Translations under genes and position numbers: made by a program
The notes under the pieces: generated by a model
Seen by the model: only the letters and a program-made list of their open reading frames with translations
The model's database searches: none
What the model was told of the DNA's origin: nothing
In this document: piece after piece, positions 1 through 64,000 of the stretch
Layout: each line of letters starts with the position of its first letter
How positions within the stretch are numbered: the first letter of the stretch is position 1
IMG/VR virus record: IMGVR_UViG_3300044655_003531
Coordinates: 1 to 64,000 of that record
Length of the DNA stretch: 64,000 nt
Direction: 5' to 3' (one strand)
DNA from: a virus
Taxonomy: Duplodnaviria > Heunggongvirae > Uroviricota > Caudoviricetes

Positions 1-231
1 TATTTATATCATCGAGTTTTATCCCTTTTTCTAACACATTTTGAATGAAATTAAGAGCATCATCATAATTATAAAATCTAGTAAGGCCGGTATATTCCCC
101 ACCATCATAATGTCTTATAGACTTCCAATAAGGTATTCCTATAAAGGTTTTCCTTTTTTTAATCCAAAAAAATGGTGTACCTTCTTTACCATACTCATCT
201 ACATACACACTTTTAAATATTTTGTAGTTGC

Positions 232-801
232 TCATAAAAAATCAGGTTTTTTGTAATACTCCCATACTTCATCCAATTGTTTTGGGTCTTTTACCCACAT
301 AATCCAATCATCTTTTTTAATTTCTTCCTCCAACACATCAATGTAAAATGTTTTTGGTGTAAATGGAAATCCTTTAATTTCCAAAGAACTATGAAATCGG
401 TTTGTATTGTTGATAGCATCCTCTCGAGTCATGTAAATAGGTCCTGACCAAGTTGTTCCATTAGGACATCTTTTGATAATAGCGTCATTATATGTAACCC
501 TACCATCCTTATCCTTAAACAATCCACCCTCTCTTTTGTTTTGATACCAAGGTTTACCTGCTAAATCACTAACATTTCCCCACTCTTCATCTTTACCTGT
601 AATAGGCCCCAGTGGTTTGTAGTTAGCTAATTTGTGAAATAAAGAGGCTACAATCGGTGCTGAACCACCTGAGTGTCCTTGTTTTTCAAATACCTCCATT
701 AGTTCCATAACTGCCTCTCCGATGGCTCCTCCATAGTCAGAATCTTCTCCAAAGAAGCCTGCTAATTCTAATTCAAATTTTGCGTGTGATGTTGTGCTCA
801 T
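232..801 (-). CDS. hypothetical protein (189 aa)
   Basis: Long ORF in a dense minus-strand array. No family confidently recognised. The GHSGGSAP segment is faintly NTP-pyrophosphohydrolase-like but insufficient for a call. Confidence 0.5.
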   Translation of the reverse strand: MSTTSHAKFELELAGFFGEDSDYGGAIGEAVMELMEVFEKQGHSGGSAPIVASLFHKLANYKPLGPITGKDEEWGNVSDLAGKPWYQNKREGGLFKDKDGRVTYNDAIIKRCPNGTTWSGPIYMTREDAINNTNRFHSSLEIKGFPFTPKTFYIDVLEEEIKKDDWIMWVKDPKQLDEVWEYYKKPDFL

Positions 802-831
802 AACTTATATTTTTTTAATTGCTGGATGTGA

Positions 832-1395
832 TTATAGTACCGCATATCGTAATGTACACCCAGTATATCCCATAGGTCTATACTCTTCAGGATTATCTAA
901 TACTCTTTCTAACATATTACGAATCATTTGTTTATCATCTTCATATGTTCTTTTAGGCGCGTCAATATCTTGAGGAAACTCAGGTGACCAAGTTAATGTT
1001 ATACTTTGTTTTGGTTCAAAGGTTTCTGGGTTAAATGTTATAGGTGCAAACACACACCCATCTTTTACTGGCTTATACATCTCTTCTGGTTCGTATATTT
1101 TTGGAGTAAATGATATAGTATAAACATATCCTACTTTATGTTTATAAGTTGGATTTTCGGAATCTGATATTTTAATAGATTTCGCAACAATGGGAGTTGT
1201 CTTGTCTTCAGTAAGACCTGAAGGTAATTCCATCCATATAATCTTATCAAACTCAAAATGTTTAATTAGTTCTGCTTCTACTTGAATACGTTGTTCTTCT
1301 GATAGTTTAGTTATCGATTCAATATCATTATAACCATAAGTTTTATCTGCACTTCCGCAGATTGATAGTAGTTTTTCTGTTAAATTTGATTTCAT
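832..1395 (-). CDS. hypothetical protein (187 aa)
   Basis: Long ORF, same strand and array as neighbours. Confidence 0.5.
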   Translation of the reverse strand: MKSNLTEKLLSICGSADKTYGYNDIESITKLSEEQRIQVEAELIKHFEFDKIIWMELPSGLTEDKTTPIVAKSIKISDSENPTYKHKVGYVYTISFTPKIYEPEEMYKPVKDGCVFAPITFNPETFEPKQSITLTWSPEFPQDIDAPKRTYEDDKQMIRNMLERVLDNPEEYRPMGYTGCTLRYAVL

Positions 1396-1500
1396 AAATT
1401 ATATTTTTAATTTCATAAATGTTTCTTTTTGTGTTGTACTAGATTACCATACCCACCAATTTGTTTGCTACAAATATCACAAACAAATTTTTCTAAAGTT

Positions 1501-2070
1501 TTACCTTTGTTCCATGTAGGTTTTCCCTTTTTTGGTTTCACTTATTTTGTTACTATGTTCTTTTGTTCTTGGTGGTTTTGGTTTCCTTAATTTTTCTCTA
1601 TTCTCTCCTTTTTTCATTGGATTATTATCACCTGATAATGCAATGCTCATTTTATATCTATACTCATCAGATTTATGAAATCCATGTGATATTCTTTTTT
1701 GTATTGTTTCTTCGGATTGCGTTACCCCAATTTGATATTCTCTTAATTTTTGTTTTTGCTCTTCTGTTCTTGCGTATCTTAACTTTTCTCTAACTTCATC
1801 TGATGGATTGAATAACCCCTCACCCCCATCTGTCATATTTGTCAACATATCTCTACCATATTTTTGAATTAAATATTTTTCAGTGTCACATGCACCTTCC
1901 CATTCAATATCCGATTCAATAATTTCAACATCATATCCATATTTAGCAACAACGTTTTTCCAATGTATGTTTCTATTTCTATAAGAATAAGCTCTTTCTT
2001 CATAAAGGCCAATCCCAACATAAAAAACTTCATTAGTATTTTTCTTTTTGTGTAAATAAACAACTGCCAT
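1501..2070 (-). CDS. GIY-YIG homing endonuclease (Seg/I-TevI-like) with NUMOD-like C-terminal DNA-binding region
   Basis: N-terminal VYLHKKKNTNEVFYVGIG...RAYSY...HW...N matches the GIY-YIG catalytic module. Basic K/R-rich C-terminal tail with NUMOD-like repeats. Located beside thyA as in T4-like phages. Confidence 0.75.
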   Translation of the reverse strand: MAVVYLHKKKNTNEVFYVGIGLYEERAYSYRNRNIHWKNVVAKYGYDVEIIESDIEWEGACDTEKYLIQKYGRDMLTNMTDGGEGLFNPSDEVREKLRYARTEEQKQKLREYQIGVTQSEETIQKRISHGFHKSDEYRYKMSIALSGDNNPMKKGENREKLRKPKPPRTKEHSNKISETKKGKTYMEQR

Positions 2071-2141
2071 ATATTATTTCTTTTGGTATAAATATATGAA
2101 AGTTGTGAAAAAGGTGTTTTAATTGTAGGTTATTTTTCATG

Positions 2142-2942
2142 TCAATTGGACAGGGGCGCTTTAATTGTTGGATGTGATACATAATTTTCTAAAATAATAT
2201 CTCCTGGCATAAATGATTCGATACCATCTCTAACGTGAACATTTGGTAGTCTAAATGGTTCTCTTTTTATTTGCTCTTTTGCTTGTTCAATATGATTTAA
2301 ATACAAATGTGTATCTCCTAAATTACCAATCAATTCATCAGGTATCATTTGTACTTCATCTGCAATCATTTCCAATAATAATCCATAAGAAGCAATGTTG
2401 AATGGTAAACCCAAGAATGTATCTACTGAGCGTTGATTCCACATTAGAGAGATTGCTCTGGTTGGAACTTCGGCTTCATTCATTATTTTAATATTTAACT
2501 CTTTAATATGTTCTCGGGTTTCCATTTTAAATCTTTCTGTTGATTGAAATATATTACACCGTTCTTCATAACTTAACTCTCTTGTATAAACTTGAAATCC
2601 ATAATGACAAGGTGGGAGAACCATTTGGTCTAATTCACCTACATTCCAAGCCGAAACCATTAATCTCCTACTATCAGGATTTGTTTTAAGGTCGTTGATT
2701 AGGTTTTGGATTTGGTCAATATACTGTGTTCCTTTTACATATAAGGGTTCAATATCATCACCATCATCAATTTTTAATGTTGTTGGAATAGCAACTTCGG
2801 TTTTCCATTTTCTCCACTGTTTACCATAAATTGGTCCCAAATCACCCCACTTCTTAGCAAACTCATCATCTGTTTTGATTTTGTTGATGAATTCTTCTTG
2901 GGTGTATGGTCTTCCATCTGGGTGTAAGTGTTCTTTATTCAT
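2142..2942 (-). CDS. thyA: thymidylate synthase, C-terminal portion (exon 2 or C-terminal fragment of a split gene)
   Basis: Contains WGDLGPIYGKQWRKW, RRLMVSAWNVGELDQMVLPPCHYGFQVY (active-site PPCH), NQRSVDTFLGLPFNIASYGLLLEMIA. Lacks the ThyA N-terminal third, which is encoded at 3951..4268. Confidence 0.85.
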   Translation of the reverse strand: MNKEHLHPDGRPYTQEEFINKIKTDDEFAKKWGDLGPIYGKQWRKWKTEVAIPTTLKIDDGDDIEPLYVKGTQYIDQIQNLINDLKTNPDSRRLMVSAWNVGELDQMVLPPCHYGFQVYTRELSYEERCNIFQSTERFKMETREHIKELNIKIMNEAEVPTRAISLMWNQRSVDTFLGLPFNIASYGLLLEMIADEVQMIPDELIGNLGDTHLYLNHIEQAKEQIKREPFRLPNVHVRDGIESFMPGDIILENYVSHPTIKAPLSN

Positions 2943-3906
2943 AACTTTTTATTTCATTTTTTAATTGTTCTAAATCAATATCACATCTTTTACTTTTAGT
3001 TCTATTACTACTCCATTCTATCATTTGTAGATTACAGTGATGACTAATAATTTCAGGTTCTACATTATTCAAAAATCCTTCAATTATTGAGTATTTGTGG
3101 TCTAATTGGAACCCAATTTTTCCATTTGTTACTCTTTCTAAATTATTTGGGTTTATAATGTTTTTATACATTTTATATGTTGTTTCAGTTAATCGTTTAA
3201 CTTTTTTTCTATAAATTTGGTAATCCGACAAAAACTCATCAGGTATTATCCATCCTCTTTCGATTTTTGTTTTAATACCATTACCAATTCTATTTTCCGA
3301 GTTAATATTAGCGGAATTATTAACCCCGTATTTATCTTTTAATACTTGCTTTATTTTCTCTTTTATACTGTGAGATTTAAACGGGTTGTCAACACCATAC
3401 TTTTTAATCCAAGTATTTAACGCTTTTTGTTTTATTGCATCACTATGAAAAGAATGTTCAACACCATATTTTTTAATCATAGTTGATTTAATTTTCTTTT
3501 TTAGTTCAGGACTTTGTAAAGTATAACCACCGTATTTTTCATTAACAGTTTTACGTCTTTTATTATTTCTTATGATTTTATCTGTTTCCGATAAACTATT
3601 ATATCTTTCTCTAAATTTATTTTTAGTTAGTTCCGAATTGTTATTACACTTTGCAGAACAAAATTTTCTATTCAAATCAATAATTGGGTTACCACAATGG
3701 AAGCAAGTATTAACGGAGTTTCTATCTTTCAAGATATACCTTATCCTATCAACCAATTTAGGATTGTAAATAGTTAGATATTGAGTACTATCAATAATAT
3801 CCTGTTTAAGTGATGATTCAATTACTCTTAATTTTTGAGACAATATTTTATACTCATTATTTTTTATAACACACAAGGTTGTTTCAATTTTAGTTTTTAG
3901 ACACAT
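2935..3906 (-). CDS. HNH homing endonuclease encoded in the sequence that interrupts thyA
   Basis: C-terminal QLDHKYSIIEGFLNNVEPEIISHHCNLQMIEWSSNRTK fits the HNH motif (DH...N...H/N). Basic nucleic-acid-binding N-terminal region with CxxC...C pairs. Sits exactly between the two thyA parts. Its stop overlaps the ATG of the thyA C-terminal ORF. Confidence 0.7.
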   Translation of the reverse strand: MCLKTKIETTLCVIKNNEYKILSQKLRVIESSLKQDIIDSTQYLTIYNPKLVDRIRYILKDRNSVNTCFHCGNPIIDLNRKFCSAKCNNNSELTKNKFRERYNSLSETDKIIRNNKRRKTVNEKYGGYTLQSPELKKKIKSTMIKKYGVEHSFHSDAIKQKALNTWIKKYGVDNPFKSHSIKEKIKQVLKDKYGVNNSANINSENRIGNGIKTKIERGWIIPDEFLSDYQIYRKKVKRLTETTYKMYKNIINPNNLERVTNGKIGFQLDHKYSIIEGFLNNVEPEIISHHCNLQMIEWSSNRTKSKRCDIDLEQLKNEIKSYE

Positions 3907-3950
3907 TTTGGTTTCTTTTATAATAAATATCTAAAAACCAACAAAAGTCA
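2943..3950 (-). mobile_element. intervening sequence splitting thyA (self-splicing group I intron carrying an HNH ORF, or a homing-endonuclease insertion that split the gene into two polypeptides)
   Basis: thyA N-terminal ORF terminates at 3951. The HNH ORF starts 45 nt later. thyA C-terminal ORF restarts with its own ATG overlapping the HNH stop. Analogous to the T4 td intron and to HEG-split nrd genes in T4-like phages. Confidence 0.6.
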
Positions 3951-4268
3951 TTATTTTTCCTCATCTTTCTTTAACTTCTCACATTCTTTTAGGTATGCTT
4001 GATAAGCATCCCCCGTCCAAATGTTACAGTCATTTTTAAGAAGATACTCTATTGATGTATCGCCTCTTAAAAACCAAAGTAATTCTGTACATATTGACTT
4101 CCACGCCATTTTCTTGGTTGTAAGAAGTGAAAACCCTTCACTCATTTTATGACGGATTTGTCTACCAAATACTGAAATAGTACCAGTACCTGTTCTATCT
4201 TTCTTTTCCACTCCATTATCTAATATATCTTGGAGTAGTGATTGATACTGTTTATCGAGGTTGTTCAT
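3951..4268 (-). CDS. thyA: thymidylate synthase, N-terminal portion
   Basis: [55 protein letters not shown] is the canonical ThyA N-terminus (RTGTGT, TTK, ELLWF, GDT). ORF ends at a TAA right after an L. casei-type insertion region. Confidence 0.85.
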
Positions 4269-4440
4269 AATGTTCTAATTGTTGTTCGTTAAAAATGTGT
4301 AATAATCCATATTCATCCATTTCGGCTACTAATCTAATTTCACCTTTTATTGTTGTGAATACGGATACAATTGTGCAAGGAAATTTATATCCTTTCGGTT
4401 TCCACGCTTTATCTCCTACTTTAAATTTTGTGTTATTCAT
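4252..4440 (-). CDS. hypothetical protein (62 aa)
   Basis: ORF in an operon-like array, overlaps upstream gene by a few nt. Confidence 0.4.
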
Positions 4441-4444
4441 ATAT

Positions 4445-4738
4445 TTAATAATTTATTCCATTTTCATATTTGTTAATTGTATCTTCCATCTGATGGAACA
4501 TTTGTTTAATTCTCATCCCAAGTTCATATGGGTCGGCATGCTTAACACCTTCTAATGTTATTCTATGGTTGGCTTTAAACCATTGTGGTGTTTTAGACCA
4601 TTTTTCTTCGCCTAAAAATCCTTCATATTTTCTGTATGCCACATCATGCATTGTAACCAAACAATCAAATCTGATTTCACATACTCGTTGTGTATTTGCA
4701 ACAATTTCAGGTACAGGTGTTATTTCTATTTTATTCAT
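4445..4738 (-). CDS. hypothetical protein (97 aa)
   Basis: ORF in array. Confidence 0.45.
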   Translation of the reverse strand: MNKIEITPVPEIVANTQRVCEIRFDCLVTMHDVAYRKYEGFLGEEKWSKTPQWFKANHRITLEGVKHADPYELGMRIKQMFHQMEDTINKYENGINY

Positions 4739-4765
4739 GACTTTCTATAGTTTTGTTGTTGTATG

Positions 4766-5221
4766 TTAAGATAACTGGAGTAAAATTCTATCTTCTTTTT
4801 TAAAACATTCCCCATTTATTATCATATCGCCACTTTCATTTTTTTCAGTTTCAACGGTACAATAAATCCATCTGAGTTGTTGAAGGTGAGATACAACGCT
4901 AGATATTTTACACCATTTAGGTTTAAACATATCACTTGCCGTGTCGATATCATCTAACAACTTAAACATAAATTCAAGTTTATGTGTTAATGTTGCAATA
5001 TTAATACCTCTACGTTGTGATAAATCAATAGCATAAGTGTCTTCAGTCATTTTAACTAATTCATCATCAACAGAGTGAGCTTCTTTTGCTTTGTTATAGC
5101 AATACTTCACATAATTTTTATTACCTTCTATCCCTTCATACCCTTCGAGAATATCTTCAATTGATGATAACACATCTCTTAATTTGTTTGCTGAATATAG
5201 CATTTTGTGTTTGTCGTTCAT
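4766..5221 (-). CDS. hypothetical protein (151 aa)
   Basis: ORF in array. Confidence 0.45.
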   Translation of the reverse strand: MNDKHKMLYSANKLRDVLSSIEDILEGYEGIEGNKNYVKYCYNKAKEAHSVDDELVKMTEDTYAIDLSQRRGINIATLTHKLEFMFKLLDDIDTASDMFKPKWCKISSVVSHLQQLRWIYCTVETEKNESGDMIINGECFKKEDRILLQLS

Positions 5222-5324
5222 AACTTTCTAGTGTTTTAGATGTTTTTTCCAAATGTTTACTACCGCTTCTGCTCTTGGGCCTTTTAGTTTTGACCAACGA
5301 TTAATCCAGTGTTGTATTTCTTCT

Positions 5325-6293
5325 TTATTCATCATCTTTTTTTTCATGTCTAAACCAATTAATCATTCCATCATAAAAAACACTACCATGATTTATCGAA
5401 CCATAATCTTTATGTTCTGCAAAATGTTCAGCATCCAGCAAATCATCTTCGTTTTGTGTTGAGTTTGGTGGTTTCACATTTGATTTTCTTTTTTCCAACT
5501 CATTCCACCATTCATCCGATGTCATATAACTCAAATCGGGATTAATCCTAATTTCTCCGGGTTCATATCCCAATAAGATTGTGGCCGGTAATCCATAATA
5601 CCATATTTTTCTTCCAATCTCTTTTTCTGGGTTTATGAAATTAAAAGGATGTTCTGATATTTTACTTATCAAAGAATGTGCTTCAGCCAATGCCCCTCCT
5701 AAATCTCTCCAATGAAATTTATAAACTTCCTTACCATTTGCTTTAATTGTACATATCCCACCATTTCTGATGCTCCACTCATCCCACTTATATTTGGTTG
5801 AATTAAATTGTCTATAATTTATTTCCCAGCAAACTCTATGAACACCCGTATCGATGTATGGGATAAGCTCTCTCATGGTTGGTACTTCATCATCATTATC
5901 CGAATGATAAACTGAGTAGTCTAACCACCATGTATCAGGACACCCATTCCATTTACCTAAATTGTGTTCATATCCATCAATTGAGTAAACTGGATAAAGT
6001 CTATCTCCTATTTGAATATCAAATATTTTATGCGGTTTTCCAAATTTTTCGGCGGCCTGTTCTAATGTGTAATTTTGTTTTTCAAATTTTTTTAATTCAT
6101 CGTATAAATCTTGATTTAACTCTTTGAGTTTATTTCCCAACTCTAAAAGAGCATGTTCGTTCCAATACCCTTTTTCATCTTCGGGTCTAAAATAGTAAAA
6201 TCCATCAATATCAGGCACAAAATAACCTATCAATTTTCCACCATGTGTGGTGGTAATTTTATAACTATGTTCTACTAATTCGTAATTTAACAT
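5325..6293 (-). CDS. hypothetical protein (322 aa)
   Basis: Long ORF, W-rich. No family recognised. Confidence 0.5.
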   Translation of the reverse strand: MLNYELVEHSYKITTTHGGKLIGYFVPDIDGFYYFRPEDEKGYWNEHALLELGNKLKELNQDLYDELKKFEKQNYTLEQAAEKFGKPHKIFDIQIGDRLYPVYSIDGYEHNLGKWNGCPDTWWLDYSVYHSDNDDEVPTMRELIPYIDTGVHRVCWEINYRQFNSTKYKWDEWSIRNGGICTIKANGKEVYKFHWRDLGGALAEAHSLISKISEHPFNFINPEKEIGRKIWYYGLPATILLGYEPGEIRINPDLSYMTSDEWWNELEKRKSNVKPPNSTQNEDDLLDAEHFAEHKDYGSINHGSVFYDGMINWFRHEKKDDE

Positions 6294-6349
6294 TGAGTTT
6301 AATTTTGGTTTTCAAAATAGGTAGTCTTGTGTGTGAATTAGTTTGTGTG

Positions 6350-6622
6350 TCATAACAAGTTTTTTAAAGTATATTCAATAGCTGCTTCATATGCTTCTGT
6401 TGGTGAATCATAGTGTGTGTCTGTAGGTTTAAATTCAGCATTCCTCTTCTCTTTCAAATTAAAATGCTCAAAATACCAAGACCCCATAATGTTCACATTC
6501 ACTACAGTCCAAATCCCATGCTTCTCATACAACCACATTACTACGTCTGATATAGTTGACAATAATACTCCATGTTTTTTAAACAGAATTTCAGCAATTT
6601 CAAATTTTACTGGTGTGTTCAT
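6350..6622 (-). CDS. member of tandem paralog family (short form, MNTPV...PTEAYEAAIEYTLKNLL)
   Basis: Shares N-terminus MNTPVxFEIA and a 60-aa C-terminal block VVMWLYEKHGIW...PTEAYEAAIEYTL with 6619..7053, 7050..7436 and 9615..9980. Confidence 0.6.
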   Translation of the reverse strand: MNTPVKFEIAEILFKKHGVLLSTISDVVMWLYEKHGIWTVVNVNIMGSWYFEHFNLKEKRNAEFKPTDTHYDSPTEAYEAAIEYTLKNLL

Positions 6623-7053
6623 ATTAAATTATTTAGCGTGTACTCAATAGCTGCTTCGTATGCTTCTGTTGGTGTTTTGAAATTTTCTCCTGATGTAAAC
6701 TCTTTTTTATCAGTATCAATAGACCAATAAAATTCTTTTTGGTCTATCCTATGTGCATAAATCCAAATCCCATGTTTCTCATACAACCACATCACAACTT
6801 CTGCAATGGTTGGTGCTGAGTAGTAGATTGCATTATCATCATTCGGGTATGGAATTTTTTTTAAAAGCATACCTGATTTACCACCATTCAAGTTCCAATC
6901 CCAAATACAATCTTTATCGGATTCATATTCTGTACCTGTTGTTAAATAAAATTCTTTATCGTACTTACTTTTGCGATAAAAGTGACGACATTCCCAAGAA
7001 AATCCTTTTTCTTTTAGGAGTTTTGCAATTTCAAAATTTACTTCAGTGTTCAT
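6619..7053 (-). CDS. member of tandem paralog family (MNTEVNFEIAKLLKEKGF...)
   Basis: Conserved termini with a variable middle. ATGA-type overlap with neighbours. Confidence 0.6.
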   Translation of the reverse strand: MNTEVNFEIAKLLKEKGFSWECRHFYRKSKYDKEFYLTTGTEYESDKDCIWDWNLNGGKSGMLLKKIPYPNDDNAIYYSAPTIAEVVMWLYEKHGIWIYAHRIDQKEFYWSIDTDKKEFTSGENFKTPTEAYEAAIEYTLNNLI

Positions 7054-7436
7054 ATTAAATTATTTAGCGTGTATTCAATAGCCGCTTCGTGTGCTTCTGT
7101 TGGTGAATTATAGTGTGTATCTGTAGGTTTAAATTCAGCATTCCTTTTCTTTTTCAAATCAAAATGTTCAAAATACCAAGACCCCATAATGTTCACATTC
7201 ACTACAGTCCAAATCCCATGTTTCTCATACAACCACATCACAACTTCTGCAATGGTTGGTGCTGAGTAATATCCAGCATTTCTTTTATGCATAGATGTAT
7301 CTCCAATAGTATGATTATTCCAATCTCCAAGTTCAAAAGTATAAAGATTTAAAGATGAATAATAACTCCAACATGGTATATCAAACCCTTTCTCTTTTAG
7401 CAACTTTGCTATCTCAAAACTTACTGGCGTGTTCAT
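7050..7436 (-). CDS. member of tandem paralog family (MNTPVSFEIAKLLKEKGF...)
   Basis: C-terminal 60 aa nearly identical to 6350..6622. N-terminal 18 aa identical to 9615..9980. Confidence 0.6.
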   Translation of the reverse strand: MNTPVSFEIAKLLKEKGFDIPCWSYYSSLNLYTFELGDWNNHTIGDTSMHKRNAGYYSAPTIAEVVMWLYEKHGIWTVVNVNIMGSWYFEHFDLKKKRNAEFKPTDTHYNSPTEAHEAAIEYTLNNLI

Positions 7437-7788
7437 TGGTTAGTGCTTTAATTAGTGCATCCGCTTTCATTACTTTAATTTTTGCCTCTACAAGCATCCA
7501 CCATTTCATTCTTTCTAAATCAGGAGAACGCGGAATATCTGAATCCATTAACGGCCTAACCGTGTCATAGGTATAATCATCCACCGGCATAATAGAAGCA
7601 AAGTACTCGCGCTTGGTTAATTTGCCATGAATAAAATCGTCTGGGTGTGTTTCGTTATTGCTCATAGTGGGCAATTCAATAGGGGTTACATACTCGTCAA
7701 TGTATTGCATGATGTGTTTTGCGTCTATCATTGACACCTCGCATTTTTCAGCGGCAGTTAAAAACATCTCTTTTGTGTATAGTTTCAT
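7414..7788 (-). CDS. hypothetical protein (124 aa), MKLYTKE N-terminus
   Basis: ORF. Shares its 5' nucleotide sequence ATGAAACTATACACAAAAGA with 7812..8144 and the 12.7 kb gene. Confidence 0.5.
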   Translation of the reverse strand: MKLYTKEMFLTAAEKCEVSMIDAKHIMQYIDEYVTPIELPTMSNNETHPDDFIHGKLTKREYFASIMPVDDYTYDTVRPLMDSDIPRSPDLERMKWWMLVEAKIKVMKADALIKALTNEHASKF

Positions 7789-7811
7789 AGTTTGGTTTGG
7801 TTTAGGTTGGG

Positions 7812-8144
7812 TTACACGATTCTACCCTTAATCGCACCTGCATAATGTTTGACAAATTTTTCGACTTCAACTTTTAATTCGTCAAGAGTATCGGTTTTAA
7901 ACTCTTTCCTCAAAATTTCATCATCAAGGAAATACACTTGGACTGTTCCTTCCCAAAAATTACCAATGTTTTTATGTGGTGGATAAAACCTGCTGCTAAT
8001 TGACAGCAAGGAGCCATCAAAGTCCAATTTAAATCCACAGTCCCATTTCCATTTTGGTTCATTGTGTATTTCCTTTTTTTCGTTTGCTTTGGCTTCCCAG
8101 AGCATTGCAAAATCCCAATCCAATTCTTTTGTGTATAGTTTCAT
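7812..8144 (-). CDS. hypothetical protein (110 aa), MKLYTKE N-terminus
   Basis: ORF with conserved 5' end. Preceded by the CCAACCTAAACCAAAC spacer. Confidence 0.5.
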   Translation of the reverse strand: MKLYTKELDWDFAMLWEAKANEKKEIHNEPKWKWDCGFKLDFDGSLLSISSRFYPPHKNIGNFWEGTVQVYFLDDEILRKEFKTDTLDELKVEVEKFVKHYAGAIKGRIV

Positions 8145-8157
8145 AGGTTAGTTTGGT

Positions 8158-8418
8158 TTAGGTTGGCATGTAATCTTCAAAGTCCTTTTTTGCTTTTTCC
8201 ATTTTTTCTTTCAATCGGTTTTTTTCATCCACGATAATTGCAGACGCTTGCTCTCTTGAGATTTTAAATTCATAAATTTTCGTTCCATGGTTATAAAGCG
8301 TAATTTGAGGAGTAGTGTATTGTTGGTTTACTCCTGCAGCAAAGGATTCGTAATCAGCGACAGCCCTGTTGAGCTTATCCATAAGCTCTCTTGCGTGGTT
8401 TAATTGATGGTGATTCAT
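8158..8418 (-). CDS. hypothetical protein (86 aa)
   Basis: ORF. Start preceded by the TAAACCAAACTAAACC spacer. Confidence 0.45.
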   Translation of the reverse strand: MNHHQLNHARELMDKLNRAVADYESFAAGVNQQYTTPQITLYNHGTKIYEFKISREQASAIIVDEKNRLKEKMEKAKKDFEDYMPT

Positions 8419-8431
8419 GGTTTAGTTTGGT

Positions 8432-9190
8432 TTAGTAAATGTATTTCCCTACCCATTGGGTATGACCTTCGGGGGTTGTTGTTTCCTTATGTACTTTTTT
8501 CAAAGGACAGGTAGGTATTTCTTTTCTGATAGATTCATATTGAGACTCATCAAACTTAACCCAACCGGCTTCTGTGCCATAATAATATTCACTTGACATA
8601 TAAAAATATTGTATCTCACATTCAAACGCAGTAGGTAATTCGGGTTGTGATAAAGATTCAACATAATTATCAAACCACTTAGTATATTTTGAAATAGCTT
8701 GAATCATATCCCACGCCGTAACATCTCCTGTTGGAAGTAGAGTAACTAAATTGTTTCTAATTGTAAGCATATCCTCATTGGTGTACTTGTACTTCTCTTT
8801 GGCTTTGTTGTGGCCATTTATAAAGCCAGCCTTTAAGTAACCAGGGTAATTAAAAAATTCGTTTGGATCATCATCACATGATTGACTCTGCTCGCTGTAT
8901 TCTCTTTCCGCTAACTCTTCAACTTCATCTTCAAGCGGTGGTAGCAAGTCCACGCCTTCAAGGATTGGCGAGTCATTGAGTGGTAGATGAGCAATTATTT
9001 TTCTGCAATAATCCATGTGTATTTGAGAGCTCTTATCAAATAAAAATTGTTCATTATAATAATCAGTTACTTGACGAATATCTAATACCTCTAATTCGGT
9101 ACAATTTACAAGCACCGTATCACCTGTACAAATTTCTGAATCATCAACCACCAATAGGTAGTCTTTCGTGTGAATTAGTTTGTGTGTCAT
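8432..9190 (-). CDS. hypothetical protein (252 aa), MTHKLIHTKDY N-terminus
   Basis: Long ORF. Its first ~35 nt are duplicated as a truncated remnant at 6320..6353. Confidence 0.5.
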   Translation of the reverse strand: MTHKLIHTKDYLLVVDDSEICTGDTVLVNCTELEVLDIRQVTDYYNEQFLFDKSSQIHMDYCRKIIAHLPLNDSPILEGVDLLPPLEDEVEELAEREYSEQSQSCDDDPNEFFNYPGYLKAGFINGHNKAKEKYKYTNEDMLTIRNNLVTLLPTGDVTAWDMIQAISKYTKWFDNYVESLSQPELPTAFECEIQYFYMSSEYYYGTEAGWVKFDESQYESIRKEIPTCPLKKVHKETTTPEGHTQWVGKYIY

Positions 9191-9618
9191 TGGTTTTGTT
9201 TTACAATTTCAATTAACTTCCTAAGACAAGCAAGTTCTGCTTCTTCGTAAGTTTTTCTTTTGCCTGTTTCATCTATAATGTAATCCCAAGATATCACTAC
9301 TGGATATTCATCAACTGATTCAATGTATATTTCTTTGGGTATACCAATAACATAAGATGCTCTAAAAATCGTACCCCTAATATGGATATCATAACCACAC
9401 TTCTCTCTAAACCATCTAAAAGCTTGTGAGAATGTTGGTGCTGTAACTTTACCCTTTGGGTGGTTAGAGTTTTTATAAAATTGACTACAGGAATGAGTAT
9501 ATGTTGGTACTTTAGCATACTCGGTTTCCCAACTACCAAAACAAGGTTCATCAAATCCAAGTTCTTTAAGTACTAATGCTTCTTCGTAGGGTACAAATTC
9601 TTTTTCTAAGGTGTTCAT
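9187..9618 (-). CDS. divergent member of the MNT... paralog family (143 aa)
   Basis: MNTLEKEFVPYEEALVLKELGFDEPC start and ...RKLIEIVKQNQ end resemble the family termini. Central FRWFREKCGYDIHI resembles the MWLYEKHGIWI block. Confidence 0.45.
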   Translation of the reverse strand: MNTLEKEFVPYEEALVLKELGFDEPCFGSWETEYAKVPTYTHSCSQFYKNSNHPKGKVTAPTFSQAFRWFREKCGYDIHIRGTIFRASYVIGIPKEIYIESVDEYPVVISWDYIIDETGKRKTYEEAELACLRKLIEIVKQNQ

Positions 9619-9980
9619 AACAAGTTTTTTAAAGTGTATTCAATAGCTGCTTCGTAAGCTTCTGTTGGTGAATTAAATGGATTGATATTGAGTTGTACTA
9701 TTGAATTTGTTGATCTGGATTTTTGACTTTGGATTGTAAATTGAAATTTTGAAACATTACCTAAATGTGAATACAATCCTCCATTAATCCAAATCCCATG
9801 CTTCTCATACAACCACATCACTACTTCTACAATGGTTGGTGCTGGATAATTATTACCTCTATGATTTTCAGTCAATTCTCTTGTGTCTGGGAAATAAAAT
9901 TTTTGATTATCGCCAAAATCTAATTTATATCCCTTTTCTTTTAGCAACTTTGCTATCTCAAAACTTACTGGCGTGTTCAT
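9615..9980 (-). CDS. member of tandem paralog family (MNTPVSFEIAKLLKEKGY...PTEAYEAAIEYTLKNLL)
   Basis: Termini conserved. About 45 nt at the 5' end identical to 7050..7436. Confidence 0.6.
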   Translation of the reverse strand: MNTPVSFEIAKLLKEKGYKLDFGDNQKFYFPDTRELTENHRGNNYPAPTIVEVVMWLYEKHGIWINGGLYSHLGNVSKFQFTIQSQKSRSTNSIVQLNINPFNSPTEAYEAAIEYTLKNLL

Positions 9981-10204
9981 TTTATATTTGTTAATGGATA
10001 AGCGTTTAAAACGGCCTCTTCAACTTCATCATAAGTTGCAATATCAGTACTAGAACCTAAACAGGGTATACTTTCAAGAGAAGCTTTTAAAGCGGCTTCA
10101 ACATGAAGTTTGGCAAATTCAATCATTGCTGTTTTAACATCTTTATGATTGATAATACAACCTGTTACTTTAGTGTATGTTTCTTCTGCTGTTGGTATTT
10201 TCAT
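9977..10204 (-). CDS. hypothetical protein (75 aa)
   Basis: ORF in array. Start preceded by the TTTAACACCAAATAAAA element. Confidence 0.45.
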   Translation of the reverse strand: MKIPTAEETYTKVTGCIINHKDVKTAMIEFAKLHVEAALKASLESIPCLGSSTDIATYDEVEEAVLNAYPLTNIK

Positions 10205-10206
10205 TT

Positions 10207-10491
10207 TTATTTGGTGTTAAAGGTTTCGTTTTTTATTGTGTCTAAAACTGCTAAGACACCATCCAAGTAGATTATGTCTCTAAAAGATGATGAATTGGTT
10301 TTTGCTTCTTCAAATTTGTCAATTGCTTTTTGGATTTTAACATTCATCTCATTATTATGCATCTCTTTTGCTTGATTAAATAAGTCAACACGGGTAACAC
10401 CATATTGGCCAAGTGTTATTTCCTTGTTTTCAAATCGAATTAGCAGGTCCCAGACTTGGCGTTCATACCACTCTATACTACTTTGTTTCAT
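10207..10491 (-). CDS. hypothetical protein (94 aa)
   Basis: ORF. C-terminus ...ETFNTK is encoded by the repeated element. Confidence 0.45.
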   Translation of the reverse strand: MKQSSIEWYERQVWDLLIRFENKEITLGQYGVTRVDLFNQAKEMHNNEMNVKIQKAIDKFEEAKTNSSSFRDIIYLDGVLAVLDTIKNETFNTK

Positions 10492-10730
10492 TTACTGTCA
10501 ATTTTAAGATTTTCAATTTCGTGCTTTACTTGCATAAGATATGGGCTTAGTGTTAATTCGGCAATATCTTTTGCAATACCCATAGAGTGAAGTGCTGAAG
10601 CATATACCTCCATCATCTCATCAATTGCAATTAATGAACATTTTTTAGCATTATCTTCGGGATATGGTCCATCTGCGACCAGCTGATAATATTTGTAGTA
10701 AAGTTCTTCTGATTTTTCTTTAGGTGTCAT
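10488..10730 (-). CDS. hypothetical protein (80 aa)
   Basis: ORF in array. Confidence 0.45.
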   Translation of the reverse strand: MTPKEKSEELYYKYYQLVADGPYPEDNAKKCSLIAIDEMMEVYASALHSMGIAKDIAELTLSPYLMQVKHEIENLKIDSK

Positions 10731-10957
10731 TTCTCTTTGGTGTTAAATGGTTGATTTCTGATTTCAGACTCAAGTTTCATCATATCAATAAAACATTGTC
10801 TTAGATGTGAATACATTCGTCCAAGTTCAAACCCATATACAATATCGTCCCTTTCACCACTACATAAGTCTAGAACTAATTGGGCATTGAATTCAAACAT
10901 TTTCTTGAAGTGTTCAAGTTTTTCTATTTGTTCTTGAGTAATAAGATATTCTTTCAT
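10727..10957 (-). CDS. hypothetical protein (76 aa)
   Basis: ORF. C-terminus ...PFNTKEK encoded by the repeated element. Confidence 0.45.
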   Translation of the reverse strand: MKEYLITQEQIEKLEHFKKMFEFNAQLVLDLCSGERDDIVYGFELGRMYSHLRQCFIDMMKLESEIRNQPFNTKEK

Positions 10958-10982
10958 GTTTATTTGGTGTTAAAGGTTTGAT

Positions 10983-11174
10983 TTATCCCCATCCTATTAG
11001 TTTGCTAACTTCGCTGGGATTGGGGTGTTTATGCTTCTTTTCACGCATCACTTCGAGATAGTATTTTCCACATTCTCCCATAAACATAGGGTCTCCAGCT
11101 GAAGCAAATCTATATGTGCTAAGAAGTTGTTCATAGTTAGCAGAATCAATCCACTCTTTTTGTTCTTGTGTCAT
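10983..11174 (-). CDS. hypothetical protein (63 aa)
   Basis: ORF in array. Confidence 0.4.
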   Translation of the reverse strand: MTQEQKEWIDSANYEQLLSTYRFASAGDPMFMGECGKYYLEVMREKKHKHPNPSEVSKLIGWG

Positions 11175-11193
11175 TTCTATTTGGTGTTAAAAT

Positions 11194-11832
11194 TTAGTAA
11201 GCTTCAGCGTAGATTTCCATATTTCGAAAGTCTGAATAATAACCATCAGTCCAACTTACTCTACGATTGCCACATTGGCACCGGTGGTATTGTGGATTCC
11301 AACCATCACATTCATCTTCACAGTTCTGACCTGAAAAGCCAATGTAACCATCGCCGATTTCAACTTTACGTTTCTCAACTTCTTTTTGGAATGCAATATC
11401 GTTGGCGATTGAGATTGCAGTTTCTACCGAAAGACCATCACCAAAGGTTCGTCCATTGACCAAACAAAAGGCGATAGCTTCATTGACCAAATTAGATTTT
11501 TCAGCTTCTCGTTGTTTTAGGAGCTCTGCTTGTTTCTCTTTCTCTTCCTTTTCTTTCACCATTCTCTCACGCATTTCGTAAGTGGATTTGGTGTTGTAGT
11601 AGGAACGAGCCGCTGATTGCAGACGGTCATAAACCTCATTTGGAGTTTTCAACTTTTCCAACTTAGCTTTACTTAAACCAAAGGTACGGCCCGGAAATTC
11701 TTTATTAGCGTTCTTCAATAGTTCGTTGAATTGATTTAGATATTCCTTAGCTTTATCTTCATAAGCTTTAGACAATTCCAAATTTTCTTCTTTAGTTAGG
11801 GTTTCTTTAATTTGATAATACATAACTCTCAT
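11194..11832 (-). CDS. hypothetical protein with coiled-coil centre and C-terminal Cys-rich motif (212 aa)
   Basis: KEKEEKEKQAELLKQREAEK coiled coil. C-terminal CEDECDGW...HRCQCGN cysteine cluster. Confidence 0.5.
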   Translation of the reverse strand: MRVMYYQIKETLTKEENLELSKAYEDKAKEYLNQFNELLKNANKEFPGRTFGLSKAKLEKLKTPNEVYDRLQSAARSYYNTKSTYEMRERMVKEKEEKEKQAELLKQREAEKSNLVNEAIAFCLVNGRTFGDGLSVETAISIANDIAFQKEVEKRKVEIGDGYIGFSGQNCEDECDGWNPQYHRCQCGNRRVSWTDGYYSDFRNMEIYAEAY

Positions 11833-11882
11833 TTTTTAATTACAAAGTAAAGATAAGTTATTTTTTAATTCCACCCAAACTT

Positions 11883-12032
11883 TCTATATTAATTTTGTGT
11901 TAAATTTTTCTATTTTAATTGCTCTTCCACCACAGGATGTAATCATTTTATCACACCAAAATGGTAAAGTAACCCAATTGTAAATAAGATAATAAGTCCC
12001 ACCTTTCCATTTACGATACCATCTATACTGCA
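11883..12032 (-). CDS. possible small protein (49 aa) ending ...KFNTKLI
   Basis: Unlisted small ORF in a 200-nt gap. Its 3' end carries the same TTAACAC element as neighbouring genes. Could be a real micro-gene or a coincidence of the regulatory element. Confidence 0.25.
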
Positions 12033-12037
12033 TTAAT

Positions 12038-12271
12038 TCAAATTTCATTTGCTATACAATTAAAAGTTTCGTTGTAATATTGCTCGTAGGATTCCCATTT
12101 TTCTTTTTGAACTGCATCAATAGCGCTGTTCCAAGTTTCAGCGTGTTCCTCTTTGTGCATCTCATGGGACTGTACAAATATCCCAATTGTTTGCATGATT
12201 TGCTGGTGTGTTAATATGGTCTCTAATGCCTGTTGTAACCATAAAATACTACTTTGTTTGGTGTTGTTCAT
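12038..12271 (-). CDS. hypothetical protein (77 aa)
   Basis: ORF in array. Confidence 0.45.
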   Translation of the reverse strand: MNNTKQSSILWLQQALETILTHQQIMQTIGIFVQSHEMHKEEHAETWNSAIDAVQKEKWESYEQYYNETFNCIANEI

Positions 12272-12507
12272 TGTTGTTTTAATTTCATTTTATGCCCGAA
12301 ATAAATAAATTCCGTTATGTTATTATCGGGACTAAATATATTCACACCGTCAAATGGTGGTTGTAAATAATGATTAGCTAATTCGTTGAAAAAAATTTGT
12401 AACTCTTGGCTATCAAATTCAAATGTTAAATTTTCCGGAATATCAATTCCAGCCGACTTTAATTGATTGATGAATTTTATCAATGCACTTTCCGAATCAA
12501 CCCTCAT
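12268..12507 (-). CDS. hypothetical protein (79 aa)
   Basis: ORF in array. Confidence 0.45.
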   Translation of the reverse strand: MRVDSESALIKFINQLKSAGIDIPENLTFEFDSQELQIFFNELANHYLQPPFDGVNIFSPDNNITEFIYFGHKMKLKQQ

Positions 12508-12767
12508 TTGTTACCTCCTTGTATTTGATCACGCATCCATTTCGCTCCCTCAATAAAACTACCAAGGTTATCTCCTGCTGTATCATCATTGTTTGACCAT
12601 TTCATTGAGTTTTTATCAAATACCCAATTACTTGCATTGTGATATATCTCATCCTCATTTGGTAGTTCGATGGGTTTAAGTGTAACCATTAATAAATATG
12701 CTAGCTCAGGGTTAGCTTTTGCTTGAGCAATTGCAATACTCATTTGTTCTTCTGTGTATAGTTTCAT
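12504..12767 (-). CDS. hypothetical protein, probable start at internal Met (MKLYTEEQ...; about 87 aa)
   Basis: The ORF track extends to 12851. The internal ATG at 12765-12767 reproduces the conserved ATGAAACTATACAC start seen at 7788 and 8144. Confidence 0.45.
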   Translation of the reverse strand: MKLYTEEQMSIAIAQAKANPELAYLLMVTLKPIELPNEDEIYHNASNWVFDKNSMKWSNNDDTAGDNLGSFIEGAKWMRDQIQGGNK

Positions 12768-13110
12768 AGATTTTGTTTTATCTTTTGATCCCAAAAAAAT
12801 CTTAAACATCCCCAGTAAATAAGCACCAAACATTGCCACTTGGGTACCCATCCGGCCATGGGGGATTCAGTTTTCCACAAAAAATAGGTGTGGATGTTTT
12901 CAGAGTCATTCCAATGTCTCTCAGAGGGTGCAAATTCAATGAGAACAGTGGACCACCTTGCTCTAAAATAAAAATAGTGGTTTAAAAATTCTCCCTCTGC
13001 CTGGATAGGACACTGACCGGAGGGTTTGTAGAGCCATTTTATCATTTTTTTTGGATATGCCGGACGTAGTTAAGATTTCCAAATTATTCGCAGTACTTTG
13101 ACAAGATCTA

Positions 13111-13470
13111 TCAAATCTTTTTCCTCCGTGATAGACATATCTTCTCCTTCAAAAGGAAATCCGGATTTTTAGCAACGCACTCCCAGAATTCTTGCTCGGT
13201 CATCAGACGAGTGCAATTGTTGACTGGATCATCGACGTGGAGTGAATAGTCTACCTCTTCCATCCCTCCGGCCACGCGAACATACTCTTGATACAGGTTT
13301 TCGGAGGGTGTAACGGGCTCGTGGTCATTTAATAGATCTACTTCTAGACCTTCACTGAATAGATCTAGACCTTTATAATCAGGGTTGTTCTCGTGCATGT
13401 AGGTTATGCCTTTTACCCAGAGTAGGGTAATCACCACGGCAGCAATAAAAATTATCAGAAAAGGAGACAT
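13111..13470 (-). CDS. membrane-anchored hypothetical protein (119 aa)
   Basis: N-terminal hydrophobic helix FLIIFIAAVVITLLWV. Moderate-GC block. Confidence 0.45.
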   Translation of the reverse strand: MSPFLIIFIAAVVITLLWVKGITYMHENNPDYKGLDLFSEGLEVDLLNDHEPVTPSENLYQEYVRVAGGMEEVDYSLHVDDPVNNCTRLMTEQEFWECVAKNPDFLLKEKICLSRRKKI

Positions 13471-13489
13471 GAAAAAATGTTTTAATTTG

Positions 13490-13729
13490 TTATAAACTGT
13501 CAGGAGGGATAAATTTATTTTTCTTCAAATGTATTAAATAATTTTCAGATTCCTCCAAAGAACTTAAAGAAGTCAAGTAAATTTTTATATCATCTCTTAA
13601 AAGAGAACACCTGTACTCTTTTTCAAAATGAGTGCTGGTAGAATTGTGGTAGGTGTCGGTAAGAATTAGAATCTCTCCCATGACTCCATCTTCTAAATCA
13701 AGATATCTAACGTTTTCTTCTTTCTCCAC
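13490..13729 (-). CDS. hypothetical protein (79 aa)
   Basis: ORF. Confidence 0.4.
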   Translation of the reverse strand: MEKEENVRYLDLEDGVMGEILILTDTYHNSTSTHFEKEYRCSLLRDDIKIYLTSLSSLEESENYLIHLKKNKFIPPDSL

Positions 13730-13730
13730 T

Positions 13731-14015
13731 TTAGGAATTTAGAGCAATGTAGGTGGGTCCTTGACCAGGATAAGTTTGGGCCGGAGCATCTTCCACAACC
13801 TCGACTATTTTCCAATTTTTGTTCATCTCTTCTAAAAGTGATCTGTGAAATTTTTTCGTTTCCGGGGGTGAATCTAGATCTTCTAACAGAATAGAACACT
13901 TGGTGATTTCTGCAACCCTTATCTTCTTTAAATTAGAAGGAAATCCGGCAGCGTCTTTCAGATCCACCAATCTGCCGATAATGTAGATCTTGTTGAGATT
14001 GAACTGATTAGTCAT
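13731..14015 (-). CDS. hypothetical protein (94 aa), weak SSB/OB-fold-like N-terminus
   Basis: NKIYIIGRLVDLKD resembles the SSB start MNKVxLIGxLxxDPE. Weak. Confidence 0.35.
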   Translation of the reverse strand: MTNQFNLNKIYIIGRLVDLKDAAGFPSNLKKIRVAEITKCSILLEDLDSPPETKKFHRSLLEEMNKNWKIVEVVEDAPAQTYPGQGPTYIALNS

Positions 14016-14448
14016 TGAAAATAGGAATTAAATTAACTCTTTGTTCGTGTCTTCCCCCTTCGAAGGGAGTTTCTAAGAAGGTCTTTACTATTTTCCAGGC
14101 CTCGCTGGAGGAGATAAACCTGGCAGGTAGACATAAAATGTTGGCGTCGTTGTGGCTTCTGGCCAGTCTAGAAACTTCCTCGTTCCAACACAAAGCTGCT
14201 CTGGACCTATTCCACTTATTAGCAGCCATGGTCATTCCGTTGCCCGAACCACAAATTAGAATTCCAATGTTGTTATAAAGGGTTCCTGACAGTGAATGAG
14301 CGATGTTTGGATAGTCTACTGACTCTTCAGAATGGGTACCGAAATCTCTGACCGTGAATTCGTTTTCTTGAAGCTTGTCGATGATAAAACTTTTGAGCTC
14401 ATAGCCTGCATGATCCGAGCCAATGTAAATTGTTTTTTTATTTGTCAC
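14008..14448 (-). CDS. rpiB: ribose-5-phosphate isomerase B (RpiB/LacAB family)
   Basis: IYIGSDHAGYELK, ILICGSGNGMTMAANK, FEGGRHEQRVNLI are hallmark RpiB motifs. Confidence 0.8.
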   Translation of the reverse strand: MTNKKTIYIGSDHAGYELKSFIIDKLQENEFTVRDFGTHSEESVDYPNIAHSLSGTLYNNIGILICGSGNGMTMAANKWNRSRAALCWNEEVSRLARSHNDANILCLPARFISSSEAWKIVKTFLETPFEGGRHEQRVNLIPIFND

Positions 14449-14519
14449 GTGGGATTTATTTTTTATGAATTTGAATAAGGTATTTATCTTATAGGAGAAA
14501 TATTCTGATTATTTCTTAC

Positions 14520-14771
14520 TTAGTCCTCTGTCCTGCAATTTTTTCTGAATAAATGAACTAATTGGATCAATTCATCGTCAAATTCAATTCTTAAATGAGA
14601 AGAAAAAGTAGAAATAACAAACCAGGAATTGGAATCGTCTGTGAAAGGCAGGCCCTGCAAGGTAAAATCTGGAAAATTGAGCACATAGTGGGGACAGCAC
14701 GTTTCCCCGGTCTCGTCATCGATCATGTAATCTTTGTCAAATCCCAGGGAGATGAGGGTTGATTCTAGCAT
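14520..14771 (-). CDS. hypothetical protein (83 aa)
   Basis: ORF. Confidence 0.4.
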   Translation of the reverse strand: MLESTLISLGFDKDYMIDDETGETCCPHYVLNFPDFTLQGLPFTDDSNSWFVISTFSSHLRIEFDDELIQLVHLFRKNCRTED

Positions 14772-14773
14772 GT

Positions 14774-14986
14774 TTATTCGGGATTTAGGGCTTGTTTTTG
14801 ACCTTCGGAAATACCCATCTCGTAGGCTTTTTGGAGATCTGATAAAGTCTGTTCGTATAATTCCCTGTAAATAGACAGGATTTCATTTTTCTTGTCGTCC
14901 GGAATTTCTCGGAGGGCTTTGAAAATCAACTTCGTGATCGGGATTCCCGTCAGGGAAAGATCCTCTAGATAAACTAATTTTTTCAT
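14774..14986 (-). CDS. hypothetical protein (70 aa)
   Basis: ORF. Confidence 0.4.
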   Translation of the reverse strand: MKKLVYLEDLSLTGIPITKLIFKALREIPDDKKNEILSIYRELYEQTLSDLQKAYEMGISEGQKQALNPE

Positions 14987-15005
14987 TTTTTTTATTTTTT
15001 TAATA

Positions 15006-15539
15006 TTAATCCCACCAAGATTTCAACCCAGTGTTTGTATCCTTTAATATTTCAAATAGTTCATCCCATTCATCGTTTTCTATTTTAAGTGAACACTCAG
15101 ATACTTTAGAATTATGTTCACTCTCTTCTTTAGTTAGGTTATCTTTCAATGTAAATAATTCAGAATTATCGGTTAGTGGAACAAACTTAAATTCTCTATG
15201 AACTAATTTACCACACTCTTTTTCGGCCAATTCAATATAAGAATCATCTAAGTGATTAGACAAAATTTGGATAGCCCTTCGCATTTTGGTAATTTTTACA
15301 AGCCGTGTCTCATTAACCTCCGAACCTTTGGTTTCTATACCATTTGCCATATCACTAATTCCTATTTTCATAAAATGTAATAAACTATGATTATCCCACC
15401 ATTTAAACTCATATAGGGGTTTTCTGAACATCCAAATGTTCTTAAAGAAGTTGATACACATTTTAATAGGGTATATAAAATCGTTATAGTAATACTTAAC
15501 CATATAGCTGTTTAAATATTTGCATTCGTTCTTCCTCAC
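15006..15539 (-). CDS. hypothetical protein (177 aa)
   Basis: ORF. Confidence 0.45.
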   Translation of the reverse strand: MRKNECKYLNSYMVKYYYNDFIYPIKMCINFFKNIWMFRKPLYEFKWWDNHSLLHFMKIGISDMANGIETKGSEVNETRLVKITKMRRAIQILSNHLDDSYIELAEKECGKLVHREFKFVPLTDNSELFTLKDNLTKEESEHNSKVSECSLKIENDEWDELFEILKDTNTGLKSWWD

Positions 15540-15873
15540 TCATTGCTCGGGGTAACTCATAATCATCAGTTCGATTTTCTTCCAAGTATTGGTGTAGTTC
15601 TTCTACCGTTCGACATAATTCGTCCCCATCTTTATCTGTCATTTTCAAATCCATTCGTTCTCCCCATTCTTTTTCCCAACACCACCAATCAAATGTTTCT
15701 TTACCTTCTTTGCCATAGATTGAACCAATTAACATAGAGATAGCACTTTCTAATGGGTCAACAAAATTTATAAGGTCAACACCTGATTTATACGCTTTAT
15801 CTAAGCTTTCTTGTTGTTCTTTAAGTTTAGAAACAATTTCTTTGAACACTTCTAGTTTTATGCTGTAATCCAT
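15496..15873 (-). CDS. hypothetical protein (125 aa)
   Basis: ORF. Overlaps the previous one; the real start may be internal. Confidence 0.4.
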   Translation of the reverse strand: MDYSIKLEVFKEIVSKLKEQQESLDKAYKSGVDLINFVDPLESAISMLIGSIYGKEGKETFDWWCWEKEWGERMDLKMTDKDGDELCRTVEELHQYLEENRTDDYELPRAMSEEERMQIFKQLYG

Positions 15874-16163
15874 TCTGTTTTACTTTTAAGTTGGATACTT
15901 TCACTTCCATCATATTCATTGATAATAAAATCTTCTCCTTCATCTACCCACACTACGACTAAATCTTCAACCCCACCGATGTACGTGTCCATATAGGTAT
16001 TTCTAGCATACTCGTTTGCACCATCAAAATCTTCTGATCCAACCAACTCTACTAACTTTGGATCAAATATTGCCTCAATGGGCGCTCCCCAAGTGTAGAA
16101 CCCAGCTCCGTATCCACGGGAAATAAGAACTGCTACTTTACCATCTTTAATTAATTTATTCAT
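15858..16163 (-). CDS. hypothetical protein (101 aa)
   Basis: ORF. Confidence 0.4.
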   Translation of the reverse strand: MNKLIKDGKVAVLISRGYGAGFYTWGAPIEAIFDPKLVELVGSEDFDGANEYARNTYMDTYIGGVEDLVVVWVDEGEDFIINEYDGSESIQLKSKTEWITA

Positions 16164-16167
16164 AGTT

Positions 16168-16485
16168 TTACATATTTTTAATTTCTTTTTCTACCTCCAC
16201 CCAGAATGTTGTTTTGGGATGGTTTGCCCAATAACAGGTTTCCGATTCTTCGTCATCATCTTTCATAAACTGGAATATTTCACCAACAACAGCAAGAGCT
16301 GATTCTTTCCATTTTGGATTTGAATAGAAACTTTTGTATTCACCGGTTGTTACTTCATAAACTTTATTAGTTGAAAATCCAACCGACCCGACTATTTGAA
16401 GTGCCTTTTCTTTTGGTGTAATTGTGATTGGTTTGTATTTAGACATAGAATTTTTTTGAGTTAAAGAGCTTATTTTCAAGCTCAC
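16168..16485 (-). CDS. hypothetical protein (105 aa)
   Basis: ORF. Confidence 0.4.
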   Translation of the reverse strand: MSLKISSLTQKNSMSKYKPITITPKEKALQIVGSVGFSTNKVYEVTTGEYKSFYSNPKWKESALAVVGEIFQFMKDDDEESETCYWANHPKTTFWVEVEKEIKNM

Positions 16486-16865
16486 AGAACAATTTCGAAT
16501 CTTTCCTTCATTTGGAGGATTCTTTCGTCAGGTACTCCGTGGACATTCTTTCCCCCGTGTCTGTTTTCAACAATCAATGAAAAAACGGTGAATCCGTATT
16601 TTTCTGCAAGTTCATAATAGGCCGACATTTCCCATTTTCTGGTGAAAGTGTTGGACACGACTACCTTATCTTCTCCTCTACTCATAGCAGTTTCTGCAGT
16701 TTTTTTGCACCACTCGTGAGCTTCTTTGAGCAGAAGAGGATCAAATTTATATTCGTTGTCTTTCATGAAGAACATATCAGCCTCGACGTGAGAACCCCCG
16801 ATTGCTTTGGCTAGGGTGGATTTTCCAGCCCCTGGGCAGCCTCTTAATAAAAATAAAGATTTCAT
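16482..16865 (-). CDS. pnk: polynucleotide 5'-kinase, stand-alone homolog of the T4 Pnk kinase domain
   Basis: LLRGCPGAGKSTLA P-loop aligns with T4 Pnk ILTIGCPGSGKSTWA. ELAEKYGFTVFSLIV aligns with ETFAKEYGWKVEHKVF. VPDERILQMKERF aligns with VPIDVLRSMYKSM. Confidence 0.75.
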   Translation of the reverse strand: MKSLFLLRGCPGAGKSTLAKAIGGSHVEADMFFMKDNEYKFDPLLLKEAHEWCKKTAETAMSRGEDKVVVSNTFTRKWEMSAYYELAEKYGFTVFSLIVENRHGGKNVHGVPDERILQMKERFEIVL

Positions 16866-16883
16866 CCTTTTGTCGAATTTGTT

Positions 16884-17339
16884 TTAGAATGCTCCGTAGT
16901 TAACTTGAAAACAGGCAATACCTTGGTCCCTCCACATTTTTACTACTTTATCTCTATCATCATAAACGCACATTATTTCATTTCCCTCCGAGATAAATTT
17001 ATCCATCCATGCCTTCTTCAAGACCTCGTCCGGGGTGTAATCGTGATGTGATCTCATTTGGAGGAAATCAGGCACGATCCCTTGATCACCCAACCACTGC
17101 TCGGTTTCTTTTCTGGAAATCTCATCTCTCCCCGAGAAAATCCCTACCTTTAATCCTGCCTGCTTTAAAAACTGAAAAGTTCGGATAACTGGTAAATTGG
17201 GCTCATCCAATTGGATGTTCTCAGGAGCAAAAAATTCTTTCCAGTTCAATTTGCCAGTTGGCAGAGTAGCCTTGGATCTTCTTTTTTCGATCAGAGCCAG
17301 GGTTCCATCCAGATCGAAAATAACCGATAATTTTTTCAT
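16884..17339 (-). CDS. pnk: polynucleotide 3'-phosphatase, stand-alone homolog of the T4 Pnk HAD phosphatase domain
   Basis: VIFDLDGTLA matches T4 VIFDVDGTLA. GIFSGRDEISRKE matches VVVSGRESGTKE. YDDRDKVVKMWRDQGIACFQVNYGAF matches [26 protein letters not shown]. Encoded upstream of the kinase gene, so the domain order is permuted relative to T4. Confidence 0.85.
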   Translation of the reverse strand: MKKLSVIFDLDGTLALIEKRRSKATLPTGKLNWKEFFAPENIQLDEPNLPVIRTFQFLKQAGLKVGIFSGRDEISRKETEQWLGDQGIVPDFLQMRSHHDYTPDEVLKKAWMDKFISEGNEIMCVYDDRDKVVKMWRDQGIACFQVNYGAF

Positions 17340-17346
17340 GATTTTA

Positions 17347-17997
17347 TTAATTTGATAAACTTAAAGGCAAAAAGAGAAGTGTGGGATTTTTCTTTTGAAT
17401 GTCGACATCTGGATATTTTTTTCTAAATTCCATAACGTCAAACTTTTTGGTGATTAAATGGTGGCCGTTTTTGGTGGGGATAATAGCCTCTATTTTCGGA
17501 CCCACCTTGTGGCCGACAGGAAACCCAGCTTCATCAAAGTCGACTACGGTGATGGGTTGGCATCGATACTCCAAATAGGACATCATCATAGGACTTGGAG
17601 TTTGTGACCCATCAACATCCACAATCCATCTTTTCTCGTGGGTTTGGATTTGGCCAACAACAGAATCGAAAAGATTTTTTTGGTTCGCTTGACCATTTCG
17701 AATTCTTTCTGCCAAGGCAACCATCATGCTCAAAGAAACATCTTGGTGATTTTGCTTTTGAACATGAATATAAGCACGGGCTTTAAACAGCTCGCACAAT
17801 TGTTTAATTTCATCGTATCTACGGTCTAAGTGGTCAACACTTTCGATACAGTAGGTTTTGATTGTTCTGACCGATTGGTGGTTGTCCCTTTCTTCTCCGG
17901 GCTGGTCCTTTTTTCTCTTTAACACATAGAGCATGTAAAAATCTCCAGTTTTCTCAAAATTGAGCAGAGGTTTTATTAGATGAAGGTTGTCGATCAT
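17347..17997 (-). CDS. hypothetical protein in the RNA-repair operon (about 216 aa from internal Met; ORF track extends to 18039)
   Basis: ATG at 17995-17997 is preceded by a TTTG...TATATTTG Bacteroidetes-type promoter. No family recognised. Confidence 0.45.
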   Translation of the reverse strand: MIDNLHLIKPLLNFEKTGDFYMLYVLKRKKDQPGEERDNHQSVRTIKTYCIESVDHLDRRYDEIKQLCELFKARAYIHVQKQNHQDVSLSMMVALAERIRNGQANQKNLFDSVVGQIQTHEKRWIVDVDGSQTPSPMMMSYLEYRCQPITVVDFDEAGFPVGHKVGPKIEAIIPTKNGHHLITKKFDVMEFRKKYPDVDIQKKNPTLLFLPLSLSN

Positions 17998-18040
17998 GGT
18001 GTTGTAATTTGTAGCAAATATACGAAAAAGATCCGACAAA
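17998..18040 (-). promoter_or_regulatory. Bacteroidetes-type promoter (-33 TTTG, -7 TATATTTG) upstream of the 17347..17997 gene
   Basis: Minus-strand sequence TTTTTTGTCGGATCTTTTTCGTATATTTGCTACAAATTACAACACC-ATG. Similar TATATTT(G/A) boxes lie upstream of the starts at 25230, 23110 and 26148. Confidence 0.45.
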
Positions 18041-18117
18041 AAATAAAACCAAAAAAGGTTTAAATTTGGATCGGCAAAAATTATTCCATTTCAGAATTTA
18101 CTTAAAGAGTCTTATTT

Positions 18118-18507
18118 TTAGTTTTGGTCTTTTTGAGACTCAGCGTTTTTGAAAATAAATATAAGATGCATTACTAACATTAAGAAGTTTAATAATTTAA
18201 AAAATACATCTCCAACACCGATATTTTCAAATACCAGGACACACCCGATTACAACACTCACCCCGGTCCATAGATTAGCATTTTTAGAATCAATAGCATT
18301 TGCTCTTTTATAAATGGTCGCAAAGGTATACCAATAAACTAAAAATAACATACCACATCCTAATAGTAACACTATTATATTTAACTCCCATCCCACACCA
18401 CATGTGAACCCAGCTAGGTACTGCAAAATATTTGCAAGAATAGACCTTAAAAAATAAGTGGTACCGCCAATTCGACCAGAGAAGTCAAAATATTTATTTT
18501 TAATCAT
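18118..18507 (-). CDS. multi-pass membrane protein (about 129 aa from internal Met)
   Basis: Three to four hydrophobic helices. The long form overlaps the upstream gene by 100 nt, so the internal start MIKNKYF is more plausible. Confidence 0.45.
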   Translation of the reverse strand: MIKNKYFDFSGRIGGTTYFLRSILANILQYLAGFTCGVGWELNIIVLLLGCGMLFLVYWYTFATIYKRANAIDSKNANLWTGVSVVIGCVLVFENIGVGDVFFKLLNFLMLVMHLIFIFKNAESQKDQN

Positions 18508-18895
18508 CGTTTCTTTCTTTGATTGAATCTGATGAAGAATCAGGAGGAATTGCACCCCATATTTTCGCAAAATCCTTGTCTGATATTGAACGAGCAATAA
18601 AGTCGGATTTCGTGAGTGGATCGTTCAGAGTGTACATCCAGGCGTTGTAGTACTTTTGGTAGGCAGAATCCATTCTTGATATTTGTGAATTGGAGGTTGC
18701 CAAATCAATCCCGTGATGCACTCCCCTAATAAATTCTTCAATCTCCTGGTTTGAAATTAGGGGCAGGGATTTACCTAAAGCCAAGCCTACCTCGTTGCCT
18801 AAATCCGACACTTCACCATTAGGGTAGGAAACATTTTTTAAGTGGTCTGAAATTTCCTCTGTTATCCTTTTGAAGTCGAAGTTTTGGTAGGTCAT
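18500..18895 (-). CDS. hypothetical protein (131 aa)
   Basis: ORF. Confidence 0.45.
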   Translation of the reverse strand: MTYQNFDFKRITEEISDHLKNVSYPNGEVSDLGNEVGLALGKSLPLISNQEIEEFIRGVHHGIDLATSNSQISRMDSAYQKYYNAWMYTLNDPLTKSDFIARSISDKDFAKIWGAIPPDSSSDSIKERNDD

Positions 18896-18912
18896 TTTTT
18901 ATGATAACTTTC

Positions 18913-19553
18913 TTAATTTATTTTCTGAAATGTGGTAACCAGATCTGTTGTAAGTGGAGATGGACTGCACTGAACCTGCTGAACGATCTTAAAACCAAGT
19001 CGATGAAGTTCTTTGTTAAGTTCTTCATGATCTAGATTTGCTCTGCCACCCTTGTTTTTAAAGGACAGATCTTCACCTCCTCCAAACCAGGCGTGATGCA
19101 AAGTTGCCTTTCCCCCTATATTTAAAACTCGATGCATTTCCGGCAGATAATCTCGAATAATATCCCAGTGAATATGAACAAAAGAATCGAAGGAAACAAT
19201 TGCATCGAAGGATGAACTTGGGAAGCAGGTCAAAGATTTTCCATCGTTCATGTGGTAACCGTGGATTCTATCTCCAAATCTATCTAAACAAAATTTAAGA
19301 GGAACAGAGTTGTATTCAACCAAACTCAGGGAAGGACAGTGATTCAAGAAAAATTCTGTGATTCTACCACCTCCGGCGCTATTTCTAAATTTCTATTTCC
19401 CAGATGGGGAACATAAAGAGGATAAATTAGATCAGTCCAAAGCTGCTCAGGGGAAGAAAAATTAGTTGACCAGTATTTAAGATCGTTTTTATTTTCCCAA
19501 ATTGCAGGATCATTCCAGAATTTCTGCTCTTCTAAATTGATATGGACTTGCAC
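18913..19553 (-). pseudogene. class I SAM-dependent methyltransferase interrupted by a single-nucleotide frameshift near 19371-19376
   Basis: Two ORFs (19344..19553 and 18913..19347) join into one MTase if one base is added at CCGGAG, giving NLEIAPGGGRITEFFLNH (motif I), LVEYNS (acidic post-I), FDAIVSFDSFVHI (motif II), VLNIGGKATL (motif III). Confidence 0.55.
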
Positions 19554-19556
19554 TAG

Positions 19557-20627
19557 CTATTCGTTTTTAAGTAAAAATCTGTTGCTGATGACCTTGAAAG
19601 AAATAGTTGTGTCCATGCTGCGAATGACCAATCCTTCCCTCTCGGCATTGGGGTTGAGAACAGATTTCCCTTCAGTCTGCTGTAAGAGTTCTTCGATGGT
19701 GTCTGGTAGAAGAAACTCAGTCCCGAGAATCGGTACGGTCTCAAATCCTAAGTCTTCCATAAGGGAGATAAAAGATCTGAGGTTGAATCTTTCCTGTTTA
19801 TCAATGTCAAAAGCATTGTAGAAACGAACGGTATGACCTTTGAGCTTGTAAGGATTCTTCTGAATTCCTTCCCCGATCAATTCACCCTGAATGCAAAGGT
19901 TAAGACCAGTATCCAGTAGCTTCTTCTTGATGTCCATTTCACGGGCCACTTTCCAGAAAGTGTTTTCCCGCTTAGGCCGTTCGATCCCATCATCGCACAG
20001 TTCCGTTCCTGACACAAATTCACCTGGTTCTGCCAACTCGAGATTTCTAGAGCAAACCCCAAATTCACCGTCTTTGACATAAAATGATGCGGAACTGCCG
20101 TCCAACTTTTCGGTTGCATAGAACTGGTGTTTACTGGTGATCTTCCATTCTTCGTATTCTCTAGACAAATTTTGGACCCTTTCCTCATCGGTTCGGCGGA
20201 GAAAAGAAGGAAAGTAGCCTTTTACTTTGCCAGCCAGTTCGGCGGGAATGGGTGGTTCGTATTTAATCACCCCAAGAATTTCGGTTACATCCATGCCAAG
20301 ATATACATTTCCCCTAACGGGAAGCACATTCAGGGGCATGAGCAATCCCTGGGATAATTCTCCTTTCAAACGGATGGTCTTGAGTCTAAATCCCTCGACA
20401 TCTCCCATTTTCTTGAAAGATGATTTTCGGAGAAACTCAAATTCATCCCGGACCGGAAGAAAAGAATCAATCTCAAAATAAACACAGGTATCTCCAGGTT
20501 TAAACTCTCCTTTCTTGGTTACCACCTGCCACCCATCAACAACAGCCAATTCGATGGCGTCTGCTCCTTTGATGGACTTGATCTCCTTGACCAATCTGAT
20601 GGAAGCTAATTTTCTGGTTTGTTCCAT
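19557..20627 (-). CDS. ATP-dependent RNA ligase-family nucleotidyltransferase (Rnl5/DraRnl-like, N-terminal OB-like domain)
   Basis: Motif I lysine in ATEKLDGSSASFY at about residue 170, preceded by an N-terminal domain as in DraRnl/NgrRnl. EGLVIRSMD resembles motif IV. Immediately upstream of the methyltransferase and the split pnk. Confidence 0.6.
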   Translation of the reverse strand: MEQTRKLASIRLVKEIKSIKGADAIELAVVDGWQVVTKKGEFKPGDTCVYFEIDSFLPVRDEFEFLRKSSFKKMGDVEGFRLKTIRLKGELSQGLLMPLNVLPVRGNVYLGMDVTEILGVIKYEPPIPAELAGKVKGYFPSFLRRTDEERVQNLSREYEEWKITSKHQFYATEKLDGSSASFYVKDGEFGVCSRNLELAEPGEFVSGTELCDDGIERPKRENTFWKVAREMDIKKKLLDTGLNLCIQGELIGEGIQKNPYKLKGHTVRFYNAFDIDKQERFNLRSFISLMEDLGFETVPILGTEFLLPDTIEELLQQTEGKSVLNPNAEREGLVIRSMDTTISFKVISNRFLLKNE

Positions 20628-20640
20628 ATTATGTAATCAA

Positions 20641-20835
20641 TTAAGACTCGGTTGAAACGGAAGAATCACTTCCTGAAGGAGCAGAAGCCAAAATCCACAC
20701 AAAAAGAGAAATAAGCACCAGTCCAAATCTGTCGTCGTTACTCCAATTTGAAATCATCAGATCCCATCTGATAAATCCAATAATTAAATAGAGGGAAAAT
20801 AAAGATTTTAGAGGAGTGATAAACCATTTTTTCAT
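20641..20835 (-). CDS. small membrane protein (64 aa)
   Basis: Two hydrophobic helices. Confidence 0.4.
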   Translation of the reverse strand: MKKWFITPLKSLFSLYLIIGFIRWDLMISNWSNDDRFGLVLISLFVWILASAPSGSDSSVSTES

Positions 20836-20910
20836 AAGACAATTTTTTTTTATTCTTCTAAACGATTTGAAAGGAGAAAAGTTCCGAATAATCTTTCAGA
20901 TCCTTTCTTT

Positions 20911-21360
20911 CTAAACGCTATGCGGGATGTTAACTCGAACACAGGATTGAGACTGTCCCTCATTCATCAAAAAATTGTTGATGTATCCCATGATGTTAGC
21001 AGAGCCAATTGGATTGGCCGAATGGGTGTAAACTAAGGGGAAAATAATGCCCGATGATTTTTTCCCTACCCTGCCCTCGAGGGTGTCGTATTTATTCAGG
21101 TAGTAATCGACCAACCATTTTGCACAGTCCATCTCAGTCTTTTCAAGGATGTTTGAGTAGTTGAGCTCGTAATTAGGTTTAACATTGTTGAAATATTCCT
21201 CCATGACAGTATCACCCAGATCGTGGTCCAGTGAAATGATCTCAATGTTTTCTAATCCTATATCAGTGACAACTTTTACAAACTGCTCGTAATTTCGAAC
21301 AACTATCCAGTTTTCATCGTTTGGGGTTCGAATATCATCTAAGTAAATTCTTTTTTTCAT
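20911..21360 (-). CDS. hypothetical protein, paralog A of a duplicated family (149 aa); REC-like acidic motif pattern
   Basis: About 75% aa identity with 25260..25709. Conserved YLDDxRTP, ISLDHDLG, HSANPIGSANIM. Lies immediately downstream of the tRNA gene. Confidence 0.55.
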   Translation of the reverse strand: MKKRIYLDDIRTPNDENWIVVRNYEQFVKVVTDIGLENIEIISLDHDLGDTVMEEYFNNVKPNYELNYSNILEKTEMDCAKWLVDYYLNKYDTLEGRVGKKSSGIIFPLVYTHSANPIGSANIMGYINNFLMNEGQSQSCVRVNIPHSV

Positions 21361-21390
21361 TTTTTGTGAGCTATTTTTTGCATTCTTGTG

Positions 21391-21521
21391 TAGTCAGGAC
21401 AGGATTCGAACCTGTACGTGGGTTGAGTCCTTTGAGAATAACACCTTTCGGTCTCTTGAGTCTCTCCTGCAACATCCCCCACAGCTTTAGCTTACTTGCT
21501 TCTACCATTCCGCCACCTGAC
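21391..21521 (-). tRNA. atypical long tRNA gene (about 131 nt); canonical acceptor, Leu-like D arm and T arm; anticodon not assigned
   Basis: Minus-strand read AGTCAGG-TG-GCGGAATGGTAGA...ACAGGTTCGAATCCTGT-CCTGACT-A. 7-bp acceptor stem, GGTTCGAATCC T-loop, D-arm close to bacterial tRNA-Leu (GGCGGAATTGGTAGAC). About 45 nt more than a type II tRNA, so it contains an intron-like or extended insertion. Confidence 0.55.
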
Positions 21522-21602
21522 TATAATTCACCTGCCTTTTATCTCCTCATATATTCCGCCCAAAATTATTATTATAATTATAAGTAAAAACGTCTGCATA
21601 TT

Positions 21603-21893
21603 CTAAAAATGCTCCCCGAAGCCGTGTTGAGTGGCTACCAACTGTGGGTTTTCCAAGTAGCGACCAATCTCTTTGTATCCAGCCTCGATGCTTGTAAATG
21701 CAATACTCTTACATCCAACCTTGACGATACATCCTCTGTCTAGCGCGTGAATGCCAATCTCCCAGCGTTTAAGGTTTTCAATCCTTCTGCGTTGCTCTCC
21801 TTGTTCTTTGCTTTCGCATTGCTCTGTTGACTTTTCAAAGCACTGTGGCATTTCTCCGACAGGTTCTACTCTTAATGTTTGTTCTTCGTTCAT
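21603..21893 (-). CDS. hypothetical protein (96 aa)
   Basis: ORF flanked by the tRNA and the tRNA-like copy. Confidence 0.45.
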   Translation of the reverse strand: MNEEQTLRVEPVGEMPQCFEKSTEQCESKEQGEQRRRIENLKRWEIGIHALDRGCIVKVGCKSIAFTSIEAGYKEIGRYLENPQLVATQHGFGEHF

Positions 21894-21927
21894 TTTGATT
21901 GGGTTTAAATTGTTTTTATATTTTTAG

Positions 21928-22007
21928 TAGTCAGGACAGGTACTGCCCCTGTTGCTTGTTCTTTTGCTTTTATGCTCACACATGAGTTACTTTTACTCCA
22001 CCTGACT
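21928..22007 (-). ncRNA. degenerate tRNA-like element (80 nt) sharing acceptor and T-stem with the tRNA at 21391..21521
   Basis: Same 5' AGTCAGGTGG and 3' ACAGG...CCTGTCCTGACTA. T-loop GGCAGTA is non-canonical and no clean anticodon arm, so probably a decayed duplicate or structured RNA. Confidence 0.4.
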
Positions 22008-22012
22008 GTTTG

Positions 22013-22576
22013 TTAATCTAATTTACATTTTATTTTATCAAAATCCTTTGTTCCCAAATGAACTGAACTATCTACAGTCATATTAGAACGGGTTTCATCT
22101 TGTTTCCAAAATTCATGGCGAATAACTTGAACAATATCATAAGTTACTCTTGCACTTTCATCTACTACATCGGGATTGTAAATACCAAAACTTCCGCCAT
22201 TAGCAAAGTTTTCTTGTAAAAGCATGTTAGCAGCATTATGTAATATTTTATCTGCTTCATCTCTAATACTGTGGTATTTTTCATAATCAATAGATAATTT
22301 TACATCCCCAACATCAGTCCAAGTACGAATTTCTTCTCCATTACCCCAATGACCTTTGGTTTTAATGTAACCATCTCCAATTTCTATCACCTCACCACGT
22401 TCGGTACTATCACCAACTTCTATTTCTTTTTTAGGTCGGAGTTTATCCCGTAGAACATTGTAATATGTTGGATGGTCTTTAATTACCCATAATTGGCCGA
22501 TACCGATACGGGAGTACATATCTAACGCCTGTTGAATTAGTCTAAGTTGTTCGTTTGTAACTTCTAATGTTGCCAT
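22013..22576 (-). CDS. hypothetical protein (187 aa)
   Basis: ORF. Confidence 0.5.
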   Translation of the reverse strand: MATLEVTNEQLRLIQQALDMYSRIGIGQLWVIKDHPTYYNVLRDKLRPKKEIEVGDSTERGEVIEIGDGYIKTKGHWGNGEEIRTWTDVGDVKLSIDYEKYHSIRDEADKILHNAANMLLQENFANGGSFGIYNPDVVDESARVTYDIVQVIRHEFWKQDETRSNMTVDSSVHLGTKDFDKIKCKLD

Positions 22577-22587
22577 AATTTTTATTT

Positions 22588-22857
22588 TTAAGATTTTGCG
22601 TAAATTATTTTATTTTGAAAATTTCCACTATGGACGTTTTCAACAAAATCAATTGCGTCTTTTAAAGTATTAAAAGTGTTTATCCCATTCCTAAAGTTCA
22701 TTTGAGCCCAAAAAGGCCACCACCATCTCCATACTTGACATTCATAACCATGATAGCTGTCGTCTACAATTCTATATTTAATAGTTTTGTAACCTAAAAA
22801 AGATTTTGAAGGCAATTTTTTCATAATAGTATTTTTAAAATCCCAAACGATATCCAA
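22588..22857 (-). CDS. hypothetical protein (89 aa)
   Basis: ORF. Confidence 0.4.
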   Translation of the reverse strand: MDIVWDFKNTIMKKLPSKSFLGYKTIKYRIVDDSYHGYECQVWRWWWPFWAQMNFRNGINTFNTLKDAIDFVENVHSGNFQNKIIYAKS

Positions 22858-22924
22858 AATAATATAACAATGAATGCAAATGCTACCGTAAAATAATAGA
22901 ATTTATCTTCCGATTTTAGATTTT

Positions 22925-23110
22925 TCATTTATTAAATAGTCTTGAAAAAAATTCAATTGTAAAAGCCACACAAAAAGGAATCCAAAGTGGAGACGTTACC
23001 CACCACCAAGACCAATTGGCAACTACCCCGGCATCTGATAGTTTTAGAATTAAAAATATCAGAAAAATTATCCCTGCAATACCTAAACTCTTGTTTGTTT
23101 TCTTTTCCAT
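22925..23110 (-). CDS. small membrane protein (61 aa)
   Basis: Two hydrophobic segments, W-rich. Promoter-like TATATTTA 25 nt upstream. Confidence 0.45.
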   Translation of the reverse strand: MEKKTNKSLGIAGIIFLIFLILKLSDAGVVANWSWWWVTSPLWIPFCVAFTIEFFSRLFNK

Positions 23111-23149
23111 AACTTTTATTTTTATAGCGTAAATATACTAGAAATTTTC

Positions 23150-23554
23150 TTACTTTTCATCAATTTTAAAATTTTCGAAAAAAAATTTCACCTCCCTTCC
23201 TGTTTCTTCAATCAGCCCATATCTTTTTATGAATTTGTATTGTGTACTGTACTGGTTGAGCGAATTTAAAAAACCTTGAATATTGGATCTAAATTGTTCT
23301 AACGTGAAAGAATTTTTTTGAATATTACAACTAGAGCAAGCTGGATTATAGTTTTCTAAAATCTCATTTTCTGGATACCTACATGTTCCACTATTTACAA
23401 ACTTACCTTTTTTTCTGTCCCATTTACTGTCCCTGACAATTGGCTGGATATGGTCCGCGTGCCAACTTTTTGTCAAATCACAGCCACAATATGCACATTT
23501 TCCACCATACTTCTCAAAAATTTTAATCCTATCAGATTTTTTCATCTGTTTCAA
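23150..23554 (-). CDS. HNH endonuclease
   Basis: CAYCGCDL...HADHIQP...NYNPACSSCNIQK is the classical CxxC...H-N-H...CxxC architecture. Confidence 0.75.
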   Translation of the reverse strand: MKQMKKSDRIKIFEKYGGKCAYCGCDLTKSWHADHIQPIVRDSKWDRKKGKFVNSGTCRYPENEILENYNPACSSCNIQKNSFTLEQFRSNIQGFLNSLNQYSTQYKFIKRYGLIEETGREVKFFFENFKIDEK

Positions 23555-23909
23555 TCTTTCTGATTTTCAGAATAGCCTCTATAGGCATTGTTTTCACACA
23601 ATATTCAACGATATGTTTGAATTCTTCCAAAGGAAAAACTAGAAGTTCTAGGGAGAAGACTTTTGAATCTCGGTGTTCTTCTACCTGTAAATGTTTATTG
23701 ACCTTACCTACAATCTGCTCGGCCAATCGTTGGGTTATTTGTTTGAGAATAATACAATCGATATCTGGTGATAGGTAGTGTTCTAATATTTCTCGAGATA
23801 AGGTGTGTTGACATTTGTGATGGGAATTTTCTAACATTAACGCTTGTTTGGCGGTCTGTAGAGATCTGACGAGTTCTCTAGAAACATGATCGAAATCTTG
23901 TGTGTTCAT
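23532..23909 (-). CDS. hypothetical protein (125 aa)
   Basis: ORF. Confidence 0.4.
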   Translation of the reverse strand: MNTQDFDHVSRELVRSLQTAKQALMLENSHHKCQHTLSREILEHYLSPDIDCIILKQITQRLAEQIVGKVNKHLQVEEHRDSKVFSLELLVFPLEEFKHIVEYCVKTMPIEAILKIRKIETDEKI

Positions 23910-23913
23910 TGAT

Positions 23914-24288
23914 TTATGTTTTTGGGTTTGATCTTTCCAATCTGAAACAAAATTCAGTATGAAAAAAACTTTTAGTGCTCGACAGAGAGTTTTTCCAATC
24001 TACAAATGCTCTAGTAAATGCCTCGAAATCCATTTTGTCATAATGGTTCAATTCGGCCAGACGAACTAACTCATTGTAGTCCATGTCTCTTAAATATCCT
24101 TTTAGTGGCATTACTCTACCCACACAAGTGCTCCAACGAAAATCTCTACCATTAAAAGTAATATAGTAGTAATCTTCGCCATCGTCTCCTATTGCAACTA
24201 ATCTTTCTATCTCGCTATATGATATAATCACAAATTGTCCCTTGAGTAGTTCAAATTCTTTTAAAATTTTCTCTAAGTTACTGTCCAT
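23914..24288 (-). CDS. hypothetical protein (124 aa)
   Basis: ORF. Confidence 0.4.
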   Translation of the reverse strand: MDSNLEKILKEFELLKGQFVIISYSEIERLVAIGDDGEDYYYITFNGRDFRWSTCVGRVMPLKGYLRDMDYNELVRLAELNHYDKMDFEAFTRAFVDWKNSLSSTKSFFHTEFCFRLERSNPKT

Positions 24289-24520
24289 TTTTTGCTTGGT
24301 TTTTAATATTTTGATTATGTAGTGCTACAATATGCTCTACTATTTCTTTGCTTAGCTCTCCACCTACTAGAATATGATATTCCTCTTGAAAGTCTCCATC
24401 TTTAAATAAAATAGGTTCAACTGGACTGATAGTACGGCACCAACATTGCTCTCCCTGAGAGCAAGTGCCAATCTTCCACTCGACTAGGAGTGATTTTTCT
24501 TTAGCTTGAGAGTAGTCCAT
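24278..24520 (-). CDS. hypothetical protein (80 aa)
   Basis: ORF. Confidence 0.4.
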   Translation of the reverse strand: MDYSQAKEKSLLVEWKIGTCSQGEQCWCRTISPVEPILFKDGDFQEEYHILVGGELSKEIVEHIVALHNQNIKNQAKNGQ

Positions 24521-24531
24521 TGTGTTAAACT

Positions 24532-25230
24532 TTAGGAATGTATTTGAACTTCAAATATCTGACTTTCGTGTGCATCCGATACATAACAACCCATAACGAG
24601 CAAAAATGTTTTTTCTCCGGGTATTCCAAAAAAACACCTATAATCGTTGGTGGAAAAGATTTCCAATTCAGATATTCCAACGAACAAAAGATTATCAATC
24701 AATTCCCTTGTAGTCTTCATAGACAAGTAAACTCCATCCACATTAAAGTAATGATTTTCTGGTAAGTGGTAATGTCCAGTTTCCTCCGTGCCTGAGGGTA
24801 TTTCACCTTCGCCATCACATTTTTCACAATCAGATTCTGAACCACAACAGTCACACTCTATAGTTCCAAATCCATCACACTCAGAGCATTCTATGTATTT
24901 TTCCGAAAATTCTGGAATTAATTTGATTTTCTCAAAAACTTCTTCAAAATCCTTGATTTTGATTCTACCGATAGGTCGAGGCACACCCTCGTAAAATTCG
25001 GAGAATTTCTCAACAACTGGAAGTGCCTTGATCCCCTCTGTATCCGAATAAATGTATCTGTTTTCAAAATTTTTATAATCAGGATCGTACGTCCAAATTA
25101 ATTTGTAGGTGTCCGTAGCGCAGACCCATCCATCGTCAAAACAAGTTGGTTTCAACATTTGTGTTCTATATGAATCCTTAGAACACCAGGATTCAATGAA
25201 CGTTTGATATTTTGGATTTTCTCTAATCAT
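24532..25230 (-). CDS. Cys-rich protein with DnaJ-type CxxCxGxG zinc-finger repeats (about 233 aa from internal Met)
   Basis: CSECDGFGTIECDCCGSESDCEKCDGEGEI. Start at 25228-25230 is preceded by TATATTTG. The longer ORF would overlap the paralog gene. Confidence 0.5.
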   Translation of the reverse strand: MIRENPKYQTFIESWCSKDSYRTQMLKPTCFDDGWVCATDTYKLIWTYDPDYKNFENRYIYSDTEGIKALPVVEKFSEFYEGVPRPIGRIKIKDFEEVFEKIKLIPEFSEKYIECSECDGFGTIECDCCGSESDCEKCDGEGEIPSGTEETGHYHLPENHYFNVDGVYLSMKTTRELIDNLLFVGISELEIFSTNDYRCFFGIPGEKTFLLVMGCYVSDAHESQIFEVQIHS

Positions 25231-25259
25231 TATTTTTTTTACAAATATACGGAAAAATC

Positions 25260-25709
25260 TCAAACAAAGTGTGGAATGTTCACACGAACACAAGATTGAG
25301 GTTGACCCTCATTCATCCAAAAATTATTAATGTATCCCATAATGTTGGCAGATCCGATTGGATTTGCCGAATGGGTATACACTTGTGGAAAAACGATACC
25401 AGATGATTTTTTTTCTGACCTACTTTTCTGAGTAAGGTAATTGTCAAGATAGTGATTGACCAACCACTTAGCACAATCCATTCCCGTCTTTTCAAGGATG
25501 TTATTGTAATCCAATTTGTAGTTTGGACTCACGTTATTGAAATATTCATTCATCGCTGTATCACCCAAATCGTGATCCAAGGAAATTACATCTATGTTTT
25601 CTAATCCTATATTTGTTACCGCTTCCACGAACTCGTCATAATTCCTCACAACCACCCAAATATCTTCTTTGGGGGTTCTAACATCATCTAAGTAAATTTG
25701 TTTTTTCAT
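25260..25709 (-). CDS. hypothetical protein, paralog B of the duplicated family (149 aa)
   Basis: About 75% aa and 80% nt identity with 20911..21360. Confidence 0.55.
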   Translation of the reverse strand: MKKQIYLDDVRTPKEDIWVVVRNYDEFVEAVTNIGLENIDVISLDHDLGDTAMNEYFNNVSPNYKLDYNNILEKTGMDCAKWLVNHYLDNYLTQKSRSEKKSSGIVFPQVYTHSANPIGSANIMGYINNFWMNEGQPQSCVRVNIPHFV

Positions 25710-25710
25710 T

Positions 25711-26148
25711 TTAAAGTTTGTTTATGACTTCACCCTTTGAGTTTTCATAGTAAGTTTCATATCCTTTGGAGTTATACTCTATTCTTTCCCACATCCCATT
25801 GGAATCCTCTGTTCGACAACCATTATTTGAATATGTAGTTTGTTTCCAATACCCTGTCGAATCTTCATACAAAGTTATATCCCGTTCAGAATTGTATTCA
25901 TACCTTGCCCAAAACCCATTTGACGTAGTTTCTTTAATCCGATTATCATTAGAATCATATTCATATCGTTCCCAACGGTTCTTTGAATTTTCCCAATAAA
26001 TTTGGTTACCTCTATCATCTCGTTCACTACTTTCCCAATAACCGGTGGCATCTTCGCTATAAGCAACCTGCCCGTCTTTAGTTTCAATTACCAAGTCGCC
26101 ATCTATTTCAAAGTTCCATTTAAGCAACTGTCCAATTGTTTGTGTCAT
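25711..26148 (-). CDS. repeat-containing protein (YD/RHS-like short repeats, 145 aa)
   Basis: Reiterated WERYEY / ARYEYNSE / WERIEYNSKGYETYYENSKG units. Promoter-like TATATTTA upstream. Confidence 0.45.
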   Translation of the reverse strand: MTQTIGQLLKWNFEIDGDLVIETKDGQVAYSEDATGYWESSERDDRGNQIYWENSKNRWERYEYDSNDNRIKETTSNGFWARYEYNSERDITLYEDSTGYWKQTTYSNNGCRTEDSNGMWERIEYNSKGYETYYENSKGEVINKL

Positions 26149-26223
26149 ATTTTTTATTTTTATTTATGGTATAAATATACGAACGAATTTTCGTGTCTCC
26201 AAATGACGGAGTTATAACCAATG

Positions 26224-26511
26224 CTAAACAAGCACTGCATATTCATAGCCAAAATTAGTTGCCCCATCAGTTACGACATACTTCCAATCAACTTCGAATT
26301 GTTCAAGTTCACATACAGGCTTGTTGAATTTTTGGACAAGTAGTAAATCTGCAATTTGCTCGCTTTCTTTTTCAAGTTCATAAATTGGTAAGCAGTGATG
26401 CCAGTTGTTTTCTCCAGCAGGTTCAGTAATGTAATCAACAAACCATTTTCCATTTGCTTTGGTTAGTTTTCCTTTGTTTATTTCGGTTGTAATGTTTGAC
26501 ATAAATTCCAT
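26224..26511 (-). CDS. hypothetical protein (about 95 aa from internal Met)
   Basis: ORF. The N-terminal extension is Cys/low-complexity and probably not translated. Confidence 0.4.
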   Translation of the reverse strand: MEFMSNITTEINKGKLTKANGKWFVDYITEPAGENNWHHCLPIYELEKESEQIADLLLVQKFNKPVCELEQFEVDWKYVVTDGATNFGYEYAVLV

Positions 26512-26631
26512 ATTTGTATTATTTAAGTTTAAAAATTCGTAAAAGCACTGGTTATAACAGCACATAAGCAAAAGCCCAAATCCAACAGCACAATGCCCAC
26601 GCTATTTGTGCCTTCGCTTATCTGCAAAACG

Positions 26632-27351
26632 TTATGACATATTACCAACTTTAAGTTCACCATCATAAATCAAATATTGCTTTGATGGTAAAGCATCTAT
26701 CATATAATATCTACCACCCATGTGTTTATTCATACCATTCAAATCTATTTCTTTAATTTGAGTATGTCCAAATATTTGAATAAAACGTTTTTTGATTGCG
26801 TTTTCATTTCTTCGTTTGTTAGACATTAACAATGAAGTAGGTCTTATCCACACAGGAGTTTGAGTTACATTATCCCCATAAGCATTAAATCCATTAAAAG
26901 CAAAAGCATGAGGCCTGTGTTTAAATAGCTCATTGATTTCATCAACCAAAGTATCTACATTACAACGACCAAAAGTTTCTACAACCCAATAATGGCTTAC
27001 TCCTGCGTGAGTGCAAAGAAAATCATCAAATGAGTATGCCATTTGCAACAGGTCCATATTCTCTGATAAAACATGGCTGATATCAAACTGAAGAGCGGGT
27101 TGAAAACCTGAATAAGTTTCGTTGATATGCATATAGTGTAGGTCATGATTACCTGTCAATAGAATCACTTCCTTGTCGGAGTTTCGTTTAAACTCACATA
27201 TCTCCTTAAAGTTATGTATTTGGTCAACACCGGGTATATCAAAAGAATCAAAGTAATCTCCAACAAAGATTATTCTATCTGCGTTTTCTTTTGCTACAAT
27301 GTCCTTCCAAATTGGACGGCCGTGGATATCTCCAATGAATATTGTTTTCAT
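26632..27351 (-). CDS. Ser/Thr-type metallophosphoesterase (lambda-PPase/ApaH-like)
   Basis: IFIGDIHGR, FVGDYFD, LLTGNHD, GH motifs in canonical order. Confidence 0.7.
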   Translation of the reverse strand: MKTIFIGDIHGRPIWKDIVAKENADRIIFVGDYFDSFDIPGVDQIHNFKEICEFKRNSDKEVILLTGNHDLHYMHINETYSGFQPALQFDISHVLSENMDLLQMAYSFDDFLCTHAGVSHYWVVETFGRCNVDTLVDEINELFKHRPHAFAFNGFNAYGDNVTQTPVWIRPTSLLMSNKRRNENAIKKRFIQIFGHTQIKEIDLNGMNKHMGGRYYMIDALPSKQYLIYDGELKVGNMS

Positions 27352-27767
27352 TTGTTAGTAAAGTTTATATCTCCATTAGTCATACCAACAGCGGTGTTAG
27401 TGGTAGTAGTACCGATTACTCCAGTTCCATATTTTTTTGGGTTAGGGACCATCTTATTACCCATAATACAACCACATAAACCACTTCCACCATTTTTTGG
27501 ATTACAAGAGCAAATACTTGCATAAGGAACTTCATCAGGTTCTGAACTTGTTAAACTTATACTGAACCCACCGGGATGACTTTTGTCCCAAGTTGGGATA
27601 TTTGGAATATTTTCATCGTGTGGAATAGATTTATCATATTGAATTGTTTCAAGAGCATCCAACTGCTTTTTGAATGCTTTTCTTTCAGTTTCTAAAACTA
27701 AAATATCCCTATCAAGTGATTTGATATGTGATTTGATATCACTAATTGCTCTTTCAATCTTGTTCAT
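27348..27767 (-). CDS. hypothetical protein with N-terminal coiled coil (139 aa)
   Basis: ORF. Confidence 0.4.
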   Translation of the reverse strand: MNKIERAISDIKSHIKSLDRDILVLETERKAFKKQLDALETIQYDKSIPHDENIPNIPTWDKSHPGGFSISLTSSEPDEVPYASICSCNPKNGGSGLCGCIMGNKMVPNPKKYGTGVIGTTTTNTAVGMTNGDINFTNK

Positions 27768-28020
27768 AGTTTTTATGTGTTTTTAATCCCAATAATAATA
27801 ATATTTGATAATTACAATAATCAAAATAATCAACTAATTCTTTATGCCTTTCAGTTGTAAGTTCAGGATTAAGAATTAATCTTGCCGCTTCTGCTCTGTG
27901 TGAAAGAAGATTGAATAATGAGGGTTTAATTGAATTATCCCACATATCTCTATTAAAATGGGATGACTGTACAATTCTATGTTGAGTGCCCAGCGTCTCT
28001 AATGTGTTTGATTTAATCAT
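27754..28020 (-). CDS. hypothetical protein (88 aa)
   Basis: ORF. Confidence 0.4.
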   Translation of the reverse strand: MIKSNTLETLGTQHRIVQSSHFNRDMWDNSIKPSLFNLLSHRAEAARLILNPELTTERHKELVDYFDYCNYQILLLLGLKTHKNYEQD

Positions 28021-28370
28021 ATTGTATTTTTGCTATCTTCCATTAACTTTTTAAGTTCTTTATTAAAATCTAAATAATCTAATTCCATATCACACACATT
28101 TTCAACCAAAACCTCATATCCAAATACTATTCGCATATGAATATGAGATATATTTTTTTGATAATAATCCATATAGTATTCCCAGCTAAACTTGTCAGTA
28201 TCTTCGCAGTGCTCTATAATCCCCATAAATTTTTCATCACCTTCCCAATCAGATTTGAAAGATTTCCATTCGTTTTTGTTGGTAGGATCAATTGTACATA
28301 GTTCATCGTTGAATTTCATCCAATGCATTAAACAATTAATATGTTCCTGCGGTGCTCTTGCCATTCTCAT
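28017..28370 (-). CDS. hypothetical protein (117 aa)
   Basis: ORF. Confidence 0.4.
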   Translation of the reverse strand: MRMARAPQEHINCLMHWMKFNDELCTIDPTNKNEWKSFKSDWEGDEKFMGIIEHCEDTDKFSWEYYMDYYQKNISHIHMRIVFGYEVLVENVCDMELDYLDFNKELKKLMEDSKNTI

Positions 28371-28380
28371 AACTGTAAAA

Positions 28381-28599
28381 TTAATGTTTCCATCCCATTC
28401 TCATTTTGCTTATGGGAGTTAAAGCAGATGTGTAATTCATAAAGTTATCCCAATCTCCCCCACAACTATATACAACCCGTACTTCAGTATTTGTATGATC
28501 GGGGATTTCTTTTACCATTCCGTTTTCGCAGTCATCACATCCTTCGAATGGTATGTAATGAACCTTGTCTCCGATTTTCAATTTAGCAATATCTATCAT
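28381..28599 (-). CDS. hypothetical protein (72 aa)
   Basis: ORF. Confidence 0.35.
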   Translation of the reverse strand: MIDIAKLKIGDKVHYIPFEGCDDCENGMVKEIPDHTNTEVRVVYSCGGDWDNFMNYTSALTPISKMRMGWKH

Positions 28600-28608
28600 T
28601 TTTTTGTT

Positions 28609-28818
28609 TTAAAGGTCATACCAATACATTCCTAAACATACTTTCATAAAAGTACGATGAATCCAATTAGGTCTATAAGTTAAGTTTAATTGTACATAAT
28701 GGGTGGATTGATTGCCAAATCTATACCCACCCACACATTTTGGTATTTCAGGACTTAGTACCGATATATTAGACTTTTCAAAATCCTTTGGGTGTAGGTT
28801 AAATGTTTCTCGTTTCAT
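28609..28818 (-). CDS. hypothetical protein (69 aa)
   Basis: ORF. Confidence 0.35.
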   Translation of the reverse strand: MKRETFNLHPKDFEKSNISVLSPEIPKCVGGYRFGNQSTHYVQLNLTYRPNWIHRTFMKVCLGMYWYDL

Positions 28819-28839
28819 TAGTAAATCCTTTTTTCATAA

Positions 28840-29700
28840 TTATTTTCCTAAATTATACATCATATTAGTTCCACTACCCAATTGAGTAGTGGGTAAAACT
28901 CCATTCCATTTATTGATATACTCAAGTTGTAATAGTAATGGTGTTAAGGTTTGTTGTTTCATCCTGTTAGCTTCTGCTTCAGCTTTGGCTGATGTTAGCA
29001 TTGCTTGAGCATTACCTTCAGCTTGTGCGATTTTGATTTTGGCTTCAGCTTCAGCTTGCTTTACCCTATTTTCGGCTGTAAGTGCGGATTGAACTGCGTT
29101 ATTTTTAGCTTCAATGGCTTTCTTAAATGTTTCAGGATATACAAGATTTGATGTAAATTGAGCCAACATGAATCCTTCAGGTAGTAAGTGTGATTCTAAT
29201 ACCTTTCTAACTTTCACTTCAAATTGTTCACGATTTGAAATAAGTTCATCGGCAGTATATGAGTTAGCAACCACACGAAACGCATCATATACCGCAGTTT
29301 TTAAGAAACCTGATTCAATCTCATCCAATGTAACTCGGTATTTACTAAAAATATAGGGTACTCGTTCTCGTTTAACTGAATAGTTTAATAATGGTGAAAC
29401 GTGAAATTCTGAACCATCTTTTGAGTTTACCACAAATGATTCATCGGGATTATCTTCGCCATTGTTTTTATATTCTTTGTGCTGAACAAATGTTGGGAAC
29501 TCAATGATTTTTGTGGTAAATGGATTGTAAAATACCCAACCAGTTACCTCAGTAATATCATCTACACCTTTACCATCTCCATAGAGATTTACTTTAACAC
29601 CAACGTGACCCGCATCAATGCGTTCACAACTTGATAGACTGAAAATGATTAATCCTAATGCTAGCAATGCTACTGATACAATTTTAAAAGGGTTTTCCAT
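28840..29700 (-). CDS. SPFH/band-7 (stomatin/prohibitin/HflK/C-like) membrane protein
   Basis: N-terminal TM helix, SPFH core, C-terminal Ala/Glu-rich coiled coil QAEAEAKIKIAQAEGNAQAMLTSAKAEAEANRMKQ. Confidence 0.7.
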   Translation of the reverse strand: MENPFKIVSVALLALGLIIFSLSSCERIDAGHVGVKVNLYGDGKGVDDITEVTGWVFYNPFTTKIIEFPTFVQHKEYKNNGEDNPDESFVVNSKDGSEFHVSPLLNYSVKRERVPYIFSKYRVTLDEIESGFLKTAVYDAFRVVANSYTADELISNREQFEVKVRKVLESHLLPEGFMLAQFTSNLVYPETFKKAIEAKNNAVQSALTAENRVKQAEAEAKIKIAQAEGNAQAMLTSAKAEAEANRMKQQTLTPLLLQLEYINKWNGVLPTTQLGSGTNMMYNLGK

Positions 29701-29714
29701 AGTTTTTTGTTTTT

Positions 29715-29921
29715 TTAGTTTTGTTTTGTTGTGGTTTTTGGTTTAAAAATGAATTGTAAGGTTAAAAATAAAAAATAAATACCAATAAATAAGGTTATTA
29801 CTCCGAAGAAAAAAGCAATGGTAGATGGCATATTCATTAACGAGAAACTAAACTTCATTAGTTCTGAAAATGCTAATCCAAGTAGGATGCAGGAGAATGT
29901 TTTAATTAAAATGTTTTTCAT
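29715..29921 (-). CDS. small two-TM membrane protein upstream of SPFH gene
   Basis: Two hydrophobic helices. Overlaps the HAD gene end. Confidence 0.4.
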   Translation of the reverse strand: MKNILIKTFSCILLGLAFSELMKFSFSLMNMPSTIAFFFGVITLFIGIYFLFLTLQFIFKPKTTTKQN

Positions 29922-30549
29922 AGTTTATATTTTGTAAAGTTCTATTCAATTTTCCATAGTTTGTTTTACCATCAAATGCTCTACCAATACGATACAAATG
30001 ATTAGGTGATAATCCAAAGTAACCATCGCAATGATAAAATTTATCCATTTGTTCTGGAAGCATATCTGAGTCATCATCTAAAATTGCATAATCCTCAACT
30101 TCAGGTCTTTTATCTAGCCATTCCTTTATTTCTTCTCCTCTCATACCAAACCCACCTCCTGTGATACCAACAAAAGTTCCCTCATTAAATCCAAAATGAA
30201 CCAATGCGCGTTCCCACCACTGGGGAATTACGTTTTTCTCCGTTCCAAAATGGCGTTTCCAAACAGATGAAATACAAATTTTAGTTCCAGTCCTATTACA
30301 AAAATCAGAAAGCCACTGCCATTTTTGGGGGCAAGTCTCTTCAATCAACCTTTTAAGTTGGTATTCATAAGTGTAATGGCTATCGGGTGTTTTGTAATTT
30401 GCTAAACTCACAGGTTTTGATTTAATACCTAAAAACTTTCTGATTAGGTAGTAGTAAGTCCTGGGTTTCAACCACCTTTTTTTGTGTCGGTTCTCGTAAA
30501 AAATATGGGAGTTCATAACTCCATCAATATCTAAAAATATAACTTTCAT
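29902..30549 (-). CDS. HAD-superfamily phosphatase-like protein
   Basis: N-terminal FLDIDGVMNS (DxDGV motif I). Confidence 0.5.
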   Translation of the reverse strand: MKVIFLDIDGVMNSHIFYENRHKKRWLKPRTYYYLIRKFLGIKSKPVSLANYKTPDSHYTYEYQLKRLIEETCPQKWQWLSDFCNRTGTKICISSVWKRHFGTEKNVIPQWWERALVHFGFNEGTFVGITGGGFGMRGEEIKEWLDKRPEVEDYAILDDDSDMLPEQMDKFYHCDGYFGLSPNHLYRIGRAFDGKTNYGKLNRTLQNINYEKHFN

Positions 30550-30558
30550 ATCAAAGGT

Positions 30559-31275
30559 TTATTTTGTAAGTAATTCTTTAAATCTTTTTCTTAACATTCT
30601 AACATATACATCATTGGATAGTCCGTAATTTCCGATAGCCCACATATCATTGTATTCAATAACTACGTTCTGACCCCCACTCAAAACACCTATATCAATT
30701 GTGTAGGCCGATGGAAAAGTATTTCTATTGTTTTGGATTATTTTTTCTAAATACGAACTATCAATCGAAACATAAAGATTACCAGAGTAGTTTGCTAGAT
30801 ATTCAATGCGGTGATCGTTGATATAGCATCTCCATTCACTCTCAATTGGTTGATCAAAAACATCATAAACCATAACTCGTGTTTCTTCAGGAACATTAGA
30901 AATTGATGTGTTCTGCATTTGATCAATCACAAAACCAGTGAATAATTTTATGTCAAATGGTTTTATGAAAAACTTTTGACCTAGTTGTGCTAATCTCTTA
31001 ATTTCCCCTAAGGTTTGTATGCTGTGTTTTCTATCGGAATTCATAGGTAGTCTAGGATCTTCAACACCAGCGATTTGAAACACAACTCTCATGAACTCAA
31101 CAGAACCAACAAATAAATTGTTAGATGTTACTAATTTATTAAACTTGCCGGAAATTAAATCATCATAAGTAATAAGTCTAAAGTCCTGTCCAGTATCCAT
31201 AGCACCATACATAGCACAAGAAACATCAAAGTGATGTGGTAACTCTCGGTTGCTGTCTTTTTGTAAATAAATCAT
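30559..31275 (-). CDS. hypothetical protein, possible ATP-grasp fold
   Basis: C-terminal ...VVIEYNDMWAIGNYG resembles the ATP-grasp E-x-N signature. Weak. Confidence 0.3.
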   Translation of the reverse strand: MIYLQKDSNRELPHHFDVSCAMYGAMDTGQDFRLITYDDLISGKFNKLVTSNNLFVGSVEFMRVVFQIAGVEDPRLPMNSDRKHSIQTLGEIKRLAQLGQKFFIKPFDIKLFTGFVIDQMQNTSISNVPEETRVMVYDVFDQPIESEWRCYINDHRIEYLANYSGNLYVSIDSSYLEKIIQNNRNTFPSAYTIDIGVLSGGQNVVIEYNDMWAIGNYGLSNDVYVRMLRKRFKELLTK

Positions 31276-31371
31276 AATGGTGCAAATATATACATTTTGT
31301 AACTAAAAACAAAATTTTTTAGAAAAATTACCAACCTCAACTATTTTGAATATCTAAGAGTATAACTTTCA

Positions 31372-32448
31372 TTAAATTTTATAAAATTGGGGTTTTATTA
31401 TTTTCCAAATTAATGAGGAGTATTCCTTACGATCGTACATTTTAAATAAAAGGGAAGGATTTTTGTATTTTTTTGCTTCTTCGGCAAAACTAGCTCTCCA
31501 CTTGAAATCTTTTATGCTCTTGAGGGTGTCGAAGATAGCCAAATACTCCTTCTCTACCTCCTGGTATTGACTTATCAGCTCGTTGGCATATCCTGTCACC
31601 TTTCCATAAAACTCATCGGGGGTGTCGACAAGGATGGCTGACATGTCACCTCCGGTAGACAAGACCTCCCAGATCGAAGTGGAAGTAACATTTGTCATTA
31701 TTCTGTGCAACCTGAGATACTCCTCAAATTTAATTTTCATCCGAAAGTTACCAGGTTGAAATCTAAGAACGAAACCCTCCTTGTTAACATCGTTCTGTGC
31801 CTTCAAACTACGGTATAACTGATCGGAAAAGTTAAAATGCTGCTTTGTTTGGGTGATGTCTTTATCAGAGACACCGTTGAACTTAAAGACATCACAGGCC
31901 ATAGACCAATGTAATTCTTCTTCGTTGGTTTGTTTGTAAAAATTATTGGGGACCGCAGATAAAAATATGACTTTTTCTTCCCCGTAATTTACAACGATAC
32001 GATTTTCCGGGTAGATGATCTCAACCAAGTACGCGTATTCTTTTATCCAACTATCCAACTTGTATTTGGATTGAACCATCTCTAATCCCTTTATTGCCTG
32101 GTCTGAGGTAAAAGAACCCCGGGTAGCCATAATCCATTCACCCTCGTAGTAAAACAGTATGCCTAAAGAGCCATCCGCCTTTTCCTGCACATACACACAG
32201 TCTCCTTGGGTTGGAATTTGTCCTTTGTTCACAATTTCTTCGTAGTTGAAAAACTTTGGAAAGGGTTTAACAAGGATCCCGCCGGTAACATCATCGGTAA
32301 TAAGACCTCTACACATAAGGGTCACATCGTCCCATAATCCATCGTATTGAACCTTTTCGCTGTAGTTCCAAATTGTCAGCGGAAAGCGAGGATGGGACTG
32401 GGAGTGGAGCAGGCCCCTTTCCTTATAATCTTCTAGTACGTTTCTCAT
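31372..32448 (-). CDS. rnlA: RNA ligase 1 (T4 Rnl1 family)
   Basis: LMCRGLIT/LECRGIMF, FPKFFNYEE/MEKFFNLNE, motif I EKADGSLGILFY/KEDGSLVSTY, VEIIYPENRIVVNY/FEFVAPTNRIVLAY all align with T4 gp63. Confidence 0.8.
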   Translation of the reverse strand: MRNVLEDYKERGLLHSQSHPRFPLTIWNYSEKVQYDGLWDDVTLMCRGLITDDVTGGILVKPFPKFFNYEEIVNKGQIPTQGDCVYVQEKADGSLGILFYYEGEWIMATRGSFTSDQAIKGLEMVQSKYKLDSWIKEYAYLVEIIYPENRIVVNYGEEKVIFLSAVPNNFYKQTNEEELHWSMACDVFKFNGVSDKDITQTKQHFNFSDQLYRSLKAQNDVNKEGFVLRFQPGNFRMKIKFEEYLRLHRIMTNVTSTSIWEVLSTGGDMSAILVDTPDEFYGKVTGYANELISQYQEVEKEYLAIFDTLKSIKDFKWRASFAEEAKKYKNPSLLFKMYDRKEYSSLIWKIIKPQFYKI

Positions 32449-32497
32449 TCCCCAAATATAAGAATAAATTCTAAAATTAATTCACAAAAAATCGAAC

Positions 32498-32725
32498 CTA
32501 TCCATTAAAAAAAGTTTCCCTCTGAATCTTCTCCACAAAAGACAGAAAATATTCAGAAGGCAAAACTTTTTCCAAATCAGACACAAGAACCACATCCCGG
32601 CCAGAAACCGATTGGATTTGAAGAGATTCCCCGCATTTCTCTAACAACTGGCCGTCAAAGAAATTTGAAACCAATCCCACGGGAACTAACTCAGGAATGT
32701 TCAGTGCTTCCATTAATTTGGTCAT
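32498..32725 (-). CDS. hypothetical protein (75 aa)
   Basis: ORF. Confidence 0.35.
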   Translation of the reverse strand: MTKLMEALNIPELVPVGLVSNFFDGQLLEKCGESLQIQSVSGRDVVLVSDLEKVLPSEYFLSFVEKIQRETFFNG

Positions 32726-33347
32726 TAATTCTTTTTATTTTATTCATCTTATGAATTTCTAGATATTTTGCCAAATCCTCATTACTCATCCACTTATTGA
32801 AATCCGGTTCAATTTTTTTGATTTGTTCGGTTAAATCTTTTTTGTAACCTTTTCGATAGTAATAATCTTCAATGGAATCAGCAAGGTCCTGAATGTATTG
32901 AGGTGCAGCAACTGAGATTCTTAAATCATACCATTCCCACTTTGTTTTATAATCTACAAATGTAATTCCTTTGGTTAGTTTTCTATGTAAATTATGTAGT
33001 GCCCTATTACGAACCCTTACAATAGATTTATCGTTACCAAACACATCGAGAAATCTAAGAAACCAACGAGGACACCACCAAGGTTTTGCTTCATAGTCCA
33101 TAGCCAAAACTAATGGGACCATAGCTTTATTACAGTTATTGTAATCAGGTACAGAACCTAAATACCCATACTTTTCAGAAAAATCTTTAGGAAAGAAAAT
33201 ATAACGAATATCATCCCACTCCAAATCACGAGTATGTACTATACCTTTCTTTCTACCCTTCCAAAATAGGAGAGATTGTCCAAAGTCTTTAGCTTTTGCA
33301 CTAAATGGGCGATTGTCCTTAAAAGGACCAAATTTACTTTTTTTCAT
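32691..33347 (-). CDS. hypothetical protein (218 aa)
   Basis: ORF. Confidence 0.45.
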   Translation of the reverse strand: MKKSKFGPFKDNRPFSAKAKDFGQSLLFWKGRKKGIVHTRDLEWDDIRYIFFPKDFSEKYGYLGSVPDYNNCNKAMVPLVLAMDYEAKPWWCPRWFLRFLDVFGNDKSIVRVRNRALHNLHRKLTKGITFVDYKTKWEWYDLRISVAAPQYIQDLADSIEDYYYRKGYKKDLTEQIKKIEPDFNKWMSNEDLAKYLEIHKMNKIKRINDQINGSTEHS

Positions 33348-33472
33348 ACTATTTGGTTAACAAATCATAAAGGATAATTCCAAGTCCTATCAATAAAATC
33401 GTGGAGGTTACGAAAGAAATTACTGAAGAAAGGAGGAGCAAATAAAATTTTTTGTGTTTTAGTTTCATGAGT

Positions 33473-33793
33473 TTATGGTTTTAGTGAATCCTGGATTGAG
33501 CTTTTCTCTATTGTTGTGTCCATGTGCTGACAATGTATTTTTCCACATTTTTCAGTCACCAATTTGGTAATGTAAATAGTATCTGTTGTTTTTATAGGGG
33601 GTTCTTCCTTTTTTATTTCATGAATTACTGTTCCTTCTATATCCTGTGTGGAGCTGGATCTAAAAAAATCAGAGGTGGCAACTTTATAAATAAAATAAAT
33701 GCTGAAGAAACAAAAAATAAAGAAAAGCAAAAAACCCAGGCTTAGAAAAAGGGTAAAATTGTGATTTTTAGTGTTTTTGGGTGATTTCATCAA
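33473..33793 (-). CDS. membrane-anchored hypothetical protein (106 aa)
   Basis: N-terminal TM helix. Confidence 0.4.
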   Translation of the reverse strand: MMKSPKNTKNHNFTLFLSLGFLLFFIFCFFSIYFIYKVATSDFFRSSSTQDIEGTVIHEIKKEEPPIKTTDTIYITKLVTEKCGKIHCQHMDTTIEKSSIQDSLKP

Positions 33794-34193
33794 GGAGATT
33801 TTTAAGTGAATAACGGATATTAGCGGTGATGTCAGCCTCTAGAGAATGCCTTCTTTCTTCAATTTCCAAATTATAAGAATGAATTAATCTCTGCCAAGCT
33901 CTTTCCCGAAGGGTAACGGAGTAGCTGTGGATATTGTCTATAATTTGGACCTGGTTGGAGTCCATAATAACATAAATCTTTAACCTCTCGTTTTTTAAAA
34001 ATCTTTTGTCGGTCAAAGGTGTCATTAAGAGAATAGAGTCTGACATTTTAGCCAGCTTTTTACACAGCATGACACACTGCGCCTCGTGGGGCAAAGGTGA
34101 TTCTTTGCGGTCGCTGGTGGAGTCTAGACGCCTGAGCAAATAGATAGACAATTTTTGCATTCTACGTCTGAAGTTGTGAGTAATTAGTTGCAT
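33768..34193 (-). CDS. hypothetical protein (141 aa)
   Basis: ORF. Confidence 0.4.
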   Translation of the reverse strand: MQLITHNFRRRMQKLSIYLLRRLDSTSDRKESPLPHEAQCVMLCKKLAKMSDSILLMTPLTDKRFLKNERLKIYVIMDSNQVQIIDNIHSYSVTLRERAWQRLIHSYNLEIEERRHSLEADITANIRYSLKNLLDEITQKH

Positions 34194-34260
34194 GGAGAAT
34201 TTGGTTTAGACCCCAAATATAGAAAAATTCCTCCAATAGTTGATACTTCGAATAAAAAAA

Positions 34261-35178
34261 TTAGGCGGTAGTAGATAAGTCTTTGACCTCAATGTTTTGG
34301 GCAAAATCTAGAGCTTTTCTGGTACCCTCTCCGATAATTCCGGCATCTACATTATTTCCTGGACCCGCATTGGCATTGTTAACTGCTCTAACTGCAGTTT
34401 TTAAATCTTGAAAATCGTTCTCGTTGGAGTTGGAATACTTCTCCTTGATAGTTGGGTTGTTCAAAGTGATCTTAAAGAAGAGGGCTGCTACTTCGGCGGC
34501 AATTTTTGAATTCTTTTCTAAAGTTTCAGGATTAGCTACTAGATCAACATTAGTTCCAGCTTTTTTGAGTAAGTCTGTGTATACTCGGTAGTTTGCTTTC
34601 CCTGTGAGCCCGTTGTATCCTCTACCTCGATATTTCCAGCCGTCACCTGGCTGATCGTTGCCTAGATCCTTACCCGTACTAGTTGGACAATCTACGCCGT
34701 ATACTCTATCCCAGAATTTAGCATCATCCTTTCTTAATTCTTCAATCTGAGCATCTGTTAGATCCTTGACCCTCCGTCCGAAAACATCTCTAATCCTACT
34801 AGCCGGTGTGTTTCTATAAGAAATTTCAGCAACGCTGGGGTTGAACCCGCTTTCTTTATTCACAACTCCCAAGACCGCTCTTTGGACGTAAGGGTTTGTG
34901 AGACCGTGTTTATTGAGAGCTTCTACGAGCTCTTGCATTGCCTGCTTTTGATTAGCAGGGGCACTGGGCAGAATTAATTCTCCCGATACAGGAGATTCAG
35001 TATCAGAAGCTTTAGAAGCTGAAACTAATCCCGAATCGGAAGTGATGGTGGATCCAAAAGAGCTTCTAATTTCGGAATCCATCCATTTGTCAAAAGATTC
35101 CTTCCCCCTCTCTGAGTTCGATTTTGGTGTATTTTCATACAAGTCCCTAAAAGATTTGAGATATTTCATTTTTTTCAT
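34261..35178 (-). CDS. glycoside hydrolase family 19-like protein (candidate endolysin/chitinase-like)
   Basis: YRGRGYNGLTGKANYRVY fits the GH19 signature GRG-x-x-Q/N-L-T-x-x-x-NY. LGVVNKESGF contains a candidate catalytic Glu. Confidence 0.45.
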   Translation of the reverse strand: MKKMKYLKSFRDLYENTPKSNSERGKESFDKWMDSEIRSSFGSTITSDSGLVSASKASDTESPVSGELILPSAPANQKQAMQELVEALNKHGLTNPYVQRAVLGVVNKESGFNPSVAEISYRNTPASRIRDVFGRRVKDLTDAQIEELRKDDAKFWDRVYGVDCPTSTGKDLGNDQPGDGWKYRGRGYNGLTGKANYRVYTDLLKKAGTNVDLVANPETLEKNSKIAAEVAALFFKITLNNPTIKEKYSNSNENDFQDLKTAVRAVNNANAGPGNNVDAGIIGEGTRKALDFAQNIEVKDLSTTA

Positions 35179-35282
35179 TCTTTTGTTCTAACTTTGAGAT
35201 TTCTGTTGAAAGCCCTTGTTTTAATGTATAACGAGGGGGTCGGTCTATATATCCACAAGATAGTGCACACTTTTCATGTAGA

Positions 35283-36086
35283 CTACCAGTTTTCTAGACT
35301 GGGGTAGTACGTATCGCTATCAATGAACTGGTAAAGAAATGCATTTTCTCTAATTCTTGCTTCCATGTTTCTAACTTTCTGGTGATGATCCGACATTGAC
35401 AGAAATTCCCGGGTTACCATGGGCCAAATGGTGTAATTGTGAATATTTGTTTCAGGTGATGTAACGAAATGGTCAAAATCTTTTATACCAACAACTGTGT
35501 CCCTCTTCTCGATATTCGCTTCTATCTTGTCAACAATGGTTCTTCTGAATATCCCAAAATTCAGGGTCGAGGCTGTGCCCAATGGTTTTGCTAGATGGTC
35601 TGTTAAGATCTCGATCCTGCCTATAAAATAGTGGTTCCCGATAAGACAATCCCAATCCTCAGGCAGGTCTTCAAAAGCTAAACGAATTTTATCCATAGCT
35701 CCTGCAACGAGATACGAATCATCTTCCATAATAATAATGGTTTCTTCATCCTTTAGATGCTCAGTCAGACAAGTTGAGAAGGAGGCAAAAATTCCATCTA
35801 CTGGGGATTTTTTTTCTAGGGCAGAAAATCTGGTGATCTGAAAATTGGCCAAAGAGTTCTGATTCAATTTCATGAAATTCTCCCATCTATCCTCTCTTCT
35901 GTCAAGGTTGATCACATAAACTGAAGTTGGGAATTGACAGGGATTTTTCTTGAATTCTTGGGAACTTAGACGGGAGTTTTGAATTTTTTGTAGATCCGAT
36001 AACCTGTTTTTATTGGACATGATTCTGAAATACCCTTTGGAGGGTCCTGAAGAAAGAGGATTGTCCATGCCTAATCCTCGGTCCAA
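35283..36086 (-). CDS. glycosyltransferase family 25 (LPS/glycan beta-1,4-galactosyltransferase-like)
   Basis: VINLDRREDRWENF and the DxD-like IMEDDSYL are typical of GT25. Confidence 0.55.
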   Translation of the reverse strand: MDRGLGMDNPLSSGPSKGYFRIMSNKNRLSDLQKIQNSRLSSQEFKKNPCQFPTSVYVINLDRREDRWENFMKLNQNSLANFQITRFSALEKKSPVDGIFASFSTCLTEHLKDEETIIIMEDDSYLVAGAMDKIRLAFEDLPEDWDCLIGNHYFIGRIEILTDHLAKPLGTASTLNFGIFRRTIVDKIEANIEKRDTVVGIKDFDHFVTSPETNIHNYTIWPMVTREFLSMSDHHQKVRNMEARIRENAFLYQFIDSDTYYPSLENW

Positions 36087-36472
36087 ATGTTCAGATCCAT
36101 GTCCTCGTAGAAATCGTCTTTCTCCTCAAATTGAATTTCCCATTCGTATTTATTTTTTTTCCATCCTTTGGAATAGAATGGAAAATTGTAAGTCCAAATG
36201 ATTTTAGAATGGTCTGCAAATTCGCACAGTTCTTTTTCCACCTTTGTGACACACTCAAAAAACTCCTCTGCATTGGACATCTCGATTTCACCTTCATCAA
36301 TGTAGATCTCCAATTTACCAGACTTACCAATAACAGAGGACTCGGAAACAGCTTCTTTCATCTCAGGGGGAATGTCTAATTTTTTCAATTTTTGTAAGAA
36401 CCTCGCCAAAGATTCGGGGTTGACCTGACAGGTACTGATCAGATCCAGATGATAAATTCCAGTTTCTTCCAC
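36071..36472 (-). CDS. hypothetical protein (133 aa)
   Basis: ORF. Confidence 0.4.
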   Translation of the reverse strand: MEETGIYHLDLISTCQVNPESLARFLQKLKKLDIPPEMKEAVSESSVIGKSGKLEIYIDEGEIEMSNAEEFFECVTKVEKELCEFADHSKIIWTYNFPFYSKGWKKNKYEWEIQFEEKDDFYEDMDLNIWTED

Positions 36473-36486
36473 TTGTTTATTTTTTT

Positions 36487-38022
36487 TTAAACTGAGGCAA
36501 CAAAAGTTATTTTCATGCCTTCGGAGGGATGAATCAGATAGGCTTGAAGAGCTCTATTGGATCCTTCAAACCCGTGTTGGTGATGCCATCTATCAGAACC
36601 AGACAGACTCGGCATTTGATAAACCTTCACCCCATTGAAGTCCTTCACCATCTCATGATGCAGGTGTCCAGTAAAGAAGAATCTGTGTTTGGTTCTGGAC
36701 CAAAAATCAGGAGCTTCTCTGGCCATAAGGTAAGGAAGCTCTGAAAGTTTGGTTCCGTCACCGTGCGTGAATCCCATGAGATTTTCACCGTATTCGTAGT
36801 ACTGACGGAATTTATGACATTTAATCACCTCTACATCTTCACAGCTCCTATAATAGGCTCCCAAATACTCCAAAAGAACATGAGAAAGTTTGAAGTCGTG
36901 ATTGCCCGCAGTTAATAAAATCTCAACGGGAGCCACCCCTCTCAGGATATCGATGAATTCTACCATCAGTTGCTGGCCCTCCACCATGATCTGGATAAAA
37001 GTACCATCGCAGTCCTGAGGTGTGCCTTTGGTCGTGGTTCCACCGAGGGTATCAACATGAAAAAAATCGGATCCTACAGGAATAATAATTTTCTCAATCT
37101 GATACTTAACAACATCGGACAAGATGGAGGCAGTTTTTCCGAGTAATAAATCCCGGGCCATTTGACGGTTGTATTCATCCCTCACCTCTCCTGACCAGGC
37201 ATATTTCCCGTAGTGCAGATCAAAGGGAGAAATAACGAGGGAATGAGGTTCTCCGGGAGGCAGGGTCAATTTAGGAACCTCGTACTGGGCAAAAACCTGG
37301 GATAATTTTTCGGCCAAAGGATTGATAACCAGACCCTTAAAAGCCCACCAATTTGAGGCTGCCTCTTTGATCATTTTTTCCTCTTGCCGGGTGTATTTCT
37401 GGAAGAATGAAAATTTTCTTTTTTGTAGAGCATCTGAAACCATCTCTTCCTCGTCTCGGACGAACATTTCTTCGTCGGTATAGGGTTCGGAGTCGTGGGT
37501 CCAGCCCAGAATAGATTTAAGGGCGGTAAATATGTTTCTAGGTATTTCGAAATTCCGACAGATTTCGTTGATGGTTTCTGCACTGCCGGTCAGAGAAGAA
37601 TAACGGGATTTCATGTCCCTAATGATGGTGCCGGTAAATCGATAGGCTTTGTTCTTGATGTACACTATATAGAGATCTTTTGCCTCATCATAGTAGTAGT
37701 TGGTGTTGTGCTTGTATTTTTTGTAGGCAGACCGGGCTATTTTTTCCTCCTCTTTGTCGATTTCTAATTCCATAGAAGGAGGAATTTCCTCCTGCCTGAA
37801 TTTTTCCTCGATCGATTGTCTTAGAACATCTTCCGGTAATTCTTCTGACAGCTTGGCAGAGATTGCTCTTCTAAAAGAATCAATGGCCGAAGTGCCCAGA
37901 TTTAGAAATTTTTCGGAAACCAATTTTTTGGCTATCTCAGTATGAGAAAAACCTTGACCGTGTAAAGACCAGATTTCCTCTGAGAATTTTTCGGCTAGGT
38001 CCTTGAGTGAAATTTGACTCAT
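36487..38022 (-). CDS. two-domain protein with C-terminal calcineurin-like metallophosphoesterase domain
   Basis: SDFFHVDTLGG, LTAGNHDF, GFTHGDG, FFFTGHLHHE in MPE order. N-terminal ~250 aa unknown. Confidence 0.55.
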   Translation of the reverse strand: MSQISLKDLAEKFSEEIWSLHGQGFSHTEIAKKLVSEKFLNLGTSAIDSFRRAISAKLSEELPEDVLRQSIEEKFRQEEIPPSMELEIDKEEEKIARSAYKKYKHNTNYYYDEAKDLYIVYIKNKAYRFTGTIIRDMKSRYSSLTGSAETINEICRNFEIPRNIFTALKSILGWTHDSEPYTDEEMFVRDEEEMVSDALQKRKFSFFQKYTRQEEKMIKEAASNWWAFKGLVINPLAEKLSQVFAQYEVPKLTLPPGEPHSLVISPFDLHYGKYAWSGEVRDEYNRQMARDLLLGKTASILSDVVKYQIEKIIIPVGSDFFHVDTLGGTTTKGTPQDCDGTFIQIMVEGQQLMVEFIDILRGVAPVEILLTAGNHDFKLSHVLLEYLGAYYRSCEDVEVIKCHKFRQYYEYGENLMGFTHGDGTKLSELPYLMAREAPDFWSRTKHRFFFTGHLHHEMVKDFNGVKVYQMPSLSGSDRWHHQHGFEGSNRALQAYLIHPSEGMKITFVASV

Positions 38023-38076
38023 GAATAAATTTTTTTACTGTAGTGTAAATCTTAAAACTGTTTCTATCCCGGCTAA

Positions 38077-38349
38077 TTATTTCTCGGTTTTTGATTCTTT
38101 GGTCAAGGTTAAAATTTGACTGAGTAGAATATCTTTCTCCAGCTTGGCGAAAAAGTTTGTGATGTACTGACATTTTTCATACTCCTCTGTCGACTCATAG
38201 TATCTCAACAAACTAGCTTTAATGTCTTCTCTCTTTTCGAGAAGATGAGGATGGTTAATGGCGCTGCTGCCCATTTTTTCCATTCTAGATAAGGCTTTTT
38301 CGTACACCTTACGCTCTATCCTCGGTTCGGTTTTCAAATTCTGAATCAT
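38077..38349 (-). CDS. small helical protein with E-E-Y-E-K-C motif (90 aa)
   Basis: STEEYEKCQYITNFF. Related to 38309..38551 and 62889..63140. Confidence 0.45.
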   Translation of the reverse strand: MIQNLKTEPRIERKVYEKALSRMEKMGSSAINHPHLLEKREDIKASLLRYYESTEEYEKCQYITNFFAKLEKDILLSQILTLTKESKTEK

Positions 38350-38551
38350 TTTTTTTCAGTTTAGACTGGGTGCGCTCTACTGGGTGGATCTGATGAAGAT
38401 CCATACATTTTTCATATTCCTCGAAATCTTCTAAAACTTTAATACATTCTTCCCGCTGGGAAAAGGCAAGACTTTTCTCGCCAAATTTTACGATGTCACT
38501 ATAGACTTCTAAAGCCCTATTCAATCGGTCTATATTCTGATGATTTTTCAT
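38309..38551 (-). CDS. small helical protein with E-E-Y-E-K-C motif (80 aa)
   Basis: DFEEYEKCMDLHQI. Confidence 0.45.
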   Translation of the reverse strand: MKNHQNIDRLNRALEVYSDIVKFGEKSLAFSQREECIKVLEDFEEYEKCMDLHQIHPVERTQSKLKKNDSEFENRTEDRA

Positions 38552-38646
38552 TTCTGATTCAGAAGTATATATGTTTTGACCAGAATGAATTTTCTGAGTT
38601 TAAAGTGCAAAAGACAATTTACAGCAATCTTTCTTGCCAGAATTTT

Positions 38647-38910
38647 TTAGGTCAGAAATTGAAAGCTATCCGGCGATTTTTGAAAGGGCACTCCAAAAGA
38701 GCCTGGAGCATTATATTCCACCAGTAACTCCACTTTCCCTTCATTATTTTTAAGTACATTCAATACCTTGACAGTTTTTTGGGAAGATTTCTCTCTTAAG
38801 ATGTCACCCTTTTCTATTCTCATATCGTTCAAGTAGTGTGAACTGATTAGTCTAAATCCTGAGTTTTCCATTTTTTTAGAAGTTGTAAAGTTTTTTTTAT
38901 TTGCCCACAC
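38647..38910 (-). CDS. hypothetical protein (87 aa)
   Basis: ORF. Confidence 0.4.
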   Translation of the reverse strand: MWANKKNFTTSKKMENSGFRLISSHYLNDMRIEKGDILREKSSQKTVKVLNVLKNNEGKVELLVEYNAPGSFGVPFQKSPDSFQFLT

Positions 38911-39158
38911 GCCTCGTAATTTTCAGTCCTTTCGTTCCAGAGTTGGCAGTTGACAAGGAATTTTTCATAGTCTTTTTTCTCAATGATTACGGAATAGCTG
39001 GGACCATCCGTGTTGAAATCTTGACCCATCGTAAAAAGAACTGCGAAATTATACCTTTGTTCTACAGCTTCGGTAATCTTTTCACGGAAGAGTTCCCAAA
39101 ATCTGTCTTTATCTTTGAACTGAAGTGCTTCTTTGAACGGCGGGTGGGAATCGTACAT
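38847..39158 (-). CDS. hypothetical protein (103 aa)
   Basis: ORF. Confidence 0.4.
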   Translation of the reverse strand: MYDSHPPFKEALQFKDKDRFWELFREKITEAVEQRYNFAVLFTMGQDFNTDGPSYSVIIEKKDYEKFLVNCQLWNERTENYEACGQIKKTLQLLKKWKTQDLD

Positions 39159-39167
39159 GAATTTAGT

Positions 39168-40220
39168 TTATTCTAATTCCTCGAGAGAGTTGGAGAGATA
39201 TTTGGTGATTTTATAAGGATCCGCATTTGATCCTGGTCTCCTGTCTTCAAGATAACCCAACCACTTATCAGAGGTAGAAATGGGTATTCTGATTGATGCT
39301 CCTCTATCACTTACACCCCAACTGAATTTCGAAATGCTTTGGGTTTCGTGCTTGCCGGTAAGTCTCAGATGATTGTCCGATCCATAGAGGGAAATAGCAA
39401 CATCGTGGGTTTTTTCCAGCACTTGACAAATGCTGTTAAAAAATTCTTCCCCTCCTGTTTCTCTCATTCTATTATTTGAAAAATTGGTGTGCATTCCTGA
39501 TCCGTTCCAATCTTCCTCTGCTCCCATGGGCTTGGGGTGAAAGTCAACTTTGATCTGGTAATTTTCTGCAATTCTCATGAGCAAAAATCTAGATATCCAA
39601 AGATCATCTGCGGCCGTCTGTTCTCCCTGGCCAAAAACCTGATATTCCCACTGACCGAGCATCACTTCGGCATTGGTGCCTGTGATCTGAATGCCACAAG
39701 AAAGACAGGCATCCAAATGTTCCTCTGAAATATTTCTGCCAGCGGAATAAGGATGACCGACTGAACAATAATACTTGCCCTGAGACTCGGGTGGGTTGAA
39801 ATTTTCAAATCCTACCGGCCGATTACTATTTTTATTGAACCACCTGAGCACATACTCTTGCTCAAACCCAAACCAAAGAGCATGAGAATCCTTTCCGATC
39901 AAGGCTCTAGTATTGGAAGAATGTGGGGTGCGGTCTGGATTTAGAACCTCACACATTACGAGATAGCAAAAGCCCATTCTGAGAGGATCTGCATAAACCC
40001 TCACTGGTTTTAGAATCAAATCTGAGAAATTACCTTCAGCCTGCCGGGTGGAACTTCCATCAAAAGACCATTCTGGAAGTTCTTCTGGTCTAGGTTTTGC
40101 GTGTTGGGGCGAAAGAGTGTTCAGATTTGACGGGGTATAATCGAAAATCTTTACTTTTGATCTCAAATTTGGTTCGGGTTGATATCCATCTAACCAAACA
40201 TACTCCAATTTTAATTTCAT
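39168..40220 (-). CDS. glnII: glutamine synthetase type II (eukaryote-like GSII)
   Basis: ELPEWSFDGSSTRQAEGNFSD, WFGFEQEY, GTNAEVMLGQWEYQ, NGSGMHTNFS, SIRIP, EDRRPGSNADPY all match GSII blocks. Length about 350 aa, typical of GSII. Confidence 0.85.
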   Translation of the reverse strand: MKLKLEYVWLDGYQPEPNLRSKVKIFDYTPSNLNTLSPQHAKPRPEELPEWSFDGSSTRQAEGNFSDLILKPVRVYADPLRMGFCYLVMCEVLNPDRTPHSSNTRALIGKDSHALWFGFEQEYVLRWFNKNSNRPVGFENFNPPESQGKYYCSVGHPYSAGRNISEEHLDACLSCGIQITGTNAEVMLGQWEYQVFGQGEQTAADDLWISRFLLMRIAENYQIKVDFHPKPMGAEEDWNGSGMHTNFSNNRMRETGGEEFFNSICQVLEKTHDVAISLYGSDNHLRLTGKHETQSISKFSWGVSDRGASIRIPISTSDKWLGYLEDRRPGSNADPYKITKYLSNSLEELE

Positions 40221-40312
40221 GTTAAATTTGTTTTAATGAACTCCTGTTTATAGCCCAAAAATTCAAAAAATTTCAATTTTTCAAGGGTATTGAAAGAAAT
40301 TGTAAAGAAAAA

Positions 40313-40498
40313 TTATTTAGATTGGAGGCTCGAGAAAGTCTTTTTGAACTCTTCAAACTTCATGAGCTTACCAACCGTGGCCTGCTTCATACCCAGAGAG
40401 CCAACTTTCGAACTGTAAGCCCTTTGATCGTACCACTTGACGAAATTATCGTCGGTGGTGTGTTTAGGGTCTGGAGCAACTGTTTGTGGATTTGACAT
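40313..40498 (-). CDS. hypothetical protein (61 aa)
   Basis: ORF. Confidence 0.35.
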   Translation of the reverse strand: MSNPQTVAPDPKHTTDDNFVKWYDQRAYSSKVGSLGMKQATVGKLMKFEEFKKTFSSLQSK

Positions 40499-40507
40499 GG
40501 TGTTTTT

Positions 40508-40909
40508 TTAATTTGTATCAGATAGGAAAAAGATTTTTGCTAAAATCCCAACCAAAGTGGTGAAAAAGATCCACATAGCTTTGGTGATCCCCCCTTTCCA
40601 CTTCATGAGGTCAGAGTGTTCTAGTAAGAGGTTCCGGTATTCAACCTCATCTTTCTCCTTCTGTCTCTGTTGTTCTAGTCTGAATTTGGTGTTTTCGTTT
40701 ACTTTGACGATCACACCATCATCTGGATCCAGAAGTTTTTTCTTTAGCTCCGAGAGATCTTTTTTCATTTCAGACTGAGCTGCTTTGAGTTCCTCCATGC
40801 TGATCTGGATGATCCTTAGATCGTGGCCTGGAGATCTTTCCCTCATAGAGTTTAATTCATCCTGTAAAACCTCCCTGATGATCTCTGAAATCGGTTTTTG
40901 AGTTTCCAT
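40508..40909 (-). CDS. coiled-coil protein with C-terminal TM anchor (133 aa)
   Basis: C-terminal MWIFFTTLVGILAKIFF helix. Confidence 0.4.
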   Translation of the reverse strand: METQKPISEIIREVLQDELNSMRERSPGHDLRIIQISMEELKAAQSEMKKDLSELKKKLLDPDDGVIVKVNENTKFRLEQQRQKEKDEVEYRNLLLEHSDLMKWKGGITKAMWIFFTTLVGILAKIFFLSDTN

Positions 40910-40944
40910 AACTGAGATTATATATCTGCATCAGGACTCATTTT

Positions 40945-41151
40945 TTACTGGATTTCCTTGTTCCAGTGAACTTTTATGTCGGGAATTAGAATAAAATCAT
41001 CAACGTAGATAGGTAGACTTTCTAGTAAAAAAAAACTATAAAATCCTTCTTCATCAAATTTGTTTTCTAAGATTTCAACCTTATGAAGATTAATAAGGGA
41101 ACAAACTTCCAGATGTGTTCTGGGCGAGGTGGTAAGAATCTTAATCTTCAA
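40945..41151 (-). CDS. hypothetical protein (68 aa)
   Basis: ORF. Confidence 0.35.
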   Translation of the reverse strand: MKIKILTTSPRTHLEVCSLINLHKVEILENKFDEEGFYSFFLLESLPIYVDDFILIPDIKVHWNKEIQ

Positions 41152-41422
41152 CTTCTGGCTCTCCTAAAATTGATTTTGTAACGGGATCAATGGACATGAT
41201 AAAGTATTCGGAGGTGGATTTTTTTTCAACCACAACTTGAACGGGACTGGTACTACCCCGAAGACAGTATTTTTCACCTTCCAATAGAAATTCTTGATCT
41301 AAGTGTTCTGGCAAGAGTTTGGATCTTCGAATCCACTTGTTTTGATTTCTGACGTATTGTTCCTGATAATGTTTCATCAGAGAATCCTCTGGCTTTCTGA
41401 TTCTTTTAGGGGGGATTTGCAT
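41141..41422 (-). CDS. hypothetical protein (93 aa)
   Basis: ORF. Confidence 0.35.
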   Translation of the reverse strand: MQIPPKRIRKPEDSLMKHYQEQYVRNQNKWIRRSKLLPEHLDQEFLLEGEKYCLRGSTSPVQVVVEKKSTSEYFIMSIDPVTKSILGEPEVED

Positions 41423-41433
41423 GCTGTTTATTT

Positions 41434-42168
41434 TTAAAATTTTTCGGACGATAATTTCATGCTCATTAGGTCATCTAAAATAGGACCCATAAGGTAATAC
41501 TCTGCTGAAGGTTGGCCCTTATCACAAACTCCAGGCTGGGAATACCAGTGGACGTTATAGTGATAATGATTGTGAACTTTGCTGCTCATTCTTTTAGACC
41601 CTTCAACCTCGTTTGTCCAGGGATCTTCTCCATCAACAATGTTTTGGATTAAGTACTCTCTATTCCAGATAGTTGCATTATGAGAGTGGAGATAATTTTC
41701 TCCTTGACTGTGCTTCATGATCCTAACCTTGTTAATGACGTAAGGGGTAGGATCTAGGCGGTAGGCATCGTAATAGTGTAATTTGGTGTGAATCTTGATG
41801 GATTCCGCCTTTTGGACTTCTGCGAACAGCAAAAGTTGTTCTAAAACGGGATAGGGAAAAGAAGATTTTAGCCACATATCTTCCTGGAGATAAATGATCC
41901 ATTTTGAGGTAATTTCGGATAAGGTTTTTTTCATTCTGGTGGAAAATCCATTTTTATCCGTCTTTCCGGTCAAAATGCTTTGCATCGCGGAGTTAGGCTT
42001 GAAGAGGTGACCCCTGCACGAAAGTTCAAAATCCTTGACATTCCGTTCTTCGGATGCCCAATAAACAGGGATTTTTTCAAAATCCCAGTACAGGTCTAAG
42101 GAATACAACATACCAAACCAAAACTGATGGTACGAATCACACGTGTGAACAACCAAAGAAAGATCCAT
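41434..42168 (-). CDS. hypothetical protein of glycan cluster (244 aa)
   Basis: ORF at the edge of the sugar-modification cluster. Confidence 0.45.
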   Translation of the reverse strand: MDLSLVVHTCDSYHQFWFGMLYSLDLYWDFEKIPVYWASEERNVKDFELSCRGHLFKPNSAMQSILTGKTDKNGFSTRMKKTLSEITSKWIIYLQEDMWLKSSFPYPVLEQLLLFAEVQKAESIKIHTKLHYYDAYRLDPTPYVINKVRIMKHSQGENYLHSHNATIWNREYLIQNIVDGEDPWTNEVEGSKRMSSKVHNHYHYNVHWYSQPGVCDKGQPSAEYYLMGPILDDLMSMKLSSEKF

Positions 42169-42169
42169 G

Positions 42170-43171
42170 TTATAAAGTGTTAAAATAATTAGATTGCTGG
42201 AGATGTTTCAAATAATCTAAAATTTTCAGAAATTCTTCCGGTCTTTTCTCGCCGTGGAGAACCTTGATGTCCCTTTTAGAAGGAGGAATTCTATAAAAAT
42301 TAAGAGAATAGTCCTTATTTTCCTCCGACATCCAGGTGGAAAATCCTGGATGTCCCTCTTCATAAAAATGACAAACCGTGTTGATCCCATCTCTTAAATT
42401 TATATAGCATAGTGGAAATCCTTCGTTGGTTTTTTTCCACGATAAAACGTTGTAGATTGTCTCTTCGTGAAAAGCGGCAACCCTAGATAAACTAATTTTC
42501 AATTTGGGAAGCAGAAAACAGAATTCCCTCCATGTTTTAACAAAATTCAAACAAGATGAATTACAGAGTATAACGTTGGTTGTTCTGTAGGTTCCCCTAG
42601 ATTCCGCAGGCATTTCTAAAAATTGCATTAAAGGCCATTCTAGGGTTTTGGTTAAATCGGCCTTTGGCCAGCACCCTTCAAATGGATTTCCTCTTTCAAA
42701 CCCATTTGGCTCGACTATGATCATATATTGATGAATGCCCTCCGTGCAAACTGGGTAGTCTTTTACGATGGGCATCCAATCGAACATTTCGTCGATTATA
42801 GGAGAAGCTATACAATCCGAATCTAAGTAGCAGAGCTCTTCGAAACCTTCTTCTAAAGCCAGCTGCATAGCCATAGTCTTAGCACATAAAATTTTATAAA
42901 TTTTTGGATTTTCTCTGGTAACGTAAAAATTACCATTAGCTTGATGAGTAAAATTATCTAGGTAGTCTTCATCCAGTTCTAGATCTAAATTTCTAAAGAT
43001 AACTTTTTCCAGTCCTTTAAAGAAAAGGGACGCATCAGGAGAGCAATTTACACCGCAAACAATAATAGGAAATTTAGAGAAGAGTTCTATACTTGTAGCT
43101 AAATTTTTGGCTATGTCTAGATAATTTTCAGTGGCATGTGTAATAAAAGCTCTTTTCATACAAATTCCCAT
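42170..43171 (-). CDS. putative GT-A-type glycosyltransferase (DxD)
   Basis: CYLDSDCIA DxD-like motif. Context only. Confidence 0.35.
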   Translation of the reverse strand: MGICMKRAFITHATENYLDIAKNLATSIELFSKFPIIVCGVNCSPDASLFFKGLEKVIFRNLDLELDEDYLDNFTHQANGNFYVTRENPKIYKILCAKTMAMQLALEEGFEELCYLDSDCIASPIIDEMFDWMPIVKDYPVCTEGIHQYMIIVEPNGFERGNPFEGCWPKADLTKTLEWPLMQFLEMPAESRGTYRTTNVILCNSSCLNFVKTWREFCFLLPKLKISLSRVAAFHEETIYNVLSWKKTNEGFPLCYINLRDGINTVCHFYEEGHPGFSTWMSEENKDYSLNFYRIPPSKRDIKVLHGEKRPEEFLKILDYLKHLQQSNYFNTL

Positions 43172-44082
43172 CCTCCTCCTGGAAACTTTTCGGCTTGATC
43201 CAAAACGTCAAAAATTTTACCATTTCTCCAAAACTCGAATTTTTGTAAACTAGGATCAATCTCAAATTGTTGGAACTCTGATATTGTCATCTTTTGGATA
43301 TCGTTATCCTTTCTTATAAAGATTTCCAAGGGTTGTTTCACATCGTAAACCAAACAGTGTTGGGGATCTGCGGTGCCAACATTTTTGGAGAAATAAATTT
43401 TGAATTCCTGCCAGGGAGAATAATTGTAAAAATCTTCGTGCCAATTACGAAAAGTGTAAATATGATCTTCGATAATAAAATCCCTGTTAATTGAAACATT
43501 AATTTTTTGGGCAAGATCTGCCCAAAAGTGTTCCGCACAATCAAACTCCAAACATCTTTCCCAAATAAATTCAGATTCTAGATTTTCTAATTTTGATTGT
43601 GAGACGGAAAAAAATTGGGAAGCACAATCATTAATTAATTTTTTTCCATTTTCGGTTGTTCTAAAAGCAAAAAAAGATTCTTGGTTTTTGTATTTGATGA
43701 AATTTAAAATTTGATTATCGATGACCAAATCATATAGCATAAAATAATTCATGTCATAATTTAGAATCCTTGCAAGTTGAACTAATTTCAGAACCTGAGA
43801 AAACCCAGCAAAACGGTTATTTCTCCAAAATCTGTAAAATTTAATTTTTTTCGCTCCAAAAAATTCTTCTTTCCAAAAAAGGTTAGAAGAATCCTCTTTT
43901 AATGGGTTATTTGGGTTGAAAAAATAAAAATCAACTAAGTTTAGAATGTCTCTTTCCAGATGAATAGACGAATAAAGCAAAATAGATGTGTCTATTTGCC
44001 TTAAAAGTTCCAAATTAATTTTTAGAACTTTTCTTTTTTCTTCTGAATCACAATGAGAACTAATTAAAACTAATTTTTTCAT
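43156..44082 (-). CDS. hypothetical protein, member of three-paralog family in glycan cluster (308 aa)
   Basis: N-terminal KKLVLISSHCDSEEKRKVLKINLELLRQIDTSILLYSS pattern shared with 47091..48212 and 53295..54275. Confidence 0.45.
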   Translation of the reverse strand: MKKLVLISSHCDSEEKRKVLKINLELLRQIDTSILLYSSIHLERDILNLVDFYFFNPNNPLKEDSSNLFWKEEFFGAKKIKFYRFWRNNRFAGFSQVLKLVQLARILNYDMNYFMLYDLVIDNQILNFIKYKNQESFFAFRTTENGKKLINDCASQFFSVSQSKLENLESEFIWERCLEFDCAEHFWADLAQKINVSINRDFIIEDHIYTFRNWHEDFYNYSPWQEFKIYFSKNVGTADPQHCLVYDVKQPLEIFIRKDNDIQKMTISEFQQFEIDPSLQKFEFWRNGKIFDVLDQAEKFPGGGWEFV

Positions 44083-44089
44083 AATTCTT

Positions 44090-44731
44090 TTAAAAATTAA
44101 TTTTTTTTAAATATCCATTTGGATTAAAAGTGACATTGTAACCATAAAAATCACACCATTTTCTATCTATTTCGAATTGTGGATTTTGTGGTAAAAATTC
44201 TTCTATCGCTCTAAGAGGACCTCCGTCATAGTTTTTTTCGATGCCCATCCAATTCACAGTTCCGTCTTCAACGATCATATAGGAATCTTCGCTGATTAAA
44301 TCTTTGAATTTATTCATCACAGACAAAACATCGTTATAGTTGTGTGACCCATCTTCAATCAACATAATTTTTTTAAATGAGGATGCATAATCCAAGTTGT
44401 ATTCTTGATAACCTCCCAAGAATCTCTGAATTCTTGGATGTCGATTAATCAAACCCCTCTTTTCTTCGGAATTTGATAAAAAAGTTTCATCCTGAATATC
44501 CACAGTATGAACCATACCTTTACCTATATTATTTAAAATATCACCCAAATACAGACACGATCCTCCATAATTAGTCCCTATTTCTATTATCAAATCGGGT
44601 CTTATTTCATTAATTATCATTTGATACATTACGTAATCAAATGGGGATTTTTCAGTTATAATTCCTCTATATAAAGTTTTTAGATGTCCATCCATGATAC
44701 CATCTAAATTTAAGTTGTATGAATTGTTCAT
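44090..44731 (-). CDS. class I SAM-dependent methyltransferase (CmcI/TylF-like O-methyltransferase)
   Basis: IIEIGTNYGGSCLYLG motif I. Size and pattern typical of CmcI-family sugar O-MTases. Confidence 0.55.
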   Translation of the reverse strand: MNNSYNLNLDGIMDGHLKTLYRGIITEKSPFDYVMYQMIINEIRPDLIIEIGTNYGGSCLYLGDILNNIGKGMVHTVDIQDETFLSNSEEKRGLINRHPRIQRFLGGYQEYNLDYASSFKKIMLIEDGSHNYNDVLSVMNKFKDLISEDSYMIVEDGTVNWMGIEKNYDGGPLRAIEEFLPQNPQFEIDRKWCDFYGYNVTFNPNGYLKKINF

Positions 44732-44741
44732 TTTTTTTATT

Positions 44742-45146
44742 TTAAAGATCCACTCTCATAGTATTGCACTCCCTGAAAAATCCACATCTTTCATAGAAAT
44801 TAATTCTCTCATCGAAACAGGATAGAATAACCTTATAACATCCAAGATCCCTGGCTTTTTCCAAAGCTTTTTGAACCAATAAAAAACCAATTTTATTACC
44901 TCTAAATTTTTCTTTCACCGCCACATCTTCAATGAATCCTGCTAACCCGCCATTTCGGATTAATTTTCTTTGGAGATGGAGTGTAATTGTTCCTATGATT
45001 TCTTGTTCTTCAACCGCAACAAAATTGTAATTATTTGTCATCCATTCAGATAAAACGTTTTCTTGTATTTCTGTGATGTACCAGGTCTCCTTCAAGATTT
45101 CCAGTAATCCAGCTTCATCTCCCTTCTGAAATTCGCGAATGGTCAT
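44742..45146 (-). CDS. GNAT N-acetyltransferase
   Basis: IGTITLHLQ...GFIEDVAVKEKFRGNKIGFLLV (Q/R-x-x-G-x-G/A motif A). Confidence 0.65.
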   Translation of the reverse strand: MTIREFQKGDEAGLLEILKETWYITEIQENVLSEWMTNNYNFVAVEEQEIIGTITLHLQRKLIRNGGLAGFIEDVAVKEKFRGNKIGFLLVQKALEKARDLGCYKVILSCFDERINFYERCGFFRECNTMRVDL

Positions 45147-45151
45147 AAATG

Positions 45152-46312
45152 TTATTTTTGTGATTCGATAACGTTTTGAATCACAAATTCAATATCATCA
45201 TCGGTTAAAAATAAATGTAAAGGTAAACTAATAATTTTCTCGCTCAGGTTCAATGAATTCGGATTCAACCCAAATTGTGATTTGTACATATCATAATGGG
45301 TATTATCACGATAATGAACTCCTGGATATATCCCACGAATATTTAAAAATTCCATAGTTTTGTTTCTTTCTTCCACAACAATTTGATACAAATGCCTAGA
45401 AGAAAGTTCTGTGTACGGAGAAACTTTAACTGACTGGATGCCTGCAGATTGAAATGACTTTTCATACATTTGGCAGATTTCTCTTCTTCTGGTGTTATCC
45501 TCTTCAAGATATTTCAAACCAACTAAAGCCATCGAAGCCATCATAGAATTACCATGATATTTGAAACCAACATCAACGAGATCATATTCCCATTTATAAC
45601 TTCCTTTGTCGTGTGATCTTTGGTAAGTGTCTTTAGAAATTCCAAGCCAAGATAATTTTCTGGCTAATACGTCATAATCTTCATTCTTGAAACAGATCAT
45701 TCCCGAATCTGCGGTCGGAAGATTTTTGACCGCCTGAAAACTAAAAATAGAAACATCAGCATCTAAACCAACATGATCTTTCGAGTAACCAACACCAACC
45801 TCTGTTTTGTTTTTTATCCAGGTTCCAGCCATATGTGCGGCATCTAAAATAATTTTAAGGCCTTTGCGTTGGCAAAAATTTACTATTTCATCGAACCTCC
45901 CGGCATTACCCCCAATTCCCACAAATAAAACAGCTTTGGTTTTTTTGGTGATTTTTGATTCTACTGATTTTGGATCCAGACATAGAAATTCATCTACGTC
46001 TGCAAAGATTGGTCTCAGTCTTTCGTACATTATTGCGTGATTTGAAGACACAAAAGTTAAGGGGGACGTGATAATCTCGTCTCCTTCTTTCCATTTATTG
46101 GCGTCTTTTAAAATTTTTAAGGCAAGATGCAAACCAGAGGTGTTCGAATTTAGAAAATGCGCATGCTTAAATCCGGTGTATTTTTTCCATTCTTCTTCAA
46201 TCTGCTGAGTTTTAAAACCTAAACCTGTCCATCCTATTTCCATACACTCTTGCATATGTTCCCAGATTTCTGATGTTCTGAACTTAGGTTTGAATAATTG
46301 AATATTTTTCAT
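45152..46312 (-). CDS. DegT/DnrJ/EryC1/StrS-family PLP-dependent sugar aminotransferase
   Basis: DVSIFSFQAVKNLPTADSGMI (S-F-x-x-x-K PLP lysine motif). About 386 aa, typical size. Confidence 0.7.
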   Translation of the reverse strand: MKNIQLFKPKFRTSEIWEHMQECMEIGWTGLGFKTQQIEEEWKKYTGFKHAHFLNSNTSGLHLALKILKDANKWKEGDEIITSPLTFVSSNHAIMYERLRPIFADVDEFLCLDPKSVESKITKKTKAVLFVGIGGNAGRFDEIVNFCQRKGLKIILDAAHMAGTWIKNKTEVGVGYSKDHVGLDADVSIFSFQAVKNLPTADSGMICFKNEDYDVLARKLSWLGISKDTYQRSHDKGSYKWEYDLVDVGFKYHGNSMMASMALVGLKYLEEDNTRRREICQMYEKSFQSAGIQSVKVSPYTELSSRHLYQIVVEERNKTMEFLNIRGIYPGVHYRDNTHYDMYKSQFGLNPNSLNLSEKIISLPLHLFLTDDDIEFVIQNVIESQK

Positions 46313-46323
46313 TCTTAAAAAAT

Positions 46324-47094
46324 TTAAAAATTATGAAATTTTTGATTGAAAATCGATTTAATTTCATCTAAATCTTTTTCTGTTATTTCAGTTTGAGCTT
46401 TAGATGACATTGAATCTTCTTTTTTTTCATAAACAAATGATGGATAATCAAGATATCCTATTCTACCGCGAAGAGATAATTCAAAATTGGTAGCCCAATC
46501 TATGAAATGCTTATTTTTAACATAACTTAAATCAATGTCAGTGAAATTTCTAAAAAATCTTGATGATGAGTAGCACAAGTTACTATGATGTAAAAGTTTT
46601 TTGTCAATTTCTCCGTCACTAATTGGATGTAAAACGGAGTTATACTCTGTCATAGCAGCAATCCAAAAGCTCCCATCCGCCGAGGGAACCAATTTTCTTC
46701 CTTCACTAATCAAATATCCAGTGCTAACGAGAGAAAAATCAGGATTATTTTCTAAAAAATCAAATTGTTTTTTTAGTTTATATGGATCTATCCAATAATC
46801 ATCTGGGTCTATATAAGCAACATAAGAAGTTGAACAATTTTTGAGAAGAAAAATAACGGTTTCTATAAATCCTTTGTTTTCTTTATTGGAAAATATCGAA
46901 ATTTTAAAATTTTCGTTTTCAAAATTTTTTAATCTGTGTAAAATAGCCAGACTTTGATCTGTAGAACAGTCATCGCAGGCTATAAAATGAATATTGCAGT
47001 CGATTTTTTGCACGTAAACGGAAAAAAAAGCACGATCTAAAAAATAAGCATAATTGTAGACCGGCATTATAACACTTATTTCTTTTCTTTTCAT
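46324..47094 (-). CDS. family 2 glycosyltransferase
   Basis: ISVIMPVYNYAYFLDRAFFSV...ACDDCSTDQS (DxD). Confidence 0.65.
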   Translation of the reverse strand: MKRKEISVIMPVYNYAYFLDRAFFSVYVQKIDCNIHFIACDDCSTDQSLAILHRLKNFENENFKISIFSNKENKGFIETVIFLLKNCSTSYVAYIDPDDYWIDPYKLKKQFDFLENNPDFSLVSTGYLISEGRKLVPSADGSFWIAAMTEYNSVLHPISDGEIDKKLLHHSNLCYSSSRFFRNFTDIDLSYVKNKHFIDWATNFELSLRGRIGYLDYPSFVYEKKEDSMSSKAQTEITEKDLDEIKSIFNQKFHNF

Positions 47095-48212
47095 TCGATT
47101 TTATAGTAATTTTTTACCAAAGCATATTTAGACAAGTTTTCTCTTTTAATTTTTATAGAATCTGTGAATTGACATGTTTCATCTTCTATATTATGTAATT
47201 TTTTTGTGAAAACTACAGAGTCCCCATCTACAAACAAATCATTCAATTTTTCTTTGTACCACCCTCCCTTTCCTAGAATTATTTCGCGATGGAAAATTTC
47301 TTCTGAATTTTCAGTAATAATCTTAATGGAGAAGCTGACTTCATTACAAGGGCAACCTGGTTCAACATTTAAAAGTAAATAACAATCCGATAGATCTTCC
47401 TTCCAGAATAGTGAAGAAGTTGTGGTGAAATGTAAAGCGCTTGGCCCAGGTTTTATGATCGAACTTACTGTATTCCAATTTCCGAATCCGAAAAATTTAT
47501 CCATCTCGGAATGTTCATCAACTAGATTATTATCCCCGCCAAAAAGTTTTAGCATCACATCTTCAAGACCACAATTGGGAAAAATCTTTTGAAAATTGGA
47601 ATTATCCGAAAAATCGAGATTTGGAATTTTTTGAATCAAACTTTCGTCCAAAGTAAACCCAAAAAGGTGTGGGCAATACCAGCTACTAAAATTTGGATTA
47701 TTTTTTATAAAGTAATTTTTGTGCTCCCCTAAATTCGAAAAAATTTCAGAGAATTTTTGTTGAATATTATCCGGACATTTGAAATCTCCAACAAAATAAA
47801 AGGCAAATTCATATCCCTTTGACCACAAAAATTTAATCGAATTAACAAATTGGGAGACAATGGAAACCGACCAACCGGTAACAACCAAATGGTCTCTAAA
47901 CATTTCATTTCCTATTTGAATGTATTTCAGGTAAACTGGATTTTGTATTCCCTCTAGATTGTAATTTAGAATGTCTGAATCAAGGAAATGATAATTGTTT
48001 TTCCTTTCAAAAATAAAATAAGTAGTGTTTTCAATAATCTCGGGAGTACATGGATGGTGGCTAGTTAAAAGAACGTCTATCTCATTTTGTTGAAAAATTT
48101 TTAGATTGGCCAGAAGAATTTCTTGTTCCTCCGTGGTTTGGGGATATGCATCTATGATGACACAGAACTTTTTATCTGATATTTTTTCTCCTATTAAATT
48201 ATCAGAATTCAT
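47091..48212 (-). CDS. hypothetical protein, member of three-paralog family in glycan cluster (373 aa)
   Basis: N-terminal KKFCVIIDAYPQTTEEQEILLANLKIF...LLTSHHP pattern. Confidence 0.45.
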   Translation of the reverse strand: MNSDNLIGEKISDKKFCVIIDAYPQTTEEQEILLANLKIFQQNEIDVLLTSHHPCTPEIIENTTYFIFERKNNYHFLDSDILNYNLEGIQNPVYLKYIQIGNEMFRDHLVVTGWSVSIVSQFVNSIKFLWSKGYEFAFYFVGDFKCPDNIQQKFSEIFSNLGEHKNYFIKNNPNFSSWYCPHLFGFTLDESLIQKIPNLDFSDNSNFQKIFPNCGLEDVMLKLFGGDNNLVDEHSEMDKFFGFGNWNTVSSIIKPGPSALHFTTTSSLFWKEDLSDCYLLLNVEPGCPCNEVSFSIKIITENSEEIFHREIILGKGGWYKEKLNDLFVDGDSVVFTKKLHNIEDETCQFTDSIKIKRENLSKYALVKNYYKIE

Positions 48213-48213
48213 G

Positions 48214-49143
48214 CTAAGACAAGATCTTTTTATTCTGCCAAGCCCAGATCATATTTCCAGTGTGGTGTGTTTGAAATCCATTTTCTGAAAAGATAAGCAA
48301 TAATTGATCCGGAGGATGAATATGATATTCCAAAACTATCTTTGGTATAGACTTTAAAAATTCAGAGCTCATGTTTGGAAAAATTTCCCATTCACCTCCC
48401 TCGCAGTCTATTTTTAAAAAATCTATTTTTACCTCATTTTCTTTTGCCCATTCTTCCAGGACAACTCCTTGACAAAAAACACTTTCATCGGTGTGATCGA
48501 ACGAAACAGAAACTGAATTCAAAACACTTGACTCATGAATATTTAGTTTCAAATCCTTTTTTTCCGACCACACAGCTAAATTGTGGACATGAATTGGCAA
48601 ATCACCGAAGTTTGTTTGAATAAAACTTGATAGCTTGGGGTCTGGTTCAAACGAGTGAACTTGTGCAGCTCCTTTTGTAATCGAAAAAAAGGAAAAGAAA
48701 CCGATGTTTGCCCCAATATCAACAACAACATCTCCAGGTTCCACTTTACAATGTTCGTGGTTGTATTCCCCACTTAAAAAAATCTCCCAAAGTACAAGCC
48801 CTGTTACTAAGTCTTTTTTTGAAAGATTACTTCCTATATTTTTCAACCTGTTCTTTGGGTCCAAATTTCTTATATCATGCCTAAAAGTATCTGAGTAATC
48901 ACAAACTTCGAGTAGGATTTCTCCAGTTTGCAAATCCTCTACTACAAAAGTGATAAATTTTGTGATTCTACCGCTATATGCTACCCAGTATGAACATTTG
49001 GGAAAAACATTAATTATGTCACCCCAATAACACAATCTTGTGTGAGAATCTATAAACTTAATTACAATTTCCCTTTCCTCGTCAAAATGACTGGTAAAGT
49101 CTATCCCGTTTCTATCCGGTAAAATGTGATTTAGAGAGATCAT
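48214..49143 (-). CDS. FkbM-family methyltransferase
   Basis: VVVDIGANIGFFSFFS...VHSFEPDPK is the FkbM signature. Confidence 0.6.
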   Translation of the reverse strand: MISLNHILPDRNGIDFTSHFDEEREIVIKFIDSHTRLCYWGDIINVFPKCSYWVAYSGRITKFITFVVEDLQTGEILLEVCDYSDTFRHDIRNLDPKNRLKNIGSNLSKKDLVTGLVLWEIFLSGEYNHEHCKVEPGDVVVDIGANIGFFSFFSITKGAAQVHSFEPDPKLSSFIQTNFGDLPIHVHNLAVWSEKKDLKLNIHESSVLNSVSVSFDHTDESVFCQGVVLEEWAKENEVKIDFLKIDCEGGEWEIFPNMSSEFLKSIPKIVLEYHIHPPDQLLLIFSENGFQTHHTGNMIWAWQNKKILS

Positions 49144-49150
49144 AATTTTT

Positions 49151-49927
49151 TTATTTATTATTTTGTCTTAGAACTTCTTTCTCCTTATTGAAACAATGCA
49201 AAGAAGTGATGTGCATGGTAAAAAATCCAGGTTTAACCTCGCCCCAGGATTCGGGATTTCTTTCCCTCAATTTTTCTAGAACCCAAAAAACTTTCCGACA
49301 AGCCATATAGATATCGTCTCTAAAGTGGCGGAGATAGTCACAGGACCTGATGTAATACACGATGTGTAGATAATCCGCTCTTCTCATAAAATGATAGCCG
49401 ATTGTACAAGGAACTCGTTCCCCGTGGACAGATCCAGTGTCTTCCGGGAACCACAGGGGCAGAAAAGCCTGTCTAGTGAAAGGTTCTCTTGCCAACAAAT
49501 CAATCACATCACCAAAGTCACCGTAGTTGTACCTAATGCCAAACATGGTCGAATTGGGTTCTTCTGATGCAAATTTAGGCCAGAGTCTTTCTGGATAAGT
49601 GTGAGAAAATTTCTCCTCTGTTTTGAATTGGGAATTCTTCTTTTGGTTGAAAGGCCACCATTCGTTAGAAGGAGGTGGATTCAGCGGCTGGCCCCCGATT
49701 CTTTCTTCAAAATGATCGTCCGCCCAGGGAAGATTAGGTCTGACCTCATCACGTAGTTCTTCGAGTGTGTGGGGGACAAACATAGAGAAAGAAGTATTTA
49801 AGGTTTCCCACATGTCGTCAGGGGAAGGTATACCCTGCCATCTCTCGGTCTGTACGACATATCCGTGATCGATCAATTTTTCCTTAGCCCACTTGATGGC
49901 TTGTGAGGGCTTTTGAAATGTTTTCAA
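49151..49927 (-). CDS. hypothetical protein (258 aa)
   Basis: ORF. C-terminal RVPCTIGYHF...YIRSCDY faintly recalls the ThyA-fold active-site region but the N-terminus does not. Not called. Confidence 0.45.
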   Translation of the reverse strand: MKTFQKPSQAIKWAKEKLIDHGYVVQTERWQGIPSPDDMWETLNTSFSMFVPHTLEELRDEVRPNLPWADDHFEERIGGQPLNPPPSNEWWPFNQKKNSQFKTEEKFSHTYPERLWPKFASEEPNSTMFGIRYNYGDFGDVIDLLAREPFTRQAFLPLWFPEDTGSVHGERVPCTIGYHFMRRADYLHIVYYIRSCDYLRHFRDDIYMACRKVFWVLEKLRERNPESWGEVKPGFFTMHITSLHCFNKEKEVLRQNNK

Positions 49928-49987
49928 TGGGATGAATTTTCAAATTATACGGCCTAATCTGAATTAGTTTTCGATGGATTTTAAGTT

Positions 49988-50620
49988 TCAATCTAAAATC
50001 CAGGAAGATATTTTTTCAGGGGAAATTAAATTCAAATCTCTGGTTCTATTTTGCTGGAAAATTTTATACTCAAAATATGGGTTATCGAAAGGAACGAGCT
50101 CTTGGCTTTCCCTTTTGATCAGTCCAACACCTTCGTCGGTATTAACAGTACAAATATTCAGATCTGGCCTGGTTGCCTTTAACTTATAGATAGTTTTCCA
50201 AACTGTTCCATTCCATGCTACTCCAAGATAATCTTCGATGACCCGAATGTAATTTACTTCATACATAAAAGGATCACAATCATGAAGAACTATAACTCCC
50301 TCTTCTGTCAAGTGATTCAAAGAATTTAAGATGTCTTTTTCTACCTGGTAAGAAAGGTGTAATCCGTCGATAAAAATAAGATCCCACTCATAATCAGGAG
50401 GTAAATCCAACAGATTATTTTCTAGCCTGGAAAAAAATTCATCAGAGGTAAACGGATACTTGACCGGATTTTCAGGATTTTCTAGACCTGGATCGACCCC
50501 AGATTTCTCTTCGCATTGAATTAAATCGTAACAATCCTCAGGCCATCTTACTCCTATCTCCAAGTAGGTGCTAAATTTTTTGGTACTGATAATCTGATTG
50601 ATCACTTCTGATCTATGCAT
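49988..50620 (-). CDS. class I SAM-dependent methyltransferase
   Basis: YLEIGVRWPE (motif I-like), VIVLHDCDP. Confidence 0.45.
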   Translation of the reverse strand: MHRSEVINQIISTKKFSTYLEIGVRWPEDCYDLIQCEEKSGVDPGLENPENPVKYPFTSDEFFSRLENNLLDLPPDYEWDLIFIDGLHLSYQVEKDILNSLNHLTEEGVIVLHDCDPFMYEVNYIRVIEDYLGVAWNGTVWKTIYKLKATRPDLNICTVNTDEGVGLIKRESQELVPFDNPYFEYKIFQQNRTRDLNLISPEKISSWILD

Positions 50621-50646
50621 AAGTTCAAATTTGTAAATTAATCACA

Positions 50647-50675
50647 AAAAACCCAGCCGAAGCTGGGTTGAAGAG
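50647..50675 (-). terminator. rho-independent terminator
   Basis: Perfect 7-bp hairpin ACCCAGC-CGAA-GCTGGGT followed on the minus strand by TTTTTTGTG. Lies just downstream of the lipoprotein gene. Confidence 0.6.
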
Positions 50676-50683
50676 AAGAAATC

Positions 50684-50845
50684 TTATTGAGCTGAAACTG
50701 TATCAACAGGGGCGGTAGCTTCTGTTGTAGTGTCAACTGGAGTGGTTTCTTCAACTACTGCCGGTTCATCAGTTGTAGTTTCTACTACAGGACCGCAGGA
50801 GCTTAGGATGGAAATGAGAGCGAGCGTAAGCAGGGATTTTGTCAT
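50684..50845 (-). CDS. small lipoprotein (53 aa), Thr/Val/Glu-rich
   Basis: Unlisted ORF MTKSLLTLALISILSSCGPVVETTTDEP... with signal peptide and lipobox L-S-S-C. Followed by the terminator. Confidence 0.5.
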   Translation of the reverse strand: MTKSLLTLALISILSSCGPVVETTTDEPAVVEETTPVDTTTEATAPVDTVSAQ

Positions 50846-50910
50846 TGTTTTTTTTGTTTTTTGTTTTAACTTTCTTTATATATTGAATCACCAACAAGGT
50901 TTCAAATTTT

Positions 50911-51498
50911 TTAATTTGCTATTTGAAATTTTTTAGGATCTGTAAAGGCCGGCTTACGATTTGGAAAATAATAAGTTATTTTTTCTTTCTTGTCGATGGT
51001 TAGGATTTTCCAAAAACCAGTTGGAACTGTTGCTCCCGTACTTAATTTTTCAGGAGACCCTGAAAAATCTAGTTTAATGAGAACGTCGACCTGATGAAAT
51101 TCTGCTACCAATTGTCTCTCTTTGGCCTCTAAAATTCTCCAAACCCCCCGATTTAAATCTTGGTGTTGGAGAGCACAGTTGAGGTAGGAGAAAGTTCTTA
51201 CTAGTGACTCCTTAGAACAACTGAAAGTAGCCGCCGGGGCTAGGTGCCCTTTGTCCCAGATATTCTTTTCGTAATCCGCATGATCAGAGGTAATGATGGA
51301 ATCAACCCGGTAAAAATCCAATCCTTGTCTGCTCTCCTTTGCCGCAGTACATCTGACCGAGTATGATAATTCTAGAGGTTGCTGATATATTTCAGAGTAA
51401 ACGAGAGAGTATTCCCCCGCATTAACCGCTACAGATGCTCTTTGTGAATATGTACAAAAAGGAAAAAAAAGGACAAAAAGTAAAATTCTTGATAGCAT
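50911..51498 (-). CDS. secreted non-specific DNA/RNA endonuclease (Serratia NucA/Endonuclease_NS family)
   Basis: Signal peptide MLSRILLFVLFFPFCTYS. Active-site block DKGHLAPAATF...N (DRGH-type motif). Confidence 0.65.
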   Translation of the reverse strand: MLSRILLFVLFFPFCTYSQRASVAVNAGEYSLVYSEIYQQPLELSYSVRCTAAKESRQGLDFYRVDSIITSDHADYEKNIWDKGHLAPAATFSCSKESLVRTFSYLNCALQHQDLNRGVWRILEAKERQLVAEFHQVDVLIKLDFSGSPEKLSTGATVPTGFWKILTIDKKEKITYYFPNRKPAFTDPKKFQIAN

Positions 51499-51541
51499 TG
51501 GATATTTTTTCCTTTATATATCCAATCTGGGTGTCGTGAAC

Positions 51542-51790
51542 CTATCTAGAGGCTAAAGATTCGTACTCTTGCTCCAAGAAAGACATCTCAATCTCGGCGG
51601 ATCTCTGATCCAAGCCCATTTCAGCCATAATTAAATTTACCCCAAAATCAGTCCATTCTTTTTTAACCGAGCCTTTTAAGGGATGGTTCAGCACCCAGAG
51701 GTGATCTTTCTTAATTTGCTCATCGTGTAATCCAGTGTAAAGCTGATGCCTTTTTTTGAGAGAATTAATAATGTGATTTTTCGTCTCCAT
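51542..51790 (-). CDS. hypothetical protein (82 aa)
   Basis: ORF. Confidence 0.4.
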   Translation of the reverse strand: METKNHIINSLKKRHQLYTGLHDEQIKKDHLWVLNHPLKGSVKKEWTDFGVNLIMAEMGLDQRSAEIEMSFLEQEYESLASR

Positions 51791-51795
51791 TGATT

Positions 51796-52581
51796 CTATT
51801 GTTTATTCTGATTTTTCTGAAATTCTTCTTTTCTCCTGGTAAAAATCAGGGACTTTTGATCAAGCCATTCTTTTTCACTTGTTTCATCCACTTTTTCTAT
51901 TTCTTTAGGATGAGTTAAAGAATTCGAATGTTTCCTATAAATGTAGCTAGGGTAATGATCGTAGTTAATCTTACCCCTTAAGCTTAATTCATAATTCATG
52001 GGCCAATCTGAATACGGAAATTCGAAAAAGTAAGGCTGAAAAAGATCCTCATAATTTCTAAAAAAACGGGAGGATGCATATACACAGTTCCTGCCGGTAG
52101 AAATAAATTCAGGGGAGGTGAAATTTTTATCCATAAATTCTTCGGGAACTCCAAAAAATAAATCTCCTTCTGGATGTGGACAAAATCCATACTCTCCTTC
52201 TAAAGTTAAATAACCGGTAGAAGACGCGGAAAATTCTGGATTACTCTCAAGAAAATCAAATTGTTTCTGTAATTTATAAGGATCTATCCAATAGTCATCA
52301 CCATCAAGATAGGCTATATAATTTCCTTTAGCTTTAGAAAGTAATCTTTTAACTGTTTCTACTTCTCCCTTATTTTCTGTGTTGATAAAAAAGTCGAATT
52401 TGTCCTGCCCGTAAAATTTTTTGAACCGTGTTAAAATACCAGCGCTCTGATCTTGAGAAGAATCATCCCCCACTAATACTTGCACGTCGAAATTGGTGAT
52501 CTGCGAAAAAACGGAAAAAAGAGTCGTATCAAGAAATTCAGAGAAGTTGTAATTTGGAATTATGACGGTAACGGAGCTCAT
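51796..52581 (-). CDS. family 2 glycosyltransferase (paralog of 46324..47094)
   Basis: VTVIIPNYNFSEFLDTTLFSV...GDDSSQDQS. LDGDDYWIDPYKLQKQFDFLESNPEF is nearly identical to the other GT2. Confidence 0.65.
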   Translation of the reverse strand: MSSVTVIIPNYNFSEFLDTTLFSVFSQITNFDVQVLVGDDSSQDQSAGILTRFKKFYGQDKFDFFINTENKGEVETVKRLLSKAKGNYIAYLDGDDYWIDPYKLQKQFDFLESNPEFSASSTGYLTLEGEYGFCPHPEGDLFFGVPEEFMDKNFTSPEFISTGRNCVYASSRFFRNYEDLFQPYFFEFPYSDWPMNYELSLRGKINYDHYPSYIYRKHSNSLTHPKEIEKVDETSEKEWLDQKSLIFTRRKEEFQKNQNKQ

Positions 52582-52598
52582 TTTTCTCTACTCAATTT

Positions 52599-52985
52599 CT
52601 ATTTTTGTGAATCACCTTTCCAAACACGATAAGAATCCTCGTCAAAGTGTTGGGTGGAAACCTCGAAGATTATCCCATCCGTTATTGCTTCCAGTTGATG
52701 TGGTTGGCCGGGCATTTGTCTGACCGAATCACCTTCTATTAAATTTTTTTCAACCACTTCTGCGTTGCGGGTGTCTATATACCGATAAATAAAAGTGCCT
52801 TCCTTTACGTACCAAGTTTCATCTTTGATCAAATGATAGTGCATTGAAAATTTGGCTCCTCCCTTAAAACATAGAAGTTTTCCACAATACAGTTCGTTAT
52901 TTTCGAAGACAACCTCATGACCCCATCCTTTAGGGATGTTGCACTCATCGCAGGAGGGTACATGATATATAATAGGTGGTTCCAA
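52599..52985 (-). CDS. cupin-fold sugar isomerase/epimerase-like protein (WxcM/FdtA-like)
   Basis: Small cupin with HYH and glycan-cluster context. Confidence 0.4.
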   Translation of the reverse strand: MEPPIIYHVPSCDECNIPKGWGHEVVFENNELYCGKLLCFKGGAKFSMHYHLIKDETWYVKEGTFIYRYIDTRNAEVVEKNLIEGDSVRQMPGQPHQLEAITDGIIFEVSTQHFDEDSYRVWKGDSQK

Positions 52986-53073
52986 GAGATTTGTCAGTCA
53001 AATTAAATATGGACCTTTTATGAAAAAGAAAGAAATGATTTCGAATTATTTCTTAAATTTGTAAAAAAAAACA

Positions 53074-53280
53074 ATGGAAGTTAACAAGTGGACCAATCGG
53101 ATCAAGAATTTAATTCTAGATCTGGAGCTGAACCAAGACCCTGAGAAAAAGAGTGAAATTCTCGGTCGGTTAAAAGCTCATGTAGAAGATCTAAATAAAG
53201 AGCTGGAAAAATTAGAAGAGCATCACACTTTGGTGGTTTCGCAGCTAAAACAGGAGATCTCCAGATTGAATGGCCTGTAA
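53074..53280 (+). CDS. possible small coiled-coil protein (68 aa)
   Basis: Only plus-strand ORF in a gap between minus-strand genes. Heptad-rich. Confidence 0.25.
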   Translation: MEVNKWTNRIKNLILDLELNQDPEKKSEILGRLKAHVEDLNKELEKLEEHHTLVVSQLKQEISRLNGL

Positions 53281-53294
53281 GAAGAGATATTAAA

Positions 53295-54275
53295 TTAATA
53301 GATAGAACCATATCCGCCGTTTAAATCTGCAAACTCATACAGTTCTAAAAATCCTTTGGCACTGTAAAACTTTTCGTTCTCTTCGGTCAATTCGAATCTT
53401 TTTTCTAAGGAATATTTGCCATCCACGATTCGAACTTCCATTTTTTCAGAGGCTGGGCAGTACCAATAACCCCCAAGTGTAAGAACAATTTGATTCTCTC
53501 CGACGTAATATATTATTTCTCTTGAGGTGTTGTTCATTAAAAAAAGATAGTAGCCAGTTTGAGATGGGAGGACTTCACACACTATCCCAATAGCGGAAAT
53601 TCTATTCATCTCGCTAGTTCTAAATCCTTCCATAGCACCATCTTCGTAACATTCCTTAATCAAAAAATCAGATTCATTTACACCCAAATGCTCATAAAAA
53701 TCTCTTTCGAGAATACCAGTGATATTAAAGGCATGATAGGCATCATAATTTGTGGGTAATTTGATTTTCTGCACAAAATATTCAGCATTTCCTCCAAACA
53801 AGAGAGTGTGATAATTGTAACCCTCGTTAAATTGGTATCTATGAAAGATCATTTTTTTTTCGGCATGAATCATTTCTTGCAGAAAATTATCAAAAGTAGA
53901 AAGATCTTTTTCAGAAATTAAATTGTCACATTCCAAAAAATAGAAATACTCATAGCCCATTCGGTGGGCGGCAGAAATACTAGTGTCCATATTTTTACAG
54001 ATAGCAAGCATGTGACCTATGTTCCACAGAGTTGCCTTAATAAAAGAATTAGCAAACCAACTGAATGAATGGGATCCTAAGAGTGGATTTTCTGAATCAT
54101 AAATAAAATAGTCTATTTCCTTCTGCACATCAAGGGGCAGAGGTAAATGTGAAACAACCATCAGTTTGTAGTCAAGCCCCTTGAGTCTGACAATACATTC
54201 TTTCAGAATTTGTAAATGGTAGTCACTAGAAGGAAAACAATTTATAATGAAAATTTTTTTAAATGGATAATTCAT
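53295..54275 (-). CDS. hypothetical protein, member of three-paralog family (326 aa)
   Basis: N-terminal KKIFIINCFPSSDYHLQILKECIVRLKG...MVVSH pattern shared with 43156.. and 47091... Confidence 0.45.
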   Translation of the reverse strand: MNYPFKKIFIINCFPSSDYHLQILKECIVRLKGLDYKLMVVSHLPLPLDVQKEIDYFIYDSENPLLGSHSFSWFANSFIKATLWNIGHMLAICKNMDTSISAAHRMGYEYFYFLECDNLISEKDLSTFDNFLQEMIHAEKKMIFHRYQFNEGYNYHTLLFGGNAEYFVQKIKLPTNYDAYHAFNITGILERDFYEHLGVNESDFLIKECYEDGAMEGFRTSEMNRISAIGIVCEVLPSQTGYYLFLMNNTSREIIYYVGENQIVLTLGGYWYCPASEKMEVRIVDGKYSLEKRFELTEENEKFYSAKGFLELYEFADLNGGYGSIY

Positions 54276-54306
54276 AATAAATAATTCAAGGCGTAGTTCT
54301 GCGATT

Positions 54307-54699
54307 TTATCCCTCTGTCTGGGAATTTTTTTTGTTTGAAATATCGTTGAACCTCATTTGGCTCAACTCGTAATTTGCATTCACCTGAGCCCAGAGCTTA
54401 TCGCATCTGGAATCCAACTGCTTTTGTAGAGATTCAAATTGTTCTCTTCCCGATCTGATTCCGACTTCTTCTCGTTTATTGATTTCGTCGAGAACTTCAT
54501 CGATCCGATTGTGGATGTAAGAATCATCGGAGTGTAAATTGTTCCTTGTAATTTCAATCTCTTTCATGACCGATTCGATGTGGTCGGAGATTTTGGTTCT
54601 GATTTTTCGGTCTAAATCCGAATTCATCTTAAACACACCCGCCACGGTGACCAAGACCACCACGGTAAGCGCACCTAAAAGAAAATAAAGTATTGCCAT
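54307..54699 (-). CDS. membrane-anchored coiled-coil protein (130 aa)
   Basis: N-terminal TM helix ILYFLLGALTVVVLVTVAGV. Confidence 0.45.
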   Translation of the reverse strand: MAILYFLLGALTVVVLVTVAGVFKMNSDLDRKIRTKISDHIESVMKEIEITRNNLHSDDSYIHNRIDEVLDEINKREEVGIRSGREQFESLQKQLDSRCDKLWAQVNANYELSQMRFNDISNKKNSQTEG

Positions 54700-54763
54700 A
54701 ATTTTTAATTTTTTTTGAAGCAGAACTACGCCTTTCGAATTTCTATAAGAAATTACACAAAAG

Positions 54764-54796
54764 TTTCAAAAAAAAGTTTGTCTTACGACAAACTTT
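54764..54796 (-). terminator. rho-independent terminator immediately 3' of tmRNA
   Basis: 10-bp perfect stem AAAGTTTGTC/GACAAACTTT with loop TTAC, followed by an 8-nt T-run on the transcribed strand. Confidence 0.75.
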
Positions 54797-55246
54797 TGGT
54801 GGAGCTGGGCGGATTCGAACCGCCGTCCTGCTAGGTAATTCCATGAAACTCGTTCACAGGCTTAGTCCATTTTTCTAAACAGACAAATCTTTACCTCCTA
54901 GTTTTTGACTGTGATAGGAGATAATCCACATCATCGATCCCTACAGCGATCTGAAGGGTATTGGACCGGAGCCCGCAGGGTTACTGAGGATCGACGGATT
55001 GTGTGGTACTGTTAACCCTTTTTCCCACCCTCGTGACTTTCTGTTCCTGGGTGTCACCCCCCGAGGTTTAGGCTGCCAAGGCAACTTCAACCGGCTCCGC
55101 TGAACCTAGTCCAGCCAAAGCAAAAAATGGATTTTCGCCATTTAAGAAGTACTTAGGATATTTAGGTGCTTCCAAAGCTAGCACCGCCTGCATCATGTCA
55201 AAGAACTTATGCCTCCAGTCGATTCCTTTCAGCCCCATTTTTTATA
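54797..55246 (-). ncRNA. ssrA: tmRNA (ssrA), about 450 nt
   Basis: 5' GGGGCTGAAAGGAATCGAC matches E. coli GGGGCUGAUUCUGGAUUCGAC. 3' GGACGGCGGTTCGAATCCGCCCAGCTCCACCA matches GGACGCGGGUUCAACUCCCGCCAGCUCCACCA. Internal tag frame ...GENPFF...AEPVEVALAA-TAA ends with the canonical ALAA stop. Confidence 0.8.
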
Positions 55247-55340
55247 TATTTCATCATTCTAAAAAACCCCGAATTTTTCTCTGAGATGGAACGGAACCGT
55301 TTACGAGAATGAATATATAGTGCAAATGTAAAAAAAATTT

Positions 55341-57806
55341 ATGAAAAGAATATCCAAGAATTACAAAAAATTAAGATTATTCGAATCTGAGGAAGAACTA
55401 AAAGTCCCAGATGATGAAAAGCTTTGGCAAGCATACGGTGAGGATATGACCAAAGCAGCGAAGGAGGGAGAGATAAATGAAGTAATTGGAAGGGATAAGG
55501 AATTGGAACAGTTGCTTCGCATTCTGGCCAGGAAAACCAAGGATAATCCAGTTTTGGTTGGAGAGCCGGGCGTTGGAAAAACCGCTATTGTGGATAAGCT
55601 TGCTCTTTTAATGGCAAGCGATAAATGTCCCGGTTTTTTAAAGGGGAAAAAGTTAATAGATTTGACCTGGGCATTTAAAAAAATAGTTAATGGAGGTTAT
55701 TTACCCCTTTTGGCCCGTGAAATTGAGGAAGATAACTTGATTATTTTTGTGGACGAACTCCATTCTCTACCTAAAGCAAGTTACGATGAACTCAAACCCT
55801 TTTTGGCTAAAGCCAAACTTCATATGATCGGTGGTTCCACTTATAGTGAATATGGTCAAACTATTGAGAAAGACGGAGCCATGGAAAGAAGATTTCAACC
55901 GATCAAAGTTGAAGAGCCTACCTACGAGGAATGCATGGAAATACTTAGAGAAATCCAAGAAAAATATGGGGATTGGCATCATGTTAATTATTCACCAGAA
56001 GCCTTAGAATCCTTTTATAAACTATCTAAGCAGTATATTAAAGACCGATTTTTGCCAGATAAAGCTATCGACTTGATGGACGAATCCGGTGCACGAATTC
56101 GCATTAAAAATGCCCCGGATGCGGAGGTTGCGAATCTAGAAAAGAAAAATTTAGAACTCCTAGACCGGATCAGGCAAAAGACGGCAGAAGGTGACTATGA
56201 TGCTGCTGCAGATCTATCAGATGAAAAAGAAAAGATAGAGAGTCGGCTTGAAAAAATGGCTGCGAAAGGTCAAATGGGACCTAAAATTACCGTCACTAAA
56301 GAAATGGTGGAAAAACTAGTGGCAGATAAAACAGGGATTCCTGTTGAAACGATGAAAAAGGGCAGTAAGGCAATCCTAAAAGGAATGTCAAGCAGACTGA
56401 AATCAAAAGTTATCGGTCAAGACGAGGCGGTAGAGACCGTTGTTAGAACAATTAAAAGAAACAGGTCGGGTCTTAAAGACCCTAATAGACCTGAAGGGGT
56501 ATTTTTATTCGTGGGCCCTACTGGGACAGGTAAAACCTATTTGGTGAAAAAATTGGCTGAGGAGCTTTTTGGATCTAGGGAATCTAAATTGATTAGGATT
56601 GATATGAATGAATATTCGGAGGCTCATACAGGATCTAAATTGTTTGGATCACCTCCCGGTTATGTAGGTTATTCGGAAGGAGGCAAACTAACAGAGCAAG
56701 TCAGAAGAAACCCTTATTCGGTAATTTTGCTAGATGAGATCGAAAAAGCAAACCCTCAAGTTATACAATCCCTGCTAGGGGTGCTAGAAGATGGAAGGAT
56801 GACGGACGGGCAAGGGAGAACGGTTGACTTTACAAACTGTGTTATTATCATGACTTCTAATGTGGGATCAAAAACAGGATCTAAAAAGGTTAAATCAAAG
56901 GAACCCAGAAAAGCGATTGGTTTTTTGGTTAAAGATGAACCAGAAGATGAAACAAAACAGACTGGAGCAGAATCACCTGAGGAAATCAAAGCAAGAGTCG
57001 ATGCAGCGATCAAAAAAGAGTTTTCGCCCGAATTTATTAATAGAATAGATGATATTGTTATTTTTCAGTCAATAGACCAAGAATCAATAAAAAAGATTGC
57101 AGAAAAAGAGCTCGAGAAGGTGGCAGATAGGATTAAAAATACCCAAGACATTAATCTGACTTGGGGAACTTCGGTTTACAAGTTGTTACTTAAACACGGA
57201 TTTGACCCTGAATATGGGGCTAGACCCCTTAGAAGAGCAGTGGAGAAATATATCAAGGACCCTCTAGCCAATTTTATAATCGAGGAAGAGATTGAGGAAG
57301 GATCCAACCTCAAAATTGATTACGATTCCTTGGCAGATGAGTTAGTCATTAACGGAAAGAAAATTTCAGAGTTATCTGAATCTAGACTCAGAAAAATCCA
57401 CAAAAGTTTTTCTTTGTTCGAATCTACAAGTCCTAGAAGAATCAATAGTTTTTCAGAATTTAGCGATAGATTAGACGAGGCGGAAACAGAAAGGGAGAAA
57501 GAAGAGGAAAAGGGAAAACCAGCTCCTTTGCCTAAACCACTGCCTAAACCACTGCCTAAACCTACGCCTAAACCACAGCCTAAGCCTACTCCTAAACCTA
57601 CACCCAGTGAGGATGAAGATGAGGATGAGGATTTTGATCCAGATGCAGAACCGGTCCGAAGAATAACTCCTCATCCGTCAATTGCACCACGAATTAAAGT
57701 TCCTTCTCATGCTCCTGGACCCCAAGCAATAAAGAAAAAAGCTTCAGAGATGGATGTGATCAAAAGGTACATATCAGAACTCAAAAAAAGAAAACCATTT
57801 TACTAA
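55341..57806 (+). CDS. ClpA/ClpB-family AAA+ ATPase lacking the N-domain, with C-terminal PKP-repeat and acidic extension
   Basis: NBD1 VLVGEPGVGKTAIV, NBD2 FLFVGPTGTGKTYL plus DEIEKA Walker B and sensor blocks. C-terminal PLPKPLPKPLPKPTPKPQPKPTPKPTP followed by SEDEDEDEDFDPD. Confidence 0.75.
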   Translation: MKRISKNYKKLRLFESEEELKVPDDEKLWQAYGEDMTKAAKEGEINEVIGRDKELEQLLRILARKTKDNPVLVGEPGVGKTAIVDKLALLMASDKCPGFLKGKKLIDLTWAFKKIVNGGYLPLLAREIEEDNLIIFVDELHSLPKASYDELKPFLAKAKLHMIGGSTYSEYGQTIEKDGAMERRFQPIKVEEPTYEECMEILREIQEKYGDWHHVNYSPEALESFYKLSKQYIKDRFLPDKAIDLMDESGARIRIKNAPDAEVANLEKKNLELLDRIRQKTAEGDYDAAADLSDEKEKIESRLEKMAAKGQMGPKITVTKEMVEKLVADKTGIPVETMKKGSKAILKGMSSRLKSKVIGQDEAVETVVRTIKRNRSGLKDPNRPEGVFLFVGPTGTGKTYLVKKLAEELFGSRESKLIRIDMNEYSEAHTGSKLFGSPPGYVGYSEGGKLTEQVRRNPYSVILLDEIEKANPQVIQSLLGVLEDGRMTDGQGRTVDFTNCVIIMTSNVGSKTGSKKVKSKEPRKAIGFLVKDEPEDETKQTGAESPEEIKARVDAAIKKEFSPEFINRIDDIVIFQSIDQESIKKIAEKELEKVADRIKNTQDINLTWGTSVYKLLLKHGFDPEYGARPLRRAVEKYIKDPLANFIIEEEIEEGSNLKIDYDSLADELVINGKKISELSESRLRKIHKSFSLFESTSPRRINSFSEFSDRLDEAETEREKEEEKGKPAPLPKPLPKPLPKPTPKPQPKPTPKPTPSEDEDEDEDFDPDAEPVRRITPHPSIAPRIKVPSHAPGPQAIKKKASEMDVIKRYISELKKRKPFY

Positions 57807-57810
57807 GAAT

Positions 57811-58827
57811 ATGTCACTAAAAGCCAATTTCACAAAGAATTTTGCATCCTTTAATGAGGCTATTAGGGTTAAAGACATGGTGAGTATTCCCCCCGACTAC
57901 CTAGAGGATGTCACGAGAAGAGCTAAAGAAAAACTCGGCATCGGGAAAACTCCCGAGGGATCCCCGCAAGGAATCAGCCAAGCCGTTAGCCAGTTGATGG
58001 GAAATTTTTCGAGATCCCAGCAACTTTCTAGAGGGTATGAAAAGGAGCTAGAAGATCTAGCAAGAGAAATAATTACAGATCTATACAAGCCCCTCATTGA
58101 TTACTACGACATAAAGCTTGAAATTAAACTAGTACAGGGACCAGAAATAAGGAGGATGTTGGATGACAGCTTTAGAAAAACAAGACAAAAAAACAGACCT
58201 CGACCGGATTCTAAACCAGTAATTAAAGCTTTAGGAGCGGATTTCAGCATGCTGATTCATGAGGCAGTCAAAGGAATTTGGAGGGTTATGTCAATGTCTG
58301 CAGTACCAGATGACCCTGAACTAGCCAAGGCTATTGAAGATCAATTCGGATTGATAGACGAACCGGACGAATGGAGATATGGTCCTCAAATGGCCGAAGA
58401 TCTAAGAAAATTTATCTTTGAGAATCCCAAGGTCATCAAATATTCTAATTTGAGAGAGGAACTTTGGAAATATATGGTGGATCCAGAGAATTTACCCACG
58501 GCTGAATTTTTACCTCTGATGACAGGAATTTTTAGAAAAACTCCAGAAGCCAGAAAAAAAATCGATGAATTGATTGATGTAGTCATTGAGAGGGTGGAAG
58601 CCAGAGATGCCTGGCTGGAGCAGGATAGAGCCGATAAGGCTGAGTATGAAAGGAAATTAGCAGCATGGAAAGCCAGACAAGCTGCCAAATCCCCAAGTGG
58701 TTCAGAATCACAGATCACCAAAGATTACGCTAGTATGTCCCAAGAAGAACTAAAAAGGGAATACAGAAAGGCCGACGAGGAGGGAGATTTTGATAAAATG
58801 ATGGAAATCTCTGATTACATAAAATAA
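57811..58827 (+). CDS. hypothetical protein (338 aa)
   Basis: Long ORF co-directional with and 4 nt after the Clp-like gene. Confidence 0.5.
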   Translation: MSLKANFTKNFASFNEAIRVKDMVSIPPDYLEDVTRRAKEKLGIGKTPEGSPQGISQAVSQLMGNFSRSQQLSRGYEKELEDLAREIITDLYKPLIDYYDIKLEIKLVQGPEIRRMLDDSFRKTRQKNRPRPDSKPVIKALGADFSMLIHEAVKGIWRVMSMSAVPDDPELAKAIEDQFGLIDEPDEWRYGPQMAEDLRKFIFENPKVIKYSNLREELWKYMVDPENLPTAEFLPLMTGIFRKTPEARKKIDELIDVVIERVEARDAWLEQDRADKAEYERKLAAWKARQAAKSPSGSESQITKDYASMSQEELKREYRKADEEGDFDKMMEISDYIK

Positions 58828-58835
58828 ATTTTACT

Positions 58836-59114
58836 ATGGATAAATTCATGTCAGAAACAGAGAAAAGGAAGATGCTGAATTTGATTGGCCAGGGAGAAGC
58901 AAAGAACACCAAAAAAATCTTGCAGTTACCCGAGATAAAAAACAAATTGAAAAAAATTATGGGGGATGAAAAAGGTCAGGAATTAGCTAATTGTCTATTG
59001 GAACTTGCCAATTCAGCAGATAGACTAGATTGGTTGGATTGGACAGAAAACAGAGGCAGACAGATGGAACACGGAACATCATTTGGCGGGGGTTATTATG
59101 TTGAATGGGAATGA
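58836..59114 (+). CDS. hypothetical protein (92 aa)
   Basis: ORF in the same plus-strand operon. Confidence 0.4.
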   Translation: MDKFMSETEKRKMLNLIGQGEAKNTKKILQLPEIKNKLKKIMGDEKGQELANCLLELANSADRLDWLDWTENRGRQMEHGTSFGGGYYVEWE

Positions 59115-59431
59115 AAGATCTACAGAAATTTTTCGGCACAATTAGGGTCAAAATGTTTTGGCTCTGCCGAGAGCTAGTTTACATGTACAGTCCCAAGAAA
59201 TCTTTTTTTTCAAAGAAAAGAATAGAATCTAGTTTGGCTTTTGTTATTGGGCAATGGGGCATGATCTTCTGGATGTTAGAAAAACACTCTGAATTGTCTG
59301 CCTCTGATGTTGCCATCTGGGCGGGGATCGAATTTGCGATTGCCGGGTACATCATGACCGAAATCCAGAAAGAAAAAAAGGAGGTTTCTCGAAACGCTGA
59401 TGATTTCGAAGAACCTCCTATTCACTCTTAA
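59105..59431 (+). CDS. hypothetical membrane protein (108 aa)
   Basis: Hydrophobic segments. Overlaps the previous ORF. Confidence 0.4.
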   Translation: MGMKDLQKFFGTIRVKMFWLCRELVYMYSPKKSFFSKKRIESSLAFVIGQWGMIFWMLEKHSELSASDVAIWAGIEFAIAGYIMTEIQKEKKEVSRNADDFEEPPIHS

Positions 59432-59438
59432 TATCCCT

Positions 59439-59999
59439 TTAAATCAGAGAACGGTTGACTGTTCGGTTACTCACCCCACCTACACCTGGGTAGGAAGAGT
59501 ACATGTTTTTAGGATCTTTGATGGTGTTGTCCGTTGGAGAATGTGTATTTTCAGTCAGGTCCATGTGCTTTTTGATGAAACGATAAAGTCTTTGGCATTC
59601 ATCATCGATATCCGCCAAATCCAATTCACTTCCTCCCCATCTGATGGAAGGGTCTTGTGGATCGCACATAACAGACAGATTTCTAGGTCCCAGATGGCAA
59701 ATTAAAGCCGGATATTCTCCACTGATGTCTCTGACGTTGGAGATATAACCTTGATAGGGAGGATTTTCAATTTCTTTGTAAATTTGTCCTAATCTTTCCC
59801 GATCCTTGCTTGATTCAATACCAAACAGGCTTTTTGTTTTTCTTTTCATGGTTTGTAACATGCCTGGGGGTTGGTACCTTTTGTAGCCATAGCCGGCATC
59901 TTTCCATCCCTCCTGTAAAGGATCAGAAGATTCTGGAGTAAAATTGTCGTAAGAGATAATATTTTTCATAAAGTCTTTTTTTTTAAGAATGAGTGTCAA
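59439..59999 (-). CDS. hypothetical protein (186 aa)
   Basis: ORF. Confidence 0.45.
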   Translation of the reverse strand: MTLILKKKDFMKNIISYDNFTPESSDPLQEGWKDAGYGYKRYQPPGMLQTMKRKTKSLFGIESSKDRERLGQIYKEIENPPYQGYISNVRDISGEYPALICHLGPRNLSVMCDPQDPSIRWGGSELDLADIDDECQRLYRFIKKHMDLTENTHSPTDNTIKDPKNMYSSYPGVGGVSNRTVNRSLI

Positions 60000-60300
60000 T
60001 TAATTTTTGATAGAGGTCGAGGTTTTTTAAGCCCGTAGCTCTTTCTACTTCTTGACCGTCTTTGATGAGCAGTACGGTCGGGAGAGATCTAACCCCAAAT
60101 TCAATGGCAGTTTCTCTGTTCTCGTCTACGTTGATTTTGTGGATGACTAGGTCTGGATTTTTGGTCTTGATTTGGTCCAGAATAGGATGGAGCATTCTAC
60201 AAGGGCCGCACCATTCAGCCCAAAAATCGAGCAGGGTTAATTCAGTAAAATCTTCGGAAGTAATAGTTGATAAGTTCATATAATTTATTTTAGTAAACAA
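59983..60300 (-). CDS. trx: thioredoxin
   Basis: WAEWCGPC active site, size about 105 aa. Confidence 0.85.
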   Translation of the reverse strand: MFTKINYMNLSTITSEDFTELTLLDFWAEWCGPCRMLHPILDQIKTKNPDLVIHKINVDENRETAIEFGVRSLPTVLLIKDGQEVERATGLKNLDLYQKLIDTHS

Positions 60301-60646
60301 TTGTTTGGGTCATATCGGGATTGGTCCGGTAGATAATTTCAGGACCCGGGGACATAATAACTGACATACCATCAGACAGAGTTTGAAGACTCTGAATGAA
60401 ATTCTGAACGTCTTCTTTTTTAGAAGAGGGAAAGTTAAAGTGGGTCATCACATCTTTAACTAATTCATCTAAAGAAGATTCAAAATCTCCCGTGTCATGA
60501 AAATTCATGTATTTTTCGTATTTTTTAACGAAATCTTTGATTTCTTCCTGTTGGACTTCACTGAGAGACAGATTTGAAACAAAATCGTCGAATTCTAGAA
60601 TTTTTTTCTTATACATAGTGAGATATATATCTGAATTAAAAACCAA
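60290..60646 (-). CDS. hypothetical protein (118 aa)
   Basis: ORF. Confidence 0.4.
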   Translation of the reverse strand: MVFNSDIYLTMYKKKILEFDDFVSNLSLSEVQQEEIKDFVKKYEKYMNFHDTGDFESSLDELVKDVMTHFNFPSSKKEDVQNFIQSLQTLSDGMSVIMSPGPEIIYRTNPDMTQTIVY

Positions 60647-60651
60647 AAACT

Positions 60652-61146
60652 ATGCAAACTTCTTTAGCAGAAAAAGACAAAGATTTTTACCTTCAGGATT
60701 CAACTTCGGAATTTGAAATAGAAGAAGCTGAAGTGGAAATTTCTCCCGAAGAAATAGAAGATCCTTCTGAAGAACCAGAAGATCTGGGTACAATCGATTT
60801 CCAAATTTCATCAGATGAGGAAGAGGATCCGGATGAAAGAGAAGAAGACAAAGGGGAAGAGGACGAAGAGGAGAGCGACGAAGAAGAAGAGGTCCAGAGT
60901 ATAGAATATAGCGAAGTCGATGACGAGGATGATGATGAAGATGATGAAGATGATGAAGATGATGATGAAGATGAAACAGATTACGAAGAAGAGGAAATGC
61001 TAACTGAACCTTTTCTCGGAGATGAAGATTCCGAAGAAGAGGACGAAGAAGAGGACGAAGAAGATGAAGAGGACGAAGAATCTTCATCGGATGAAAGAAC
61101 CCCAATCCTAAGTTTCAAAGATTTTATTAAAAAAACTAGGAAATAA
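60652..61146 (+). CDS. hyper-acidic D/E-rich protein (164 aa)
   Basis: Over 55% Asp+Glu with long DEDD runs. The antisense ORF 60650..61105 is a low-complexity mirror and judged less likely. Confidence 0.45.
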   Translation: MQTSLAEKDKDFYLQDSTSEFEIEEAEVEISPEEIEDPSEEPEDLGTIDFQISSDEEEDPDEREEDKGEEDEEESDEEEEVQSIEYSEVDDEDDDEDDEDDEDDDEDETDYEEEEMLTEPFLGDEDSEEEDEEEDEEDEEDEESSSDERTPILSFKDFIKKTRK

Positions 61147-61154
61147 TCCTAGAA

Positions 61155-61337
61155 TCAATCGTCGGAGGTTGTGCTTCTGCCCAGGTCTCTCCGAATCAAT
61201 TTTCTAACGTAGTGAGAAATAGAAACCGGAGGATCGCCCTTGGTTAGAGCTTGCTTTGAGATCTTTTTGCCAAGTTCTTCCAGATCTTCAGATGACAGGA
61301 GAACCTGAATTTTTTCACTTTTATCTGCTTTTGCCAT
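61155..61337 (-). CDS. ribbon-helix-helix (CopG/Arc-like) DNA-binding protein
   Basis: KIQVLLSSEDLEELGKKISK is typical of RHH beta-strand/helix antitoxin-like repressors. Confidence 0.5.
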   Translation of the reverse strand: MAKADKSEKIQVLLSSEDLEELGKKISKQALTKGDPPVSISHYVRKLIRRDLGRSTTSDD

Positions 61338-61364
61338 GTTGTTTATTATTTGGTTTATATATCT

Positions 61365-62831
61365 TTAAGAAAATTCAATGCCAAGATGGGGTTTGCCTTT
61401 GGCTTTCAAAGGTCTATAACCTTTAATCTCCTCGGTGACGACAAAGGCTTTGTGTGGATTAACCATTACCCCCATTTTTTTCATCAGGCCTCTGCTGGCC
61501 AGGAATGGAGTGCTTTTTTGGACCCTATCCGTGGGAGCAACTTTTACATCCGAGATCTTTACCCCGTTGAGCATGACGTCTAGCAGAATAATAGGTCTCT
61601 TGCTTTTATCTCTACCCACTTCCGTATCGGTGTAACCAACAATGTCGCTGGTAAATTCTTTGCCCCCGATTTTCCACTTCAGCTGATTTCCTACTTCTTT
61701 CGTTTCATCTGCCTGAATCGATGAGGCACTGGAGCCATTTCCAGTGTCGAATTTGGCAACAAGCTTTCCTATCTCTGGGATCTCAATCGTCTCTAAATAA
61801 CCAACCTCCATCCTAGAGTAGATCCAATTCTTTTTATTGATGACATAATCGATGACGTCCCCCACAATGGGTCTTCCTATGGCCTGAGAGATGCCTTCTG
61901 TTCCAGGCGAGGAATTAACCTCCAGAATATACGGCTCTTTCGTTTTTTTATCGATCATGATGTCTACCCCGCACCAATGGCTACCGACAGAATTAGCAGC
62001 CCGACAGGCTAAATCGGCAATTTTATCATCTATATTATAGGCAGAAACTTTACCTCCTAGAGAGTAATTGGTTCTGAAATCCTTTTTTACTGCTTCTCTT
62101 TTCATGGATCCAAGAATAATGCAATTGCTTGGTTTGGTGATTAAAGGGTCAAATCTTTTGAGGATGACCTGAATTCTCAAATCAAAGTTCGAGTCAATTT
62201 TTTCCTGAATAAGAATTTCCTTTTCGGGATCCAATTTGGCAATCGTTTGATACACAGATTTCAGAGAGGCGTAAGAATCAACAATTGAAACCCCAATGCC
62301 CTGAGTGCCCGAGAGCAACTTCATTACTACAGGAAACTGACCACCTATTTGTTCCAAGGCAGTATCCAGATTTTCTTCCCCGTTCACCAGGGCATATCTG
62401 GGAACTGGAAGTTCATTCTCTTCCAACACCTTTGAGGTTAAGAATTTACTCTCACACACCTCGATAGATTCCAGAGAATTGACACAGAAATAACGGGATG
62501 CTTCTAATTCTCTCATGATCTGTTTGGTCAGAGAATTGGAAATAACCCCTCGTCTAGGAATAATAGCGGTCACATCAGGATTTATGAAAATTTCTCTTTT
62601 GTCCCCTGAGGTCTCCCGGAGTAGATGTCCATTATAGATTTTTTCAAGCTGCACATTGTTGATGTTGACAACGTAACAAGGGATACCCCTTTTTTGGCAT
62701 TCCTCCAGGAAGGATTTGGACGTCGGACTGGGTTTTACCGTGCCTGAGAGGATCAGGAGTTCAACTCCTTTTTCTTCTTTAGATTCGTTCAAGAAGTTGC
62801 AAAAATTTAACACGGCGGGTAGTGAATTCAT
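61365..62831 (-). CDS. RimK-like ATP-grasp ligase fused to C-terminal retropepsin-like (zinc-protease-like DUF785) domain
   Basis: ATP-grasp blocks FPVVMKLLSGTQGIGVSIV and PYILEVNSSPG. C-terminal about 150 aa resembles the RimK-associated protease-like domain. Confidence 0.6.
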   Translation of the reverse strand: MNSLPAVLNFCNFLNESKEEKGVELLILSGTVKPSPTSKSFLEECQKRGIPCYVVNINNVQLEKIYNGHLLRETSGDKREIFINPDVTAIIPRRGVISNSLTKQIMRELEASRYFCVNSLESIEVCESKFLTSKVLEENELPVPRYALVNGEENLDTALEQIGGQFPVVMKLLSGTQGIGVSIVDSYASLKSVYQTIAKLDPEKEILIQEKIDSNFDLRIQVILKRFDPLITKPSNCIILGSMKREAVKKDFRTNYSLGGKVSAYNIDDKIADLACRAANSVGSHWCGVDIMIDKKTKEPYILEVNSSPGTEGISQAIGRPIVGDVIDYVINKKNWIYSRMEVGYLETIEIPEIGKLVAKFDTGNGSSASSIQADETKEVGNQLKWKIGGKEFTSDIVGYTDTEVGRDKSKRPIILLDVMLNGVKISDVKVAPTDRVQKSTPFLASRGLMKKMGVMVNPHKAFVVTEEIKGYRPLKAKGKPHLGIEFS

Positions 62832-62888
62832 CCAGAGAATTTTTTTTAGATGTTCTATATATCTAGAACTCTGAAAAAATTAGATGGT

Positions 62889-63140
62889 TTACTGCATCAA
62901 GAATTCGATTTCCACCGCTATTCTGATTTTGTGAAGCACTGCACATTTCTCGTACTGTTCCTCCAAAGTGAAGAAATCAACCAGCTCTTCCAACCTCTCA
63001 CATTTGAAAGAAGGGGAGAGACTTTTATCACTTATAAACAAAAAACGGTTTTCTTCTAACAGATGGTAGGTCTCGTCCATATACTGGCAATATGCCTCGA
63101 ATTCTTCATCCGCAATATCTTCAAACTGGTACTTGTTCAT
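62889..63140 (-). CDS. small helical protein with E-Q-Y-E-K-C motif (83 aa)
   Basis: LEEQYEKCAVLHKI. Same family as 38077.. and 38309... Confidence 0.45.
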   Translation of the reverse strand: MNKYQFEDIADEEFEAYCQYMDETYHLLEENRFLFISDKSLSPSFKCERLEELVDFFTLEEQYEKCAVLHKIRIAVEIEFLMQ

Positions 63141-63303
63141 GCTTTTCTAAAATTTGACGGAGGTAGGACAAAGAGGACTCAGAACCTAGAACAGCATCAG
63201 GAGAGTACCAGTACAGTTGGAGGAATTTTGAATCATCCCCCAAATTTTCCCTGATTTTGCTCAGAGTATCAGGATCGGGTAAAATTGTGTGGTGGTAACC
63301 CAT
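63121..63303 (-). CDS. hypothetical protein (60 aa)
   Basis: ORF. Confidence 0.3.
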   Translation of the reverse strand: MGYHHTILPDPDTLSKIRENLGDDSKFLQLYWYSPDAVLGSESSLSYLRQILEKHEQVPV

Positions 63304-63306
63304 AAG

Positions 63307-63933
63307 TTAAAAAAGAGTGTTGATCATGAAAAGATTTGGACTGATTGGGTGAAAGCCCATTACTTCGATAAATCTGTTAATAGGATCTAGAATTGTTTTG
63401 GTGAACTGTTCGTCGTAGTTGACTGGGGGTGCGTATTCATAGGGAAAATTACCCTGGGAATAGGCAAAGACGTTGTTCTCTGCCTCGGATCTAACCGGCA
63501 CGAAATAAAATCTGACTTTATCTCCAGATCTCAGAAGAGGATATTTCTCTTTGTACTTGGAGTTGTTTAGCAGAAAATTATGGAAAGCGGAGGCTCTAAC
63601 GTGAATCGGACAGGACTTGCTCACCTCGAGTTTTGTCGTGTCATTCAGGATGAATTTTTCGTAGTTGTTAACCGATATTGCGAGAGAGATCTGCTCGGCT
63701 TCTTGGGCCTTGAAATCTTTTTTAATGCTCTTTAACTCCTGAACAAATTCTCTAAGGTTGAAGTTTTTACCCACAGACAGAATATACTTCGTCAAATAAA
63801 GAAGTTTTTCTCTGACAAAAGTGGGGGTTCCTCCCTTGATCATTTCTACCCCTGTTGTTTTAATAAAAGTCAGAGGATCCGAGTGTATCCCGTCGGCATA
63901 GACTTGATTGGTGACATATTTTTTCTTACCCAA
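63307..63933 (-). CDS. hypothetical protein (208 aa)
   Basis: ORF. Confidence 0.45.
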   Translation of the reverse strand: MGKKKYVTNQVYADGIHSDPLTFIKTTGVEMIKGGTPTFVREKLLYLTKYILSVGKNFNLREFVQELKSIKKDFKAQEAEQISLAISVNNYEKFILNDTTKLEVSKSCPIHVRASAFHNFLLNNSKYKEKYPLLRSGDKVRFYFVPVRSEAENNVFAYSQGNFPYEYAPPVNYDEQFTKTILDPINRFIEVMGFHPISPNLFMINTLF

Positions 63934-64000
63934 GAAAATAGCATTCTTTGAGATTGTTTCAAGTTCAAAGTCCTGGTAGTTTTCAGTGTTCCATTTCTTA

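Follow-up and report, generated by a model that had tools for sequence, protein, structure and literature searches.

An R2K-type ATP-grasp gene beside an Rnl1-family ligase gene in a putative RNA-repair island of an uncultivated jumbo phage

Described RNA-repair systems and the island at 16.4-32.5 kb

Phage T4 counters the PrrC anticodon nuclease via Pnkp-Rnl1 tRNA repair, and the bacterial Pnkp/Hen1 and Pnkp1-Rnl-Hen1 systems combine kinase, phosphoesterase, ligase and methyltransferase. In jumbo phages the toolkit comprises Rnl1/Rnl2, kinases, standalone “Swiss-army-knife” HAD proteins, calcineurin-like phosphatases and ligase-linked cREC proteins, and multiple ligases with backups in one genome are a pattern (Iyer, Anantharaman, Krishnan, Burroughs and Aravind 2021, PMC7824862). 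That survey files the R2K ATP-grasp enzymes under host-protein modification and never mentions SPFH/Band-7, tmRNA or SmpB. The R2K clade (RimK, CDC123, R2K.2/R2K.3; Burroughs, Zhang and Aravind 2015, PMC4431377) is marked by a pair of conserved lysines within the RAGNYA domain and by an ExN motif at the end that binds metal; the genomic contexts published for it comprise GNAT, ADP-ribosylglycohydrolase and T6SS toxins, with no RNA ligase or phosphatase context. For R2K.2/R2K.3, of which no member is characterised, peptide/amino-acid ligase activity on proteins is predicted (PMC4431377), and the enzymes are expected to tag proteins with peptides during conflicts between phage and host, with no link to RNA ligases mentioned (PMC4431377; PMC7824862).

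The window (the whole 64-kb stretch of DNA that was analysed) comes from an uncultivated jumbo (giant) phage. From about 16.4 to 32.5 kb it carries on one strand an island of ~16 kb with AAA_33 kinase, HAD_PNKP, HAD_SAK_2, Rnl1 and Rnl5 genes, in which the 5' kinase, 3' phosphatase and ligase set of T4-type healing-and-sealing is all encoded. The ORF coordinates of the initial annotation were all exact and all on the minus strand, as is every feature given below. Cassette and island represent a putative phage tRNA/RNA-repair system of a known kind. We consider it fairly probable that the 16.4-32.5 kb region serves to heal and seal RNA ends after host ribonuclease cleavage of tRNA/RNA, with the ligase cassette at 29934..32793 as an accessory add-on, its R2K protein as an extra layer and the SPFH gene as a neighbour.

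At one end of the island, a PNK-like AAA_33 P-loop kinase (16482..16865; Pfam PF13671, 7.7e-14) is followed by a HAD_PNKP-type polynucleotide 3'-phosphatase (16884..17339; PF25109, 2.6e-30). A second, Rnl5-type ligase cassette had been proposed, and its ligase was indeed recovered at 19557..20627 as an Rnl5/DraRnl-type enzyme, with an N-terminal OB domain (PF21189, PHA02142 OB, 1.9e-38), an RNA_ligase domain (PF09414, 1.7e-24) and 188 bits against TIGR02306 (DRB0094 family; cut-off 151). Downstream of it lies a small SAM-methyltransferase-like protein (18913..19347; Pfam Methyltransf_11, 3.3e-6), whose action in RNA end protection is speculation, and directly upstream a cREC domain protein (20911..21360; PF20274, 5.3e-18). 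Another cREC (cyclic-phosphate-processing receiver) protein is encoded at 25260..25709 (PF20274, 7.7e-20) and a 239-aa calcineurin-type metallophosphoesterase at 26632..27351 (PF00149, 9e-10), which also matches the phosphoesterase part of a multidomain “RNA ligase” family, PHROG 8238. The kinase, HAD_PNKP, the two cREC proteins, the phosphoesterase and the methyltransferase thus strengthen the initial proposal of layered RNA repair in this window. On the other hand, a tRNA gene postulated along with it could not be upheld: ARAGORN found no tRNA in the 64-kb window with or without intron mode, and the sole Rfam tRNA match (21391..21522, 132 nt) is marginal (31.5 bits vs a gathering score of 29), aligning the acceptor, D and T arms of a non-canonical tRNA-like RNA with 65 nt where a 17-nt anticodon arm is expected, i.e., no canonical cloverleaf.

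The island shares with T4 Pnkp-Rnl1 the phage setting, an Rnl1-family ligase that retains the catalytic residues of T4, and a PNK-like kinase plus HAD_PNKP phosphatase; however, kinase and phosphatase are here small proteins of their own, encoded 12-15 kb away from Rnl1, and HAD_SAK_2, two cREC proteins, the metallophosphoesterase, Rnl5 and R2K are extras. The Rnl5 sub-cluster (cREC, ligase, methyltransferase, HAD_PNKP, kinase) together with the calcineurin-type phosphoesterase resembles the bacterial Pnkp/Hen1 and Pnkp1-Rnl-Hen1 systems, whereas its proteins are separate and small, its ligase belongs to a different family and its methyltransferase is only SAM-methyltransferase-like. With the surveyed jumbo-phage sets (PMC7824862) it has in common Rnl1 plus a second ligase family, a standalone HAD, calcineurin-like phosphatases, ligase-linked cREC and redundant layers; in contrast to that survey, R2K sits here between ligase and HAD in one mobile block.

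The Rnl1-R2K-HAD cassette and its slot

The cassette (2.86 kb) was delimited by presence and absence relative to the two closest relatives (L119 and L120; 85-89% nucleotide identity), both of which lack it, with the flanking genes abutting: DNA matching window positions 33348-32794 is followed by ~52 nt and then by DNA matching 29933-28840. It contains the divergent 3' tail of a 218-aa gene, a 75-aa ORF, Rnl1, the R2K ATP-grasp gene and HAD_SAK_2. The conserved 218-aa protein at its left flank (32691..33347) had no match in Pfam or PHROG and its function is unassigned; its homologue lies immediately upstream of R2K in L025 and L092 and of 2TM-SPFH in L119 and L120, the 219-aa gene of L120 being followed after a 3-nt gap by the 2-TM gene and SPFH. 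In a further relative (L173) the equivalent slot upstream of 2-TM/SPFH holds other cargo. The slot, just upstream of the resident 2-TM and SPFH lipoprotein gene pair, is therefore variable.

The 358-aa Rnl1-family ligase (31372..32448) was assigned, as in the initial annotation, to the relatives of T4 RNA ligase 1, for which Pfam RNA_lig_T4_1 (PF09511, 1.4e-17), a full-length match to PHROG 562 (5.6e-63), a match at 1e-10 to the T4 Rnl1 structures 2C5U/5TT6 and the catalytic residues agree. In structure-chain alignment numbering, T4 R54, K75, F77, K99 and G102 correspond to R47, K65, F67, K90 and G93, and T4 E159, E227, G228, K240 and K242 to E143, E224, G225, K238 and K240, with the same residue types. 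Among the nine T4 residues that we take to be essential from T4 mutagenesis work (R54, K75, F77, K119 etc.), eight are identical and the ninth is a conservative K119-to-R change (R110). Nucleotidyltransferase motifs I (KxDG), III, IV and V are present as K90-A-D-G93, E143, E224-G225 and K238-x-K240, and K90 is the predicted adenylylated lysine. Motif I itself had been misquoted: KEDGSLV is T4's own sequence, and the window has EKADGSLG. The protein scored above the Pfam gathering threshold (64.7 vs 28.3) but far below the equivalog cut-off of NCBIfam TIGR02308 (60.7 vs 242 bits), and it is only about 25-37% identical to the Rnl1 of cultured phages; judged by these scores, it appears to be a divergent family member and no T4 RnlA equivalog. 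In the Rnl1 family the C-terminal helical domain confers tRNA specificity; here the PHROG 562 and TIGR02308 alignments reach residues 350-357, and the direct T4 alignment ends at 288.

The 238-aa product of 30559..31275, for which an ATP-grasp assignment had been suggested, proved to match R2K_2 (PF18299, 1.7e-27, 96.5 bits) and R2K_3 (PF14243, 1.1e-16, 62 bits), each exceeding its gathering threshold of ~26. Its conserved residues are K105, K110, E147, R149, D194 and E207xN209, besides an N-terminal PHHFD motif; K105, K110 and the ExN motif (E207-Y-N209) were invariant in an alignment of 21 homologues. In an AlphaFold (AF2) model (pLDDT 91.5) the predicted ATP-grasp fold is preceded by an N-terminal domain of the pre-ATP-grasp type, and Foldseek retrieved Ddl, LysX/ArgX, RimK and PsnB over nearly the full length (E ~1e-7, probability 1.00). 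The two lysines, the ExN motif, the pre-ATP-grasp domain and the standalone ~240-aa form in phages are shared with the described R2K clade (PMC4431377). The R2K protein is predicted to be a classical carboxylate-amine ATP-grasp ligase rather than a polynucleotide ligase, and its most likely action is to couple an amino acid or peptide to some part of the translation machinery, either a protein or possibly tRNA.

The 215-aa product of 29902..30549 upheld the call of a HAD phosphatase: it matched Pfam HAD_SAK_2 (2.3e-19), has the HAD Rossmannoid fold with a ~70-aa helical insert after motif I, and carries the complete motifs I-IV (D7xD9, S95, R137 at the Lys/Arg position, D158-D159), which were invariant in 22 sequences of several subfamilies. 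This match to HAD_SAK_2 rather than to a 5'-nucleotidase family, and the ATP-grasp fold predicted for the neighbouring gene, leave the initial reading unrefuted. Fold and profile comparisons did not separate the protein from other HADs or single it out as a polynucleotide 3'-phosphatase. A canonical HAD_PNKP is present elsewhere in the same island. Relatives of the HAD_SAK_2 protein (65-67% identity) lay in RNA-repair islands of other large phages in all three contexts examined: i) Rnl1, AAA_33, Rnl5, an RNase_T-like protein, two HAD_SAK_2 genes and cREC (L112); ii) Rnl1, Metallophos, an RNase_T-like protein, HAD_SAK_2 and cREC (L113); iii) two HAD_SAK_2 genes, PolyA_pol and cREC (L114).

Next to the cassette lie a 68-aa 2-TM protein (29715..29921), which overlaps the HAD stop by 20 nt, and a 286-aa SPFH/Band-7 protein (28840..29700), confirming the membrane pair noted earlier by two hydrophobic segments and a Band_7 match (PF01145, 7.8e-20), respectively. 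The SPFH protein matched PHROG 200 “lipoprotein” (2.4e-68), has the lipobox L-S-S-C25 and is a predicted lipoprotein. A small hydrophobic ORF stood immediately upstream of SPFH in most of 80 related loci; the 68-aa partner had no NfeD match in Pfam (just a sub-threshold DUF7333 match), and its length would not accommodate the OB domain of NfeD.

A single operon had been assumed for these genes. Gaps of 9, -20 and 14 nt support it for R2K-HAD-2TM-SPFH, while for Rnl1 it is doubtful because the 96-nt gap between Rnl1 and R2K carries the element TTTG-N19-TATATTTG (31283..31313). On the minus strand all five copies of TATATTTG were 12-28 nt upstream of gene starts, the one of Rnl1 at 32460. The element is thus a candidate promoter resembling the Bacteroidota -33/-7 type, and Rnl1 is probably transcribed separately from R2K-HAD.

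Genomic neighbourhoods of R2K and rival readings

For 95 distinct R2K loci, the genes lying up to 3.5 kb away were grouped by unbiased clustering. The recurrent annotated neighbours were HAD_SAK_2 (six loci), Metallophos (6+3), CCA-adding-type PolyA_pol (five), Rnl1 (three) and cREC (two), and tRNA genes or arrays were found near R2K in 11 loci. A specific RNA-end-processing gene occurred within 3.5 kb in 19/95 R2K loci vs 2/116 control phage loci (odds ratio 14, Fisher p = 8.5e-6), a test biased by HMMs for which the R2K and SPFH loci, but not the controls, supplied part of the training set, and by the phylogenetic non-independence of loci. On the other hand, none of the 29 related SPFH lineages carried R2K, nor did any of the three related HAD_SAK_2 islands (L112, L113, L114), in line with the initial remark that an ATP-grasp partner is unusual next to Rnl1. 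R2K is therefore no standard component of phage RNA-repair islands.

One rival reading, which we regard as possible but rather unlikely, is that the neighbourhood is coincidental: Rnl1 would be a genuine repair ligase, and R2K, with or without HAD, an unrelated RimK- or CDC123-like host-takeover enzyme that modifies host ribosomal proteins or translation factors and has landed in a plastic region. The published prediction of peptide tagging and the closeness of the fold to amino-acid/peptide ligases agree with it, as do the promoter-like element that Rnl1 seems to own, the related islands that lack R2K, and the ~80% of R2K loci that have no RNA-repair neighbour. Furthermore, a cyanobacterial chromosomal copy was surrounded by housekeeping genes, and an M42 glutamyl aminopeptidase lay directly downstream of R2K in five loci, which points to amino-acid/peptide chemistry unrelated to RNA ends. 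Gene adjacency is moreover weak evidence of shared function because jumbo-phage accessory genes cluster in plastic regions. Against coincidence stand, besides the enrichment over controls: i) HAD_SAK_2 of at least three divergent subfamilies, downstream of R2K in all six loci; ii) two lineages in which R2K and HAD genes stand 9-11 nt apart and the R2K proteins share just 56% identity; iii) the linkage of R2K to a different ligase family and Pnkp in L021 (Pnkp / HNH-Rnl2 / R2K / Metallophos); iv) the presence or absence of Rnl1-R2K-HAD as a single block relative to L119 and L120.

The pairing of R2K and HAD, which is close in two lineages and looser in another four, would also suit a small-molecule module independent of RNA sealing, in which ATP-grasp ligation followed by dephosphorylation makes or destroys a nucleotide- or amino-acid-derived metabolite, e.g., against host signalling nucleotides. 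The ATP-grasp + HAD + PRTase biosynthetic modules of Ter-associated systems offer a precedent, but the cassette holds no PRTase or other biosynthetic partner. A Ter/HAD link is mentioned for jumbo phages (PMC7824862). The cap-like helical insert of this HAD subfamily is typical of small-substrate HADs, yet in L009 the partner of R2K is a 137-aa HAD that has no such insert; and while the HAD_PNKP of this phage already covers 3'-phosphatase duty, HAD_SAK_2 relatives not paired with R2K occur in the company of ligases, kinases and cREC genes. On balance we find such a module improbable.

Equally hard to sustain is one machine of Rnl1-R2K-HAD-2TM-SPFH with SPFH and 2-TM as its membrane scaffold, as has been proposed for Band-7 in bacterial RtcB loci, although the HAD, 2TM and SPFH genes are tightly packed. 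SPFH scaffolds were reportedly proposed for RNA repair by Burroughs and Aravind in 2016. An RNA-end-processing gene (Metallophos, kinase, Rnl1, Rnl5, HAD, cREC or CCA enzyme) was within 1.5 kb in 18/29 SPFH lineages and within 6 kb in 19/29, but this signal came mostly from the generic metallophosphoesterase family. The P. aeruginosa rtc locus embeds an SPFH gene, and the window shares with SPFH-NfeD operons and the rtc-locus SPFH a small membrane-protein gene before SPFH and a recurrent position of SPFH beside RNA-repair genes (PMC13086221); in contrast, its partner is the 68-aa 2-TM peptide without NfeD match, and its SPFH is phage-encoded and a predicted lipoprotein. A signal peptide and lipobox Cys directly before the SPFH domain (the Cys preceding ERIDAGH) are kept in about 25/29 lineages, which would place the domain outside the cytoplasm and hence away from RNA, making a part in RNA-repair chemistry unlikely; moreover the pair is unchanged where the cassette is missing. 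Thus the SPFH pair is probably a neighbour, and neither scaffold nor catalytic partner of RNA repair.

That the Rnl1 homologue works mainly in attaching tail fibres, as T4 gp63 does in its second activity, and not in repair, as the PHROG 562 label “RNA ligase and tail fiber protein attachment catalyst” could imply, is very hard to credit, its ligase catalytic residues being all conserved and its gene lying among RNA-end-processing genes, away from structural genes.

Putative course of repair and the place of R2K

For the putative end-healing and sealing island, family knowledge suggests the following course. A cyclic phosphate would be opened by cREC and/or the metallophosphoesterase, and the remaining phosphate would be removed by the HAD phosphatases, i.e., HAD_PNKP, plus HAD_SAK_2 as a second specificity or backup. 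The AAA_33 kinase would phosphorylate the 5' end; then Rnl1 would seal tRNA-loop breaks via lysyl-AMP at K90, and Rnl5 nicks in duplex RNA.

R2K would most likely act as a facultative additional layer, moving together with RNA-repair genes, and not as a step of the sealing itself. That it may participate in RNA repair is suggested solely by neighbourhood statistics. Tentatively, and with more doubt than confidence, it may be an unrecognised accessory step of phage tRNA/RNA repair, in which, e.g., an ATP-dependent ligation of an amino acid or peptide would restore or protect a tRNA or translation factor after nuclease attack, or block the nuclease, and which would have been recruited repeatedly beside Rnl1, HNH-Rnl2, HAD_SAK_2, CCA-adding enzymes and tRNA arrays. 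The type of repair gene set is already known, and its ATP-grasp gene is a partner that turns up repeatedly in neighbourhoods of this kind.

Identity of the three cassette enzymes

All three ORFs singled out by the initial annotation were present at exactly the coordinates it gave, and this part of the window has genes on the minus strand only. The Rnl1 ORF (31372-32448, minus, 358 aa) matched Pfam RNA_lig_T4_1 (1.4e-17), PHROG 562 (the T4 gp63/Rnl1 family; 5.6e-63 over the full length of the PHROG) and the crystal structures of T4 Rnl1 (2C5U, 5TT6 and 9DO4; 1e-10), which upholds its description as T4-like. The motif KEDGSLV ascribed to it proved to be T4's own sequence, the window reading EKADGSLG. 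In the structure-match alignment, R47, K65, F67, K90, G93, E143, E224, G225, K238 and K240 of the window protein were identical to T4 R54, K75, F77, K99, G102, E159, E227, G228, K240 and K242 respectively, and T4 K119 was replaced by R110. Identity to the Rnl1 proteins of cultured phages was at most 37%, and the score under the NCBIfam T4 RnlA model (60.7 bits) was far under the equivalog cut-off (242). Because the T4 residues are kept, the window Rnl1 appears to be a divergent family member with intact catalytic residues.

The middle gene, R2K (30559-31275, minus, 238 aa), had been called ATP-grasp-like, and both its R2K-clade Pfam matches (PF18299, 1.7e-27; PF14243, 1.1e-16) and the ATP-grasp fold of its model agree. 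Across 21 aligned homologues (52-71% identity), K105, K110, E147, R149, D194 and E207-x-N209 were invariant, as was the N-terminal P-H-H-F-D motif; the AlphaFold model built on this alignment reached a pLDDT of 91.5, and its nearest solved folds were D-Ala-D-Ala ligases, LysX/ArgX, RimK and the peptide macrocyclase PsnB (E ~1e-7, probability 1.00). From the family match, the invariant residues and the fold neighbours, R2K is predicted to be a classical carboxylate-amine ATP-grasp ligase and not a polynucleotide ligase. The family comprises 1,592 clusters at 50% identity (E <= 0.001), nearly all of them standalone proteins of ~240 aa; no domain fusions were found among R2K homologues, the longer proteins holding the R2K domain alone. 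Published accounts of the family predict peptide tagging of proteins and make no mention of RNA ligases (PMC4431377, PMC7824862). The window carries a second ATP-grasp protein, RimK-like (61365-62831, minus, 488 aa; PF08443, 7e-33), which may be relevant to the amide-ligase chemistry of this phage.

HAD_SAK_2 (29902-30549, minus, 215 aa) matched the 'HAD domain in Swiss Army Knife RNA repair proteins' (2.3e-19), and all four HAD motifs (D7-x-D9, S95, R137 and D158-D159) were invariant in 22 sequences that included three much shorter divergent subfamilies, in keeping with its annotation as a HAD phosphatase. The alternative of an unrelated neighbourhood, in which this HAD groups with 5'-nucleotidases and the middle gene lacks an ATP-grasp fold, was not borne out, as the middle gene has that fold and no 5'-nucleotidase family was matched by the HAD. 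Comparison of the HAD_SAK_2 profile by hhalign with the HAD_PNKP of the window and with an NT5C-like HAD was uninformative as to substrate class (4% and 13% probability), a Foldseek search with the HAD model likewise returned nothing below E = 0.04, and PDB sequence searches with R2K and with the HAD gave no useful match. The best match of the HAD among deposited phages was in a 735-kb metagenomic megaphage. Three relatives (65-67% identity) on large contigs were all (3/3) located in repair islands: i) Rnl1, AAA_33, Rnl5, an RNase_T-like protein, two HAD_SAK_2 and cREC (L112); ii) Rnl1, Metallophos, an RNase_T-like protein, HAD_SAK_2 and cREC (L113); iii) two HAD_SAK_2, PolyA_pol, cREC and Band_7 (L114). 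R2K was found in none of these three islands.

An accessory cassette beside a resident membrane-protein pair

The closest relatives of the region, found via SPFH, were the loci L119 and L120, with SPFH identity of 93% and flank nucleotide identity of 85-89%. Both align to window 33348-32794 and then, ~52 nt further on, to 29933-28840; in L120 the homologue of the 218-aa gene stops 3 nt ahead of the 2-TM gene, and SPFH comes next. Since these flanks align on both sides and nearly abut, window 29934-32793 is a 2.86-kb indel, which contains the divergent tail of the 218-aa gene, a 75-aa ORF, Rnl1, R2K and HAD. Furthermore, a third locus, L173, holds other cargo in the same slot (a 174-aa gene and an NT5C-like HAD). 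Thus Rnl1-R2K-HAD behaves as a single accessory unit that occupies a variable slot, while the 2TM-SPFH pair is resident. That the three genes constitute a discrete cassette is new here, and its presence or absence between near-identical flanks offers a clean natural experiment.

The 218-aa protein (32691-33347, minus) has no family match and recurs in the neighbourhood, being conserved beside R2K in L025/L092 and beside 2TM-SPFH in L119/L120, L173 and L126. The sole match in a nucleotide search against sequenced phages was a 130-nt piece of SPFH in crAss-like phages (75%), and the PADLOC defence models gave no meaningful match.

The SPFH/membrane pair reported downstream of the cassette was confirmed as a 68-aa protein with two hydrophobic segments (29715-29921, minus) and a 286-aa SPFH/Band-7 protein (28840-29700, minus; PF01145, 7.8e-20; PHROG 200 'lipoprotein', 2.4e-68). 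Across 80 loci SPFH was 68-93% identical, a conservation far above that of the repair enzymes, and was almost always preceded by a small hydrophobic ORF. When lineages were defined as clusters at 90% identity (n=29), an RNA-end-processing gene lay within 1.5 kb of SPFH in 18 and within 6 kb in 19; the gene order varied, with kinase-2TM-SPFH-Rnl1 and Metallophos-kinase-Rnl5...2TM-SPFH-Metallophos among the arrangements. Burroughs & Aravind 2016 (NAR 44:8525) is reportedly the origin of the SAK and SPFH-scaffold ideas. An SPFH gene also lies within the rtc locus of P. aeruginosa (PMC13086221), a bacterial parallel. However, SPFH begins with a signal peptide, and a lipobox cysteine (L-S-S-C25, retained in ~25 of the 29 lineages) stands directly ahead of the SPFH domain, so the domain should be extracytoplasmic. 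We take the 2TM-SPFH pair for a conserved neighbour and not for a component of repair.

The proposal that the genes share one operon held in part: R2K, HAD, 2TM and SPFH are tightly packed (successive gaps of 9, -20 and 14 nt), but Rnl1 is set off from R2K by 96 nt that contain a promoter-like element, TTTG-N19-TATATTTG (31313-31283). The octamer TATATTTG has five minus-strand copies in the window (34221, 32460, 31290, 25249 and 18022), each 12-28 nt upstream of a gene start, that of Rnl1 included. The element resembles the -33/-7 promoter type of Bacteroidota, and a separate promoter for Rnl1 is therefore probable. Scans for sigma-70-type promoters and terminators gave matches that were fewer or no more than in shuffled sequence. 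The likeness of TATATTTG to the -7 promoter element of Bacteroidota further hints at a Bacteroidota host, with which the low GC (32-40%) and the lipoprotein signals are compatible.

R2K as a neighbour of RNA-repair genes

A set of 95 distinct R2K loci was assembled from contigs of viruses and metagenomes, and their neighbours (<=3.5 kb) were clustered without prior labels. HAD_SAK_2 was found beside R2K in six loci, always downstream; in two lineages that share 56% R2K identity it follows after 9-11 nt. These neighbouring HADs belong to different subfamilies (23-35% identity) and were sought with iterated profiles, since single-sequence phmmer missed most of them. A second metallophosphoesterase family occurred in six loci (usually 340-400 nt downstream), a PolyA_pol / CCA-adding-type nucleotidyltransferase in five (~400 nt upstream), Rnl1 and the window-type phosphoesterase in three each, and cREC in two. 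In the locus L021 the order was Pnkp / HNH-Rnl2 / R2K / small ORF / Metallophos, and tRNA genes, mostly in arrays, lay within 3.5 kb of R2K in 11 loci. With iterated profiles, a specific RNA-end-processing gene was present within 3.5 kb in 19/95 R2K loci versus 2/116 control phage loci (odds ratio 14, Fisher p = 8.5e-6), figures to be read with profiles partly trained on the tested R2K loci, non-independent loci and an imperfect control centred on an unrelated element.

Several observations count against a necessary link: i) ~80% of the R2K loci had no RNA-end-processing neighbour; ii) none of the 29 SPFH lineages carried R2K; iii) a cyanobacterial chromosomal copy of R2K has housekeeping neighbours; iv) an M42 aminopeptidase, described below, recurs beside R2K. 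R2K proteins of cultured jumbo phages (<=29% identity) lie in uninformative contexts. We consider it rather unlikely that R2K is a true repair-linked step. A further new observation is that this predicted amide ligase recurs as an enigmatic companion of RNA-repair and tRNA genes in phages.

An M42 glutamyl aminopeptidase (PF05343, 5.9e-70) lay directly downstream of R2K in five distinct phage loci (L023, L082, L094, L096 and L109; e.g. L094:3769-4848). Such a neighbour speaks for chemistry on amino acids or peptides, and R2K may act on glutamate or on peptides.

The wider predicted RNA-repair island and its significance

Beyond the cassette, the minus strand encodes a calcineurin-type phosphoesterase (26632-27351) with an additional match to the phosphoesterase portion of PHROG 8238, a multidomain 'RNA ligase' family, two cREC proteins (25260-25709 and 20911-21360), a small methyltransferase (18913-19347), a HAD_PNKP phosphatase (16884-17339; 2.6e-30) and an AAA_33 PNK-like kinase (16482-16865; 7.7e-14). 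The second, Rnl5-type ligase cassette claimed initially was substantiated by an Rnl5/DraRnl-type ligase (19557-20627, minus) scoring 188 bits under TIGR02306 (cut-off 151). Judged by the gene content of island and cassette, 16.4-32.5 kb would encode all activities required for the healing and sealing of 2',3'-cyclic-phosphate/5'-OH breaks, with at least two versions of each. The same pattern was described by Iyer et al. for jumbo phages, with several ligase families, kinases, PNK-HAD, standalone 'Swiss-army-knife' HADs, calcineurin-like phosphatases and ligase-linked cREC (PMC7824862). The RNA-repair system of the window is of an already known kind. An identical R2K protein was found on contigs of up to 267 kb, and the source of the window is an uncultivated jumbo phage.

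Related loci showed further features. L004 (IMGVR_UViG_3300025161_000004, 246 kb) has two arrays with a total of 17 tRNA genes, on whose flanks lie Rnl1, a metallophosphoesterase, cREC and a 43-residue R2K fragment, a repair island around a tRNA array. A homologue of the window metallophosphoesterase (L026:2632-4299, same as L107) is extended to 555 aa by a large internal insertion that, by its sequence, resembles an intein carrying a homing-endonuclease-like segment. Elsewhere the window encodes a ClpB/Hsp104-like double AAA+ protein (55341-57806, plus, 821 aa), a glutamine-synthetase-like protein (39168-40220, minus, 350 aa) and a DNA/RNA non-specific endonuclease (50911-51498, minus).

Two Rfam RNAs were reported in the window: a full-length tmRNA (54797-55236, minus; RF00023, 72 bits) and a marginal tRNA. 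SmpB is encoded near the repair islands of the related phages L112 and L113, and was not found among those window ORFs scanned. The tRNA gene listed initially was not recovered: ARAGORN predicted none, and in the marginal Rfam hit (21391-21522, minus) the acceptor, D and T arms align and 65 nt replace the anticodon arm. This tRNA-like RNA belongs to a large, widespread phage family (L148:10688-10817, L140:782-887, L160:10465-10607 and loci L197 onwards) with at least 120 exact pattern matches in IMG/VR. Its 5' end, AGUCAGGUGGCGGAAUNGG (acceptor and tRNA-Leu-type D arm), and its 3' end, ACAGGUUCRAAUCCUGUCCUGA (T arm and acceptor), are invariant in nucleotide sequence, and the centre is hypervariable (42-100 nt) and hairpin-forming. 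ARAGORN misses 98 of 112 unique copies, its intron mode yielding scattered, inconsistent anticodons. Among the 120 listed loci, 52 copies adjoin ordinary tRNA genes and very few have repair genes nearby, giving no specific link; a partnership with SPFH, present in 4/120 listed loci, was rejected.

Overall, support for reading the cassette as RNA repair is good for Rnl1 and reasonable for HAD_SAK_2, and the function of R2K is a prediction. A phage RNA-repair island with an accessory Rnl1-R2K-HAD cassette is, on balance, the explanation we favour. RNA repair by phages is the classic counter to tRNA-cleaving host defences, of which ever more are being discovered, and the toolkit in this uncultivated giant phage is unusually complete and multi-layered. 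Should R2K have no repair role, what was found here is still an ordinary, though well-documented, case of a class already known. If R2K truly works with the repair enzymes, amide ligation would be a new type of chemistry for RNA repair, and a function would be gained for a large orphan family (~1,600 clusters at 50% identity) that counts RimK and the eukaryotic translation factor CDC123 among its relatives.

What the first reader, a model, noticed from the sequence alone, without database searches (positions are those of the whole stretch)
41434..54275. About 12 kb glycan-modification cluster with duplicated GT2, a three-member unknown paralog family and a flanking secreted nuclease
A contiguous minus-strand block encodes:
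- a DegT-type sugar aminotransferase;
- two GT2 glycosyltransferases sharing a near-identical DGDDYWIDPYKLQKQFDFLESNPEF segment;
- a DxD glycosyltransferase-like protein, a GNAT, a cupin, and FkbM and CmcI-type methyltransferases;
- three large paralogs of unknown function (43156.., 47091.., 53295..) that share only an N-terminal ~40-aa pattern.

A signal-peptide Serratia-type non-specific nuclease (50911..51498) and a tiny lipoprotein with its own terminator are embedded in the cluster.

In a phage this could synthesise a modified amino/methyl-sugar for virion glycosylation or for host surface conversion (superinfection exclusion). The unknown paralog family may be novel glycosyltransferases or polymerases.
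Basis: partly seen in the sequence, partly recalled or inferred. Interest (0 to 1): 0.55.

Follow-up and report, generated by a model that had tools for sequence, protein, structure and literature searches.

The report
Variable sugar-building island in a jumbo phage
This is a real, phage-borne and highly variable gene island that makes an unusual methylated amino-sugar chain using six or seven soluble sugar-transfer enzymes, three of them from a previously undescribed family. What the chain is attached to (virus particle, viral DNA or host surface) is still unknown.

Summary
Window 41434-54275 encodes a DegT aminotransferase, a GNAT, a cupin, three methyltransferases (CmcI, FkbM, MT24), two GT2 paralogs (42% identical), a DxD protein, a secreted Endonuclease_NS and a lipoprotein with a strong terminator.

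The three "unknown paralogs" are true homologs. A profile built without them scores them at E 3e-18 and 3e-19. An AlphaFold model (pLDDT 88.7) shows a GT-A glycosyltransferase domain plus a C-terminal beta-sandwich. The family has about 1,370 clusters, has no Pfam model, and is often fused to GT1, GT2, GT9, FkbM or MT24 domains. The DxD protein is a GT8/GT24-like retaining GT-A.

The block is phage-borne, in an uncultured jumbo phage whose host is probably in Bacteroidota. It is not one unit: accessory sugar genes are interleaved with conserved core genes. In relatives this gap runs from 0.01 to 11.6 kb and holds different tailoring genes.

The acceptor is unresolved. My estimates are virion protein about 0.4, cytosine-modified DNA about 0.25 and host envelope about 0.25. 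This is a new variant of the known "LPS-like" clusters of large phages.

The parts
41434..42168 (-). A: 244-aa protein of unknown fold. It always follows B in every island found, and it has an invariant QEDMW motif.
   Evidence: No Pfam, PHROG, NCBIfam or PDB sequence hit. Orthologs are 63-66% identical in L001, L005, L014 and L016. hhalign against three GT-A families is not significant (E 0.06-0.35), although YLQEDMW lines up with their DxD strand.
42170..43171 (-). B: GT8/GT24-like retaining GT-A glycosyltransferase with an invariant D117-S-D119 motif.
   Evidence: AlphaFold model with pLDDT 87.4. Foldseek against the PDB finds the UGGT catalytic domain, LARGE1, LgtC and glycogenin at E 4e-9 to 5e-8. 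It has 166 homologs, some fused to GT2 or Methyltransf_24, and the DSD motif is invariant in 31 sequences. No Pfam hit.
43156..44082 (-). C: paralog 1 of the new GT-A family.
   Evidence: Family HMM built without it scores E 3.5e-19 over profile positions 1-124. Ortholog 83% identical in L005.
44090..44731 (-). D: CmcI / rhamnosyl O-methyltransferase-type sugar O-methyltransferase.
   Evidence: PF04989 at 2.9e-32. NCBIfam RhmsylMtase at 3.4e-26, below the equivalog cut-off. Present in all islands at 67-98% identity.
44742..45146 (-). E: GNAT N-acetyltransferase.
   Evidence: PF00583 at 4.7e-20. Ortholog 84% identical in L016.
45152..46312 (-). F: DegT-family NDP-4-keto-sugar aminotransferase.
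   Evidence: PF01041 at 8.4e-73. Best NCBIfam models are ArnB (5e-58), PseC (6e-57) and dTDP-4-amino-4,6-dideoxygalactose transaminase (4e-37), all below equivalog cut-offs.
46324..47094 (-). G: GT2 glycosyltransferase, a paralog of O.
   Evidence: PF00535 at 7.7e-20. 42% identical to O. Absent from the otherwise most similar island, L016.
47091..48212 (-). H: paralog 2 of the new GT-A family.
   Evidence: Family HMM built without it scores E 3.5e-18 over profile positions 2-224. Orthologs are 48-87% identical in all large islands. In L005 it is fused behind a GT92 domain in a 641-aa protein.
48214..49143 (-). I: FkbM-family methyltransferase with an unknown 120-aa N-terminal part.
   Evidence: PF05050 at 5.9e-13 and TIGR01444 at 6.5e-24.
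49151..49927 (-). J: divergent thymidylate-synthase-fold enzyme. It is a core gene of the phage clade and forms one edge of the insertion hotspot.
   Evidence: phrog_160 at 9e-26. Pfam PF00303 scores only 18.8 bits, below the 24.3 cut-off. More than 4,875 homologs, on contigs up to 373 kb. hhalign to E. coli ThyA maps C174 to C146, D197 to D169, D205 to N177 and R171 to L143. The signature is universal in 75 loci. A canonical thyA also lies in the window.
49988..50620 (-). K: class I SAM methyltransferase (Methyltransf_24), accessory.
   Evidence: PF13578 at 8.4e-8. Found only in the window and L016, at 82%. The same domain is fused to B-family and Q-family glycosyltransferases elsewhere.
50650..50845 (-). 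L: 53-aa lipoprotein (LSSC lipobox, Thr/Glu-rich) and its intrinsic terminator at 50669-50650.
   Evidence: A 51-52-aa ORF sits at the same position in relatives, with a faint LPAM_1 hit.
50911..51498 (-). M: exported Serratia-type non-specific nuclease. It is a clade gene, not a glycan gene.
   Evidence: PF01223 at 7e-22. Homologs lie next to J in L019/20, L027/28 and L029. All have signal peptides, and 9 of the 11 (window copy plus 10 relatives) have Gln right after the predicted cleavage site.
51542..51790 (-). N: 82-aa conserved protein of unknown function.
   Evidence: 40-54% identical orthologs in L001, L005, L014, L016 and L027/28.
51796..52581 (-). O: GT2 glycosyltransferase.
   Evidence: PF00535 at 4.3e-19. 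Positional orthologs about 50% identical in L001 and L016.
52599..52985 (-). P: 128-aa metal-binding cupin, possibly a sugar isomerase or epimerase.
   Evidence: Cupin_2 at 7.5e-7, with weak hits to mannose-6-P and lyxose isomerases. The sequence shows a G-x5-H-x-H-x3-D/E-x6-G motif. It is 72-85% conserved, including in L027/28.
53074..53280 (+). S: 68-aa coiled-coil-like ORF on the opposite strand, conserved.
   Evidence: 47-53% identical at the same place and orientation in L001, L005, L014 and L016.
53295..54275 (-). Q: paralog 3 of the new family. It has a GT-A domain (residues 1 to about 225) and a beta-sandwich (231-326), and D117 in an ECD motif is invariant.
   Evidence: AlphaFold model with pLDDT 88.7 and pTM 0.84. 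Foldseek PDB hits: WrtF, alpha-3GalT, TarP, ColGalT1 at E 1e-5. Best BFVD hit is a 924-aa uncultured-phage GT at E 2.7e-16. About 1,371 representative clusters. D117 is the only invariant column in 39 sequences. No Pfam hit for any of the 39 members.

Best explanation
The region is a phage-borne, hypervariable accessory island in an uncultured jumbo phage whose host is probably in Bacteroidota. It encodes a self-contained, soluble, cytoplasmic glycan assembly line.

Inferred chemistry:
1. A host-supplied NDP-4-keto-6-deoxyhexose is aminated at C4 by DegT (F).
2. The amino group is N-acetylated by the GNAT (E). The cupin (P) may also reshape the sugar.
3. This sugar and host NDP-sugars are then added by six or seven GT-A enzymes. 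These are two inverting GT2 enzymes (G, O), one retaining GT8-like enzyme (B), three members of an undescribed GT-A plus beta-sandwich family (C, H, Q), and perhaps A.
4. Three O-methyltransferases (D, I, K) decorate or cap the chain.

The enzyme identities and folds are shown. The substrates, the order of steps and the acceptor are inferred.

I consider the most likely acceptor to be a phage-made protein of the virion. This would match the mycobacteriophage O-methyltransferase plus GT cassettes and the clade-specific fibril-glycan clusters of Megavirinae. The between-relative shuffling of tailoring genes would then diversify an exposed glycan coat.
For: Enzyme set.

GT-A folds, from confident models.

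Paralogy.

All enzymes are soluble, with no 19-residue hydrophobic window. No flippase, polymerase, ABC transporter or initiating transferase is present.

Domain fusions link the new family and the B family to GT1, GT2, GT9, FkbM and MT24 domains in proteins of 500-2,100 aa. These sit in other phage-like glycan islands. This architecture is typical of glycan-chain builders.

The island is phage-borne and variable:
- The gap between J and the next core gene runs from 0.01 to 11.6 kb across about 25 related loci.
- In relatives it holds NTP-transferase, dehydratases, C-methyltransferases, a PglD-like acetyltransferase, a carbamoyltransferase, PhyH, an ATP-grasp enzyme, GT34 and GT92.
- GC content dips to 0.31-0.33, against 0.38-0.40 in the flanks.

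Precedents:
- Cluster O mycobacteriophages have three GT genes downstream of an O-methyltransferase gene, and these enzymes modify capsid and tail tube (PMC11600133, citing Freeman 2023).
- Mimivirus has a nine-gene cluster with aminotransferase, N-acetyltransferase, methyltransferase and GTs. Megavirinae clusters of 6-33 genes are clade-specific (PMC10117803).
Against: - No structural gene lies next to the island. Its neighbours are nucleotide-metabolism, RNA-repair, chaperone and anti-defence genes, which look like an early or middle region. Mycobacteriophage cassettes, by contrast, sit in the late structural operon (my own recollection).
- No acceptor protein is identified.
- The island abuts a thymidylate-synthase-like enzyme with the cytosine-type Asp, which fits a DNA acceptor.
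- GT2 and GT8 relatives in bacteria mostly act on lipid-linked glycans.
- No 4,6-dehydratase or nucleotidyltransferase is in the window, so the sugar pathway depends on an assumed host supply.
Confidence: 0.4

Rival explanations
1. DNA hypermodification. J converts dCMP to a C5-hydroxymethyl (or other reactive) derivative that is incorporated into phage DNA. The island's glycosyltransferases then build a sugar chain on it, which protects the genome from host nucleases and from the phage's own non-specific nuclease.
For: - J is a second thymidylate-synthase-fold enzyme, alongside a canonical thyA in the same window.
- J keeps the catalytic Cys and has Asp at the E. coli N177 position. It has a polar Arg, with an adjacent Glu, at the L143 position. 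According to PMC13326640, N177D marks dCMP use, and a non-hydrophobic residue at position 143 marks non-methyl products.
- In every island-bearing genome the sugar genes abut J.
- A nuclease is adjacent to J in several lineages.
- The genomic neighbourhood looks early.
- Known phage DNA glycosyltransferases include TarP-like GT-A and GT8-like enzymes (bioRxiv 10.1101/2023.12.21.572611). TarP is among Q's best PDB hits.
- Clusters combining a thymidylate synthase homolog, NDP-sugar synthesis and GTs are established in RB69 and DLP3 (PMC13326640).
Against: - J is a core gene in most relatives. It also occurs in small siphophages, where it has no adjacent GTs and sits in a nucleotide module of dTMP kinase, dUTPase, J and a deaminase.
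- No dCTPase or dNMP kinase was found among the 64 further window ORFs scanned against Pfam; the 28 ORFs scanned showed none either.
- Six or seven GTs, three O-methyltransferases, and (in relatives) C-methyl, carbamoyl and ATP-grasp tailoring exceed any DNA glycan described so far. Those are mono- to trisaccharides of hexose, HexNAc, heptose or arabinose.
- All the GTs are acidic, with net charge -3.5 to -19. This is unusual for enzymes that bind duplex DNA, but the argument is weak.
- J lacks the D169N signature of 5-hydroxy-dCMP synthases.
Confidence: 0.25
2. Host envelope remodelling. During infection the soluble GTs and methyltransferases act at the inner face of the membrane on host lipid-linked O-antigen, capsule or LPS-core intermediates. 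This changes the cell surface and blocks adsorption by competing phages. It is the usual hypothesis for cyanophage and pelagimyophage 'LPS' clusters.
For: - The best named relatives of the GT2 and GT8-like enzymes (TuaG, EpsE, WcaA, PglI; LgtC, WbbM) act on lipid-linked glycans and lack transmembrane segments.
- The literature describes polymorphic sugar-synthesis plus GT clusters in large phages and proposes superinfection avoidance (PMC7824862, PMC7029224).
- The neighbourhood looks early or middle.
- Bacteroidota surfaces are glycan-rich (my own knowledge).
Against: - The island has no initiating transferase, flippase, polymerase, ligase or ABC exporter, and no membrane protein.
- The altered glycan would have to be accepted by host export machinery.
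- A surface change takes time in a non-growing, lytically infected cell.
- The new family and the B family were found almost only on phage-like contigs, not in bacterial polysaccharide loci. One hit was found among the representative genomes of 185,579 species, on a phage-like 257-kb contig. None was found in 50,697 phage records except a 735-kb megaphage. The genome scan used a single peptide pattern, so its sensitivity is limited.
Confidence: 0.25
3. Small-molecule product. The island glycosylates and methylates a diffusible metabolite, such as a glycoside antibiotic-like compound or a signalling or storage molecule, rather than a macromolecule.
For: The tailoring enzymes in the window and in relatives are classic natural-product sugar-tailoring families: TylF-like and CmcI-type O-methyltransferases, NDP-hexose C-methyltransferases, a carbamoyltransferase, PhyH and an ATP-grasp enzyme. 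Iyer et al. raise a secondary-metabolite reading for a second cyanophage cluster (PMC7824862).
Against: No aglycone-forming genes (PKS, NRPS, terpene or similar) are in the window or the related islands. Six or seven GTs point to an oligosaccharide or polysaccharide rather than a decorated aglycone.
Confidence: 0.07

Closest known systems
Megavirinae (Mimivirus) fibril-glycan gene clusters (PMC10117803)
   Same: They are virus-encoded and combine a DegT-type aminotransferase, an N-acetyltransferase, a sugar O-methyltransferase and several GTs. They make rare bacterial-like 4-amino-4,6-dideoxy sugars. Cluster content differs between related viruses (6-33 genes). Multi-domain GTs occur.
   Different: Those are eukaryotic giant viruses. 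Their clusters include their own 4,6-dehydratase, and the acceptor (capsid fibrils) is demonstrated. Here the virus is a tailed phage, no dehydratase is in the window, the acceptor is unknown, and the GT families differ.
Mycobacteriophage virion glycosylation cassettes (Freeman et al. 2023, as cited in PMC11600133 and PMC12619734)
   Same: Tandem GT genes plus an O-methyltransferase, encoded by a tailed phage, acting in the cytoplasm on phage proteins.
   Different: Those cassettes have 1-4 genes, sit in small siphophages of Actinobacteria, and are located with the structural genes (my recollection). Here 13-14 glycan genes lie in a non-structural region of a jumbo phage, with amino-sugar synthesis as well.
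'LPS/capsule' gene clusters of cyanomyophages, pelagimyophages and other jumbo phages (P-SSM2 15-gene cluster; PMC7824862, PMC7029224, PMC3037559)
   Same: They are polymorphic clusters of sugar-synthesis enzymes, cupin isomerases, O-methyltransferases and several paralogous GTs in large lytic phages. Their function has not been tested experimentally.
   Different: The phage lineage and probable host phylum differ. Those clusters usually carry epimerase/dehydratases and nucleotidyltransferases, which the window lacks. The GT-A plus beta-sandwich family and the B and A families are not described there.
Phage DNA glycosylation pathways (T4 gp42 with alpha/beta-GT; RB69 and DLP3 5-hydroxycytosine arabinosylation, PMC13326640; 5mYOX-linked GT clusters, bioRxiv 10.1101/2023.12.21.572611)
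   Same: A thymidylate synthase homolog with Asp at the N177 position lies next to GT genes and NDP-sugar genes. GT-A (TarP-like) and GT8-like folds are used. GT content varies between relatives.
   Different: J belongs to a different thymidylate synthase subfamily, with R at position 143 and D169 retained. No dNMP kinase or dCTPase is nearby. There are far more GTs and methyltransferases than in any known DNA-glycan pathway. J occurs widely without GTs.
Moraphages (PMC12619734)
   Same: They are uncultured aquatic jumbo phages of 200-307 kb with predicted Bacteroidota hosts, glutamine synthetase and chaperone genes, homing endonucleases, and four core orthologous groups of putative GTs.
   Different: Whether the window belongs to this lineage could not be tested, because no sequences were at hand. 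That paper does not describe the island, the hotspot or the GT families.
GT-A glycosyltransferases TarP, WrtF and alpha-1,3-galactosyltransferase (for C/H/Q), and GT8/GT24 enzymes LgtC, glycogenin, UGGT and LARGE1 (for B)
   Same: The predicted fold matches, and an acidic motif follows strand beta-4 (ECD in Q, DSD in B).
   Different: Sequence identity is 7-16%. There is no Pfam or NCBIfam match. Q carries an extra C-terminal beta-sandwich. Activity, donor and acceptor are unknown.

Membership tests
GT-A fold glycosyltransferases (for paralogs C, H, Q) | Rossmann-like alpha/beta/alpha nucleotide-sugar-binding domain that is structurally similar to solved GT-A enzymes | tested here: met
   The Q model has pLDDT 88.7. 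192 PDB chains match at E<=1e-3, and the listed top 50 are nearly all GT-A glycosyltransferases (a few are the related GT-A-like cytidylyltransferases). TM-score normalised to the target is 0.4-0.58. H and C were tied to Q by profile only and were not modelled.
GT-A fold glycosyltransferases (for paralogs C, H, Q) | DxD-type acidic motif immediately after strand beta-4 | tested here: met
   Strand 110-115 is followed by E115-C116-D117. D117 is the only invariant column in 39 diverse members. The motif is ExD, not the canonical DxD.
GT-A fold glycosyltransferases (for paralogs C, H, Q) | Membership of a described sequence family (Pfam, NCBIfam or PHROG) | tested here: not met
   No hit for the three window proteins. 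No relevant Pfam hit for any of 39 members at E<=0.1.
GT-A fold glycosyltransferases (for paralogs C, H, Q) | Transfer of a sugar from an NDP-sugar to an acceptor | not testable with these tools
   This needs an enzyme assay.
GT2 (Pfam PF00535) for G and O | Profile match above the curated cut-off, and a DxD motif | tested here: met
   Scores of 71.9 and 69.5 bits against a cut-off of 23.3. The sequences show DPDD and DGDD.
GT8/GT24-type retaining GT-A (for B) | Fold similarity to LgtC, glycogenin, UGGT and LARGE1, and a DxD motif | tested here: met
   Foldseek E 4e-9 to 5e-8 with TMt 0.5-0.58. D117-S-D119 is invariant in 31 sequences.
GT8/GT24-type retaining GT-A (for B) | Sequence-profile membership (Pfam Glyco_transf_8 or Glyco_transf_24) | tested here: not met
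   No Pfam or NCBIfam hit at E<=0.01. No PDB sequence hit with a 3-sequence profile.
Phage DNA-glycosylation gene cluster (thymidylate synthase homolog plus GTs) | Thymidylate synthase homolog with the catalytic Cys and Asp at the E. coli N177 position (dCMP specificity) | tested here: met
   hhalign maps C174 to C146 and D205 to N177. The signature RSCD-x2-RH-x2-DD is almost universal in 75 loci.
Phage DNA-glycosylation gene cluster (thymidylate synthase homolog plus GTs) | Acidic residue at L143 (hydroxymethylase or hydroxylase type), or D169N (5-hydroxy-dCMP synthase) | tested here: not met
   R171 aligns to L143, with E170 adjacent. D197 aligns to D169 and is retained. The criteria are taken from PMC13326640.
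Phage DNA-glycosylation gene cluster (thymidylate synthase homolog plus GTs) | Conserved linkage of the thymidylate synthase homolog with GT genes across relatives | tested here: inconclusive
   The two are adjacent in all island-bearing genomes (window, L001-5, L014-16, L027/28). J has no adjacent GT in most relatives (L006-10, L017-26, L029-38) or in small phages.
Phage DNA-glycosylation gene cluster (thymidylate synthase homolog plus GTs) | Accompanying dNMP kinase and dCTPase | tested here: not met
   None among the 64 other window ORFs scanned with Pfam. The rest of the genome is not available.
Phage DNA-glycosylation gene cluster (thymidylate synthase homolog plus GTs) | Modified, glycosylated base in virion DNA | not testable with these tools
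   This needs nucleoside LC-MS.
Bacterial O-antigen/capsule locus or phage seroconversion module | Initiating polyprenyl-phosphate transferase, Wzx/Wzy or ABC exporter, or GtrA/GtrB-type membrane proteins | tested here: not met
   No such Pfam family was found, and no protein between 41434 and 54275 has a TM-like window except the lipoprotein signal peptide.
Bacterial O-antigen/capsule locus or phage seroconversion module | Synteny with a bacterial chromosomal polysaccharide locus | tested here: not met
   The flanks and all syntenic relatives are phage-like. The genome scan returned one locus, on a phage-like 257-kb contig. Only one peptide pattern was scanned.
Virion glycosylation cassette (mycobacteriophage or giant-virus type) | Tandem GTs with a sugar O-methyltransferase, and virus-encoded amino-sugar tailoring | tested here: met
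Virion glycosylation cassette (mycobacteriophage or giant-virus type) | Genomic association with structural genes, or a demonstrated glycosylated virion protein | tested here: not met
   The window's neighbours are non-structural. Glycosylation itself cannot be tested here.
Serratia-type DNA/RNA non-specific endonuclease (for M) | PF01223 match above the cut-off, a D-[RK]-G-H active-site motif, and an export signal | tested here: met
   78.6 bits against a cut-off of 23. The sequence shows DKGH. A signal peptide is conserved in the 10 distinct homologs found in relatives.

The most novel reading that the evidence does not exclude
The island hypermodifies the phage's own DNA. A new thymidylate-synthase subfamily (Arg at position 143, Asp at position 177) would supply a reactive cytosine. 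A set of GT-A enzymes, including the undescribed GT-A plus beta-sandwich family, would then build O-methylated oligosaccharides containing N-acetyl-amino-deoxyhexose on it. This would be by far the most complex DNA glycan known, and it would be diversified between related jumbo phages by cassette exchange at a fixed hotspot.
Probability: 0.2. Interest if true: 0.85.

Novelty: new variant of a known kind. Interest (0 to 1): 0.45.

Why it matters
Large phages of many lineages carry "LPS-like" sugar clusters, and the purpose of none has been shown. This island offers a well-defined test case for three reasons:
- It has a fixed insertion hotspot whose content is exchanged between close relatives.
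- It has a compact, fully soluble enzyme set.
- It has three uncharacterised glycosyltransferase families. One has about 1,370 sequence clusters and no database model, and is found almost only in phage-like contigs.

Expressing the island, and analysing virions or DNA of any cultured relative, would decide between virion coat, DNA armour and host-surface disguise. It would also assign function to a large family of "hypothetical" phage proteins.

The adjacent thymidylate-synthase-like subfamily, with its cytosine-type active site, is widespread in phages and also lacks a known product.

Tried and rejected
- Megablast of 41000-55000 against 50,697 phage records found no match.
- tblastn of B against phage records found no match. 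Q matched only a 735-kb uncultured megaphage. GT2 O gave only generic distant GT2 hits.
- PDB sequence searches with shallow profiles of A and B found nothing usable. Profile-profile comparison of A and B with the paralog family was not significant.
With A2 it returned one locus, L011, whose genes (KaiC-like ATPase, DUF5662, M48 peptidase, many unknowns) look phage-like rather than like a polysaccharide locus.
- The afdb50 fold library was unavailable.
- Global hhalign of J against ThyA failed. The local mode worked.
- The idea that J is simply the phage's thymidylate synthase was rejected, because a canonical split thyA lies at 2142-4268.
- The idea that J is a 5-hydroxy-dCMP synthase was rejected for lack of D169N.
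- The idea that the nuclease and lipoprotein belong to the glycan pathway was rejected, because both occur in relatives without sugar genes.
- Polymerase function for the paralogs was rejected on fold.
- The Freeman 2023 paper is not in the library, so it is cited only through papers that cite it.
- ARAGORN found no tRNA or tmRNA, although Rfam found a tmRNA.
- Counts of promoter-like and terminator-like sites do not exceed shuffles. Only the one strong terminator is used as evidence.

Full report
**1. What is there**

Window 41434-54275 holds 17 tightly packed minus-strand ORFs and one conserved plus-strand ORF.
- DegT aminotransferase: PF01041, 8e-73. Nearest NCBIfam models are ArnB, PseC and dTDP-4-amino-4,6-dideoxygalactose transaminase, all below equivalog cut-offs.
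- GNAT (5e-20).
- CmcI/rhamnosyl-O-methyltransferase family (3e-32).
- FkbM methyltransferase.
- A Cupin_2 protein.
- Two GT2 glycosyltransferases.
- An Endonuclease_NS nuclease (7e-22).

The two GT2 proteins are 42% identical along their whole length (E 9e-64), and the quoted 25-residue segment is 21/25 identical. The 53-aa ORF has an LSSC lipobox. It is followed, 15 nt after its stop, by an 8-bp GC-rich hairpin with a T-run at 50669-50650.

- a thymidylate-synthase-like gene J (49151-49927; phrog_160 at 9e-26, Pfam only 18.8 bits);
- a third methyltransferase K (49988-50620; Methyltransf_24);
- an 82-aa gene N;
- the plus-strand ORF S (53074-53280).

**2. The paralog family**

Pairwise BLAST among 43156-44082 (C), 47091-48212 (H) and 53295-54275 (Q) is weak (E 2e-5 to 1e-3).

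A profile search with Q, its close homologs, H and C against 1.84 billion representatives found 1,371 proteins at E<=1e-3 and 733 at E<=1e-10.

An HMM of 37 family members built without H and C scores C at 3.5e-19 (profile positions 1-124) and H at 3.5e-18 (positions 2-224). It scores no other of 150 window ORFs. The three are therefore true paralogs over much more than 40 residues.

An AlphaFold model of Q from a 15-sequence alignment is confident (pLDDT 88.7, pTM 0.84). Residues 1 to about 225 form a GT-A fold and residues 231-326 form a beta-sandwich.
- Foldseek against the PDB gives 192 hits at E<=1e-3, led by GT-A glycosyltransferases: WrtF, alpha-1,3-GalT, TarP, ColGalT1 and heparosan synthase.
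- The best viral model is a 924-aa GT of an uncultured phage (E 2.7e-16).
- The only invariant residue in 39 diverse members is D117, in an E-C-D motif right after strand beta-4, where GT-A enzymes carry DxD.
- No member matches any relevant Pfam model.

In long proteins (500-2,100 aa) the domain is fused to GT1, GT2, GT9, FkbM and Methyltransf_24 domains. Two such proteins sit in other phage-like islands with GT9, DegT and epimerase genes.

**3. Proteins B and A**

B (42170-43171) has 166 homologs, some fused to GT2 or Methyltransf_24, on contigs up to 481 kb. Its model (pLDDT 87.4) matches retaining GT8/GT24 enzymes at E 4e-9 to 5e-8: UGGT catalytic domain, LARGE1, LgtC, glycogenin and WbbM. 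D117-S-D119 is invariant.

A (41434-42168) always follows B in the islands but has no detectable relatives of known fold.

All enzymes in the block are acidic (pI 4.5-6.9) and none has a transmembrane-like segment.

**4. Whose genome, and is it one cluster?**

The window is phage-like throughout. It encodes T4-type RNA ligases 1 and 2, a gp47-like exonuclease, an endolysin, an SPFH protein, a ClpB-like ATPase, a glutamine-synthetase-like protein, a Tad3 anti-Thoeris homolog and a PNKP.
- It has no near DNA relative among 50,697 phage records.
- The best protein relative is a 309-kb Tunturiibacter phage at 40% identity.
- Homologs of J lie on metagenomic and IMG/VR contigs of 100-373 kb.

So this is an uncultured jumbo phage. 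It resembles the recently described aquatic "moraphages", which have Bacteroidota hosts, glutamine synthetase, chaperones and four core orthologous groups of glycosyltransferases (PMC12619734). I could not test membership of that lineage.

A Bacteroidota host is also suggested by the nuclease. Of the window copy and its 10 distinct homologs in relatives, 9 have signal peptides with Gln right after the predicted cleavage site. This is the Bacteroidetes Q-rule (PMC5837995).

Comparison of 85 loci shows that the "cluster" is a mosaic:
- In most relatives, J is followed within 0.01-0.9 kb by homologs of 41141-41422, 40945-41151 and 40508-40909.
- In the window, nine genes (A-I, 7.7 kb) fill that gap.
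- Islands of 5.9-11.6 kb occur only in the subclade whose J is at least 84% identical (L001-5, L014-16). A 2.5-kb mini-island (GT34-FkbM fusion plus a B homolog) occurs in L027/28.
- Content differs between islands. Relatives carry NTP-transferase-HAD, two epimerase/dehydratases and two C-methyltransferases (L001). They also carry GT92 fused to H (L005), and a PglD-like acetyltransferase, PhyH and another GT2 (L016). L014 carries a TylF-like O-methyltransferase, an ATP-grasp enzyme and a carbamoyltransferase.
- The shared set is H, Q, B, A, the CmcI methyltransferase D and the cupin P.
- L016 is nearly identical in D (98%) but only 64-65% identical in B and A, so the island itself is recombinant.
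- GC content falls to 0.31-0.33 inside the island, against 0.38-0.40 in the flanks.

J, N, the small lipoprotein and the nuclease M also occur in relatives without sugar genes. M is adjacent to J in several of them. On the other side of J, the accessory genes (K, O, Q) are again interleaved with conserved ones.

**5. The thymidylate-synthase-like gene**

The window also carries a canonical thyA. It is split into an N-terminal ORF (3951-4268) and a C-terminal ORF (2142-2942) around a homing-endonuclease ORF, and it retains the LGLPFNIASY motif. J is therefore a second thymidylate-synthase-fold enzyme.

Only its core aligns to solved thymidylate synthases and to the CMP hydroxymethylase MilA (profile E 3e-4 and 5e-3). 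A local profile alignment to E. coli ThyA gives this mapping:
- C174 to C146;
- R194-S195-C196-D197 to R166-D169;
- D205 to N177;
- R171 to L143.

The motifs xRxPC and RSCD-x2-RH-x2-DD are nearly universal in 75 loci, down to 38% identity.

According to PMC13326640:
- N177D marks dCMP substrates;
- an acidic residue at position 143 marks hydroxymethyl or hydroxyl products;
- D169N marks 5-hydroxy-dCMP synthases.

J meets the first criterion, not the third, and has Arg (with an adjacent Glu) at position 143. In small siphophages, J homologs (41-47% identical) sit between dTMP kinase, dUTPase, a deaminase and DNA polymerase I. The product of J is unknown, and a cytosine C5 modification is plausible.

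**6. How it most likely works**

Shown:
- the enzyme families and folds;
- their solubility;
- the variability and phage origin of the island.

Inferred:
- F and E resemble the WecE/WecD, PseC/PseH or Mimivirus L136/L142 pairs. They would turn an NDP-4-keto-6-deoxyhexose into an N-acetyl-4-amino-4,6-dideoxyhexose.
- The keto-sugar would come from the host, because the window has no dehydratase or nucleotidyltransferase, whereas relatives do.
- G, O, B, C, H, Q and possibly A would then assemble an oligosaccharide, and D, I and K would O-methylate it.

The acceptor is not determined.

I rank a virion protein first (about 0.4), for these reasons:
- The pathway is self-contained and soluble.
- Multi-domain GT-methyltransferase fusions and O-methyl capping are typical of glycan-chain builders.
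- Closest functional precedents are the mycobacteriophage O-methyltransferase plus GT cassettes that modify capsid and tail tube (PMC11600133, citing Freeman 2023), and the clade-specific Megavirinae fibril-glycan clusters (PMC10117803).
- Against it, the neighbourhood is non-structural.

DNA hypermodification comes next (about 0.25):
- It is favoured by the adjacency to J, the early-type neighbourhood, the nearby nuclease, and the fact that known DNA glycosyltransferases include TarP-like GT-A and GT8-like enzymes (bioRxiv 10.1101/2023.12.21.572611).
- Against it are the number of GTs and the richness of tailoring, the acidity of the enzymes, the lack of a nearby dNMP kinase or dCTPase, and the wide occurrence of J without GTs.

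Host envelope remodelling (about 0.25) is the standard hypothesis for such clusters (PMC7824862, PMC7029224):
- It fits the bacterial relatives of GT2 and GT8.
- However, no initiating, flipping, polymerising or exporting component is present, and the new families were found essentially only on phage-like contigs.

A small-molecule product is a minor possibility (about 0.07).

**7. Novelty and verdict**

Sugar-synthesis plus GT clusters that vary between related large phages are known, although their function has never been tested. This is a new variant in a different phage lineage. Its distinguishing features are:
- a defined insertion hotspot beside a thymidylate-synthase-like gene;
- unusually rich methylation and tailoring;
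- three GT families without database models, one of them large.

Interest is moderate (0.45). It would be high if the DNA-glycan reading proved true.

Noticed in passing
window 54797-55236 (-): A phage-encoded tmRNA gene (Rfam RF00023, 72 bits, E 4e-26, full-length model). It lies directly between the cluster's flanking gene R and the divergently transcribed ClpB-like ATPase. ARAGORN did not call it.
   Followed up: partly
window 2142-4268 (-): The canonical thymidylate synthase gene is split into an N-terminal ORF (3951-4268, ThyA residues 2-81) and a C-terminal ORF (2142-2942, residues 75-262). A homing-endonuclease-like ORF (2935-3906; DUF7487, phrog_3339) lies between them. This is reminiscent of the T4 td intron, but no group I intron reached Rfam's gathering score.
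   Followed up: partly
window 50911-51498 (-) and homologs in L006, L019, L025, L027-29, L031, L032, L035, L087: The exported non-specific nuclease and its relatives have signal peptides, and in 9 of 11 the residue right after the predicted cleavage site is Gln (patterns such as A|Q or S|Q). This matches the Bacteroidetes Q-rule (PMC5837995) and points to a Bacteroidota host. The nuclease is adjacent to the thymidylate-synthase-like gene in several lineages.
   Followed up: partly
window 49151-49927 (-) and 75 IMG/VR loci (L014-L088): J defines a widespread thymidylate-synthase-fold subfamily: more than 4,875 homologs, and also 138 GenBank phage records annotated 'thymidylate synthase'. It has a near-universal xRxPC ... 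RSCD-x2-RH-x2-DD signature, with Arg at the E. coli L143 position and Asp at the N177 position. Its product is unknown.
   Followed up: partly
window 232-801 (-): Homolog of the Thoeris inhibitor Tad3 (Pfam PF25185, E 2e-35).
   Followed up: no
window 39168-40220 (-) and 61365-62831 (-): A glutamine-synthetase-like protein (Gln-synt_N plus Gln-synt_C) flanks the conserved genes below the island. A RimK-type ATP-grasp ligase lies further up. Both are conserved next to the locus in relatives.
   Followed up: no
window 21391-21522 (-): A 132-nt match to the Rfam tRNA model (31.5 bits, E 0.013), about twice the length of a tRNA, so it may be an intron-containing tRNA or a chance match. ARAGORN found nothing.
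   Followed up: no
window 50684-50845 (-): After its lipobox, the 53-aa lipoprotein is almost entirely Thr, Glu, Val and Pro. It contains D-T-T and D-T-V triplets that fit the Bacteroidetes O-glycosylation sequon D-(S/T)-(A/I/L/V/M/T) (my own knowledge). No test was done.
   Followed up: no
L011 (CAZRCF010000001.1, 256,708 bp, binned as a Lentimicrobiaceae MAG): The only hit of the new GT family among the representative genomes of 185,579 species lies on a 257-kb contig. The local genes (KaiC-like ATPase, DUF5662, M48 peptidase, many unknowns) look like a jumbo phage that was binned with a bacterial MAG.
   Followed up: partly
LR756501.1 / LR756503.1 (735,411-bp uncultured phage), around 308762-309463: Three copies of the new GT-A family occur in the 735-kb megaphage record. 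This is the only GenBank phage record with a match.
   Followed up: no
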